From positions 64,108,001-64,172,000 of the forward strand of contig NC_083417.1 of NCBI RefSeq assembly GCF_020745735.1: a stretch of DNA of 64,000 nt, in the 5' to 3' direction. The notes beneath the pieces were generated by a model, which saw only the letters and a program-made list of their open reading frames with translations, was not told the DNA's origin and searched no databases. Source of the stretch: Hemiscyllium ocellatum. Taxonomy: Eukaryota. Both the position numbers and the translations under genes were made by a program. Each line of letters begins with the position of its first letter. The first letter of the stretch is position 1. Shown piece by piece: positions 1 to 64,000 of this stretch.

Positions 1-216
1 GCTTGCACATTCTCTCCGTGTCTGCGTGGGTTTCTTCTGGCTGCTCCGGCTTCCTCCCACAATCCAAAATTGTGCAGGTTAGATGAATTGGCCATGCTAA
101 ATTGCCCATAGTGTTAGGTGAAGGGTTAAGTGTAGGGGAATGGGTCTGGGTGGGTTGCACTTCGGCGGGGCGCTGTGGACTTGTTTGCTGAAGGGCCTGT
201 TTCCACACTGTAAGTT
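1..216 (+). mobile_element. Shark tRNA-derived SINE (HE1-like), 5' end outside window
   Basis: Body ...ccgtgtctgcgtgggtttc...ggccatgctaaattgccc...gggcctgtttccacactgtaag matches the full copies at 31380, 48972 and 52053. Confidence 0.85.
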
Positions 217-459
217 TTATAATCTAAAAAGTCGGAAGTCTGCTTTCGGGGATCTGTGTGATTAAATACACTAAGAGAAACATTTATCCAATATTTTGTT
301 CCATGTTATGGACAGAAATTGAGTCAGTAATTTTGCTCCCATTTGCCAAACAATGGAAGAGTAGATATGACTTACTTTGCCCTGACTGTAAATTGATATT
401 TATTATATATTACTTGCGGAATCATTGCTTGCAATGACATGTGAAATTTTGTGTTTTAG

Positions 460-503
460 CAAACAGACAGAGAAACGATGAAGCAAGCCATTGCGGCAGC
501 TCT
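460..503 (+). other. Candidate small internal exon (possible cytoplasmic exon of an upstream receptor gene)
   Basis: Acceptor ttttgtgttttAG and consensus donor GTAAGT flank 44 nt. Open in phase 1->0 as NRQRNDEASHCGSS. No homology support. Confidence 0.3.
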
Positions 504-749
504 GTAAGTTTATACCTATCCTGCCAATGACATTTTATTTACAAGCAATTATTTTGCGTTGATCTGATAAGCTTAAAATCCACTTCAGAACTCATTTAAG
601 TAATTCCTTTGTATGCTCAGTATTTGTATGGTGCTTTATATATCTCTTAGTGATGTGTAGCAAATTGAAGCATCGGCGCTTGCAAGTAATGAATATTTTC
701 ACGTTAGTTTTGATCAATAAATCGCACAAAAACCCTTTAATGAGCAAAC

Positions 750-1000
750 AAACGCGCCAAGTTCACCCAGATCTAGAAGGAGAGGTTTGCATGTGGAATA
801 AAATTCCTGAGGAAGTGGTGAATGTGGGTACCATTACAACGTTTAAAAAAACGTTTGGATAAGTACATGTATAGGAACATATTGAAGGTCTGTGGGACAG
901 GAATAGCAGATGGGATTAGTTTAGTTTGTGATTATATTCGGCATGGAGTGTTTGTACTGAAGAGGCTGCTTCTGTGCTGTATGACTGTAGAAGAATTTGA
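750..1000 (+). mobile_element. CR1 LINE 3' end fragment
   Basis: ...gtggaataaaattcctgaggaagtggtgaatgtgggtaccattacaacgtttaaaaaa...ttggataagtacatg is the typical CR1 ORF2 tail (VWNxLPEEVV). Confidence 0.7.
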
Positions 1001-2430
1001 ATCTCTTGATCGTTTCAATCCAGTTTGAGATGCACCAAATTATAGATTTTAATTAATGTTTCTCCAAGTACAAACGGAGAAGATGATTTAGATATAGTTA
1101 TTGGAAGATGGAATTCTATACCTGAAAAGTGGGGTGCTTTATTCAAACGGAGGAGATCATTTCCATATGGCTATTGGAAGGTGAAACTCCATACCTGTGA
1201 AAGAAGGCAACAACGTTTTCAAAAAAGTAAATGAAGGGTTTAGAAAAGACGGGTGAATAGGGCTAAATAGATGCCTGATACTAAGAACATGGACCGAACA
1301 TCGAGGCAATGTTCCACGATTCTCGCACAATATCAACCACGTGACTCGTGAAACAGTGATGAACATTAAATATCGTGCATTCAGAACAATGTTCTAATGA
1401 TGGCAAACTAAATTAGCAGTGATCATGAATTTAGGACAATCTATTTGAAAGCACACATTTTATAGAAAGATGCTAATTAGATGAATTTTAACTAAATGAC
1501 ATTAAGTTTGATGCAATAACAAAACTAAGCAAACTTTATGATAATTTCTGTATTACTTTAATACGCTTTCTGTGATATATTCTATTGCATAGTTAAGAGC
1601 TAATTTTCTCAATTTTTTTAAGACTGTTCAAGAAACAATTGATAATTCGTTGACTTATGCAACTGTCCAGCCAGTTAGTTCTATGAAAAATGGAAATCCA
1701 AGGACGAAAGAAAAAAGTACAGAATATTCAGAAATTAGGAATGTACATCAAAAGAGATAAGCACCAATCGTCTACACGGCAACAAGTTTCTAATTATGTC
1801 AATGTTTGCTGCATTGCAGGTGCCTTTCAGTTTTGCATATTGTCCCTAGTTATTAAAATGATATTGTAGTTCCCCTATTGTCTTCTAGTTCAGTTGTCAT
1901 TCTCACCGATATGAAGCTTAGCCCAATGCAACGGCTAAACATGTGCAGATGGACAGAGTTTTGAGGTGATAACAACTAATAAGCAACTATCAGCACTTCC
2001 CTCAAAACCTACAAAGCCTTTGCAAATCCGTGCATATGCAAAGAAAAGAGAAATCAACAAAAATAAACAGTGAAACAATGCTTGTGTTCAATGCGGATTG
2101 CAAAAGTCGCCACAGACATCAATTATCTTCACTTGCAATCAGTTTAGTAGCCATTCCTGGAAGGGGTTACACTTGACTGATTGAGGAGCTATTTTTTAAC
2201 AACATACTTTATGTAACATTATAATTAAATAATGAACTTGATCCCTTAAAGCTACTGTTTTGCTATGCAATTCCAAATAGATACCTTTTGAGAAAAAAGT
2301 CACATGTTATAAACATACTTTTTCTGGTTTGATTTTGCTGATACCTTTGCTTTTATCAACATCGAAGCATATAGTTAATTTTGTTATTTCAAAATATAAA
2401 TAAAAATGGTTGTGGTTTTACCATTCGACT

Positions 2431-2433
<3 letters not shown>

Positions 2434-2507
<74 letters not shown>
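2434..2507. repeat. (GT)37 microsatellite
   Basis: Perfect 74-bp GT dinucleotide run. Confidence 0.98.
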
Positions 2508-2510
<3 letters not shown>

Positions 2511-3399
2511 GTCATTAGCAGTTTACCTGTTGCTGGTATCACAACTACTGAAAGTTAGGGCATCTTGTTGACTTGATTAGATTTAAACTGCCATGGTGAA
2601 CAGAAAATCTCTCTAACAGAGATTTCTGTATCCATTCTGGAATCTTCCTTCGAGTTCCGAGGTCGCAATCCCTGCATTGTTGCTGATGAGCAAACACACA
2701 CACTCCTGAGATAACAATAGGTCTTCCTTCTCTCGCCCAGATCATATCTGAAATGATTTATTTGATGTCATTTCTGTAAAATGAAATGATAACGCAGTTC
2801 CAGTGTTTCAAATAAACTGACTCATGAACGTAACTTATGGGCCTGCTCCACCATCGATGTGATCATAGAAAACATCAATTTCAGTGTCTTCTTTTTGCTT
2901 CTCTCTATTCCCTTTGATTTATATAACTTAAGAACTATGCATAACTCTTTCATGAAAGCATTGGAAGATTTTATCTCAACAATTTTCTGTTGCGGACAAT
3001 TCCATGGACTCACCACTCCCTGAGTGAGGAAATTTCTCTATTATTAGGTTGTGACCACCGGTTTTTGAACCGCCCAGTCATCAAGAACATCCTTCCTATG
3101 CTTGCAGTGCTGTAGAATATGATTTCAAAAATGACATCTCCAAACCAGATCATCATGGGTTAATTAGACAAATCAATATACAACTACAGAGAGTGAAAAA
3201 GTAGCAGGCTTTATCTGTTTTGTCAGAAGGCGGGCTGGGCATGGGAACGGGCAGTTTTGCAAAGGTACCTGGAGTTGTTACTTTCACAGAGGAAAGTCTG
3301 GGAATAGTACTCAGTAGGGAGCAATTCAGCACATAATATCCAATCTATTAACATATAGGACTTTTGACAGTTAATTTGACTTCACCAATGAACTGGGTT

Positions 3400-3620
3400 C
3401 ACGGCCCATGGCATGGAAATTTCGATCTAAATAATGTGGTCCATTCAACATTCCAAAAGCCAAAATTGTCTTTGCTCTTTCTGACAATGGTACCTGCGAG
3501 TATCCTCTGAGCAAGTCCAACTTAGAAATATAATTTGTTTGTCCCACCTGCTCAACACAGTTTTCCTAATGTGAAATTGGAAGCGCATCAGCCTTTGTAA
3601 TTGCATTTACTTTGCGATAG
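3400..3620 (-). mobile_element. Gypsy LTR retrotransposon RT fragment
   Basis: Reverse complement gtgggacaaacaaattatatttctaagttggacttgctcagaggatac... is homologous to the RT region at 19820-19900. Confidence 0.7.
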
Positions 3621-3632
3621 TCCATAACCGTT

Positions 3633-4535
3633 GGGAGAAAGTGAGGACCACAGATGCTGGAGATCAGAGTCAAGAGTGTGGTGCTGGAAAAGCACAGCAG
3701 ATCAGGCTGAATCCGAGGAGCAGGCATAAACCTTCATCAGAAATGAGGCTTGTGGGCCGGGGGCTGAGAGATAAATGGAAGGAGGCTGGCGTTACCGAGA
3801 AGGTAGCTGAGAATATGATAGGTGGATGAAGGTAGGAGAGAAGTTGAGAGGTCAGAGAGGATGGTAAAGCAGATAGATGGGAAAGGTGATATACGTGAGA
3901 AGAGGGCCGTGTCAAGTTGGAGTCTTGGGACTGGGATGTGGAATGAGGAAAATGATGTGGGGGGAGGTGGAATGAGGAAAATGGTGAAATCCCCATTGAT
4001 CACTTGTGGTTGAGGCGTTCTTCCTCCAGGCATCAGCTGATAAGAGTATTGTGATGGAGGGGCCCAGGACCTGCATGTCCTTGGTGGAGTTGGAGGAGGA
4101 GTTGAAGTGTTCAGCAATGTGGCAGTGGGGTTGGTTGGTGCGAGTGTCCCAGGGGTGTTCTTTGAAACTATCTGCAAGTTGGCATTCTGTCACTGATTAA
4201 TAAGATAATCAGTGGGTGAGGTAGGTTTTACAATGAGAGCCTTCCTCGTCAGATGGATACAGCTAGTATGAGGGGATATTGTTTTAAATTGAGAGGTGAG
4301 AGATATTGGTCTGATGTCAGAGGCGTTGACCTGACAAGGGAGTCGTAGAGGGAATGGTCACTCTGTAACACTGATACAGGTGGAGAGGAAAAATATATCT
4401 CTCATGGGGGGGTCCCTTTGCAGGTGGCGGAATTGGAGGAGGAAGATACAACGTATACGGAGTTGGTGGTGTGGACGGTGAGGACCAAGGGAGTTCTGTC
4501 CTTGCTGCGTTGGGAGGAGTGGGGATCTGTAGCTC
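3633..4535 (-). mobile_element. Penelope-like element 3' portion (GIY-YIG region and terminal repeat), fragmented
   Basis: Minus ORFs 3912-4193 (HCHIAEHFNS...DMQVLG) and 4317-4658 match the GIY-YIG C-terminus of the 15.8-17.3 kb copy. Same terminal gatgctggagatcagagtc...gctggaaaagcacagcag repeat. Confidence 0.8.
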
Positions 4536-5329
4536 AGATCCTCCAACCCTGGCACTTTGAGTAAAGGTGAGCGGACACAATATGCCAAAAATGATATACA
4601 ATCTGGAGGAATCCACCAAGGAAAATTTGAACATTGATTTGTGAATCCATGAAGTCACATTACATCATTCTGATCATCTTAAAGATTCTCTTTAAACGTT
4701 ATATCAATTTGTTGGTATCTTTGATTGATCTGTTCCTTTGACAGCTGGGCATGCCCAGGAATTTCACAGGGGCGATGGCAACATAGACTGATATTTATGA
4801 TTTCCCAAATACTTCCATTTATAACCGTTGCTCTGTTAGCTTCTGAGGCAATTCTTGAATTAAGTGTTGCCGCCTACTGCAACTGACAATTTAATACTCA
4901 TGCATGTTCACGATCATTCATAAGAAATATTGATGCTAACAAGGGCACAGACTTTACTTTGTGTGGGAGTATGTCAATGTTAATCTCTGTTAGGGGTTAG
5001 GGGACACCAGCATTAACGACCCTAGTCGTGTATTTATAGTTCTATGTTGCAGACGGATTTTGGAAGGGTTACAAGAACCAAACATAAGGAATCATATTTG
5101 ATATGATCGTCACCAAACAACATTTTCTAAATAACATTTGCTATTCAACTAGTGACAGGGTTAACAACTGCAGAGTTTTCACAGTGGCAAACTTGCTCCT
5201 ACAACCAAAAGACTTGAGCAAGGATGCACAGTCCTGTCACCACCAGGTGTAAATCGGTGTAGATAAATTGAATAACCAAGGGAAGGAGAAGAAGGCTGCG
5301 TGCACATTTTTATCCTAAAAGACAATAAA

Positions 5330-8300
5330 GACTATTTAATAAGTGCAGAAGACAAGGCTTAAGCATTTGCAGTCTTGGTCTGTTCGGATTACCGGGTGGA
5401 TTATTCATTAGAGCTTCGGTCATTCAGCTTCAGAAATCACAAATTCTTCGGTAGAATAGTTACATTACAATACAGGTCAATCTATTCCTTCACTTCCTTT
5501 AGGATTGTATTTTATATTTGCTCTGCTTGTAACTCCTGTCAAAATGTAACACTGTGCAGGGTTTGTTCCTTAAATTTCATCTCGCAAATGTCCATCATCT
5601 CTATTAGCCTTTTCAAATCTTCTTTGTACTTCACAATACTTTCCATGTTTTTGCCAAGTGAAAAGTTTTAAATTGTACCATGTACACTGAAATCCCAGAT
5701 ATTAACGTGTTTAATAATAACAGATATTGTATCAGCCCTGGGAAATCTTTCACAATCCACAAAAAAGCCTCTTTTTTTGTCTGATATCATTTTACAGCAT
5801 TATCAACAAAATCTAAATTATTCCTCTAATAACAATTGCACTGCTAAGTCTACTTACGTGACAGTTTATAAAAACAAATATTCTTCCAAATCCACGCACA
5901 CCAGATGAAACACGCTATTATCCTCAGGAACACACTTCTCTGCATCATCAAAACAGTAAATTAAGTTAGTTGAAAACATGTTTATGGATACAAATACCTG
6001 ACGGGTTTCATTAAATAATCCACATTGTCCAAGTAATTCTTTATCATGCAGAGATAGGTACCATGATTGTAATTTCTCAACTTCTCGGTTACGTCTTATG
6101 TCTAAATTGCTCGGTCATCTTCCGGAAGTATTTGATCTATTACTTCCTTTATCATTCTGACACAGATTAGTCCAGATCATATGACTTACTCAGTTCAAGT
6201 AGAGACAGTCTTTCGATTGTTACTTTTTCATCACTTTTCGGCTGAGTGAAATCTGAAAAATTATTCCTCTGTGTAATTTGACTGTAAGTCTTCATTAGAA
6301 AGACTGATGCAAATTGTTAGTAATTGAACCATGCCACTAGTTCGTATCTGGCATTCTCAATTTTGCTTTCAAATCAGCATTTTTTTTTTCTGTGTTATCT
6401 TTCTCGCTACCAGTTTCAGGATGTGGGACATTTTGGCTTTGTCTCACCTATTCGTCTTAGTGCAATGAACCAAGACTGTATACCATTGAAATTGGCCCAC
6501 CTCAGTTGAATACCGATACTCGATGTTCCTCCTAGTCTTTTTCTATATTGAGTCAAATCTTATATTACTTTGATGGCAATTCTTGAAATTCTCTGCAATT
6601 GTATTTGAATAACTTGAGTCGTCTCATTCCACAAAATCAAATGCTACCGAGGAAACTTGGAGTTTTTTTTAACTGAATACATCCAAACCTGTTCCTTTTT
6701 TTATACTTGGTGCAAATTTGATTTTCTGTACCTTTTTCACTAACTTGTTACTGATAGAATGCTTACCATAATACAAAGGAATGTGCGTTGATTCATAGCT
6801 GACACCCAGGTGACTTTGCCACTAGCACATCAAATATGTCCCGGCTCTTTGACACTGTAATATTTCCTTTCATAAACACTGTCACTATTCACCACCTCTC
6901 CACGCAGACATCTCTATTCCATCCTTTACCTTTCCTGGACACTATGAATTCCAGTTTATTTTAGCACTGAGTGCTGGCTTTTTATTTCCAATTTATTTTA
7001 GCACTGAGTGCTGGCTTTTTGAGGATCACGTATTTGTTTTTGCCACAGCCCACATTGTTATAGCGGTGTTGGCGACAGCACTCGACCATCTTGTTTACGT
7101 TTCTATGCATTTATGGATATGACTTTTTGTAAAGCAGCACTTATTGTATTTTCTCTTAATCCTATCGCACGTAATATCTACATATGCTTTAACCTGATCT
7201 TGTTTCTATTTCCCATCCTTTGTGCAGTTTTTCTTGAAGTAGTAGGCGCCCTTGCATTCAGCTCTGAAAAAATAGATCACTATTTCTTCGTGCAGTAAGG
7301 GGATAGGTCTCAGGTCAATTGAGGGAAAAAGTGAGGACTGCAGATGCTGGAGAGTCACAGTAGAAAAGTGTGGCGCCAGAAACGCACAGCAGGTCTGGCA
7401 GCATCCAAGGAGCAGGAGCTTCGATGCTTCGGACACAAGCTCATCATCAGGAATGTTGATGAAGGGCTTATTTCCGAAACTTCTACTTTACTGCTCCTCG
7501 GATGCTGCTTCCCTTACTGTGTTTTCTCAGTACACACGTTTTACCTCAGTTCAGTTGAGACGGCCTCCACACTACCTCAATTATGGTGTCTGTGGATTTA
7601 TCTCTCTGAAAAAATGCAGAATTTGTTTTAAATCTATAATTATTTCTTCTATACAAATTGAGATGCATTTGGGAAATTTAATTCAATAGCACTTGCCACT
7701 GAGAACTGCACAGAGCTTATGGTTGGGTTTCAATTCATCAATTTTTCTCAGATTGATCACTGATATGGGCCACAGTCTCCGTGTACTTTTTTGTCCCTTC
7801 ATAACATTCCACATTTGCTAATTTGCATCTTTCACCATTGCAGCAGTTGTCTCGAACATCGCTCTAGTGTAGTTTGGTTACAATATATTTTGGCAACATT
7901 TTTGGCTTTAGTAATGCCTGTCTTCTCTTGTTAACTGTTACTTATACCCTGCTCCAACGAATGGTGTTCTACCAATCTGTGATGCACGCATGGGGCATTC
8001 ATACTTCCTACCTGATCTTTCGTAACTGTCAGTAGTTACTCATTACTTCTCTGCTTGCATATTCTGTTCCTTCATTTGGTAACCTCCAAATTCATATCCT
8101 TACCTCGCTGTCTGTATGGCAGGTATACCATATTGAAAACACCCATTCTTAGTATTAAGTCTATTAAGTGAATTATTAGTTTAAAGTGTATCTTTATGCC
8201 AAGCACATTTGATTATAATATGAGCCGCCACAATTTCTGGTAGCAATGATCTTTCTTATATTATGTCGGCAGTGTGATATTCAAACTGCCAATGTGAAAA

Positions 8301-8760
8301 CAATCAAGATATACTTCCATTGTGACATAAGTTAGACAAGTTTCCAATATGTATCTCTATCCACGATCCTCTCAGCATGCATGTGTTAGCTTGTTCATTT
8401 GCCTTTACAAATTGTTATGAAAAATACCTTTTCAAACGTGTGTACAATAATAGACAGTGTGCTCATTAAGATGAATGCAATCATTCCATATTTAAGAACT
8501 ATGTAATCCTTCAATGTTGAATACTGAAATACCTCTCCAGACATTTAATGTTGCCTAGGTCCTCTTGTATGGTACCAGTGTTCGGACTGTCTGATGCCTA
8601 GAGGCAAGATTTCAATACAAAAGCGCCATTCCTGTGAATCACAAACTTGAGCTTCTGTCCCTGATGCGCGTCCGTATTTGATGACTACTCCGAAATGACT
8701 TGCAACTTTTTTTTCCTACATCATTTCCAAACTTCAATCTGTGAATTAAAAAGAAATTAA
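5330..8760 (-). mobile_element. Degraded CR1 LINE ORF2 (EN/RT) fragments
   Basis: Reverse complement resembles CR1 RT throughout with many stops. Interrupted by a Penelope-terminal hairpin at about 7330-7530. Confidence 0.65.
7330..7535. repeat. Head-to-head inverted pair of Penelope terminal repeats (hairpin)
   Basis: The arm ...cacagcaggtctggcagcatccaaggagcaggag...catcatcaggaatg is followed by its reverse complement tgatgaagggctta...ctgctcctcggatgctgc...actgtgttttc. Confidence 0.7.
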
Positions 8761-10531
8761 GGAAGGAAAACTTGAATAAAAGAATACGGTCACGGAGGAG
8801 CATTTTCCTGAATCAGACTAAAATAGTGTTCAGTGAATTGTCTCGACGCTTTCGGCAACTTCCAGAAACCAGAAATAGTGAAATGGTATGAATAATGTTG
8901 TAGGTTATAATACATTGCTGTGCACGTCCAGAATTTAATCATGTTAACTGCCCTGAATCGTGCACAGATGAAAGAGGTAAGTGATATTACAGTCAACTAT
9001 GAAGATGAAAAGATAAAAGACATGCCAGTACTTTTCCCACATGTTCTATTCATAAGAGCAAGTAGGTTGAAATGGCAATTGTGTGAAATGGATTTGTATT
9101 GAATAGTAACATTAATTGTTGCTTTAATAACAGCATGAAATACAAACTCACTGTTGCTACTCAACACTCGATAGATTTTTGGCATTTTGTTATTTGCAGA
9201 GTTAAATTTAGAAGCAGGCGTTTGGCTGCCTCGAAGTCAGATACTCGACCACATTCGTTAATTAAATAAAATCAGACAGTACTGCAGAAGCAGAGCATGT
9301 GTGGCAGCATCTGCTAATGGAAAAGCTAAGTGAACATTTCGAGTCAAGTGATCATTCATCAGAACAGACAATAGTTGGGACTGGGATGGGAAAACAAAGC
9401 GATAGCTGATTGCAAGCCAAAAAAACAAGACGAATATTAGATAGGATGTTAACGCGAATGGTCAATACTTGAAAATGGGTTGGCTGTTCAGGGAGAAACC
9501 CATGCAAACCGGGACCTTTGGGTTTGGGGGATGGTAATCATATTGAAAGAGGGCAAACTCAGTACTGAGTGCTGAATGTTGCAGTGTGTCTAGGCTGGAG
9601 ACGAGGTGTTATTCTTTTAGCAGCCCTGAGACGAAAATGTTTGTATGAGAGCGCAGCCTCTGTTGAAATGCCAGGCAACTGAAAGCTTGCATCAATTTTA
9701 CACAGTGAACATTTTGTACATTTGAATTAAAAACATTTTTCTAAATGCCCACATAATCATGAGGGTTGTATATTTGCTTTATTTGTAGTAGGTTTATATA
9801 ATCGCACAGGCCCTATGAGTGCATGGCGATTTGGATGAAATATAAGAACTGGATGCGACTTTCTCCAAAAAGATGGACATGTCTGTGGAATTCAGGTGCT
9901 TCTGTTCACTTCACAAAGTTATCTAGGCTAGAAAGAAAATGAAATGAATAACGTGGGCATAAATCAATACACATGATTTGCCCAATTAATGGTTACAACT
10001 GAATGTAAAGTGTATCTTTCTAAGTGATTGGATATTTTTTGACTTAATAATTTGAGAGAGCAAAGTTTTGGTGAATCATCGCAATATAAACAGTAGAGAT
10101 TGCATTTTTCTATTAAATCAAACAGCTAAAACCTTAAATGTGGTGGAGGAGCAACTCGTTTTCTCAGAGGTACTTAAGGACAATTAATCAAATAATGTAT
10201 TTGCAATGAATAGTTATAACGTTGGTTCTGTCATTATTCAGAAAGCCGAGTTTGCACATTATACACATCACTCCCATCATATGGTAGATGGATACTATTT
10301 GCTAATAAAGTCTTGCATTTTTATGGAATGTCCCTGTCACTCCTCTACTTTTGTCTCTGCATCTGGGCATGCTCTGTTCTTAGCTAATTTTTCATGTATT
10401 TCCCCTTTATCTCTGAGTTTGAGATTGCAATTCATCTCTGTGTGTCCCTTGTTGAGACCTAATGTTAAAAGGTCGTTTTGCAGGAACAAGGGACGGCTGT
10501 TGTCATCAGTCACTCAAACACCCTAAAATAT

Positions 10532-10691
10532 TCAGTCCAATCCAGCAGAAGTATGTGCCTTTTGTTCTCGCAAAATTGTTATGATGCACTCATGATCGGT
10601 TTTATTTTCTGATTTGTTACTCAGATCAAACTCATCATACACTGTGCTCTGATCTTCATGGTTTCACCTTTGAGTTTTTATGACTCATTTC
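10532..10691 (-). pseudogene. Candidate decayed terminal cytoplasmic exon with ITSM/ITIM-like tyrosine motif
   Basis: Reads EMSHKNSKVK/(1-nt frameshift)HEDQSTVYDEFDLSNKSENKTDHECIITILREQKAHTSAGLD*. Pyrimidine tract upstream, but the acceptor reads AT not AG. Confidence 0.35.
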
Positions 10692-11659
10692 ATAGCGAAT
10701 GAATGGGTCAGGAAGAAAATGTTTGGCACCGTGGCCACTTAATTTTATCCGCAGTTTACAAACTGCAGAATTTACATAGGTCAGTTTGACCCATGCTCGA
10801 AATCAAGCGCTCAAACTATTTTGCTTTCATAAATGTAAATATTAATGCGGTGGTTATCAAAACTATAGATTTAAAACTGAAATTTTCCACTGTATAGAGG
10901 TATCATCAACGTGTATGTATTTTTGAAAACTGCTGTCATGCAGAAGGTACCATGAATATATGTCCAAGTCTTATCTTGGTGCATTTGCACGAGATAATTT
11001 TCTTTCCTGTTTGATAAAGCTTCTTCAGCAACAACACACCAGCTTACAGTTACATTTCAAATCACATTTGTAATGAAGATACAATTTAAAAATGTTTTTA
11101 AAACTGGCAATTGTAATTAAATCATTATACTTCGTACTCTCAGTTGAGATAGTGAGGTACATGCCAAGTAAGTGCGTGATAGTGGAAATTTAATGCAGCA
11201 TGGGAATTCAGTGCACAAAGAAATTGTTGTTTTAGTTTTTTTTCCTTTTTTCATTGTTTGTAAGTTTTCTTTTTGTAGAGTTTGTAATTTGTAAGGTTAT
11301 ATTCTTTAGCTTGAACTGAGCAGAGAGAAGTGAGTTCAACTTTAACAATTGCAGCCTCAGGGGTCTGATGTTTGGGAATATATATCAAACACTAACATTT
11401 TGGGAAAGTGGTGTGTTGACTGATTTATGATTTTAAAAAGAAGTGTCAGTTTTTGGAATAAACATTCACTGAGAAAAAACATAAATAAATGAATGTCAAA
11501 ACCAATATAATGCAGGAATATCAGTAATCAAAGTTGTGCATGGCAAAGTACAGTTAGTGGAAGGAAAATTAATGAAAAATATTCTTATATAAGCATTTTT
11601 AAGGACAAAATAGTCAGTTACAGCCTTTACATAAGTTATGGAACAGGACTCTCACCCAT

Positions 11660-12480
11660 TACATGCTCTTCCTGTGCTATGCAGTATACCATGGAAACTT
11701 CAGTTGTTCCTGGTGAACGCATATGTTGTAAGTGTGTCCAAGTGCAGCTGCTGGTGAACCTTATCTGGAACTGCCCGCGAATCCATTGTGAAGTATCCAT
11801 AATACCGAACATGTCTTGGATAACATGTTTAGTGAGGTGGTCACATCATAAATGTATGCTTAACAGGCAGAAAATGCACGAAGATAAAAAAGCAGAGGAG
11901 AGGAAGAAAGATATTGCAGGAGGCCGCTGTGGCCATCTTCTTTCCTAACAGATATGTCGTGTTGGAAACTGCTGGGGGAGGTGACTGTGCACGAAAGAGG
12001 AGTCGATTTCAAATGCATCACACTATGGGTGTGCTTGCTGCACAAGAGGGAGAAAAAGCAAGGCCGGACTATAGATATAGGGAATTCAGTTCTAAAGGAA
12101 CAGAGAAGTATTTCTGTGGCTGCGAAAAAGATTCTAAGATAACATGTCGGCTCCCGAATGCCAGGGTCAGACTTTTCAATGAATGGATCAACGGCATTCT
12201 GAAGAGGGAGGGCAAGCAATGTTTGCAGAATTGGCACCGAAGACATTGGTAAGAAAAGGGATGACACCTGAAAACAGAAATTGGCTTCCAGGAAGTACAT
12301 TTAAAAATGGAATCCAACAGGTAGAAATCTTTGGTTTATATAAAGGTGGGAATTTAGTCGAAATGGTTGCATGGCTGAAGGGAAGATGCAGGAAGTAGCA
12401 CTTTGGAGTTATGGAATTTTGGGTCCAGTTTTAGGGTCGGTTGGTCCTGTATAGGGCAGTTAAATTGCACCTGAACAAAA
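11660..12480 (+). mobile_element. CR1 LINE ORF1 remnant (Cys/Zn-finger plus SGNH-esterase-like)
   Basis: ORFs ...VVPGERICCKCVQVQLL... and ...KYFCGCEKDSKITCRLPNARVR...ILKREGKQ match shark CR1 ORF1. Confidence 0.75.
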
Positions 12481-13354
12481 ATCGATAAAATGTGGAACTG
12501 GAAAAGAAAGCACAGCAAGTCAAGCAGCATCCGAGAAGCGGGAGGGTTGAAGTTTCAGGCAGGCTGCTTCATCAAAATCAGAATTGAACCAGCAGCTTTG
12601 CAGCGAGTTTTGCTCGAGCTATTGCAGGGGGTTTTAAGTAACTTTACGGCTGGGAAGAGGGGCGGGGGAGACAGAGAGCGGGTAGAGCAGGAGGAAATCG
12701 AATGGCCAAAACTATAAGTGACAGCAAGAGAGTCACTTAATACAAAAGAGAATTTGATATGGTTGATATTGTTGTACTGAAATTGTCGAGCGCATTCTGA
12801 TCATATTGAATACAGAAGACACGTGCACGTTGATGTAGAGCAAATTTATTAGTATAATCCAGTTCAAGTATAATTTAAATGTTAATTTAAAAACTGATGA
12901 GTGAATCTATTACCTTAAACTACTTGAGATATATTCAACACGAGAGTATTGCTGCTTTCTGCTCGTCGAAGACTCCTGGATGAAGGTTGGAGCTCTATTA
13001 TGGTTTCCATGGCGTTGGTTTGCGGATCCAACTCCGCTAGTGAAAGGTCCCCTGATCCGGCAAAACTCCCCTATATTAATGCTTTTCCAAATCGAATATT
13101 ACGTTTTGCCATTCTGAGTGTTTTCTCAAGCATTCGTCTGTGCCTGGTCATCGCAAACCCAAACCAATCTAGATGCCACTGCAATATAGTGTGTTCCCGA
13201 GACAGAGCAAGATCACTGCAGTTATCTTCCAGTGGAAACAGACTGCTGATTTTCACGAAGCACTTTTCCCTTAAATTTATTGTTGCAATGTCGAATTAAC
13301 CTTTAACAATCTATATCATGTCTGTGCCTAACACTCCACATGGCATTTATTTTA

Positions 13355-15770
13355 GTGCCTGGAGTCTGACCAACAAGGCAGATGAGCTGGGGGCACAAAG
13401 TAAAGCATGTGGATGTGTGCTGTCACTCAGACGTCGTTGAGAGAGGGCATGTCTGGAAGATCAATAATCCAGCATACAGAGCCGTCAGCCACGACAGGAA
13501 GTGAGGTAACAGAATAGTAGGCGTCACAGTTTTTATCAGAGGATTTATTGCAATTCTTTTATCTTTGTAAATCTATGCACAGATAGCCCAACAAATGAGG
13601 GGGCATAATCTTAGGCAATGAAGCTGGGCAAGTAGTTGATGTATTCATAGCGGACCATTTTCCAGATAATAAACAGGACTCAATTAGATTTAAGATTGTC
13701 ACGGAAAAGGACAGGGCTGGGCCCGAAATCAAAGTTCTCAATTCGGGGGAAGGCTGACGTTAATAATATCAGATATGATTTACCAGACTGTACTAGAAAC
13801 TGATACTTCGATGTAAAGCTGATTCAGAACAGCAGAATACTTTCAAGAAGGAAATGTGGACAGTGGAGAGCCAATATGTTGTGATAAAGAAAAAAAAAGA
13901 AGGACAATAGCATCCTGTGAACCCTGGATATCAAGGGATACACAGTATTGGATTAAAACAAAAAGACAGACTAATGGCAGGTACCAAATGCTCAAAACTG
14001 CAGAAGCTCTAGATGATATAGAATGTGTAAGACGTAACATAGGTGTCCGATCGGGCAAGTTAAAAGAAGATACCAAAAGACACTGGCAGATAAAATAAAG
14101 GAAGATCACAAGTTGTTTTATAGGTGTATTAAGAATTACGCAGGAATGGATGGGGCCGATTAAGGATCACAGTGGTAATTTGTCCGTGGAGCCATAGGAT
14201 ACAAGTAGGGTCCTAACTGAATACTTTGTGTCGATGTTCATTAGTGAGAAAGGCATTAAGGTTGTAGAAATTATGAAGAAGGTCTGTGATACGATTTAAG
14301 AGATTAGCATACACGGAAAGGAGTTCTGAGTAGTCTAGCAGGTTTGAAAGTAAATAAATCTCGAGGACCAGATGAAATGCAAAACAGGTTGTAGAGTGTA
14401 GCAAGTGATAAAATAACAATAATGCTTGCAAAAGGTTGCCATTCCTCTCTGGCAACCAGAGAAGTGTTGGAGAGATGGAAGACGGCCGATATGGTCCTGT
14501 TATTCAAGAAAAAGAAAGTGTCAAACCAGGAAACTACATGCCAATCGTTCTAATGACTGCTATTAGTAGTGAAACGATTGGGAGAAATTCATAGGTACAG
14601 AACGAATCTGCATTTAAAGAGGGAGTGATTAATCCAAAACAGTCGGCATGGTTTTGCATGGAAAGTTATTCCTAACCAACGTGACTAAATTTTTCAAAGA
14701 CGTGACGCAGTATGTAGACGAGGGCAATGCCTTTATTGTAGTCTAATTGTACTTTATCGAGATTTTTGATAAAGTCCGATGTGGGAGAGTTATATAGCAG
14801 CTAAGAACCCATGGGATGCAAGGAAATCTAGCAAATTTGACCTAGAATTGGCTGAGTGGCAGGACGTAGAGTACAACATTGCAGAAACATTTTTGTAGCA
14901 GGAATTACGCATCCAGTAGGGTCCTACCATGGGTCAGTGTTGAGTCCCTTGCTGTTGGCGTGTACGTATAAATCATTAGACTTGAATGGAGGAGGCCTGA
15001 TCAGTACTCACGCAGATGAAACAAAAAATCATGGTAAATAGTCAGGAGGATAAACTCACTATAATAAAATATAGAAGAGCTGGTCTGATGTGCTCATCGA
15101 TAGCAAATGGAAGTCAATCCAGACCAGTCTTAGATGATGCACGTGGGCAGGACAAAGAAAGCAAGGGACTAAATGATGAATGATAGGGACCTCCGATGCA
15201 CGGAGGATCAGAGGCACCTTGGCATGCATGTACACCGTTACTTTAAGCTATCAGGACAAGTAGATACGCAATGAAGAAAACAAATGGGATACTTGCCTTT
15301 ATTAGTCGATAGAGTTTGAGAGCGGGGAGGTCATGCTGTTTTCGCATAAAACCTTGTTCAAGCCACAGCCAGAATATTGTACACATTTATGGACTTCACA
15401 CTTACAGGACTGATGTGTTATAACTAGGGAGGAGGAGATTTACAAGGGCGTTTCCTGGGCTGGAGAGATTTAGTTGTGAACAGAGATTTAACAGACCGGG
15501 ATTGTTTTGCTTAGAGCAGAAAGAGTGAGAAGAGACATGGTAGAGACACATAAATTACGAAAGACATGGACAGAATTGACAACAAGAATTTTTTTTATCC
15601 TTAATGGAGGGATCACAAGGCATAGATGTTTGGTAAGGGACAGAATGTTCAGAGGAGATGTGGGAAAAAAACTTCTTTACCGAGAGGGTGGAGGGAATCT
15701 GAGGCTCACTGCCTATCGGGATGGTAGATGGGGAAATCCTCGATGCCAAGACATAGAAGGCTATTGGCGA
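13355..15770 (+). mobile_element. CR1 LINE ORF2 remnant (APE endonuclease + RT); 3' tail resumes at about 17300-17410
   Basis: RSLTNKADEL-like start, degraded FDKV and ADETK motifs, CR1 tail. Split by the Penelope insertion at 15770-17290. Confidence 0.8.
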
Positions 15771-17290
15771 AGAGTGTTGTGCTGGAAAAGCACAGCCCGT
15801 CAGACAGATTCCAAGGAACAGGAGAATCGATGTTTCAGACATCGTGGAACAGTCCATCTTCCACATCTGCACCAGTACTATTTCCCATCTTTTCACCCAT
15901 TACATCAATGTATGTATTGGCACTATCTCATGTTCCCATAAGGAGGTTGAACAGTTCATCAACTTTACAAATACTTTCCACCCCGACCTCAAGTTCACCT
16001 GGACCATCTCATACACCTCCCTGCGATTTCTGGACCTCTCCATCTCCATTTCTGATGACCAAGTCAACACAGACGTCCACTACAAACTCATGGACTCCCA
16101 CAGCTACCTGGGCTACACCTCCCCCCACCCTGTCTCCTGTAAAACAAAATCTTTTATTTCAATTTCCTCTACGTCCACTTCATCTGCTCTCAGGAGGATC
16201 AATTCCATCGTAGAGTATCCCAGATGGCCTCCTTCTTCAAAGTCCGAAATTTCCCCTCCGACGTGGTCAATTATGCCCTCCAACATAACGACTCCACTTC
16301 CCGCACTTCCACCTTTGAACCCCAACACTCCAGTCGCATCAAAGGCAGAACTCCCCCACCCCCACTCCTCACCTACCACCTCACCAACCTCCGGATAAAA
16401 TACATCATCCTCCAGTATTTCCACCACCTACAAACAGACCCCACCACCCGAGATATATTTCCCTCCACACCCCATTTCCACTTCGGAGAGGCCTTTCCCT
16501 TGTCAATTCCTCGATCTCCTACCAACACACTCTCCCCTCCTGGCACCTTCACCTGCCATTGGAAGAAGTGCAAAACCTGTGCCCACACCACCTGCCTCAC
16601 CTCCACCAAAAGTCCGAAAGGATCCTTCCACATCCATCAGAAATTTATCTGTATTTCCACACATGTCATCTGCTGCATCGGTTGCACCCGGCATGTTATC
16701 ATCTACATTGGGGAGACAGTACACCAACTTGCACACTGTTTCAGAGCATATCTCTGGGCTACCTTCACTAACCCACCCCACTGTCTGAGTGCTGAACACT
16801 TTAACTTGCCCTCCCATTCCGTCAAGTACACGCAGGTGCTGGGCCTCCTCCATCTCAAACACTAACAACCCGACCTCTCGAGGAAGAATACCTCATCTTC
16901 CGTTTTGGGAACCTCCAACCACACAGGATCAATGTGGATTTCACCAGGTTCCCCTTTTCCTCTCCTCCCACCTTATTCCAGTCCCAACCTTCCAACTCAC
17001 CACCACCCTCTTGAACAGTCTTACCTGTCCATCCTCCTTCCCTCCTACCTGCTCCCACCTCCTCTCTGACCTATCACTGTCACACTACCTTCATCTTCCT
17101 ATGACTTTCCCAGGTACGTGTGGCCCAGCCCCACCTTCCTCCTATTTATCTCTCAGCCCACAAGCCTCATTGCTGATGAAGATTCTATGCCCAAAACACC
17201 GACCGTCCTGCTCATTAGATGCTGCCTGACTAGCTGTGTTTTTCCAGCACCACACTCTTCGACACTGATCTCCAGCATCTGCAGTCCTCA
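15770..17290 (+). mobile_element. Penelope-like retroelement (RT C-term + GIY-YIG endonuclease) nested in CR1
   Basis: FINFTNTFHPDLKFTWTIS..LRFLDLSISI (RT thumb) and HVICCIGCTRHVIIYIGETVHQLAHCFRAYL (GIY-YIG). Inverted partial terminal repeat at the 5' end (15775-15845), direct terminal repeat at 17165-17290. Confidence 0.88.
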
Positions 17291-19394
17291 TTCTCGTATT
17301 TGGACTGGAAAATGGGATTAGAATAGTTGCGTGGTTGTTTTACAACGTGCAAACTCAATAGTCTGAGATGTATTTTCCTGGGCTGTAGAGGTCAACGAAT
17401 CTAAAGACTTTTAAATTGATAGTGATATCACCTCATTTATCTATCAACCTTTTCCTTAATGTGATCTGTATGTCGGAATGAGTGAGTTAATATATCAACT
17501 CTATATAGCAGTTTGAAGCAGTTGGACAGAGTTGTTTACCTGAAGATAGATTATATTTAGCGTTGAAACATTGAAATATCTACTTAGTTACCAAACTAGT
17601 CAACGCAAAACCATTTTTTAGAGTATGAAAAAAAATGGAAAGGAAAACAATGCTGGAATTTTGGACTGAGCTGGTAGGACTTGAAACCCCAGCCGTTGAA
17701 GAAATCAACAAAGCTGTATTCTTTGTAGATCTGAAGTAAAGATAAACTAAACAAAAAAATACCATTTTAAACAGCTCAAACGATAGGGAGTGAGACTGAT
17801 AACCCACTTGTGATGCCGAAACAGCTAAAGCTTTCCTGCACGTGTAACATATACAAGAGTCTGTTTTACCGAGTATCTTGCTTAAGGTGTACAACGATCA
17901 TTCTATCTTATTGGCACCCCTATGCAGAATGAGCTGGCGTATGATTGCACATCAGGGTTCATTTAATTTGCCTTCTATTGCAACATCTGTAACGTTAGAC
18001 CAAAATGCTTTAAAAGATTCTTGAGGAAATATGAATTCCTGATGTAGGGCATATGCCTAAAGTGTCAAATCTCCTGCTCCTCCAATGCTGCGTGACCGGG
18101 TTTTGCTTTTCCTGCACCACGCACTTCGATGCAAATTGAACCACCGAACCAGTTTCAATTTGCTGTTATTTAAAAAGAAACTTTAACGATATAAATCTAT
18201 TTGCCATTTAAATTTAAATTGAAATTGCCTTTGTGTGTTTGAACTAAACATTTGTATCGAGTTGTGCTGTCAATCCCTATTACACAAACAATACATCCAG
18301 GCTTGATGGTTTTGTATCGTGCTCTTATATTGAATATTAAAGTAATTGTAGTGAGTTTAGGATTCTTCTGTTTTCAAAAACTTTGTCTCCGCAAGACTTC
18401 CAGCTCCAAATTGTGATCTTCAAACTAATTTAAAAATGAAAATGAAAATAAAACCGCTGTGGCTTTGGAATGAACCTAATGGCTTATCCATGTCTAAGCA
18501 TATATGCTAAATTTATAAACCCAGAAATTAGTTGGTCCAAAATCACACATCTCACCACTCAGAAGGTGTGCTCGAAGATTTAAAATTGTTTGCAGAAAGA
18601 GTTAACTCTTCTGGTCTGAGAAGGGGTAGGGTCCAAATAACCCACTAACATCATATTGTACATTCATGTACACTCCAAAAAATTGTTTAAATCTTTGGAT
18701 AATTTAAAAGTAACATTTTAAATGTTCATTGTCATCAATAAAATCTTATCACATTATATCCCTTGAAGCCTTCAAAATTGAACAATACCTGTATGTATAC
18801 AAAACAAAAATGCCTTTCTAAGTTCGGACATGAAATTCAATGTCTTCCAAAAATGTTTAAATGTTGACATCAAATCTGTCCAGTCGCAACGGTGTGACAA
18901 CCTGCACCCTTTCCTCGTATCATGCGTGATGGATACATTGCTTTCCTCTTGGTAATCATTTTTACTCTGCAGCTGTTTTCCTAATTCTCACAGTGTTTTA
19001 TTTTCTGACCCAATGGCAAATCGCACAAAAGGACACTGTAGGTTAAATCAATTGCTCCTTTCATGGCCTTCAAAATCCTATTATGGAACACTTAATAATT
19101 ATCCTTCACAATTTACAATACAGGTGTCACTGGCGATGATCCTAAATTTTTCATTAAACAACCTACAAACTGCATTTTAGATTATCCCACCTACGTGGTT
19201 ACTTCATACGGAGACTGCTGCTCCTCACAGCTTCGCAAAATTTAAAGCATATTCAATGGTAAACCTGCTATCTATCCTCCTCGCTAATTGCCCTAAAAAT
19301 ATTATGACTACACCTACTAGTCTTCCTTATGCTAGGCCCAACTGTAGCAAAGCTTCATGATTGAAGCCCGAGATTTAGCTATTTATGAACTTTC

Positions 19395-21020
19395 TGTATT
19401 GAACATTCCTCAAATTAAATTGGACAATGAGAAAGTTGTCAAAAGTACTGAGTTACATTCCAGAGGAAAATCAAAATGGTCTGAAAGAGTTATTACTATC
19501 ACATTGGGAGAGAAGTGGAAATAAGCTTGGAAGTAATAACCTAATTATGCATGACGTAGATATAGGAAATGCTGTTCCAATAAGCAGCATCCTTATAAGC
19601 ATAACCGTCTAAAGTTGGCACAGGGTCAAAAGAAGATTGAACGCATGCTCCAAGACGACATAATTAAAGTGAGTTACAGTGACTGGAGTTTTCAGTAATA
19701 ATGGTGGCAAAACAAGATGTTACCCAATGATTATGTGTGGACAATGGCAAAATCAATGCAGTTACAAAGATTGATGCATATCTGAATCCATGTTTCGAAG
19801 ACTGCAATGAGAAGGTGGGACAAGCAACTTATATTTCCAAGTTGAACTTGCTCATAGGATACTGACAGGTACCTTAGTCAGAAAGAGTAAAGGTAGTTTT
19901 GGCTTTTGTAACACTGAATGGAATGCATCCATTTAAAGTTATGCCATTTGCAATGAAAAAAATGCACCATCACATTTCAGAGACTAAGCAATAACGTCAT
20001 CACCGCATTACCCAACATTGTCATCGATATCAATGTCCTGCTGATCTTCGTCACAAATGGAAGGAATACTAACAACATTTGTCTGACTTGGTTGATCGAT
20101 TTTGGAATGCAGGCTTGGTTTTAAACCTGACTAAAAGTGAATTCGTTAAAGCCCAAGTCACCTTCTTCGGTGATGTTATTGGACACGGACAAATGGTCCC
20201 ATGAGATGCAAAAGCAAAAGTAATTGGGGACTTTCCCATACTGTTGACAAAAGGTGCAGTACAACGGTTCCTAGGGTGAGCAGATTGAATTGAAATTTTA
20301 TACCAAACTTTAACGGTGTGGCTGCAGCACTCAGTGAATTACTAAAGAATGGTATGAAGTTTCAGTGGACAGCAAACTGTCAGAAGGCATTTGATAGACG
20401 TAAAGCTGTGCAAACCACTGTCCAGGAATGTGCTATACCTATTTATGCAAAGCCTGTCAAGGTGGCTATTGATAGAAGTAATGTTGGCGTCAATGCTGTG
20501 TTCTTGCAAGTGGATGACAAGAAGATAAGAAGATGTGTTCGGTATTTCTCCAAGAAGTTAAACATTCATCAACAGAAATATTGGACGGTTGAGAAGGGGA
20601 CTTTGAGATTGATGTTGGCATTACAACATTTCAGTATTTATGTTGCCAGTGACATTTCTGAGACAATCATATACACTGATCATAACCCACTGAAGTTTGT
20701 GGAGAAATTTCAGGACAAACATGCCAGACTATTTAGATGGACCTTATTGTTACAATCATTTAGTTTAAAAATTGTCCGTGTGGTAGGACGTGAAAGCGTG
20801 ATTGCCAGTGCATTGTTGAGACAGGAAGGAGAAATGGAGGCATTCAGTGGCAGGCGTACAATTGACTGAAACCAAATGTAGTTATGCATGTTTGCACATT
20901 TATAGTCAATGAAATGCATATGTGCGTTTTAGAGTACTAACAAATTTTAAGGGGGTTTTAAATAAAGCCATCTTTAGGTATTGATGGTCCTTTTTTTTAA
21001 AGGGCAGTGGTGTGACGAAG
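19395..21020 (+). mobile_element. Gypsy (Gmr1-like) LTR retrotransposon pol remnant: RT-RNase H, PPT, first 10 nt of 3' LTR
   Basis: HDVDIGNAVPI before RT. ORF 20318-20869 is RNase H (YFSKKLNIHQQKY..VEK...IYTDHNPLKF...RLFRW). Then stop, aaagggcagtgg and TGTGACGAAG at 21011. Confidence 0.88.
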
Positions 21021-21030
21021 CTACTCCTTT

Positions 21031-21292
21031 TGTGAAGCGTGGGATACTGAACAAGTATAATTGGCTTCACTTTGAACAGGGTGTGCCACAGATAAAGACC
21101 TGGAAACTTGGTAGAGTCTCTTAGTGTTCTGCACTTTAAGGTTCTATATTCCTAATACAGTTTTGACACAATTTTATACCAAGTTACCGAGATATTCTCA
21201 GAATATAACTTCGCCATCTCACACATGTGTCAAAAACACGTGTAAATTTCCTTCAGGTGAACTGGAAATGATCCCCAGCGGTGTTGGAGGCT
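21031..21292 (-). pseudogene. Gene A: Ig C1-set domain exon, frameshifted and 3'-truncated
   Basis: PPTPLGIISSSPEGNLHVFLTHV/(fs)C-EMAKLYSENISVTWYK/(fs)...RLYQVSRSLSVAHPVQSEANYTCSVSHAS shows the C1 motifs C..(F)Y(P)..I.VTW, Y..S..L and YTC.VSH. Homologous to 46028-46332. Confidence 0.85.
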
Positions 21293-21559
21293 TTGTGAAA
21301 TAGAACCTGAACTGCATCGAGTTATTATGTACAGTTATGAGAAAATACTAGGTTGTACGTGATGGTACAGTTTATGATGATAGTGTCACTCAAAACAGAG
21401 ACCACCAATCCTTGTGGTGTTAAAAGTGGTCATCTGCACATACTTCAAAGTGGTATCTTTGGAAATCAACATCTGCTCAGTTTTACTTCCACTAATTAAG
21501 ACCTGGGTTACTTGGCAGATCCAGTGACAAAATTGTTCCAAATCATAACAAGGCTCTTC

Positions 21560-23700
21560 AATGCACTGTGTTTGAGTAGGACCTTAGACATAATCATTCA
21601 CTTACTTCAGTCCTCCAACATTTTCCCACATCAATATACATTCTTCCAATTCACATGTTAGTCGAAAACCATTTTTCTAACATTTCCCTATTTGAGGTCT
21701 ACATTGATAGAAGGAGTAAAATTGAAACCACTGCATTTGCTAAGTCAGGAGCTTTTTATTTTACGACCGTACAGCCCTGAAATTCTCAATATCCTGCCTG
21801 TTTATACCTCCATCCTTTCATAAAATAATGGTTTCAACTTACTCCCGTCGTTTAACCTCCCGATTCATGCATATGACTGGGATGTTACTTGTGTCCTGTA
21901 CAGGAAAGTTTCTGAAAAATCAGTTTGTAAAGTAGCGAATGTGACTATTCTGTTGAAGAAAGGAAGCACGGAAGCAGGAAGCAGTAAATTTTAAGACAGT
22001 TAACATCTGGCATCTGTAAAAGGACGAGATATTTTGCTCAAGCGAACATAGGGAGTTTGGGAATATCTAAATTTTACCATGCAAAGTCAGCATGATTTTG
22101 TGAAAGAAAGTAAAGTTTGACTAACTTATTGGAGTTGTATGAGGAAATGAACAAAAATGGAGGTTTGGAGTGGCGCTATCATATCTCATCTCGCTCTTTT
22201 TTCGTCAGTATGAATATCCAACCTGTACAATCTACCTTAAAAAAACAACGAATGACCATTTTAATGGTTTCTATAACGTTGTGCATCCTCTTCAATACCA
22301 TTATATTCTTCCAAAAATGCGACACCCAGTACTGGATACATGACTGTGCATTTTACTTTGTCACTCTAAGCTCCTAACAAACATGGACCGAAGAGTCTAT
22401 TTCCATGCTGAACATCTCTGTGACTCTTTGACTCTATGTAAGATAAAGTTACTGGGCATTGAACTTCATCTATTTATCCGACCATCTTGCCTTCTCATAT
22501 TTATTCTGTTTATGATTGACAATATCCTCCTTGAAATTCATGACAGTTCTGAACTGCGCATTATCCAGTATAAAAAAGAAACCTGCTCAGTAGAAAAGGA
22601 TTCTCGTCATTAGCAAAAATAAAGTCTCAACAGTCATCCTGGGAAATTCTGCAACGTACATTTCTCCAATTCCAAAAACACTACTCATTTCTTTTTCCCA
22701 GTTCCTGCCTCGGCTCAAATTTGATTGCATGTTGCTACATTCCATGAATTGTAATTTAGCTCGCTCATCTGTTGTGTGCAACGATGTGAAGTAGCTTTTG
22801 AAACCTTATGAACACCACATTCATACCATTGCTCTTCTCAGCAACGTTAACTGTTGCAAAATACTCCAACAATTAGTTTTGCACGATTTTCCGTTAGGAA
22901 ATCCATGATCACGTTCTTTAATGAAGCCAATGTTTCCAAGTGACAATTAATTTTCGATCAAGAAATTGTTTCAAGAAATGTCCCTGCCAGCAGAGTTAGA
23001 TTGATTGTCCTTGTGTTGCTCGATTTATCTTTCTTTGTGTCATTCAACAGCAATATACTACTTCGAAGTTTTAGACCTCTGGTAACATCCCTGAGTCTAA
23101 TTGATGTACTGACATTGCCGCTGCGTTACCATTCTTATTTCACTTAGCAACATTGGATGTGTCACTTTTTGTATTGGTGCCTTTCACACGTAAGTAAGAC
23201 AGCATATAGAACACCTGCTCCTTCTCAGCTTTATACCTTGTTGTATCTAAATATTGTCCTGTTTCACTGCGGCCTGGATAGCATCTTCTTCCTCGATGAA
23301 GACAGTTGCAGAATATTAATTTAGCATCACAGCTATTTCTTCTCCCTTTATACGAAAGGTTTTTTTCCCATGAAATTTTCTCTATTCCTATTTTTTTTGT
23401 TACTTTACTCACACCTTCACCTGGAAAGTATATTAGTTTTCCATGTAAGTTCGCTGTCAGTATATTTTCATATTCCCATTTTGTTCCTCATTCTTGCATT
23501 CTCACCTGTCTTCTGAGGTTTTAATATTCAGCTTTGTTGGAACCGTATTTCCTGTCTGGCATTTGCCTAAGCAGACATGTCGCAGCTTCTCAATGTTTGG
23601 TGTTTAAGAATGGGAAATAACATTTAAAAACCTGTTGTATAATTGCTGTTCTGCATCATCGCATGTTTATTATGTATAGATGCACACTGAATATACCTGC
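21560..23700. mobile_element. Mixed degraded CR1 fragments in the gene A V-C1 intron
   Basis: CR1 RT-like stretches in both orientations (e.g. gcaaagtcagcatgattttgtgaaagaaag...ttgactaacttattggag). Confidence 0.55.
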
Positions 23701-24134
23701 TAATAAAGTGAAGCAGTTGATTCATAGGGAACTGATTTGATAGTCGAGCCAGACAACTTGTAAAATAATTTATATTCTGCTGAAACGCAATGGTTTAGGC
23801 AACAGAGTCTTTGCACAATTTTATTCACTGAGCTCCATGAAGTGATATTGTTACATGATTCAAAATGAGCTGTGAAACCCATATATTGTGAGTAGGCGAA
23901 ATAAGAAAAATGTGTTCATTACATCACATTCAAGGAATCTACTCTGAAAATTTGCTGTCAGAGATCAAGTATATGCATTGCCTTTACAGCACAAACTCTA
24001 ATTGCCTAGTATCATACATGCCGCAATAATCTCCATGCAATAGTGGATGCCAAAGAGGTATTTTTGTTGCTGTAAGTTATTCTTTATGGTCTATACCTTT
24101 ACGACCATTAGATTGCTCCTTCTTTCACACTTAT

Positions 24135-24452
24135 CATAAATAATTAGTTGTGATCCGGTTCCATTTCCACAAAATGTCCCTTGACACATCACTGTGCAGT
24201 AATAGATTCCAGAGTCTTTGAGAAATGCGTTCAGCAATTTGAATTTACTCAACCATTTGCTATTTATACTAAACTGTTCTCTAGCGTTATTGCTGTCTGG
24301 CAGGTATTCCGACTCACTCTGTTTCCACCAGCATACCCTTACACAAGAAGGATCCTGCGAGGTGAAGAATATGCAAAAGAACGTTATACTTTCACCACAA
24401 TGCACAGTCGTTTGTTTGGATGTCTGAATTACCCTGAACGAAACGCCCACAA
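24135..24452 (-). CDS. Gene A: germline-joined VJ-type Ig V domain exon (open; read-through stop at 24091)
   Basis: Acceptor tttctgacAG, phase 1, in frame with the leader. VGVSFRVIQTSKQTTVHCGESITFFC...VCWWKQ...FKLLNAFLKDSGIYYCTVMCQGTFCGNGTGSQLIIY has B-strand C, C-strand W, DSGxYYC and a J-like GxGxxL. 318 nt. The expected donor reads G|ATAAGT. Confidence 0.9.
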
Positions 24453-24854
24453 CTGTCAGAAATATAATGACATAAAGGCTCGTTGCGTGAGATCAACCTG
24501 GGGAAGCGAGAAAAACAAAACAAAAAAATCCTATAATGTGGTGTAGTATGTGAGGATAAGTGAGGGTTACTGGTGGTAATATGTGAGGTTTCTAGCGTAA
24601 CTGAAGGAAAAGTGTTGTGAAGTTAGAAGCTTTAATGTTCTATCACAGTCTAAGAATGTGTTCAAGGCAAGTGGGGAGAATGGGAGTCTCCCCTGGTCAG
24701 CTATACTTGATCTGGATTGGTGTCCCTTATTTTACACTCTCCAGAAATCTGCTATAGTCTGCCCTTAGAGGCGCTAGCGCTGGGCAGAGCAAATGAGAAG
24801 AAATTACTACGAAAACATTTGATAAATTTCCTATACCAATGAATAAAGATTTAC

Positions 24855-24909
24855 CTATGTTATCGAACCAGCATATAGCCAGATACAGAAGCACCAAGCT
24901 TGCTGTCAT
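24855..24909 (-). CDS. Gene A: signal-peptide exon
   Basis: ATG...MTASLVLLYLAICWFDNI+G|GTAAAT. 55 nt, phase 1, 402-nt intron to the V exon acceptor. Confidence 0.85.
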
Positions 24910-24944
24910 TCTGAGGAGCTGATTTAGTTGACCACTCTCTGCAG

Positions 24945-24983
24945 TTCCTGCGCAGTTACGACTGTTGAAAAGAATTTGTGGTT
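24945..24983 (-). promoter_or_regulatory. Putative proximal promoter motifs of gene A (ETS CAGGAA, RUNX AACCACA)
   Basis: TTCCTG at 24945-24950 and TGTGGTT at 24977-24983, within 75 nt of the ATG. Short motifs, motif match only. Confidence 0.3.
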
Positions 24984-25688
24984 AGTTTTGCTTATATTGT
25001 TTGGCAATGACGTTTTGTGTCAAATAGCTGCTGATTGACAGAATTTTTTTTGTTATGCTTTGATATTTCTCCATAATGTAAAATGGTTGAATTTGAATGC
25101 TATTAGTGAGAGAGAGTCGAGGAATTCACACCTAGAGATTGCAACAGAAAGGCAAATGGTAACAAAGTGTATTGTGAAGAATGCTTAATGGGGTTACAGA
25201 GAGATTTTTGCAGATATGTTGTGCGAGTGAACAAAAACTGCACAGACAAACGAACGTGCATCACAAATTGAAATTGGTAGGTACGATGCTGAAGTCATGA
25301 AAGAGAAGGCATCAAGATTGTGAACTTTATCTCCAAAGATAACAGGAAGCTATACTGTATTGGAAGGCATAAGATCTGTGCAGACAGAGTTCAGGAACTG
25401 CAAAGGCAAAAAGACCCTGACTGGTCTCTCCAAGCCATAATCTGGATGTGGAATACAAAATTAATCGGGGAGATAAAGCTATGCAAGAAAAGCCCTACTA
25501 CAACAGTCACAGGAGACTTCCATATACTTCCATATCAGGTTGCCATCGGACCACAAGAAAAAGAATTCAATGAATGTCGATGATGTGTTAAAAACCAGGC
25601 CAGACCCCCTTAAAACATTTCAAGAAACTAGCCTGGAGCTTAACTTTGTTAGTGGTTTTAAGAAGTTTTGCAGTGAATATTGTAGGAG

Positions 25689-26231
25689 TGTTACAACTGG
25701 CCAAACCACTTAGTTTTAAACAAAACAGAATTTTTTTCAAGATACCGAACGATATACAAATGAAATTGAACAGAATACAGAATGACTTAACCTATCTGAA
25801 AACCCAACAGCTTATCCCAACTTAATGATGATGTTCAAATTTCTGCAAGAATCACATAAACACACCTTGACAACAAATGTAAAATCAAGCATACTTTCCA
25901 ACAGGAGAGAGATGGGAAAGAAATTCAGCATGGAACACCTCCTTCCGTTTAACTGTTTCCAGGACCAGCAGTCACAAAACTGATTGATTATCAGCTCTCT
26001 GAACATCCATACTGCGAAAAGAAACCCTCCAAACCCAACCAAACCGAGCCAGAGTAAAGCTGAGTTGGGAGAACTGGTCATTCCTCTTTGATTGTGCAAG
26101 TGTTTTGTTTTAAAATTTGATGTCTTCCTCAGGTAGATCAGCCCTAGATATTTTGGAACCTGTGTCTTTACGACCTCCTAAAAAAAAGGACCACCACCAC
26201 CTAACCTTGATAAAAGAGAAGCATTGTCACA
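25689..26231. mobile_element. Solo LTR (Gypsy-type)
   Basis: 543 bp bounded by TGTTACAA...TTGTCACA imperfect inverted termini (TG..CA). No coding interior, no clear TSD. Confidence 0.6.
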
Positions 26232-26299
26232 GATGGTATTTTTGGAGCAGCTTGTGGTAAAACATACTGTGCCGTTAGGGTATTGTGGCATTTTAATGG

Positions 26300-28140
26300 G
26301 CTTCTGACGTTGAGGTGTTCAGTCACAATCCCACAGATGGTAGGTTCGCACTATGCATTCAGATGGTACTGGCTTTGTTGACATGTATTGAGGCTGAATT
26401 GATTAAGGTTCTTAAGGTGTCTAAAACCCTAGGTGTGGGGTGGGAGGGGGGAGGCTACAATATGATAGCATTCACCCTGCAGTTTGAGAGGAGGAAACTA
26501 GAGTCAAATATGACGGTGTTACAATTGAGTAACAGTATTTGCAAAGACGTGAAGGAGGAGTTTTCCAGACTTGATTGGAAGGGATCCTAGCAGGGAAGAT
26601 AGTGGAGCAGCAATGGTAGGAGCCGAGGGGTTAATTTAGGAGGCACAGCAGAAATTCATGCCAAAAAGAAGAAACAGACTAAGGGAAGGGCGAGGCATCA
26701 ATGGAACACAATGTAAACCAGGCACACCAAAAAAGCTAAAGTAAAAACACGCAATGTGGTGAAGATGAATGACAAGCCAAAGGACCAAGAAACCTTTAAG
26801 AACATAACAAATGACAACTGCAAATACAATCGGGGGGAGAAGATGAAATGTAGCGACCAGCTAGGTAGCAATACAAAATGAAATTTTAGCAGATTTTTCT
26901 TTGATGTATAAAATGCAAGGGGAAGGCAAGAGAGGAAAATGAAGGTAAATAAAGAACAATGGGAACAAAGAAATAATTGAATGATCTAAATTGATACTTT
27001 GCATCAGTCTTCATGGTGAAAGACACCAGTATCATAGCAGAACTCCAAGAGAGTCAGGGGTAAAAGGTAAGTGTAGCGGCCATTACCATAGGGACGGTGA
27101 TGGCGAAACTGAAATGTCAGAAGGTGGATCAATCACCATGACCAGATGGGTTACACCATTCTGAAGAGGATAGCTCAGGAAATTGTGGTGATCTTGCAGG
27201 AACACTGGAGACACCAACAATCCCAGGGGACTCGAAAATGAGTAATGTAATATTCGCTTTTAAGAGGGAAGGGAGACAGACAATGTGAAATTATTAGCTG
27301 ATTAAAGTCCATTACTAACAGCTTGAAGTCCATAAAGAAAAATGATATGATTAACTAGAACCGAGTAGCCACAGTTTCGTCAAATGGAGGTTATGTCTGG
27401 AAAACTTTGGTAAAATTCTCTACAGGCTGGAACAAGTTCGACAAAAGGCAGTCAGTGTTCTTGATCTATTTGGATTATCAGGAAGCTTTTGACAGTGTGC
27501 TGCACAAGCAGATAATAAATAAGACAAGATCCATGCTATTAGGGGCAAGGTACTGGGATAGTACTTTCCAGCACTGAACTCTCGACTATAACCATTTATG
27601 TTATACATAAACAGTCCAAACAAAGGAACTGAGGGCATTGACGCTACGTTTGCAGACAACACCAAGATGAATAAAGCGGCAGGTACTATTGAGGAAACAG
27701 CGTGGCTCTAGAAGGACTTCCAAATGCCAGGACAGTGGGGAAAGAGGGAGATGGATTACAATATCAAAAGTGTGAGGTTATGCAGAATAGCAAGTTTTGA
27801 AAATTTGAAGCACAAGGGATTTAGGAGTCCTAGTTCAGGGTTTTCATGAGGTTAACATGTAGCTTTAATTGCCAATAGAAAGGCTCATGCAATATAAGCA
27901 CTAACGTAGAGAGGGCTGGCATACAAAAGCAGCGATGTACTGCTGAAGCTCTACAAGGTTCTGGTCAGAGCACATATTGAATATTGTGAGATGTTTGTGT
28001 ACCCCATTTCGAATGAATGATGTGCTGGAATTGGAGTGGGTTCAGAGGAGGTTCCCAGCAATGATCTCGGGAATGAATGACTTGTAAGATGAGGAGTGAT
28101 TAGGGAGGTTTTGCTCTGTACTTGATGGAGTTTAGAAGGA
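26300..28140 (+). mobile_element. Degraded CR1 LINE ORF2
   Basis: EN/RT remnants, e.g. ggaagcttttgacagtgtgctgcac (AFDxVPH) and tttgcagacaacaccaag (FADDTK). Confidence 0.75.
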
Positions 28141-28164
28141 AGGGTCTAGGGGTTCTGGTTCTCA

Positions 28165-28747
28165 ACGTCTCTTCTTCCTCAGGCAACTGAGAAAATTTGG
28201 CATGGTGGTGAATGCCCTTGCCAACTTTTATAGGTGCTACATCGAGGGCATTCTGTCTGGATATCTCCGTATCACTATCTGGTATGGCAACTGTATCATT
28301 CACGATCAGAGATGGTCACAGCGAGTGGTGAACTCGGAACAGACAATCACAAAGGCCAACCTCCCATCTATAGAATCCATCTACCAGGCCCGCAATTAAG
28401 GAAAGGCCACAAGCATTCTCAAAGATCCACCCCATCCTGACAATGCTTTTCTACAACCTCTTCCATCGGTGAGAAGTTGCAAAAGATTGAACACACGCAC
28501 CAGCGTGTTTTGAAACAGTTTCTACCCTACTGTTGTTAGAATATTGAATTTATTCACAAACTCTTAGCATTTGTCTGTACCTGTGTTTTGGTTTTTGCTG
28601 CTATTTACCTATTATTTTCTGATCTATGATATGTAACTATGTGATCTGCTTGTATTGCTCACAAGATAAAGCTTTTCACAGTACCTTGGTACACGTGACA
28701 ATAAATGTAATACATGAAATTCATTCATTCAATTCAATTCATTCATT
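28165..28747 (+). mobile_element. Rex1/Babar-like LINE 3' fragment
   Basis: FFLRQLRKFG...NFYRCYIEGILSG..ITIWYGNC motif. Ends in an (ATTC/AATTC)n tail. Confidence 0.75.
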
Positions 28748-29419
28748 GTGCGGAGAGAACATAAGTGTCTGACAGACTTAATTAAGTTTTCGGAGGAAAT
28801 AACCAAGAAGATTGATGAGGGCAGAGCAGTAACTCCGTCAGTGAGGGGGATTGTACGACAAATGTGGAATATAAATAACCTCTGAAGAGCACCAGCTTGA
28901 CATCGAGGAAGTAAACAATGCCAACTTCACAACTTAAATAAATGGAACTAAATAGCGATGATAGAGAAAATTGAAATTAATTCACACATAAAAAAAAGGG
29001 AGGAGGGACAGAGACAAATGATAAGGTAAAAGTGGAATGAGAATATGTTTCGTAAAACCTTAGTAGTTTCGGCAGGCTTATTGAGATGTGAACGCAATTG
29101 AAATTCAGTTTTATTATGGAATTTGAATGGAGGCTGCTTTATTAAGTAGAAGAGGTAATTTAGATATATTTAGTGTCAGGGCAATGCATTTCATTTCAGA
29201 ATCAATCTCCTGTTTAAAACACACTTGAATGGGATGTGTGATAGTAGATGCAGATCGGAGGTCATTGTAATAGGTCAAAGGGGAGTACGGAGTCTATAGG
29301 TGAATAGGGAAATGGACAGATAGGCAAGGTCAAGAAGGCTGTGATGAATTACTGAGTTGGATCTAAGATGTGGTAAGGGCTAGGAGATATGGAAACTGGT
29401 GAAGTCAATGTTTAAACCG

Positions 29420-30110
29420 TGTGATTGCAGGGTCCTAAGACAGAAGACAAGGTGCTTTTTCTCCGCCTCATTTACTGCATCTTTTGCTCTCGATGTGGTC
29501 TCCAGCATATCAGGGAGACTGACTTCCAACTCATGGAACTGTTCAGCGATCATCTCTGGCCTGCATGCTCAAAACAACCCCACCACCCTGTGGCCAACCA
29601 CTTAAACACACCCTCCCTCTCCCCCACATTCATGCAAATCCTGGGCCTCCTCCACCTCCAAATCAAAGCCACCCACCGATTGGGGGAAGATCACCTTATT
29701 TTCCACCTGAGAACCATACAACCACGCAGCGTTAACATTGACTTCATAAATTTCCATATCTCCCCACACCCCAGTTCATCCCAGATCCAACCCTCCAACT
29801 TGGAAATGCCCTCTTGACATGACCTACTTGTCAATCTTCCTTCTCACCTATCTACTCCACCCTCCTCACTGACATAATCGCCTCCTACCTGCATCCACCT
29901 ATCGCTATCTCATCTACCCTTGCACCAGCCCCACCCAAACCTCAATTTATGTCTGAGCCCCCTTCTCTCTTCAGATTTCTGATGAAGAGTTAAGGCCCAA
30001 AACATCGAATCTCCACCTCCGCGTTGTTGCCTGACGTGTTGTCCATTTTCCAGTGCCACACTTTTCGACTGTGACTCTCCAGCATCTGCGACCCTCACTG
30101 CATCCAACTG
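29420..30110 (+). mobile_element. Penelope-like element 3' fragment
   Basis: YCIFCSRCGLQHIRETDFQLMELFSDHL (GIY-YIG remnant), followed by the terminal repeat ending ccagcatctgcgaccctcact. Confidence 0.82.
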
Positions 30111-31379
30111 GAGAGATTATAATCATTTCCCCCTGCAGTCCAATACGTTAAACATCACTGAAATCTTCACAAACTGCATCCTTGGGGTTTTCATTGGCCA
30201 GAATTTGAAGTGACCCAAACATACAATCGCTATGTTAACAAAAACATCTGTGCAGTGCAAATTAGGGATATTTGTTGAAACGTTGGGCAAATCAGAAAAT
30301 TCAACTTCTACTGTCCATAACCTTACACACTATCACACAATTTCCAGCGTGTATCTTTCCTCGACCCCTATTAATGTTATGAAACCATGTACACTCCCAC
30401 AAAAGTTAAAAAGAGGATGCGGATATGAAACAAAATTATTTCCCAGTTCACGAAAGCATTTCTAAGTTTCCTAGTTTTAAGTTACCATTTGATCTAGTAC
30501 CCTAATTTCCTTTTGTCAGAACCTATGAATCTTATTTACCATTTCAATACAAACTACAGACACTAAATGGAGACAGTTTGGAAGTGCACATAATGGGAGA
30601 ATTCTAATGGAATCAACGTGATTTGTTTCTGATGTGTCATTAATTGTACCAATAGTAAATGCTTAACTCCAGAATAAATCACTTTTGCAAAACCAAAATC
30701 GGTCTCTATTGTGAAAAAACAGTCCATCCATGTGCCGCCTATCTCACTCCACTTCTGACACAAACACAAAAATGTGCACAGCCTGTGCACTCCTGGCACA
30801 AATAGACAAAAAACAGAGAGAGAAAAAGCTGAGATAGATATATTCTTGATCAGAGAGGGTGGGGTCTGGAGTTTATATAAATAGATAACAAAGTGGACCT
30901 AATGAATGTTGAATCAGCTATGATCCTATTGAGTGGCAGAGCAGGCTCGAGGGCCGAATAGCCTCCACCTGTTCCTATTTCTTACAGTCGTTTGCTCCAA
31001 AAGCAATGTCGTCACTTTCAATTAAATGTAAACAGGAAACGATATTATATTGTTTCCCTTCAATTTGAGAAGAAAAGACTGAACCATTTTAGAATGTCGG
31101 TAAATTTCTATAACTGTATTTTAGCAATGCCATTGTGACCTTTAAATGCCATTTACAACAACTGCAATAATTACCTGTCTTCACAGTCACATTAACAAAA
31201 GTATTCATTCCGTTTTCAGTGTTTTGACACTAAACATTCTATTCAACTTTTTAACAACAGTAAAACAATGAACGTCATGAAACAGCCACATAAGAAATAC
31301 ACTACAGTGATGCTGAAACATAAATCCAACACAGGAAGTTCCCCACAATGATATTTCTTTTATATTGTTAAACATGTTA

Positions 31380-31693
31380 GGCGGCACGGTGGCACAGTGG
31401 TTAGCACTGCTGCCTCACAGTGCCTGTAGACCCGGGTTCAATTCCCGACTCAGGCGACTGACTGTGTGGAGTTTGCACGTTCTCCCCGTGTCTGCGTGGG
31501 TTTCCTCCGGGTGCTCCGGTTTCCTCCCACAGTCCAAAGATGTGCGTGTCAGGTGAATTGGCCAAGCTAAATTGCCCGTAGTGTTAGGTAAGGGGTAAAT
31601 GTAGGGGTATGGGTGGGTTGCGCTTCGGCGGGTCGGTGTGGACTTGTTGGGCTGAAGGGCCTGTTTCCACACTGTAAGTCTAGTCTAATCTAA
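31380..31693 (+). mobile_element. Full-length young shark SINE (HE1-like)
   Basis: Pol III A box TGGCACAGTGG, B box GGTTCAATTCC, (CTAAT)n tail. Nearly identical to the copies at 48972 and 52053. Confidence 0.93.
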
Positions 31694-34600
31694 TAAAATA
31701 ATGTTTGACTGACAGTTTGCACTCGTATTGTTTTGCTCTGATTTTCTGCTTCTTTTTGTTGTATTTCGGTTTCTGATCAACCCTTTAAACAATAGCTCCC
31801 AGTTAAACACATGAAACAATCACCACCAACACATGAATTTATGGAACAACCAAGATATCTATGGAACTCCAGATTTCTCAGGATTGAAAACAAAGCTGAA
31901 GAAAATTTAAAAGAAGAAAAAAGGCGAGTGCATTTCAGTATGTTGTAAGACTGTTACTGCTGCATTAGCTTCTATATTTTGTAAATACAACAATCCATAA
32001 TGTGTAAACTCAATTAAAATACATATTGTTCGTCGTTAATAATCAAACATGCCTGCTGTTTGCTTTGAAATTGCAAATCTCAGGCTTTGATTTGAGTCAA
32101 AACAGAAATTTCTTGAGAAACTCAGCAGGTCTGGCACAATCTTTGGAGAGAAAGTAATTTTCCATACAGTGACCTTTTATTTGTTTCTCATTGATTTGTG
32201 TGTTGCCAGATTATTAGGACTTGCTTTCAAATGAAAGCAATTCTAAAGGCGTTTGGAGCAGCAAAAAACTAGAACATTAAAGCAAAGCAGAAAAGTCTTG
32301 AGGTGAATACATCTAAGGCCTGCGTTAGCATGGATGCCTTATCATCTCCAGAATATTCCATAATTACCAATACTAAGCGATGAATTATTTGAGATGTATA
32401 TTATGTTGCAAAGTTGGCTAGAGTACTTTACACTGGGAGGCAGCAACCTGGAGTTTTCTGTTTGTAAAGTGCTGGTGGAAAGGATTGTGAGGTCACCTAA
32501 AATGGTGTTTGTTATCTGCTTAGAGGTTTACGATAAATGGCTGAAAGCAAAAGTTTGGAAATAGGCAGAGAACTCACAATGTAAACATTTTGTATCGAAA
32601 GACCATACAGTTAGTAGGTCAAGTTTTTCTTTAACCAAGACAACGAGTTTTTGAATTTAGCCAATCATTTTGAAACAGGTGCTTAGATACTGAAAACCTG
32701 TTAAATTTAAATCTGAAGGCTTTGACAGCATAGAACTAATTCTATTACAAGAAATATTGATATGTCATCGCAGGTATAAAAGAAGAGAGCAACTAGACAA
32801 AGACTCCAGAGATAACTGCCATTCATCAGAGCTTAGCAGATGTTAGCATGGCCTAGTGGTGTGAGGCGCTGGATCCAGGTTCCAGTCTTCTAAGAAGACA
32901 TGGGCTCTTATAGGTGGCTCAGCAATTAGCACTGTTCCTCATAGCACCAGGGTCCCAGGTTTGATTCCAAACTCAAGTGACTATCTGCGTGGAGTTTGCA
33001 CATGCTCCCCGTGTCTGCGTGTGTTTCATCCCACAGTCCAAAGATATGCAGATTAGGTGAATTGGGCCTGCTTAAATTGTCAATTAGATGCGTTACTCAG
33101 AGGGAAAATGGGTTTGGGTGGATTAGTCTTCGCAGGGTACGTGTGGGTCTATTCCCACACTGTTGGGAATCTAACAGTCCTCAGCTCAAGAGAGAATCGC
33201 TGTCTCTCACAACCATCTACCTTTTCAAACAAAGCACCATCAAAATAGCAACAGTACCCATAACAGAGAAGGCATTCTTGACAGAAGAATCGATGAAGAA
33301 AGCACAGAACATTCCGGAGGACACGTGACCTGGCTGTAATTGTAAGAGTGTAACTTGTGTTTATAAGAAGAGCATGCCATTAGAATGTTACTTTATTAAG
33401 GAATAGTTAGCAGTTAGAAATATTTATTCAGTTTGTTAATAGCTAAGCTAATTTATTCACTATTAGAGTTAGATAAATAAATTGTTACTGGTTGATTTTA
33501 AAGTGGTGGCAGGGGTTTATTTTATTTAACTACTGGGTACTGCTGAAAGGCAGGTTATCCCACTTTCCATACTTTTCTTACACATTTGGGGGCAAGTATC
33601 TTTTCTTCAGTTGTTTTGGTCTGAGTTCTCAGGAAGGATTGGCTTCTGTTTTGTAACAGATTCGAGGCTTGGTTCCATCATTTAGACGGATTTGGACATA
33701 CTTTAACCGATTTATGTTAGGAAATATCCAGCAAATTTGAACAGACTTGGAGTCTAGTATCCTTGATCTTTGAATAAAACTTAAGTGAGAAGTGGAAAAT
33801 CTGTACAATTTGCGTTGCTTCTTGTTGGTCAAATCAAAACTGGGAAATGGCTCTTGACATTGCTAAAGAGTTTGAGGGTGGCAAAGATGCTTCCTAAATT
33901 TGCCAAGAAAGTTTAGGAATGCAGAAAAAGGGGGAATTTGTACAATTAACAAACTGGCTAAAATTGTGTTGAGCTAATGACAACACGAAAGTGGAAATTT
34001 TAACTGAGTTAGCCAAGCATTTAGATATACCAAAGAAACAGTCAAGAGTAGTGGAGTTAGAAAAATAAACGGAACAATTGAGTTAGAAAGTAAACTTAAA
34101 AGGGAAAAAGAGAGAGAAGAAAGGGGACTGAAACAAATTGAATTGCTGTTAAATGAAGAAAGAGAAATGGAAATTACTGCTTAGCAGAACAAAGAGAAAA
34201 GAAAAGAGAAAGACGTTTTTGAATTATCATTAAACGCCAAAGAAAGGGAAAGACTGTTTGAGTTGGAAAAGATTAAGTTGGGACTTGAAGCAAAAAGACT
34301 TCAAATGACAGACATAACAGGTCAAGATAGAAACGATGATGAGCAAACTCATCGTAGCCAACAGCCTGGTAGGGATAAATAGAAATATATCTAAACATTG
34401 CTAAAATTCTATGAAAATGATCCAGAGGCGTTTTTCATTTCTTTGCATACATGAAATGTCCAGACATCATGTAGGTAATGTTAATTCGGATCAAGTTGTT
34501 AGGCAATGCCGGTGAAGTGTTTGTAGCACTGTCAGGAGCATCTGAAGGAGTGAAAAGGCTATTTTGAGGGCCTACTAATTAGTGCAGGAGCTTTTAGATA

Positions 34601-37144
34601 GCGTTTCAGACATGTAAGAAAGGAACCAGTTGAGACTTGTGTTAACTTTGAAAGAATTAAACACTGCAACTTTGAGAGATGGATGAGAGCATGAAAGATA
34701 GAAAAAACAAAACGAGGCTCTTAGAAATAATATTCTGCTGGAGGAGTTTAAAAGCTCACTTCAAGAAGTAATAAGAATTCATGTTGAGGAACAGAAACTT
34801 AAAACATCAAGAACTGCAGAGATGGTGAATGAATATACATTAGTGCATAAATCAAAATCTATCTTCCAACAGTAATTTCATTCCGTTAAAGATGCCAATT
34901 GGAAAGAGGGAGATCCTTCAATTAAAAACGAAAAATAGATCACATTGGGACAGTTTACCGCATGTGAAAAAATGAACACCATGAGGGTGGAAAAGAGGCA
35001 AAAGAACTACAGTGTTTTCACTGCAGTAACGTGGGGCAAACAAAGTCGCAGTGCCGGTGGTTTAAGAAAGGCACTAACAAAATGGATGTGGCAAAAGAGG
35101 CTAAAACAGTGGGATTAGTTAAAGTAGCAAAGGAAATCCGACGAAAAGTTGAGGAGCTGCAGGAGAATGCAGAACCTAGTCAAGGGCTGGATAGTAAGAT
35201 AGTGTTCGATTTTTTAAAGATCTCGCCTTGGTGGATAATATTTACTGAGGTAGAACGAGGCCACAGGTGAAGAAGTCAAAACACTGAGAGATATAGGAGC
35301 TTGTCTGTCTCTAATAGTCAAAGATGAAAATACTTGTACTTCTTCTGAAAGTTTTCCCAAGAGAGTGGTCATCTATAGAATAAATGGAGACAGGAGTTAT
35401 GTTCCCCGGTGTAAGATAATGTCAAAAAGTCCATTCAAGACTGGGAAGTGATAGTGGGAGAGATGGACAAATTGGCTATTCCAGGAATCCAGTTTAACCT
35501 TGGAAATGATATCGCAGAATCACGGGTGGGAGTGATGCCCATTCTATTGGAAAAGCCAAAAGCAAACCAGCGAACTGAAGAGTTAAATAGAAAAATATTC
35601 TGTCTGCTGAGACAGTAAAGGAAAAACCTAAGCAGATAGAGGATCAGGCAGAGATGTTTCGCTTTGCTTATATGTATACACATGAGGCTGTTTTAAAAGT
35701 GACCAGTGTAATGAAAGAGAGTGGTCAGCTCTCTAGCTGAACTGAGCAGATTTAGTTCAGTCTTGAACTGAGACGTTCAACAGGGAGCTATGTGGAAGCT
35801 CTCTCTCCTTCTACCCTTCAACTTCAACCTGTAAGCATGTGCTCCATAAGCACTGATTTTAAAGTAAGTTTACTTATTGGGACAGTTGTGTATGTGCTGA
35901 ACAGTATAATTAAGTCTAGTTGAATAGGCTAAGTTCTGTAGGCGTTCTTTATTCTGTTCTTTGTGTTTCATTGTGTACCTTTGTGAATTTTTTTTTCTGT
36001 TTTAAAATCTAATCGTCAACGTAGCTAACGTACTCCAGATAATTTTCACTGTACAGTTACTGAAACAAATTGCAAAGTTATGTTCTGGTGCTGCCTGCTT
36101 AAGAATGTTTGGAGTTGTCTGGCCTAGACCATAACACCAACGAATTTGAAGATGAAGTCCATCAAGAAGTTTCCAACACCATTCTCGAAGAACGCTGTTT
36201 CTGTGCAAACAACGGATCATAAATGGTTGTGTACACCAATCACAAACGTTAACATTTCTGGAAAAAATTAAGGATAAGAACATTAGATTATTTTGTTGGA
36301 GTGTCATGTTACAATCATTGAATTTACAGATTATACACGTTGAGAGTCGTGAAAATATAATTGCAGATGATGAGAGCGAGTTTGTGTGTTATAAAGTTGA
36401 AGGTGTGCACTGTACCTTTAAGAGAGAGGCAATGCTGCTCTGAACTGAGAGCTTACAAGTACCCGTGCATATGTCTAATTGGCAGTCCTAGAGTCTACAG
36501 GATAATTGCAAATATGTAGCATGTGGCTGTGAAATGGATACCTGAGTTTTGGTTGATGTTTAGACAACAATTCGAATTTAAGTAAACAGTTAAATTGTGC
36601 CCCAGTACACGAAAACTCAGTCGTGTTTGAATTTATTGTTTTGCCAACATTGAACCAATAAATCAATCGATTTTTGGGATATAAGAATGCAGACATTTTA
36701 AAAATGTGGTAGAGGTAACTGCTGTAGAGAGTGAAAATCCTGGAGAAGTAATTTCCAATCTCAACGAAATATTCACTATCAATGGGACCTTTTCATGGAA
36801 ACATGCTCTCAATAAAAAGAAAGTAGATGGCCCAAAGAGACAGCAGCTGGAAGAGTGAAGACACAGAAGAAGGCAGAGACTGTGTTGTTTTCAAATTAAG
36901 TTCATACCGTTTCAATAAATCACTTATTGAACCAGCATATTGTTATAGAGTGGGAGGCAGATAGTAAGCACTTAAGAGAAAGTAGGCCTTAGATTTATGA
37001 ATAGGTGTAGTTTAATTTTCACTTTTAGAGTTAGAAAATAAATTGAACGTATTTCCTTTAAATAGTGGAATTTGGGAGTTCTCTGTCACTCATATGTTAA
37101 CAAATTACGAGGAGTTTGTCTCTGCGTCACAAATATGGAGGGAT

Positions 37145-37280
37145 GTCATTCCTGATGAAGGGCTCCTGCCCAAAACGTCGATTTTCGGGCTCCTCAGATG
37201 CTGCCTGACCTGCTGTGCTTTTCCAGCACCATCCTAATCTTGACTCTGATCTCCAGCATCTGCAGTCCTCACTTTCTGCG
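37145..37280 (+). mobile_element. Penelope terminal-repeat fragment
   Basis: cattcctgatgaagggctcctgcccaaaacgtcgattttc...ccagcatctgcagtcctcact. Confidence 0.7.
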
Positions 37281-38339
37281 CTAAAATATGCTACTCCAGA
37301 TTAATGAGTTATGGATTTTGTAATGTAATGGCGTTAATGTTTTGAAAGAAAAAGCATGAAGCAATCTTTTCATAATACCGGTTTATTTTTTTCTTAAGTT
37401 AGATGCTGTGGCGAAGTTAGGTAGAGTCCTTACAAGTTAGGAGACAGGACGCTACAATTTGGTGTTTGAAAAGTGCTGAGGGGGAAAGGATTGCGAGTTC
37501 CCTTTAAAAATGTCGTTTTTGTTTCTGTGCCTCGAGATTTACAATAGCTGTCGGTAAGTGAACAGAGAACGCAAATTGAAACATTTTGTATTGAAAGGCT
37601 GTACAGTTAGCCGACCAAGCAACAGCTTTTACCGAGTCAACAAGCTTTTGAATTTAGCCAAACAATTTGAACGAGGTACTTAGACACTATAAACTTGTTA
37701 CATCTGATGGTTTTGATAACATAGAACCAATCCTGTTATAGATTCATTGAGACGTACAGCACAGAAACAGACCCTTTGGTCCAGCTCATCCATGCAGACG
37801 GCCTATCCTAAATTATTTTGGTCCCATTGTTCATACTCGGCCCATATCCCTCTCAAAGCTTCCTGTTCATATACTCATCCAGATGCCTTTCAAATGTTGT
37901 AATTGTACCAGCCTCCATCACTTCCTTTGGCAGTTCATTCCATACATGCATTCCATACTTCTTTGTGTGAAAAAAATTTGCCCCTTTGGTCCCTTTTAAA
38001 TTTTTCCCCTTTCACCCTAAACCTATGCCCCCTAGTACTAGAGTCCCCACTCAAGTGAAAAGGCCTTGTCTATTTACCCTATCCCTGACTCTCATGATTT
38101 TATAAACCTTTGTAAGGTCACCCCTCAGCCTCCGACGCTCCAGATAAAACAGTCCCAAACTATTCAGCCTCTTCCTATAGTTCAGACCTTCAAACCCTGG
38201 CAACATCCTTGTAAATCTTTTCTGAGCCCATTCAAGTATCACATCATCCTTCCCTTAGGAGGTTAGCTAAGATTGTTACTCCTGAAAATGGCCTCAATCC
38301 TGTACCTTCGGTCCATGTCATATTAAAGGTGATCCAACT

Positions 38340-38640
38340 ACAATATACACTCTGTCACACACGCAATCACACACAAACACACATCCACACTCACCTTTAA
38401 CATACTTACATAGTATTGCAGACACTGTCTCATCCACACATTCTCTTTCTGACACATACACACGCACGCGCACACACACGCACACACATCACACTCACAT
38501 CCGTATGCACACCCTCTCACAGGCTTATACACAATCACATTCATGCACAATCCTATCAAGCATGCACACGTGCACGCCCTCCCTGCGCTGATACGCACGC
38601 ATACACTCACATTCAATCTTGATCCCACACACTCTTACAC
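38340..38640. repeat. Degenerate (CA)-rich low-complexity tract
   Basis: About 300 bp of cacacacg/catacac variants. Confidence 0.8.
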
Positions 38641-40424
38641 CTTTTAAAAATATTGATAAGTCATTACAGGTGTAAAAGAAGGGGCAATTAGTTAAAGACC
38701 CCATAGCTAACTGCCATCCGCCAGAGCTAACAGCCCGCAGCTCAAGAGAGAATCGCTGTCTCTCACAATCATCTATGTCTTAGAAAACGCACCACCTGAA
38801 TAATGACTGATGGGGACGCTATTCCTGCCAAAAGAATCGACAGTGAAAGTGTTCCTGACAGAAGAATCTGTGGAGAAGGCACAAAATATTCCGAAAGTCA
38901 TATAAACTGCCTGTAATTTCGAGAGACCAAATTCTTTATATATAGTTGATTGGTATTTTTTGCAACAACATACCATTAGAATCTTGCTTTGTTCAGGAAT
39001 GGTTAATAGTTAGAAGGGATTTATTAGGTTTGTTAACAGTTTAACTAATTTACTCATTGTTACTGGTTAATCTTAAAGTGAGTGGCAGGGACTTACTGAA
39101 GTTGCTGAAAGACTGATTACACCACGATTCACATTCTTTTTACAGAATACAGGGCGAGGTGTCCCTCTTTGGGTGTTTTTGTTTTGGTTCACAAACGAAG
39201 ATCAATTTCCACTTGCAATGCAGTAGAGAGTCAGAATGTTAAGTGAATTGTAAGGAAGGTAGGTTAACGATTCCAGTTATAACACACTGAGCATTGTATC
39301 TATGGATACTAGAAGAGGATATATATACATGCCCTCCTATTTGATCTAAGTTTTCTGGTTTCATTATTCATAAAGTGAATAAACATTTTATAATCTTAGA
39401 ACAACACAACAGATATCAAGGATGGACGTTCCAAATGTATGCAGTCTACTCTCGACATGTGAAGCATCTTCTCATCGTTGTTTATGACCTAATACACGTC
39501 TCTTTTATAAGCAATTATTCATTCTTGGCTGGCTCTTAACAATTTTGGGCAAAGGACATCCATATCTTTTTCTCCGACCAATCTCGGTGGAACAAGCACT
39601 TTGGTCACGCCCAAACATATTGTTTCAGATTTCTTTAAAATTGCCGTGGTGCAGCATGATCTTCAAGATGATTGGATATCTCATCGTAGTACTTCGTATC
39701 ACATCTCCAAATCCATTTTTACGTTCAGGCTGAAATAAGAACAAACTCAGTAAATGACGATGTTTCCTTCCTTGCCTTAAATTGAATCACTTCAAAAATG
39801 TGGTTTTATTTCATTATTATATAGCTGGCAATCAAGCTGTTATTTTGGTTGAGCGTTACCTCAATGGTATTGTCAGAGAAACCACCAAATGCAGAGACAA
39901 GGCCCTTCACTTTTCTTGTTTATGGTATGATAACTTCATGTCAACACCATTTACCAATGTCCCGCTGTTCTTCCACACAACTAGAATGCCTTTTGCTTTA
40001 CATACGAATTTTGTTCCTGTTTAGGACTTAAAGAATTGTATTTTCTAATTTCCTGTTGTTGCGTGTAGCCACTTTAGGCCTTTGGACTAATCAATCGTGC
40101 TTAAAGTACGTATTGATGTAAATAAAACGTGTTTTTTTTTGAATACTGTATTAGAAATTGTGATGATAGAATTTCCCGAATGTGGTCAATCGGTTTATAA
40201 TAAATAATTCAATAAGCAGCACGATCTTTGTGATCTGCCTCAACACACCCATCTTTCCGAGCTGTCATTTCATTCATTGTCTCTCGTGTCTCCTAACCAA
40301 ATCCCTATACTTTGGCACACATTCCTCGTACTTCCAGGTGCCTGTGTGCAATGTGGCACAAGACCACATTTGTTTAGTGCATCTTCTGCATTTCATTTCT
40401 TTGTCTTATCTTTAGTGAATTTTG

Positions 40425-40770
40425 TAAGAGATGGAATTTGAGCAAATCATGCCAATTGGCTTAATTAGATTAGATTCCCTACAGTGTGGGAACACCTTCG
40501 GTCCATGAAGTCCACACCGACCCTCCGAAGAGCAACTAACCAAAGTAATTTCCCTCTGACTGATACACTTAACGCTATGGACAATTTGGCACGGCCAATT
40601 CATCTAACCTGTACATCTTTGGATTGAGGGAGGTAACAACACCACAGGAGGAAACCACGCAGACACAGGAGAATGTGCAAACTGCACACAGACAGTCGCT
40701 CGTGGCTGGCATCGAATCTGGAACCCTGGCGCTTTGGGGCAGCAGAGCTGACCACTGGGCCGCCGTGCAA
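40425..40770 (-). mobile_element. Older shark SINE copy
   Basis: Reverse complement has the A box (gcacggcggcccagtgg), the ttgcacattctcctgtgtctgcgtgg body and an (aatct)n tail. Confidence 0.8.
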
Positions 40771-40899
40771 TTAATTTGTTTCTACACAAAAAAAACATAA
40801 TTTAGTGCACAGTGATGACCATGCTATATACATAAAAACGATGTACTTACCCAATAGTAATGCACTTGGGAAGTTTGAAACTGGCAAAATTATGAATTA

Positions 40900-41670
40900 T
40901 GGTGGTAAAGAATGCTTATGGAATACTTTCCTTCATAGGATAGGATATGAAAGATGAAAATAATGTATTCGTCAAAAACAGATACCCCCACAATTTCATC
41001 AATAGATGACTAAGGGAAAGACAAGGGAATGAGGACGGGCCACAACCCAAAGGACTAGCCACGTTATAATACATCAAGAACATCTCTGAACTGACAACCA
41101 GACTACTACACCAATAGGACTCATGACAGCACACAAACCAACAGCCACTCTCAGACAACAACTCAGCAGGACAAGGACCTGATACCCAGCATGAGCAAAA
41201 CCAACGTAACGTACAAAATCCCGTGCAAGGACTGCACAAAACACTACATAGGACAAACAGGAAGACAGCTAACGATCCGTATCCATGAACACCAACTAGC
41301 CACGAAACGACACAGCCAGCTATCCTTAGTAGCCACAGACGCAGATGACAAGAAACATGAGTTCGATTGAGACAACACTACTATTACAGGACAAGCCAAA
41401 CAGAGAACAGCCAGGGAATTCCTAGAGGCATGGCACTCATCCACAGATTCTAGCAACAAACACATCGACCTGGACCCAATATACTGGCCACTGCAGCGGA
41501 TAGCTGTAAGTGACAACCAGAAGCGGCAGAGGCAAAGGCAATTCACAGGTGGCTCCCAAGCACTCAGGATGTCACCTAACAGGGGACGAAACGTCACAAC
41601 ACAAATTCCCAGCTCGGCGAACAGAACCACAACAACGAACAGCCGAGCTGCAAATCTTCTCACAAACTTT
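40900..41670 (+). mobile_element. Penelope-like element (second family), GIY-YIG region
   Basis: NVTYKIPCKDCTKHYIGQTGRQLTIRIHEHQLATKRH is a clear GIY-YIG endonuclease. Confidence 0.9.
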
Positions 41671-44600
41671 GAATACTGGTGTAATTTCGAGCTGTGTGAA
41701 ACGCCAGATGGATCATAAATACATATGTTGCATAGTTTTAGTCACCACATTACAGAAAACTTATTACTGTTTTGTTGACAGTACGGAAGGAATTTGCAAC
41801 AACGTTTCAATGGATTTTAAGCATTAACTATGGAAAAGAGTGAGAAGTCAGTGTAGTTTCCGTGAGTTCAGCTGATTTGGACTTTGACTGAATTGAAATT
41901 CATAAGCTTAGAGGAACCTAGTTAGAATAGGATAAATCTGTTCTCCCTATTGGAGAAACAATCATCGATCTAAAATATTTTTTAAAGAAGGAATAGATGG
42001 AAAACAGGAAAAGAAAAAATATCCAGCAATGTCGAATGTCTGGAATTCGCTGCCTTGTTTAGCAATGGAGTGAAAGACCCTTAACTTGTTTAAAACTTTT
42101 ATGGACCCTCAAGCACCCTGAAAGAATGTCAAGGAGATAGCTTAGATCCTAACTTTCATATTTGATGTAAAGGCAAGTGAAAGAAGCTGTGTTACAAATG
42201 TGATTTCACTAATCAACTACTGGACTTTAAACAAAATATACTTCAATTTTACAACACAGTAAAAATAGAAACGAAAAGAAGAATTGGTATATCTTTAACC
42301 GTATCAAAATACATTACAAAATAAGGCATTTTTAAAGTATGAAACATCAAATATTCCTATATACAAAAACCCATAAACACACCCTCAGCAAACGCAAACT
42401 CAATAAGACAGGATTTCCTTACTTGCTATCTCCTCAGGTCCAGGAGAAATGAACACCTAAGGAATAATCGAGCAGTAGAGATAGAACTCAAGCTTTTTTT
42501 CTGCATCAGAGAGCTAGCTGCATCAATAAGCCTCAATAGCCTGCTGTACACCCCAACTAAAGTCAAAAGTAATGCATTGGGTCTGTGTGAGCCTGACTCC
42601 ACTCACTCATGCATCATTTGTCTAACTGAGAAAGGGCGTTCAGTGTGGTGAAAGTTGTTTACCCACTATGATTGAAGAAGATACTTTGGCACCAATATGG
42701 CAACATTGTTCTGCAGAAGAAACACCAAAGAAGATATCTCACTTAAGAGGACAGTAGCTTCACAAAACATACATGAATCTGCACTCGAAGTACTGTAATT
42801 TTTAAGACCACAAACAAATGTTTGAAGATGGGACATTACTGGGAATGAGCTTGAATTCTGGCGTGGATCAAAACACTGAATGATTTTCTTCTTTCTAAGG
42901 GCATTCTATGATTTCTATCGTCAGCAGCTCAATGGCATGCTTTAGATCCTTCCAAACAGATAGCGGGAAATAATTTGAACCGAATTGGGTGCATTTTACA
43001 AAGTCTCTGAAGGATGAAATGTCAATGCAAAAAATACGTTCAGAAATGTTAAAGTTGTTTACACGCTACCTTTGAAGCAGATATTCTGACAACAATGTGG
43101 TAACACCGTTCTGCAACTTTCGTGGAAGTTGTTAACTAAGATGATATGCTGAAAATATATAGCTTACTGCAATGCAAATGATACTGTCAAGCATATTCAA
43201 TAATACACTTGCATTTGCAGCATTTGTCAAGATAAACTCACCATTCACATTCTTGATCAAATTGCATGCTTACCTGTTGTCGGTCTTGCAGAAAGAAATG
43301 CATTTCGGATTTCTTCCTTTGAACAAAATTGATTATGGAAATACAAGACAAATTAAAATTTAAAGTTGTCAGTGATGCTCAAATCTTATGTCTGAATAAA
43401 GATGAATCTCATTTGCCGGAATAAGTATCTTCATCACAATCTGAGAAAAGTTCAATCGAAAATCTGCACCTGTCTGTGATTCCCCAATTTACAATGCCAT
43501 CTTGTGCCGTTACTCAGTCAGGCGAAAACACAGTGAAGAAGACAAAAGTTAAAATGTCTTCACATGAAAAATTGCCTCTGCTTCAAATATTTTGTGTAAG
43601 TAATAGCAATCCTGCTCTTATTGCAGCTTGTGTCTGATTTCTGGATATCAAGAAGAGTATCCTAACTATTTCTATTGTAGCGCTTGTGGCAGATCAACTT
43701 TGAATAACTAACTGTCCGTGATTCAATGATCAGCACGAATTGGCGATTTGTGATTTCTGGCAATTTTATGTATTTCCAGATCTTGTGTTTTTTTTTTATA
43801 CTGTCGTTCCGTCAATATCGTCTCCATAGCCTCATACTGACAAGTTCAGAACACAGAACATCAATTTTCACTTCAGGACGATGATTTCCTGTTCTACTGG
43901 ACCAGGCTTCTAGCTTGAACCCTGCACTGTCTTTAGATTTTCAGTCTGCTTTCTGACTGCAAGTACTGAGCATAAACAGGCATCTATTCACAACTTGCAG
44001 TTGGGAGCTATTTTCTTTGACTTCTACCTCATGATTAATTTTATGAAAAGACTGTTTCCTTCTCAAAATGTTTGCAAGCATTGTTGTTGAGGTTTATCTG
44101 CACTATTACCAAAAGTCCACTTTAAAACTATGCAGCATTGCCCTCTGATGTTATTGCTTTGCTGCCACCCTGCAGTTTCCTCAGATAAACTAACTATCTG
44201 CTGCCCATGACCAAACTTTGAATGAGTCACTTCACCCATCAACTCGGTATTGCTATCCACCTGTTCCCTATTTAAGGAATGCCTTGATTTTGAAATCCTC
44301 ATTTTTGTTCTAAGATCTGGTAATTCAATCAGAAAATATCAAAAAATTCCAACTTTTCTAACCCTGACCTCCTGAGTATCCGCACATTTATGAGTCCCTG
44401 TAGCTCACTGGGGCCCAAGGCTTTAGCTGACACGGTTCCAAACTCGATGCGTACCTCCTAAAATCTTTCTACTTCACAACTTCACTTTCTTCCTTTAAGA
44501 CACTACTTAAGAACAACTTATGTGACGAGTTTTGCTCTTTTATTTGCTTCAGTGATAAATAATGCATTTTAAAGTTTTTAAGAAGCTGCTTGAAAAGTTT

Positions 44601-44881
44601 TACTTCGTTGAATGTGCTGTATAAACACAAACATATGTTGTTTTAGCCCACTGATAATTTAGGGACTCTGTGTGACCAGGCGATTTTTGTTGATGAAGTG
44701 ACACTTGATTTCAAGGTCTGCTGGAAAACAGAATCGACCTAGTCAAAAATCGTTTCTTTTACACGAAATGACAAACACATTTCATAACTACGTGTTTCAT
44801 GTTTAAAAGATTATTCGAAGCTCTATCAGCGGCAAACAAAATGTGAGTGCAGTCAGACATCAATTGAAGCTTTAGCACAGA

Positions 44882-44942
44882 ATGTCGGTCGTTGAGATGT
44901 TGCTCTTCATGTTATTGTTGCTGTCAGGTCTAATTTACACAG
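44882..44942 (+). pseudogene. Gene B: signal-peptide exon
   Basis: MSVVEMLLFMLLLLSGLIYT+G|GTATCT, phase 1. 152-nt intron to the acceptor ...caaactAG. Confidence 0.85.
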
Positions 44943-45094
44943 GTATCTTCTTTCTCTCTCCCAGATCTTACCTCGTATCAAGTAAATTAACTGTAGTTCG
45001 TTCTCTTTTGTATTTCCGTGCAGAATTTCGCTCTTAAATGTGTGGTTTTGTATAGAATACAATTAATTAACATGAAGCAGTTATTTCAAACTAG

Positions 45095-45412
45095 GCGTAA
45101 CAGATACTTCCACTAGCGTATCTCAGACTCCCAAAGAGGCAACTATACTAATGGGTACAGACATCATCCTGTATTCCATCTTGCCCCGTTCTCATGACAA
45201 TTCAGCAGTCGAGGTCCGTTTGTGGAAATGAGAGAATAAGTAGCTACAAGCAGGAGTAGACAACAGGAAACGTATTGGTCTCAAAAATAAAGGAGGTGGT
45301 TTCTTGGATCTGCGAAATGCGACACTTCATGACTCAGAATTCTATCATTGTGAAGTATTCCATCAGGGAAATTTAAGCGGGAATGTAACTGGAACCAAGC
45401 TAACTGTCTGTG
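45095..45412 (+). pseudogene. Gene B: germline-joined VJ-type V exon with premature stops
   Basis: VTDTSTSVSQTPKEATILMGTDIILYS(C->S, TCC 45175)ILP...VRLWK*ENK*LQAG...FLDLRNATLHDSEFYHCEVFHQGNLSGNVTGTKLTVC. Stops at 45229 and 45241. 318 nt. The donor reads G|ATAAAT. Confidence 0.88.
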
Positions 45413-46027
45413 ATAAATGATGGAGGAACGGAGTGTTTGGGATGCTTTGTTGTCAATGCTCTGCTGCGCCATCTTTGATATTTTATGTCATATTAATGTT
45501 TGCTGTATGACTCTTTACACAACTCTTAAAAGCACCTGAGGTTTTCTTTGCTATGGTGCTTAAAGCAGCGTGAGCATCAACCCGATTGTGGGATATGTAT
45601 CAAACGTAATGTTATGTTAATTCTGGAACTCTGAAATATAATACTTAACTGCTGGAAATTCTTATCGAACCAGGTTGAGTCTGTACACTGTAAATTTATC
45701 AGGTTATAACTTTAATAGGTTGGATGTTGCCATATTCAGTGCAAAATGTAGCTTTAATTTCATGCGCTATGGTTTTACTACCATCCTTCCTTGTTGTAGG
45801 TTCCTCAGCTCTTTGTTCCTGGACATACAGGAGCTTCGATGTCCCAACCAGATAACCTGCCAATCTTATAAATTTCAAAAGTTTTCACTCACTTTTTTTT
45901 TGTGAGCTGGAAACACACCGAACGGTTGTGCTTTATAAGGGCAGATCAATAAGAATATCGTTCTTCTCCAGTTTCTGATGCTCAACATCTGTCCAGCAAA
46001 CAAATTTTCTCAATTTTCTGTTTGCGG

Positions 46028-46332
46028 TTGTTCCAACCCCAATAAAGATTAACCGCAAGCCGCTCGCACACAATTCATCTAAGTCTCTGATTCTCTAATG
46101 TGAAACGTGTGCATTTCATTCGGGTGGTGTAATTATCCTTTGGTACAGAAATGACACTACTATCAGAAAAGAGATAAACACGTTAAAAAGCAGAACGCTG
46201 AAGGACTGTACGAAGTTGTCAGTGCTTTGGAAGACTGGCAAGCTGAGCGGAATGAGTTTTTATTATGTCTTTTTGGTAACACATTTCCTCCTCCCGACTC
46301 CTGCCATTGCCAGTCAAAAAGTGACCAGTCAG
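46028..46332 (+). pseudogene. Gene B: Ig C1-set exon, decayed
   Basis: VPTPIKIN...SLIL*CETCAFHSGGVIILWYRN (C-x13-W), then after a frameshift KQNAEGLYEVVSALED, then LVTHFLLPTPAIAS. Donor CAG|GTATGT intact; acceptor reads CGG. Confidence 0.85.
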
Positions 46333-46928
46333 GTATGTGGCCAACAGGCCAAGGAATTAAGTCTGCAATTTTTAACTATTTTTAGTTTATTCAAATGATT
46401 AATCATGAAGATAGCTATGAAGTAACTAACTAGAAACAACAGAACCAGAGGATCTGTTCATGCAAAACAATAATTACACAATAAAAGATAAGAAGTAGGA
46501 AAGGAGTAGGCAATTATGCCCCCACCAAACATGTTTAGCCATCAATAAGATATAGACAACTACCTACATCACTTCAAGTTTTCAGTCTCATCCCCATATA
46601 CCTGACACCCACAGTATCTACGATGCTGTTTCTGGGCATATCTGGAGTCTCCTTGTCAACGAGAGTACAGAATGTCAGATTCAGAACATTTGAATAATGC
46701 CATTCCTGCTCATCTCAAAAGTAAACGGCCGAACTCTTAATTAATTATGACATCTCTGCCTAAATTCTCAAAATAGAGGAAATTCCCCATTGATCTCCTT
46801 TAGTTGACATGAAATAATTCATTCGAAGGTGTTGAGTTATTGCAAATACCTTGGTGTTACCAAGAAAAGATTCTTGGAACATTTTTGAAAACCACGACCT
46901 TTAATCTATATTCATATTACTTTTGCAG

Positions 46929-47042
46929 ATTATGGTGGCACGTCCATTTACTACTAATATTTCAAGTACATGATGGGTGGACTAGTGTCGTTACTACTCC
47001 TAATCATCATCAAGCTGCACTGTCAAGTTCCAAAAGAGAACG
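46929..47042 (+). pseudogene. Gene B: transmembrane exon with in-frame stop
   Basis: Acceptor ttttgcAG, donor G|GTAAGG, 114 nt, phase 1-1: DYGGTSIYY*YFKYMMGGLVSLLLLIIIKLHCQVPKEN. Confidence 0.8.
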
Positions 47043-47160
47043 GTAAGGCATAATGTATAAATTTGATTTTATTACAAAACTACTGATACTGGAAAGAGAA
47101 AATCTGAGTGTCCACCCATATGCAAGAAGATTCTATTGGAATTAATGTTTTCTATTTCAG

Positions 47161-47184
47161 ACAGGCCAAACACAATTGTTCCAA
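47161..47184 (+). pseudogene. Gene B: candidate 24-nt cytoplasmic mini-exon
   Basis: Strong acceptor ttttctatttcAG. Phase 1-1 open (DRPNTIVP). Weak donor GTAGGA. Confidence 0.35.
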
Positions 47185-48971
47185 GTAGGAATAAATGCTT
47201 CACTCAATATATTATAGTAATCACATAAACATGTCAAAAATGGACTTGAGTTTCTCCATTTGCAACTGAAATGTTTGCTCTACAGCATTCACTAAATGTC
47301 TGCGTCCTCACGCATTACTGTTTTCATGCAGCTGGTTTTGGAACCATAGTTCTTTCTTTATGAAGCCTAGGTGGATTCAGGCCTGAAACAATTGCAGATA
47401 TTAAAAGCTCTTACAGGGTCTGAGATGTCTAACACTGTCAAAAGAACCTGAAATGAATTAATTAGGTTCTAATTCGTATTTACTTCGGAAGGGTCTTTGA
47501 AGCAATCGCCATTGGACGTAAGTAAATTATTGAAGAATTTGTTATAAGAGCAATGCCTATTTAATTGCATTAACTTCCACGTTGAAACCGCAGTGTTTGC
47601 AAAGTGTCACAGCGTTTGGAAGAAAAGAGTCATTAGTTCATGCAGCTCCATAAAGGTGTGAATTATAAATGTAAAATGATAGCTACAATGAGTAAATGTA
47701 TCGATGTTTAGATCAGATTAGATTAGATTTGATTTATTATTATTGTCACATGTACCTAGGTGCAATGAAAAGATTTGTTTTGCTTGCAATATTCGAAGAT
47801 CATAACATATCAAGATCACAGGGTGATTGAACAGAGGATCAAGTTGATTTTGCAAAAACAAAATCGGTCCCGTCCATCGAAGGCAACTTTCTCCCCTACA
47901 CCTTTCCTGCCCCTGTTACAAACAAATATGAGGAGAAAGAAACAGCGCCAATTTAATTGGAATCTAAAAAGTTTACCATGCTAAATACCTTTTATTTTTA
48001 TTTAATTTAGAAACCAAGCTTAAGTAATACATGTTCTATGAGGTTTAGAAATGTAACTTTTTTTTGTAACTGCCCTTTAGCGAAACAGTTGATTTGTTTA
48101 AATATTTATTATAATGACCACTGTAATAACCTGCCTTCATTTTCACATCTACTTACAGTATTCAGTTTTGTGCATTATCACAAGAGTAAAGTGACAATAG
48201 AAAATTAAATACATGAGATATGCTTTTTCAGGGTCATTTAGGAATTAAAGGGTAAAAATGTTATTATCCCACTGTAAACTGGAGCAGAACCGTGTAACCT
48301 CTGAGACTTATTCATGATAAGGGCACATCAGTACGTACAGTATTAATGTGGTACACTCATATGGTAATGAGAATCAAACATTCAAAGATCACCACAGTAA
48401 CGTTTTTATTCCAGTGATAGCAAGCAATACTAAATTGGCAGCAAGCAGTCCTGTCGTGACATTCACCTTCACTTCACCTCCACTTACACCCCCTTCCACC
48501 ACTGATGACTTCTTTGAACAAAAATCAGAAAGAGAAATGATAAGAGCACCAGTTAACAAACTTTTAAACATTAATTGGCAGGTCCATCATGTATTCCACA
48601 TGAATCCAGATTTGCCAGGCTCCAAATGAAAATTCAGAATGAAAATGTCAACTGATGAAACAGTCACTTGCTGATGTATTAAAATATTGATTTTAGATTG
48701 TAAATGTTGGGAATTGATAAATGTGTGTGTAAATTTCAGTTGTTCACTTGTAATAGCATGAACGTTTCTAGGACTGCTTGAAGATGCTGAAATATTTAGT
48801 AGAGTAAATTGAGCTGGCTGTTAAGTGAGTGTAGTATAAATTGTCAATAAAAATACACGTTGTTATATCTCTCTTCTATCAGTCAAATATGTGTCCTCTC
48901 GTGAGTCATATTGCAAAGCTTTGGTTTGACGTGCATTTTGCGTTTTGATATGTAGAAAAGATTATGCTTTT

Positions 48972-49086
48972 CGGCACGGTGGCACAGTGGTTAGCACTGC
49001 TGCCTCACAGCGCCAGGGACCTGGGTTCGATTCCCGCCTCAGGCGACTGACTGTGTGGAGTTTGCACGTTCTCCCCGTGTCTGCGT

Positions 49087-49117
<31 letters not shown>

Positions 49118-49283
49118 ACAGTCCAAAGATGTGCGGGTCAGGTGAATTGGCCATGCTAAATTGCCCGTAGTGTTAGGTAAGGGGTAAATGTAGGGGTATG
49201 GGTGGGTTTCGCTTCGGCGGGTCGGTGTGGACTTGTTGGGCTGAAGGGCCTGTTTCCACACTGTAAGTCTAATCTAATCTAAT
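48972..49283 (+). mobile_element. Full-length young shark SINE (HE1-like)
   Basis: A/B boxes and (CTAAT)n tail. Near-identical to the copies at 31380 and 52053. Confidence 0.93.
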
Positions 49284-50711
49284 TTGGATCCTACAATTTA
49301 TGAGCTAGATCCCAAACACATTACATGTATTCCTTTTCCATATGACTGTCTATGTGCACTAAAATGTTCATGTAATTATTAGGTTCGAGCATCATAAATG
49401 CCAAAGCTAAGTGTATTTGGCATCAAAGGAAAGAAATTTTAAGGGCTTTTAACACCAACTTGTGAACTAGGTAGAGTATAGAATTCGGCAAAACAAGTCA
49501 TTGCAAATTTTAAAACATTTGTACTGGTGATTGTACCTTGGTTTGGCCTGGGCTGCCTCATTAGCTGAAGAATAGCCAATTATTATCATGCATAAATTCT
49601 GAGTTATATAAGAAGTATGTATTATGAACTGCAAGGCTGGAACTTTATGAAACTAGTTAGATTGTCGGATTTAACAAGTCTTTCATGAATTAAAAACGTT
49701 ACATTAGAAATTGCGGGGTGAATTAAGTTCGTGACATCCTTAAAACCCTCCACCATGTCAGTCAAACGCGAATTTTCTTTAACAAATTTACGTTGGCTTC
49801 ATCTAACTGGATCATTGTAAACTTGTCATATTTAAATAAGTGCCTGCATTTTTCAAATCACGAATGGAAATCCAACATTATGTAGTTACTGTTTTCTCAC
49901 TTATACAGTAGGGTAACATTTGCTTCTATCTAATCTGCTGGAAACATTCTAAAAATGTGTAAAAACTTGGAAGACGATCAACATTGCACTATCTCCATCG
50001 TTATTCTTTGTAACTAGAGAAAATGGGGCCTGGAAAGTTATCAGTCTTCAATCCCAATAGATCTGTCAAAACAAACTTTTCACTCAAGTAATTTCCTTTA
50101 ATTCATTCTATTCATAGTCGTTTTGATCTCTAATTCACCTATTGCGTCAATTTTATTTTCTTCCTCCATACCCATACACTTTTCTACCGTTCTTTATTAG
50201 TGTACTAGTTGTCTCTTTATTCTAAAATACTCCAAATACTAAGTTTATTATTATTTCTTAATGAAACCAGCATTTTCTTTTAATCTTTAAAATAATTAAC
50301 TTACGTTGATAGTGATAGACGACTAAGTTTCATTGATTTTTGTTTCTTGACAGAATATATGGTTGCAGAATATGTAACCATTCTTTAAGAACTATACATT
50401 GCCCATGCACCATCCAACATTTTGATGTTTTTCTTTTCCAGATTCGTCGGTCAATTTAACCCCAAGCCTACTTAATTTCCTCTGTTCAAGTTTAACATCC
50501 TGGCTTCAGATTGGACTGACGAAATTTCAAATTTTGTATACTAATCAATAATATGATGATCACTCATTCTCAAACATTCATTTACAATACAATTGTTGAT
50601 CACATTTTAGTCAGTTGCTCAACATACTTCTCCAGAATGCCAGTCCTACATATTGTAGAATCTCATCTCTACAGAATTAGAGCTCATTAGGTGTACCACG
50701 TCTATACACAG

Positions 50712-50721
50712 AGTGATGTCA
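50712..50721 (+). promoter_or_regulatory. CRE-like decamer AGTGATGTCA upstream of gene C leader
   Basis: Exact fit to the AGTGAYRTCA decamer known from TCR V-beta promoters, 75 nt upstream of the ATG at 50796. Confidence 0.35.
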
Positions 50722-50795
50722 TATTTGGTTTCGTGTTTAGGTTAGGGTTATGTTTATCTGCAGTGAAACTGGTTGCAACATGTTTCCTTGTTCAG

Positions 50796-50850
50796 ATGCA
50801 TTATTTTCAAGTAACAAGCATTCATTTATTGGTTTTCTTCTCTAACGAAG
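50796..50850 (+). pseudogene. Gene C: candidate signal-peptide exon
   Basis: MHYFQVTSIHLLVFFSNE+G|GTGAGT. 55 nt, phase 1, same length as the gene A leader. Confidence 0.55.
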
Positions 50851-50937
50851 GTGAGTCTACTTTCAGTTAATATTCTACAAAACATTGAGAATGCATGTAA
50901 ATAAATTTCTAACAATCTATATTTTTTCTGTTTACAA

Positions 50938-51135
50938 TGGCGAATCACTATTTCACTAGTGTAATGACAAAGTGAATATCATCTACAAGATAAAATCCTG
51001 CAATGGATCAAAATTTTCTCAGCAGAAATACAAAACCTCCACGCTTTTAGAATACTTCAAAAAATTGGACTCTCCTACACAGATTTCTTGGCTCCTGTGT
51101 GGTCCATTGCAAGAGGGACTTAGTTTTCACATGAA
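50938..51135 (+). pseudogene. Gene C: highly decayed, N-truncated C1-set remnant
   Basis: SLV**QSEYHLQDKILQWIK aligns position-for-position with TLVCxxxxFYPxxIxxxWxK (C-x13-W; W at 51004). Then SAEI..KIGLSY..FL.PV and LV(S)H. Confidence 0.5.
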
Positions 51136-51273
51136 GTCTAGAAAGATAAATTAAGATTATTTAGGGCTGCAAAGATTTTAAGCCAAGATTAACTAATAAA
51201 TAGCATCGATATCTCTTTTTAGAAAGTGACAAGAAATGAAATAAAACTCAGCACTAATTGTATAATCTTGTAG

Positions 51274-51377
51274 AGGCTGATCGTAAATATCATTACATTA
51301 CGAGTCTGGACGTGCTGCGGGTGGATTGGCATTTCTGGTAGTCACGTTCACCAAGAGAAGGAAAGTCAATCTGAAGA
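51274..51377 (+). pseudogene. Gene C: transmembrane exon, frameshifted
   Basis: Acceptor atcttgtAG. EADRKYHYIT/(fs)SGRAAGGLAFLVVTFTKRRKVNLK shares the GGL TM motif and basic stop-transfer cluster with the gene B TM exon. Confidence 0.6.
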
Positions 51378-51629
51378 GTATACGTATAAATGAGTTAAAT
51401 TGTTTCATTTTAATATAAATCTCATTAAAAATCAAGGACAATCTTCAAATAAATTAGGACAGAAAGGTGCATGCTATTGATATTTCTTGAGAATAGCCAT
51501 CATCAGTTGTTAAATGGTACAAGAATAGATACAGTACACTGCAATGTAGAACTAAATCCAGCATTTTAAAATATATTCATAACATTACCGTAACATCTGA
51601 TCACCTGGATAGAGAAATTGCATCATTCT

Positions 51630-52810
51630 GGCATATGGAGTCATACAGTCATAGAGATGCACAGTACAGAAACAATTGAGGTCTAACTAATTGGTCCGTT
51701 TTAAATGAAGTAACAGGAACTGCCACCACCACTTCCTCTGGCAGTTCAGTCCATACATGCACCACGCACTGTGTGAAAATTATTCCCCTTATATCCATTT
51801 TAAATCTTTTTCCTCTCACCCTAAGCCTGTGCCCTCTCGTTCTGGATTCTCCCACTTCAGTGAAAAGACCTTGTCAATTTACCCTATCCATACCACTCCT
51901 GATTTTATAAACTTCTATAAGATCACCCCTCAGCCTCTGAAGCTCCAGGGAAAACATCTCCGGCCTTTTCAGCTTCTCCCTATAGCTTAGCTCTCCAAAC
52001 CAAGCAACATACTTGTAAATCTTTTCTGTACTCTTTCAAGTTTCACAGCATCGTGGGCGGCACGGTGGCACAGTGGTTAGCACTGCTGCCTCACAGCGCC
52101 TGAAGACCCGGGTTCAATTCCCGACTCAGGCGACTGACTGTGTGGAGTTTGCACGTTCTCCCCGTGTCTGCGTGGGTTTCCTCCGGGTGCTCCGGTTTCC
52201 TCCCACAGTCCAAAGATGTGCGGGTCAGGTGAATTGGCCATGCTAAATTGCCCGTAGTGTTAGGTAAGGGGTAATGTAGGGGTATGGGTGGGTTTCGCTT
52301 CGGCGGGTCGGTGTGGACTTGTTGGGCCGAAGGGCCTGTTTCCACACTGTGAGTCTAATCTAATCTAAAGCATCCTTCCTATAGGACGGAAACATGGATT
52401 GCACACAATATTCCAAAACTGACCTAACCAATGTCCTGTATAGCCACTACATGACCTCCCAACCCCTATACTCAATGCTCTGACCAATAAGGACTATCCC
52501 ATCTACCTGCATCTCTACTTTCAAAGAACTATGAATCTGCACTCCAAGGTCTCTTTGCTCAGCAACACTCCTCATGTCTAAATTAAACTCCATCTGACAT
52601 TCTCAGCCTTTTGGCACATTTGAACAAGATCTCGTTATACTCTAAGGTAACCTTCTTCGCTGTCCACCACGCCACCAAATTTGGTGTCGTGTGTAAACTT
52701 ACTAACTACAGTTCCTAGGCTCACATCCAAATCATTTATATAAATGTCGAAAATCAGTGGAGCCAGCACCAAACCTTATAGCACAGCATTGGTCAAAAGC
52801 TTCCAGTCTG
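51630..52810 (-). mobile_element. CR1 LINE 3' fragment interrupted by a SINE
   Basis: Minus ORF GESRTRGHRLRVRGKRF...IFTQCVVHVWTELPEEVV is the CR1 ORF2 C-terminus. Confidence 0.85.
52053..52368 (+). mobile_element. Full-length young shark SINE with target-site duplication
   Basis: Flanked by AGCATC at 52047-52052 and 52369-52374. Inserted into CR1. Confidence 0.95.
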
Positions 52811-54174
52811 AAAAGTAACCCTCCAACTCCATCTTTGCTCTTGTACCTTCAAGCTAGTTCTGTATCCAAATGGATGTGATAAGCTAAATATGACTAATTC
52901 CTTTACTTTTGAGGCACTGTGATTAAATGTGTAAATAAATATTGTTGTCGATGTCACCAATGTCCTGAGTTTGAATGAAACAGATTTGCCATTCAGTTGT
53001 TTATATGCAATGGGCATTCTTGCATACATGCATAAGGCATAGCCCAGCGGTCTAGTTGGCAACTTTGAATAGCAAATTTATTCGAACTGCCTACATGAAA
53101 AAATGCTATGAGTGAAAAGATTGTTAAGTTCGTTACATCTGCATTGTCAAAATCTTAAATGCTGCATTTATTTTGCGGATTGTGAACATAGAACAAGTTT
53201 AGACTTTGACAAGCCTTTAAAATGAAGGAAATAAAATTTTAAGCACTCTTGAATTACAATGGTGTTGCATTAGGAATTATATAATCTGTGAATGAAAAAG
53301 CTACTTTGATATTTAGTTGGGAACAGTTTAAATAACTCAGCATGTCAGAGAATAATGCAATTGGTGCAACAGCAAAATTGTCTGGATCCACCAATTTACT
53401 CGTTACAATTAGAACTAGTTTTAACTCTATGTAAGAGACAAACTTATGAATGATTAAAATCTTTCTTATATTGTGAATTGGAAGAGTGTGGAAATTAAAT
53501 ATATTGTTTGGCTAATGCTTTGATAATTTTTATTGTTGATTGAGCATTGACTTTTTGTAATAAGAAAGGAGAACAGTACGATGTGATTTACGATCCTTAT
53601 TTATTACACTCTGGAATCAGGTCATTCCTTTGATGTGTATTTGATGTTATTTTTGTTCTGTAATCTTGCTTCATAGATTTAATATGCTTCTAAGCCATAC
53701 AATTGTTTAACAAAGAAAAAAAAACTTCCTAAACAAAAATCACCGGACAGTTTCACATTCACACAATCTACTTATGCTCTACAGTTCTACATTTTGCCAA
53801 TATGTAAAATTGAGCCCCTTTACCACTCCCCATGTCGCAATTATAATTGCTCAATAATCGATTAAATAATTGTAGGTCATTGCACACTTGAGGCTAAATT
53901 GTTTCAGCTCAACTGATGCAAGTCTAGCCATTTATTAACTTCCTATAATGTTAATTGTACAGATCAGATAATATGAATTCTCTGCCCATCGTAGTTTCTC
54001 TGTGTTTATTTTATTAGGGCATTTATAGCACCAGAAATGAAGTACAGTCTAAACGAACCCAACACCAAAATATCTCCTAATTTTATTTCTACTTACGCGT
54101 AAAAAAAAACTTTACTCAAGGGTGTCCATGTGGCATTTTGTGGTGGAAATCATTGACTAATTCTGAACCTTCGA

Positions 54175-54980
54175 GTCATAGAGATGTACAGCATGGAAAC
54201 AGACCCTTAGGTCCAACCTGTCCATGCCGACGAGATATCCCTACCCAATCTAGTCGAACCTGCCATCACCCGGCCCATATCCATCCAAACCCTTGCTAAT
54301 CATATACCCATTCAAATGCCTCTTAAATGTTGCAATTGTACCAGCCTCCAACTCGTCCTTTGGCAGCTCATTACATACACACACCACCCTCTGTGTGAAA
54401 AGGTTGCCCCAAGGTCTCTTTTATATCTTTCCCCTCTCACCCTAAACCTATGCCCTTTAGTTCTGGACTCCACCAACCAAGTGAAAAGACTTTGTCTGTT
54501 TATCCTATCCATGCCCCTCATAATTTTGTAAACCGCAGCCTCCGATGCTCCAGGGAAAACAGCCCCAGACCGTTCAGCTCTCCCTTTAGCTCAAATCCTC
54601 CAACCCTGGCAACATCCTTGTAAATCTTTTCTGAACGCTTTCAAGTTTCACAACATCTTTCCGATAGGAAGGAGAGCAGAATTGCACACAATATTCCAAC
54701 AGTGGCCTAACCAATATCCTGTACAGCCACAGCATGACCTCCCAACTCTTGCACTCAATAGACCAATAAAGGAATGCACACCAAACGCCTTCTTCATTGA
54801 AATATCTATCTGCAACTCCACATTCAAGGAACTCTGAACCTGCACTCCAAGGTCTCTTTGTTCAGCAACACTCCCTAGCACGTTGCCATTAAGTGTATAA
54901 GTTCTGCTAAGATTTGCTTTCCCAAAATGCAGCACCTCGCATTTATCTGAATTAAACTACATCTGTCACTTTTCAGCCCA
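54175..54980 (-). mobile_element. CR1 LINE 3' fragment
   Basis: MLHFGKANLSRTYTLNG..EQRDLGVQV and RGMDRINRQSLF..ESRTKGHRF motifs. Confidence 0.88.
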
Positions 54981-55289
54981 TTGGCCCATCTAGTTATGAA
55001 CGGAGATTAGATATTTTGGGATGATTTCCTTGGAGCAAAGAAGCCTGAGTCGGGACATGATTGAAATGTATAAAATTATGATTGGCATAGATAAGGTAGA
55101 CTTTTCCTTTGATGGAGGAATCAACGACTAAGGGACACAAGGTTTAAGATAACAATAGGACGTTCAGAAAGGATGTGAAGAAAATGCAATGGATGGAGGA
55201 AGTCTGGAACTCACTACGAGGGTTATAGAGGCAGAAACACTCACAATATTGAAGCATTTTTTGGATGTGCATGCTTTGATGTCAAGTAT

Positions 55290-57720
55290 TTTGTCACCTC
55301 TCATATGGCCAAAGAGGAATTGAAAATTACCTCCAATACTGTGTTCTTTCCTCTCTTCGCCTATTCAAGATCCTTGGATACATTTAATCTTGTCCTGGTG
55401 ATTATTAAGCCCCCCGGACCACCTAAAATCTCCACTCTGTCTGTGCTTATTGTTTATATCGCGGTCTCACTTCCTAATTTCTGTATTCACATCATTCTGC
55501 TCACCAGTGAACATTGGCGCAAAGTTTTCATTTGGAATCCTAACTGTATTTTCCAGATCATGGGAAATTTACCACATTGGATCTTAACGACTCTTACTCT
55601 TTCCAGAGTTATCTTATTGCCTTTAGTGAGCTTGCAAATTAACTTAGTATTTTCTTGTATTTTACATGCCATAATTCGTTCATGGTTCCCTTTTCGCTCT
55701 TTCAATTTACTTTTTGAGTTCCCTCGAGCAAACATATATACCTTTCGAACTTCTGGTGTCTTGACACATCTGAACTTGCCATAAGAATCCTTTTTCTCTT
55801 TGTTCAATCCAATACACACCTCAATATTCTGTGCTTACTCCATTTTTGTTTTGGTCCAATCCTTATATTTATTGGAATGCATTGACCATTAAACACCCGA
55901 TTGCCTTCACGAATGCATCCCACTCCTCTGACCTTCATCTTAAAGTGTCTGTTCACAGTCTACTATGGCAAAATCTCAACTTGCCTTATTCAAATCGGCC
56001 TTCCCCAAGTTTAGAACTTGGAATTCAGATCCAACCTTGTCCGTTTCCATACTAATCTTGAATGTAACACGATGATGATCATTATCTGCAATATGCATAC
56101 AACGCTTCCTACATTTGTATGCCAATTCATTGCCTAAAATTAAATCAACTTTTTCTGAGTAACGTCTAGGGGTTTCCAAGTATTGAGGCGGGAGTGTGGT
56201 GCTGGAAAAGTACAGCAGGCCAGGCAGGATCGGAGGAGCAAGAGAATTGAAGATTCGGTCAATAGGCCTTCATCAGAAATGAGGCTGATGAACCTTCCAA
56301 CTCAGCAACGTCCCCATGACCTGTCCGACCTGTCCATCTCTCTTCCCGCCTATCCACTTCAATCTCCCCTCTGACCTATCACCATTATACCCACCTCCAT
56401 CGACATATTGCACTCTGAGCTAACTTCACCCAAGCCACACCACCCCACTCAAATTTATCTCTCCACCCCCAGGCTCCCAGCCTCATTCGTGATGAAGGGC
56501 TTTTGCCTGAAACGTCGATTCTCCTTCTTCTAGAATGCTGCCTGGCCTGCTGTGCTTTCCAATCACCATGCTCTCCACTCTAATCTCCAGCATCTGCAGT
56601 CGCACTATTTCCTTGCTAAGTATTGGTTTGAAAGGGCGTCCTGGCTGTATTTTTAAGAATTCTGCTGCCTCTCAAGCTTTCACTCTACGAGTATCAAAGT
56701 TGGACAGTAAGAGGTAAGCAAATGGGGATTGAGGCAGACCATGTGGCTCCTCGAACCTCCTGCACCATTCAATAAAATCATGGCTGGTCGGATAGTCCTC
56801 ATGTTTACTTTCCTAAGTTTACTGATCAATAGATTTTCTGTTATAACCTTAAATCTGTACAAATCCTCTGCCACACCCTGGTGGTGAGGAGGGGAATGGG
56901 ATCAGGGCGAATGGACATGTAGTATCTTCTCAGTATCTATCCTGTCAAACCCAGTAAGAATCCTGTACATTTCAATCAAATCATCTCTCATTCTTCTATG
57001 TCATTTTAATAGTACTGTCGCATTGGCAGTTTGCCAATCATTTGCTTCTTCTACAGAATCAAAGACAATATTTTTGGAAAATTGTAAATACTTCCTCTGT
57101 ACCTACTTCTTTTGGAATCCTCAGGTGCATGCCTAAGGGGCATGGGGACCTAATTGCTTTCAGTGCCATTAGTTAGTCTAATACTATTTCTCTCGTCGTG
57201 TCGATTTTACTTAATTCCCCTTATTCTTCTGTATTTATGGGATGTTGGAAGTACCTTTCACTGTAAAGACCTGTACAAAATATCTATTTCACTGTTCTGC
57301 CATTCCCTTGTTCCCCATAACTGTCTTCCCGATTCATTTTCAATGGGGTGATGTTCGCTTTGACATCTCTCTTCCTTTTTACAGTTGTAAAGAGGGTTGT
57401 ATTGTTAGTTTTCATATTCCTCACTACTTGGACCTTGTGGTTTATTTTCTCTATTTATTATCTTTCTATACAGCTTTTCTGGATTCTGAATTGATCCCAA
57501 TCTTTGGGGCTATCACTGACATTTATCGCCTGGTATTCTATTCCTTCAAACTCTGTATTCTCATTAGCTTGTTTAGTTGACCATGGTCGCTTTATCCCTC
57601 TATCCTCCTCCTTCTTGCAATGCATTTTTGCTCAGTTGTATATTATTTCCATAAATGACTGTCATTGCCTGTTTACTGTCTCTCATGGGTTTTCAAATAT
57701 TTTTCTTTACTCGTTGACAG
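55290..57720 (-). mobile_element. Degraded CR1 LINE EN/RT fragments, with a Penelope hairpin insert at about 56190-56620
   Basis: KVDLILGNEL, DNDHHRVTF, LNLGKADLN (CR1 endonuclease-region motifs). Confidence 0.7.
56190..56620. mobile_element. Penelope terminal fragment with inverted arms
   Basis: The left arm gtgtggtgctggaaaagtacagcagg...ccttcatcagaaatgagg is the reverse complement of the right arm cctcattcgtgatgaaggg...ctgctgtgctttcc. Confidence 0.8.
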
Positions 57721-58299
57721 TTAAGAGAAGAAGTGAATCCTGAAATATTGATAAAGACCATGCAGCACGAGCACCATTTTTTTCTCTTAGTTTTCTTTGT
57801 TGTTAAAATGACATTCATGAAGTCTAATTTTACACTACATCTCATATATCATAAAGCTAGAATACAATTTGTCAACGAAACTATCAGGCCATTGCGTGGT
57901 AGAATTTGTGATTTCATAATTCAAATTAATTAGGGAAAATCAAATATCTCAGCAGTTATAAACATAAGTCTCCAATGAGTGTCATTGTTGACGATCACAC
58001 ACAAACGAATATGATTGTCCTCTTAGGAAATTCTGGGTCACTAGTTATAGATTCTGTGGATCCTTGCATTAGTAGTGAGCCCAATACAGCAAATACGTCT
58101 CTGACGACATACATGGCAGATTTTTTTCTGGGTGGTGGGATATGTTCTTGTCGTTCATATTGTTTAGATTCATTTCACCACCGCCTTTTGAGTATTTTTT
58201 CTTGTCGATGGGGTTTCCCAAAGAATTGTTTCCCTTAATACAGGAACTTCCTCCAAATCTGTTTCTTCTGAACAAGGAGCTCCCACACAATGATGTTTA

Positions 58300-59250
58300 C
58301 CTTGCGTTTATCTAGGGTACCTTCAGAGTGACTCTGGAACGTTTCCTTTGCCTTTTATATGTTTTGGTGCGTTCCTTGAGCTGGACAAAGATGATTTGCT
58401 TTGACAGTTTGAACCCAGGCATCCTAAACACGTGACCAGTCCAGTGGAGTTAGACTGTGATGATCAAAACCTCGGTGCCTGGCTGCTTCAAGCATCCTAA
58501 TGTATGAACGCATATTCTCCCCATTGATGCAGAGAATCCACCTCAAGCTAACTTAATAATACTTCTCAGGGGCTTTGTGATAGCTTCCATACATAGTCAC
58601 AATTTCGAAGCCATTTGGAAGGGTCGGAAGGGTGACTACACGATACAGAAGTACCTTCGTAGAAGCATAAATGTCATGGTCATATAAGGCTCTGACCCTT
58701 AGTGATTCAAAGGCAAACTCATAAATTGAATACTTCATTCAATCTCCTCATTGATATCAGCCTTATATGGAAATACCTTCTCTGGTAAGGGAAATGTTCC
58801 ATGTTTCCGATTGCTTCCCAATTGCTCATAATGAATATGATTTGAAATGATTTTGCAAAGAACTCGAGTTTTGTTCAGGCTGAGGCTGAGAACTTTTAAG
58901 GCATTAAGAGAGGCTTGAAGATTCTCTTCGGTCAGTGCCATTTTATTTGTGGATTTCAACCAGTTGAAGTTGAAATGATTTCCATTAATTGTATATGAAA
59001 TATCCACATCACTGTTAAGTTTGCTCTTGGCAAGATGCAAAATGGTGGGGCTGAGGATGGAGAAAACAGATAAGGGCGATGTCACATCCCTATTTATCCC
59101 TGTCTTGACATCAAAACATTTTGTCATACTACCTTTGGTGAAGGCCAATACTGACATCTTGTTATCGAGGGGAAAGGGAAGGTTGCTGAATTTCTTTGGT
59201 TAGCCTCTGAGAGTCTTCCACAAGACATCCCAATATTTTGTCAAACTAAA
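58300..59250 (-). mobile_element. RTE-clade LINE RT remnant
   Basis: Reverse complement: FDVKTGINRD...SP..FSI, DINEEIE, YRVVTLPTL..GFE, LxWTGHVxRMPGFKLSKQII-like. This is the RTE/BovB-type RT and C-terminal pattern. Confidence 0.8.
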
Positions 59251-59699
59251 TAAAGACATGTAGATTGCTTGCTGTTGGACTTGGTGTTTTTGTTTTTGAA
59301 TCGCTGAGCAACGAAAATAATACAAAACAAATCATTGGAAAGTGATATTCCCCAACATATCAAAAAAATGTATTGATATGAAGTGATTGCTCCTCTCTGT
59401 GATATTTTACTCGTTTTACTCTAGCTTTCTATCCGACACTGGTTTTCTACCATTTAATCACAACCAGTAATAATTAGCTGGGACCCCAAGCCGGCTTCTA
59501 TTTTGGCTTGGAAAAAGATTCAAATTGACAACATTACTGATACTGTGATTTTTTAAGCATATTGAATCATGCTGATCTGCAATGCTAAGATTGAGTGCAA
59601 AAGCACCGTCATTGCTACGTGCTTCAGACACAATGTTAAATGCGTATAAGGAGCTGTGTTCCAGAAATGATTTGATTTGTCTACCACTAAACTTTAATT

Positions 59700-61060
59700 A
59701 ACACAGTTAAGTTTTAACGAAAAAAAAAAGCATTGGCATAACTTTAATCCATTCAAATGTTTAACAAGACAATGCATTATTTAATCACAAAGCATCACCT
59801 GTTCCGATGTAGGCAGCTCCCATAAGACACATCCTTGGCAAAGACAATTCAGCAACACAGTTATTATTCTCCCATGCTGTCTGTCTCAAGTTCAGTGGAA
59901 AGCAAAACCGTTACAAAACAAGCTGCCCCTTTTGAATCATAAGATGATACTTCTCCGTCTAAGACTTCACTCCAGCAGAAGAAAACTCAAGTTTCAGTTC
60001 CAGCAGTCAGCAGAAACCTTAAATCAACCATTTGAGAGGAAATCTAAAGTCTTCTGAGTTTGGGTGAGCCTGACCTTGCCCTTTAATGACACTCTTGTTT
60101 TACATTAATAAAAAAACAGGGAGAAATCAAAGCTATTTTAGAACTGCCTGTCTGAAGGAGACATTTTGGCACTACAGTAATAACACCCCCCTGCAACAGA
60201 AACTGGATAGAAAATATTTCTTAAAGGCAAACTAATGACCCATCAATATACAAAGTTGGTGCTCTTTTCTAAGCCTTCAGTCGCACACAATTGGTAATCT
60301 GCACTATACATACGTTGTATTAACTCTAAACATGTAAAGATTCAATAATACAATTCATTTCAGTCCGTTTCTTCAGCCACCAAGTTTCTTCCTTCATCAA
60401 TGGTGTGACAAAATATCAGCACTTATGCTCTCTCATCCTGTCACATGTATAATTTCAAGTTGATTGACTGTAACAATAATCTCCATGCAAATAGTCTGGT
60501 ATCTTTGTCCTTTACATGTCTGCAAAAACCTTCAGGAATTTGCAAGCTATGTCCACAATTGGCTCAGGTAAATTGCCGGTCACACAAATGTTGAAATATT
60601 GCAAAGCTAACATCAAGCTCAAGCTCTTTCTCAATGGTAAAATATTTCCTTGAGTTCTTTCTATATTCTAATCACCTTTTTGCAAGAGTAGAGCACCCAC
60701 ACCACTCGCATCAATAACCACTTAAAATAACTATATGTCATTGTATTTCTCTATGTATGTGGTAGTGGTCAACACTGCTTTCAATCTCTAAAATGTCTTT
60801 TGATACTCATCCGTGCACTGAAATTTTCTGTATTTCTTCAGAGGTCAGTCAGTGGGGCGACTACACTTCTCCAATTCGGCACGAATTTCACACACCCACT
60901 CAAGCATAGGGAATTCAGTACTCCCCCTTTGTTGAAAGTCCATTTGGTGCCACGAAAACCAAAATTGTGTTATATGTTTCGGATAAACTTACCTGTCAAT
61001 GTCATTTCACTATAAGTTTCCTTCCCACGTCTGAATGCAGTCTTCCAATCGTGAATCATG
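59700..61060 (-). mobile_element. Gypsy (Gmr1-like) remnant: RT/RNase H fragments, PPT and LTR
   Basis: The reverse complement of 60240-60750 matches the RNase H at 20450-20830. AGGGGGG PPT and TGTTATTAC LTR start near 60185-60192. Confidence 0.7.
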
Positions 61061-61099
61061 ATGTATCAGATTTCATAACAGCATTAACATTTTGATAGA

Positions 61100-63060
61100 A
61101 TACACATAGAGTCATCCAGTCATGGAAATGGACAGGATGGAAACCGACCTTTCAGACCACCTCGTCCATGATGACTAGGTATTCTAAATTCATCCAGTCC
61201 CATTCGCCAGAATGTGGCTCATGTCCCTCTAATTCTTATTCATATACCAATTCAGATGTCTTTAAAATATTGTACTTGCACCAGTCTCCACCACTTCCTC
61301 TTTTCGCTCATTCCATTCATGCACCACGATCTTCAAGAAAGTGCTTTCCCTTAGGTCCATTTTAAATGCTTCCCCTCTCACCTTAAACATATGCCTCCTT
61401 GTTTTGGGTTCGCCACCTCAGGGAAAATGACCCTATCGGTGTCTCTCATGGTTTTATAAACATTTATAAGTTTACCTCTCATCATCTGATGCTCCAGAGA
61501 AAATATTACAAGCCTATTCAATCTCTCCGTGTAGTCAAAATCCTTCAAACCCGGCAATCCTCGTAAATCTTTTCTGAAATCTTTCAAATTTCACAACATC
61601 ATTCCTATAAGAGGGAGACCAGATTTGCACGCAGTATTCCGCCTTACCAATGCCCTATACAGCCGCAAAATGACGTCCCAACTCCTGTCCTTTGCACTGA
61701 CCAATGAAACGCCATTTTTGTTGTCCTGTCTACCTGAGACTTCACTTTCAAAAAACTGTGAACCTGCAGTCCAAAGTGTCTTTGTTCAACAACACTCCCC
61801 AATGTATAAATCATGCCGTGATTTTCCTTTCCAAAGGCAGTGTTTCACATTTATCTAAATTAAATTCCATTGGACAGTTATCAGACCATTAGGCCACTTG
61901 ATCAAAATCGCGTTGTACTCTGAAGTAGCCCTCTTCACTGTCCACTGCATCTTTAACTTTGGTGTCATCTATAAACTTACAAATATATCTCCTATGTTCA
62001 CATTCAAATAAGTTTTATAAATGATGAAAAGCAGTGGAGCCAGCACCAACCTGTTGTGGCACACCGCTAGTCACAGATCTCCAGTCTGTAAAGCAGTCCT
62101 CCACCATTACACCCTGTCTTCTACAGTCGTGCAAATTCAGTATCCAAATAGTTAGTTCTCCCTGTATCCCACGTGACCTTAAAAATGAGTCTACAATGAG
62201 GAATCCTGAACGCCTTCCTGAAGACCATACAGATCACTTTTACTCCTGTGCCCTCACAAGTCTTCTTTGTTACTTCTTCAAAACTCTCAATCAAGTTATG
62301 AAGACACGATTTCCCACGTGTGGATCCATGTTGACTATCCGTAATCAGACCTTGTCTTTTCAAATGTGTGTAAGGCTTGTCCCTCAGCATTCCCTCCAAC
62401 AACTTGCCCACCACCGATGTTAGGCTCACTGGTCAATAGTTTCCTGTATCTTCCTTACCACCTTTATTAAATAGTGACACAACGTTAGCCTGCCTGCAGT
62501 CTTCCGGCATCTCACTTTTGACTATTGATTGTGCAAGTATCTCAGCACGGGGTCAAGCAATCGCATCACAAGCTTCCCACATTGTTCTTGTTTACACCTG
62601 ATCGTGTCCTGGTGATTTATCCACATGTATGCATTTTAAGTCGTCCAGCACTTCTTCCTCTGTGATTTGGACTTTTTTTCAAGATGCCACTGTTCTCTAT
62701 GTTCTCTATCTTCGATAGACTTCTCCAATGTAAACACTGATGCAAAATACTCTTTATATCTCTCATATCTCTCTTATCTTCTGTGGTTCTGCATGTAGGT
62801 GACCTTATTCTGTATTTTCTCCCTAGTTAACCTTTTGTCCCAAATGTGCTTGTAAAATCCCTTTGGATTCTCCTTTACCCTATTTATCAAAATTATCTCA
62901 CGTCCCCCTTTTGCCTTCCTGATTTCACTCTTAACTGTACTTCTAATGCCTGTATGCTCTCTTTACGGATTCACTCGATCTCTGCTGTTTATCTCTGACG
63001 TATGCTTCCTTATTATTAACCAATAACCTCAATTTCTCTCGGCATTCAGAATTCCATACG
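61100..63060 (-). mobile_element. CR1 LINE RT and 3' end
   Basis: SLTSVVGKLLEGMLRD...QHG..RGKSCLHNLIESFEEVTK...CMVFRKAF and the CR1 tail. Confidence 0.88.
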
Positions 63061-63664
63061 CCTATTATAATTGTTGCATAGCATTGTTTGCTTTTGAGTC
63101 TGAACCAGGGAGGGTTAAACATAAATACATGACCGTTATTGGTCTGGGGGGATTGGCACTGGGGAGCTGTTGAGTCCCACAGCCGGACACCTATGTGGAA
63201 AAGCGTGCGAAGGGAGGGATAAGATCATAGCAACAAGAAAGCATCCGAAGGGTCATGTCTAAGGACAAGGTGAAAATTACAAAGGAACCAGAAGGGTCAT
63301 TGGTGCAAGGCATACTGGATTGCCAACATAGCAAACTATGAAGATGATCAGGTGAAGTATGGCCCAGCCGCCCCAATACCAAACCCGAAATCTTGATGGA
63401 AGCTACAGGCGAAAGATAAACGTGAGAAGGTAATTGCAATTCTGACAGACTTGGTAAGAAATCGGGCCAGTAAGAGACTGGAACATTCGGGTACTAGCTC
63501 TTGGATATGAGAGTTGAAAGCAAAAAAAAAGCAATCGAGAGCAGCCGCTATAGGGGAGATAACTGGAGCCTGGCTCTGCTCAACAGGTAGTGCAGACAAT
63601 GACATTGACTCGAATAGGTTAGAAGTGTATGTGAGTATGGCAATAATTAAGCTAGCAGTAAAAT

Positions 63665-64000
63665 TGATGTTTCAGGCAAAAGCCCTTCATCAGGAATAAA
63701 GGCATAGAGTCTGAAGGGTGGAGAGATAAGCTAGAGGAGGGTGGGGGTGCGGAGAAAGTAGCATAGAGTACAATAGGTGAGTGGGGGAGGGGATGAAGGT
63801 GATAGGTCAGGGAGGAGGGTGGAGTCGATAGTTGAAAAGGAAGATAGGCAAGTAGGACAAGTCATGGGGATAGTGCTGAGCTGGAAGTTTGGAACTCGGG
63901 TGAAGTGGAGGAAGGAGAAATGAGGAAACTGTTGAAGTCCACATTGATGCCCTAGGGTTGAAGTGCTCCGAGGTGGAAGATGAGGTGTTCTTCCTCCAGG
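63665..64000 (-). mobile_element. Penelope-like element 3' end, runs off window
   Basis: gatgtttcaggcaaaagcccttcatcaggaat terminal repeat, then the reverse complement of the GIY-YIG C-terminus (EEEHLIFHLGALQP.GINVDF). Confidence 0.85.

Follow-up and report, generated by a model that had tools for sequence, protein, structure and literature searches.

The 64-kb stretch of the epaulette shark (Hemiscyllium ocellatum) genome analyzed here, referred to as the window, contains two broken copies of a V–C1 surface-receptor gene, gene A and gene B, beside loose exons. Both copies are dead: neither can encode a V–C1–transmembrane (TM) protein, and they are presumably untranscribed or non-functional. 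These sequences are very probably the remains of members of a non-rearranging multigene family of immune-type receptors of cartilaginous fish. Given that this receptor family is present in all sharks, rays, and chimaeras, the window copies can be regarded as the ordinary wreckage of a fast-turnover immune family. Trees place gene B (V and C1) and gene A (C1) within family clades, and the two belong to different sub-lineages.

Exon Anatomy and Lesions

Searching with a profile of 59 family proteins revealed two exon sets, each made up of leader, V(J), and C1 (Table 1). When all 400-bp tiles of both strands were scanned with the profile, allowing for frameshifts, the four real V and C1 exons scored 203–307 versus a background of 30 ± 4.6; they lie 35–60 standard deviations above it, and nothing else stands out in such scans of the entire window. 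As anticipated in the original prediction, gene A (minus strand) and gene B (plus strand) are arranged head-to-head about 20 kb apart, with 19,973 bp between their ATG codons, and their exons are homologous to each other (alignment z = 27 for V and 14 for C1 against shuffles). The proposed germline-joined J-like strand is indeed found in frame within both V exons (GNGTGSQLIIY in gene A and GNVTGTKLTVC in gene B), and the next exon is of the C1 type in both genes. The C1 motifs that had been listed were recovered in part: YTCSVSH is present in gene A and YxVxSxL in gene B, while C-x13-W appears in gene A only once the frame is corrected.

Table 1. Receptor exons and an associated retroelement fragment in the window.
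Feature	Position	Strand	Details	Match
Gene A leader exon	24855–24909	−	ATG, 18 codons + 1 nt, intact phase-1 donor G/GTAAAT	
Gene A V exon	24135–24452	−	318 nt, J-like strand germline-joined	profile i-E 4e-33
Gene A C1-set exon	21021–21293 (approx.)	−	broken	profile i-E 3e-13
LTR-retrotransposon fragment	20318–20866	+	RT RNase H domain	Pfam RT_RNaseH E 5e-24
Gene B leader exon	44882–44942	+	ATG, 20 codons + 1 nt, phase-1 donor G/GTATCT	
Gene B V exon	45095–45412	+	318 nt, broken, ends GNVTGTKLTVC	profile i-E 2e-26
Gene B C1-set exon	46028–46332	+	broken	profile i-E 5e-16
TM-type exon 1	46929–47042	+	114 nt	profile i-E 1.1e-4
TM-type exon 2	51274–51384	+	decayed	blastn E 1.7e-5
Terminal cytoplasmic exon	1623–1760	+	intact	family TM/cytoplasmic profile i-E 3.3e-5

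Lesions were mapped by frameshift-aware alignment, and splice sites were read against an intact gene of Chiloscyllium punctatum (L001); the frameshift calls for both genes are drawn from one assembly only. In gene B, the V exon carries two stops relative to Chiloscyllium P0014 (45229–45231 and 45241–45243), has Ser in place of Cys23 and LW in place of WW, lacks the first glycine of the J-like GxG motif, and ends in a donor changed from GT to AT (G/ATAAAT). Its nucleotide identity to the C. punctatum gene is 71%, and in the V tree it is the sister of Chiloscyllium P0014 (support 100/94). The acceptor of the C1 exon has changed from CAG to CGG and its donor GTATGT is retained; the exon itself contains a stop (46096–46098), two frameshifts (46177–46178 and 46263), and a Phe in place of the F-strand Cys. 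In the C1 tree it is the sister of two Chiloscyllium genes (support 95/88), and the clade uniting Chiloscyllium and gene B otherwise tracks the species tree. Gene B and the Chiloscyllium gene share 71% of nucleotides and 63% of amino acids, whereas a different gene of the family reaches 90% identity or more between Hemiscyllium and Chiloscyllium. Gene B is either the true ortholog of the Chiloscyllium gene in decayed form or a paralog of older origin.

In gene A, the V exon has no stop or frameshift and retains Cys23, Trp41, and DSGIYYC in addition to its J-like strand. It aligns with Mustelus P0002 at 51 identical positions out of 102 and with zero lesions; this 50% is the best V identity found, and gene A is without a close annotated ortholog. 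Its V splice donor reads G/ATAAGT where relatives have G/GTAAGT (two canonical donors in the C. punctatum gene were compared), again a change from GT to AT. The C1 exon shows frameshifts near 21227 and 21175 in the alignment to P0002, a TAG stop at 21146–21144, and a further premature stop directly past VSHASQKE, and the frame arriving from the V exon is 1 nt off. It clusters with genes of Mustelus, Scyliorhinus, and Stegostoma (support 98/90, C1 tree). Profile scans of the window returned no TM or cytoplasmic exon for gene A, and the LTR-retroelement fragment occupies the expected place of its TM exon.

Both TM-type exons lie on the plus strand and are damaged. TM exon 1, which outscores every other tile in the TM scan (72.6 vs. 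a background of 26 ± 5), has an intact CAG acceptor and GTAAGG donor, retains the hydrophobic core MMGGLVSLLLLIII, is closest to the TM of Scyliorhinus P0003, and is interrupted by a single in-frame stop (TAA, 46955–46957). TM exon 2, the second-best tile in the window (45.1), sits 4 kb past gene B; one nucleotide is deleted, the hydrophobic core is ruined (LVVTFTKRRK), and the splice donor is gone. This exon resembles the TM exon and upstream intron of the C. punctatum gene (L001:13750–13890, 69% identity, blastn) and, with an X placed at the frameshift, is 50% identical to the TM exon of Heterodontus P0160. At the left edge of the window, an AG acceptor is followed by a 45-codon open frame with an ITIM-like LTYATV and an ITSM-like TEYSEI and then by a stop. 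This exon, the only one in the window with ITIM/ITSM motifs, ranks first among all tiles when the window is scanned for cytoplasmic exons (78.3 vs. a background of 26 ± 4.6), is 51% identical to a Heterodontus SIRP-alpha-like tail, and is part of a neighbouring family gene left of the window.

A Receptor Family of Cartilaginous Fish

For the family to which these copies belong, searches gave 133 representative clusters at E ≤ 0.001, of which 50 reach E ≤ 1e-10, and those looked up are nearly all from sharks, rays, and chimaeras, ranging from Callorhinchus to sharks and rays. It is a family of non-rearranging V–C1–TM receptors, often with ITIM/ITSM tails, as seen in the intact members looked up. 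Pfam assigned one V-set and one C1-set domain to each of four members (P0002, P0014, P0024, and P0046), and a single C1 exon is likewise found in the gene structures of L001 and the window; V–TM members devoid of C1 also exist (Callorhinchus P0017 and Narcine P0013). The window copies share with the family a leader, a 318-nt V exon with J strand, and a C1 exon opening with PPTPL; of the TM exon that follows in the family plan (GGL, a hydrophobic run, and basic residues), gene B has two damaged versions and gene A none. Also shared are the motifs WWK, DSGxYxC, GNGTGSxLxV, LVCxTAxFYP, LTWYKNG, GLYEVSS, and YTCxVSH. The copies in the window, however, are pseudogenes or fragments.

The family is known only by automatic RefSeq names, which are inconsistent (SIRP-alpha-like, tapasin-related-like, NCR3LG1-like, Ig lambda-like, and MHC class II beta-like), and a dedicated paper was not found in the literature. 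Members include Mustelus asterias XP_078066559, Scyliorhinus canicula XP_038661932, Chiloscyllium plagiosum XP_043563364, Stegostoma tigrinum XP_059507523, and Callorhinchus milii XP_007902825. The suspicion of mis-annotation raised in the original prediction proved correct for one epaulette shark member, listed in RefSeq as "immunoglobulin lambda-1 light chain-like".

A working member comprises a leader, a single 318-nt V exon holding the J-like G strand, a C1-set exon, a TM exon, and often ITIM/ITSM cytoplasmic exons; judging from its domain set and motifs, it would bind a ligand via the V domain and send an inhibitory signal through SH2 phosphatases recruited to the phosphorylated tail. The pattern is the one that a tandem receptor array under birth-and-death evolution would show, in which duplication and divergence are followed by loss via point lesions and transposon insertion. 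Gene B is damaged in each exon past its leader and at two splice sites, and gene A, its leader and V exon pristine, has lost its V donor, C1 frame, and TM exon, with an LTR fragment in the expected TM place. The coexistence of dead copies in the window and intact annotated relatives in other species fits birth-and-death evolution, and the multi-copy character that had been forecast is borne out by the cluster counts.

Taken alone, the window matters little: a receptor family already predicted from databases gains two pseudogenes and some stray exons. Its value lies in documenting family turnover, since of two sub-lineages that have intact annotated members in other sharks the window retains nothing but dead copies. 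Their lesions show how copies are lost, through destroyed splice sites, decay of C1, and insertion of transposons, with V-only remnants arising on the way.

Competing Readings of the Locus

The original prediction had envisaged a hidden cluster of three working or near-working VJ–C1–TM genes overlooked by annotation. Exon order, orientation, phases, and spacing are all correct for such a cluster, which is nevertheless extremely improbable: at least five disabling lesions in gene A and nine in gene B, a breakage of both C1 exons and of the gene B V exon that went unmentioned there, have removed canonical cysteines and three splice sites, and sequencing error is no explanation. Moreover, the window scans found no third V or C1 exon and no TM exon for gene A. 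Genes A and B match the V and C1 profiles as two of the three announced exon sets, but set C comes down to TM exon 2. Of two further candidates for the third set, the one at 48.0 kb scores 49.6 and the one at 50.5 kb 34.7; the highest background tile reaches 54.9. TM exon 2 itself, which lies near the end coordinate of the original prediction, either was the TM exon that gene B first had or is all that is left of a third tandem copy. That the plus-strand exons stem from three tandem copies and not one, with gene B consisting of V, C1, and TM exon 1 and "C" reduced by deletion to TM exon 2, is a tentative reading that deserves appreciable weight. The plus strand has two TM-type exons; TM exon 1 follows the gene B C1 exon at the usual short distance (0.6 kb) with good splice sites, and the intron-plus-exon DNA similarity to the Chiloscyllium TM is found in TM exon 2 and not in TM exon 1. 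On the other hand, neither a profile scan nor sensitive blastn detected remains of V or C1 from 47.1 to 51.2 kb, and duplicating the TM exon by itself accounts for the same data.

The contrast between the two halves of gene A invites the idea that it survives as a V-only gene: the leader would be spliced to the V exon and, with the V donor lost, the message would run 14 codons on to a stop, yielding a lone secreted V domain some 138 residues long. Alternatively, a weak phase-1 donor 6 nt downstream would join the V exon to a distant exon. The frame of leader and V is open, the leader donor and V acceptor are intact, of 13 positions that are invariant or nearly so in the family, 11 are retained, the fold is predicted with confidence (AlphaFold, pLDDT 91), and the C1-less V–TM relatives of Callorhinchus and Narcine offer a precedent. 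The lesions are also uneven, with none in the 373 nt of leader and V and four or five in the 270-nt C1 exon; if they fell evenly, the chance of all landing in C1 would be about 0.01–0.05. Some selection on a V-only product is possible. The survival of gene A in this form is nonetheless decidedly unlikely. Five additional cysteines in the V domain and a long terminal branch (0.81 in the V tree, where its position is unresolved) suggest relaxed constraint, and the same GT-to-AT donor lesion occurs in the certainly dead gene B. A search of a 90%-identity protein collection with the V reading frame gave zero matches, and no annotated protein or close relative of a V-only product was found in any shark. 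Finally, nine of the 11 C1 hallmark residues are left, so that the death of the gene may be recent and the open V frame may be due to chance.

Comparison with Known Receptor Systems

The V–C1 unit of the family is about equally similar to Ig light chains, SIRP-alpha D1–D2, B7-H6, PD-L1, and tapasin. A rearranging Ig or TCR locus can be dismissed, as the J-like strand lies in frame inside the V exon and the 64-kb window contains no heptamer–nonamer recombination signal sequence (RSS) pattern; a lone CACAGTG in the gene A V exon encodes Cys-Thr-Val and lacks a nonamer. The non-rearranging VJ–C1 character originally proposed is hence upheld. The V domain of the family, short and with GNGT in its G strand, resembles NKp30 (NCR3), and four NKp30 orthologs are within the top 12 Swiss-Prot fold matches; among PDB sequences, V-NAR matches the gene A V domain best (E 4.8e-6). 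However, NKp30 lacks a C1 domain, its V leading directly to TM, and signals via a charged TM residue, whereas a C1 exon follows both window V exons; IgNAR rearranges. These likenesses are at the level of a generic VJ-type V domain.

UrIg and UrIg2 are non-rearranging antibody-like genes of sharks, and the solved UrIg2 construct, V–C1–C2–C3, forms disulfide-linked dimers; the text of the paper names no ITIM or ITSM (PMC12227049). Like the family, they combine a non-rearranging V(J) with C1 in elasmobranchs, and UrIg2 (PDB 9dmx) is the second-ranked match to the family C1 profile. Unlike these secreted V–C1–C2–C3 dimers, the family has one C domain followed by TM and signalling tails, which sets it apart from UrIg/UrIg2. 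SIRP-alpha/beta share with the family a V domain with a J-like strand, a subsequent C1-set domain, and, in many members, ITIM/ITSM-type tails. For the V–C1 unit predicted for a family member, SIRP-alpha D1–D2 gives the best superposition (TM 0.75–0.76, 23–27% identity); the matches to B7-H6, PD-L1, tapasin, and Ig light chains have E-values that fall within a factor of about ten. The SIRP ectodomain, however, consists of V and two C1 domains, whereas the chondrichthyan family has V and one C1, as seen by Pfam and in the exon structures of L001 and the window, and in this it departs from the ectodomain plan of the SIRP family proper.

PRARP genes, associated with Fu et al. 2019 (J Immunol 202:1992), are said to range from bony fish to birds and are reportedly MHC-linked. 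In architecture they match the family: as cited in PMC10751288 and PMC11599192, they are described as having a non-rearranging VJ exon, a C1 domain that is degenerate in birds, a TM, and a cytoplasmic ITIM. Any bearing of the family on antigen-receptor origins would hinge on its phylogeny versus PRARP, SIRP, NKp30/B7H6, and UrIg. It is conceivable, if unlikely, that the family is the cartilaginous-fish branch of PRARP-type VJ–C1–TM–ITIM genes descended from an unsplit antigen-receptor precursor, and that gene A, its C1 and TM lost, is on the way to becoming a free single V domain rich in cysteines. If so, the array would record the interconversion of V-only and V–C1 forms through exon decay.

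Immunoglobulin-type exons in the window

Profiles for V, C1 and TM/cytoplasmic exons, built from 59 family proteins, recover exactly two V exons, two C1 exons, one strong TM exon and one cytoplasmic exon in the window. A frameshift-tolerant profile scan, run on every tile of each strand, gives the four Ig exons scores of 203-307 where the background is 30 +/- 4.6, and it reveals no additional V or C1 exon. A motif scan of the six-frame translation places the two J-like strands and the YTCSVSH motif where the original prediction had them. Of the three paralogous exon sets it proposed, two, genes A and B, are real, as is one extra TM exon, while the third set is absent as V or C1. The V candidates for that set, at 48.0 and about 50.5 kb, have negative HMM scores and reach 49.6 and 34.7 in the frameshift-tolerant scan, inside the range of background tiles.

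The expected homology between the exons of A and B is borne out by direct alignment (z = 27 for V, z = 14 for C1), and judged by sequence the two genes are true paralogs from different sub-lineages. DNA self-comparison of gene A with the rest of the window (blastn) returned only repeats, because the paralogs are too diverged for this method, and tblastn with the gene A V exon did not detect gene B because of the latter's stops.

Features of the window and of the Chiloscyllium punctatum reference locus L001 (BEZZ01000124.1)
Feature	Position	Strand	Remarks
Intact last exon	1623-1760	plus	AG acceptor, 45 codons with LTYATV and TEYSEI, then stop
LTR-retroelement RNase H fragment	20318-20866		downstream of gene A C1
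Gene A C1 exon	about 21293-21021	minus	broken
Gene A V exon	24452-24135	minus	318 nt, acceptor ...CTGACAG, fully open
Gene A leader exon	24909-24855	minus	donor G/GTAAAT intact
Short interspersed repeat copies	31465-31635, 49054-49224, 52141-52215	minus	match to P0025 C-terminus
Gene B leader exon	44882-44942	plus	
Gene B V exon	45095-45412	plus	318 nt
Gene B C1 exon	46028-46332	plus	acceptor CAG to CGG (vs L001)
TM-type exon 1	46929-47042	plus	0.6 kb after gene B C1
TM-type exon 2	51274-51384	plus	DNA alignment to C. punctatum gene
Same interspersed repeat	L001:26771-26854		match to P0025 C-terminus

The intact exon at the left edge matches the ITIM/ITSM tails of the family by profile, alignment and window-wide scan, and is part of a gene on the plus strand that is situated to the left of the window. 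A GC-richer block at 15500-17230 (plus; 46% GC, GC skew -0.33) contains several overlapping open frames of 144-213 codons, one with an FLDL-type motif. It has no Pfam match and is probably a decayed retroelement.

Decay of genes A and B

The V exon of gene A retains each of the four invariant family positions and seven of the nine near-invariant ones. It shares 50% identity with Mustelus XP_078066559, its best relative, and gives a confident V-type structure model (pLDDT 91). Its donor reads G/ATAAGT. Two intact L001 exons (A/GTAAGT and G/GTAAGA) and the read-through predictions of other members at the V donor, which spell G-K-C (GGTAAGTGT), all carry GT, so that the gene A V donor has lost it. 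The C1 exon requires two frame corrections (near 21227 and 21175), contains a TAG at 21146-21144, stops prematurely after VSHASQKE and does not match the phase of the V exon; it keeps 9 of 11 family hallmark residues, which argues against an ancient decay. Profile and frameshift-tolerant scans found no TM or cytoplasmic exon downstream of gene A, and a hydrophobicity scan for a TM exon gave nothing convincing.

In gene B, the V exon has two stops, Cys23 replaced by Ser, WW changed to LW, the first Gly of the J-like GxG lost and a donor reading G/ATAAAT, and the C1 exon has one stop, two frameshifts and the F-strand Cys changed to Phe. In the TM-type exon that follows, the splice sites are good and the hydrophobic core is intact, but there is an in-frame TAA. 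The second TM-type exon aligns to the C. punctatum TM exon and 77 bp of upstream intron (69% identity, E 1.7e-5). One nucleotide is deleted from it, its hydrophobic core is spoiled and it lacks a donor; when X is put at the break, it shares 50% identity with the TM exon of a Heterodontus gene from the gene B sub-lineage. By these alignments it may be either gene B's original TM exon or the sole remainder of a third tandem copy.

The prediction of hidden working genes thus fails, as A and B carry stops, frameshifts and lost V donors. The lesion-free leader and V exon of gene A are the sole point left with some interest: all of its coding lesions lie in C1, a distribution with a chance of about 0.01-0.05 under even decay, and for that reason a V-only product keeps a small probability, though it is an unlikely outcome beside the loss of the gene.

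The V-donor lesion is identical in A and B (+1 G to A) and at the same site (24135/24134 and 45412/45413), in genes of different sub-lineages whose identity is otherwise only about 30%. The agreement may be fortuitous, or donor loss may be a frequent first step in the family.

The family, its names and its sub-lineages

A word-indexed protein search with the gene A V open frame returned no match, so full HMMER over representatives was needed. The open frame around GNGTGSQL, searched against 1.84 billion representative proteins, matches 133 clusters at E <= 0.001 and 50 at E <= 1e-10, mostly 220-410 residues long. The sequences read have V and C1 followed by a TM segment, in many cases with tyrosine motifs after it, and Pfam assigns one V-set and one C1-set domain to intact members. 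The 30 clusters looked up come from sharks, rays and the chimaera Callorhinchus, with one teleost exception. A search of the literature available to the analysis found no paper on this chondrichthyan V-C1 family. Together with the dead copies in the window, the 50 clusters agree with the multigene, birth-and-death character that had been proposed.

Automatic names across the clusters comprise SIRP-alpha-like (PTPNS1-like), SIRP-beta-1-like, tapasin-related-like, NCR3 ligand 1-like, Ig lambda-1 light chain-like, MHC class II beta-like and uncharacterized; the anticipated mis-annotation as Ig light chain is therefore found, alongside MHC class II beta. The RefSeq names of four family proteins (P0041, P0172, P0169, P0046) include 'HLA class II DRB1 beta chain-like', 'H-2 class II A-D beta chain-like', 'HLA-DO beta-like' and 'immunoglobulin lambda-1 light chain-like'. 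Such naming is inconsistent and unreliable. Matches to the C-terminus of another family protein, P0025, at 31.5, 49.1 and 52.2 kb were rejected as an exonised interspersed repeat, also present in L001, which suggests a mis-prediction in P0025.

Gene B is sister to Chiloscyllium XP_043563364 and GCC26423 (100/94 in the V tree, 95/88 in the C1 tree), in a clade that otherwise follows the species tree: Scyliorhinus and Mustelus, then Heterodontus, then rays. The gene A C1 exon forms a clade (98/90) together with genes of Mustelus, Scyliorhinus and Stegostoma, and its V exon forms a long branch without resolved position in the V tree. Gene B and its Chiloscyllium relative share 71% nucleotide and 63% amino-acid identity, against at least 90% between Hemiscyllium and Chiloscyllium for the family gene XP_060694223; gene B is thus either an ortholog that died long ago in a rapidly evolving orthogroup, or an older paralog. 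Alignment to the C. punctatum gene covers the exons with some 90 bp of intron, and the TM exon, and does not extend into the flanks.

Word-indexed searches seeded with one member of each sub-lineage list no epaulette-shark protein in either and no bamboo-shark protein in that of gene A; the database does contain another epaulette-shark family gene. These searches hint that both sub-lineages may survive in the epaulette-shark genome only as the present dead copies. In L001, 9 kb downstream of GCC26423 and in the same orientation, there is a second intact V exon of the family (26225-26518) with a canonical donor. It is not followed by a C1 exon in the portion of the locus covered, and the bamboo-shark array therefore continues at this place.

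Kind of receptor and comparison with known systems

The in-frame J-like strand inside both V exons and the absence of any heptamer-nonamer signal in the window indicate that the genes are non-rearranging; with the Pfam V-set and C1-set domains, this upholds the V(J)-C1 type originally proposed. A perfect RSS-type heptamer, CACAGTG, does occur inside the gene A V exon (24190-24196, minus). It runs through codons Cys-Thr-Val from base three of the Cys104 codon, a place within a few codons of the heptamer position in rearranging V segments. No nonamer lies 12 or 23 bp after it, and since 'CTV' is common in the family, the heptamer is probably a coding by-product. The same exon (24135-24452, minus) encodes five cysteines beyond the canonical pair (VHC, PSC, RVC, VMC, TFC), two of them in the F-G loop; they recall the extra disulfides of IgNAR V domains, and drift is equally possible.

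Sequence similarity links the gene A V domain with V-NAR and TCR V (E about 1e-5 to 1e-6); by fold, its predicted model resembles CD79b, NCAM D1, TCR/Ig V, NKp30, SIRP-alpha D1 and CTLA4 alike. A V-C1 model of the nearest intact relative (pLDDT 90.6) matches SIRP-alpha D1-D2, B7-H6, PD-L1, tapasin and Ig kappa light chains with E-values within about tenfold in each library, the best TM-score being that of SIRP-alpha D1-D2 (0.75-0.76, 23-27% identity). PDB profile searches are dominated by multi-domain chains and do not discriminate. On these models, the family would belong in general with VJ-type V domains and V-C1 units, SIRP-alpha not being clearly separated; given the narrow spread of E-values, 'antigen-receptor-like' and 'SIRP-like' are fair descriptions and not family assignments.

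In architecture, SIRPs differ in having two C1 domains where the chondrichthyan family has one, and UrIg/UrIg2, outlined as V-C1-C2-C3 in PMC12227049, differ from the V-C1-TM plan. By the accounts given in PMC10751288 and PMC11599192, the closest architecture is that of PRARP.
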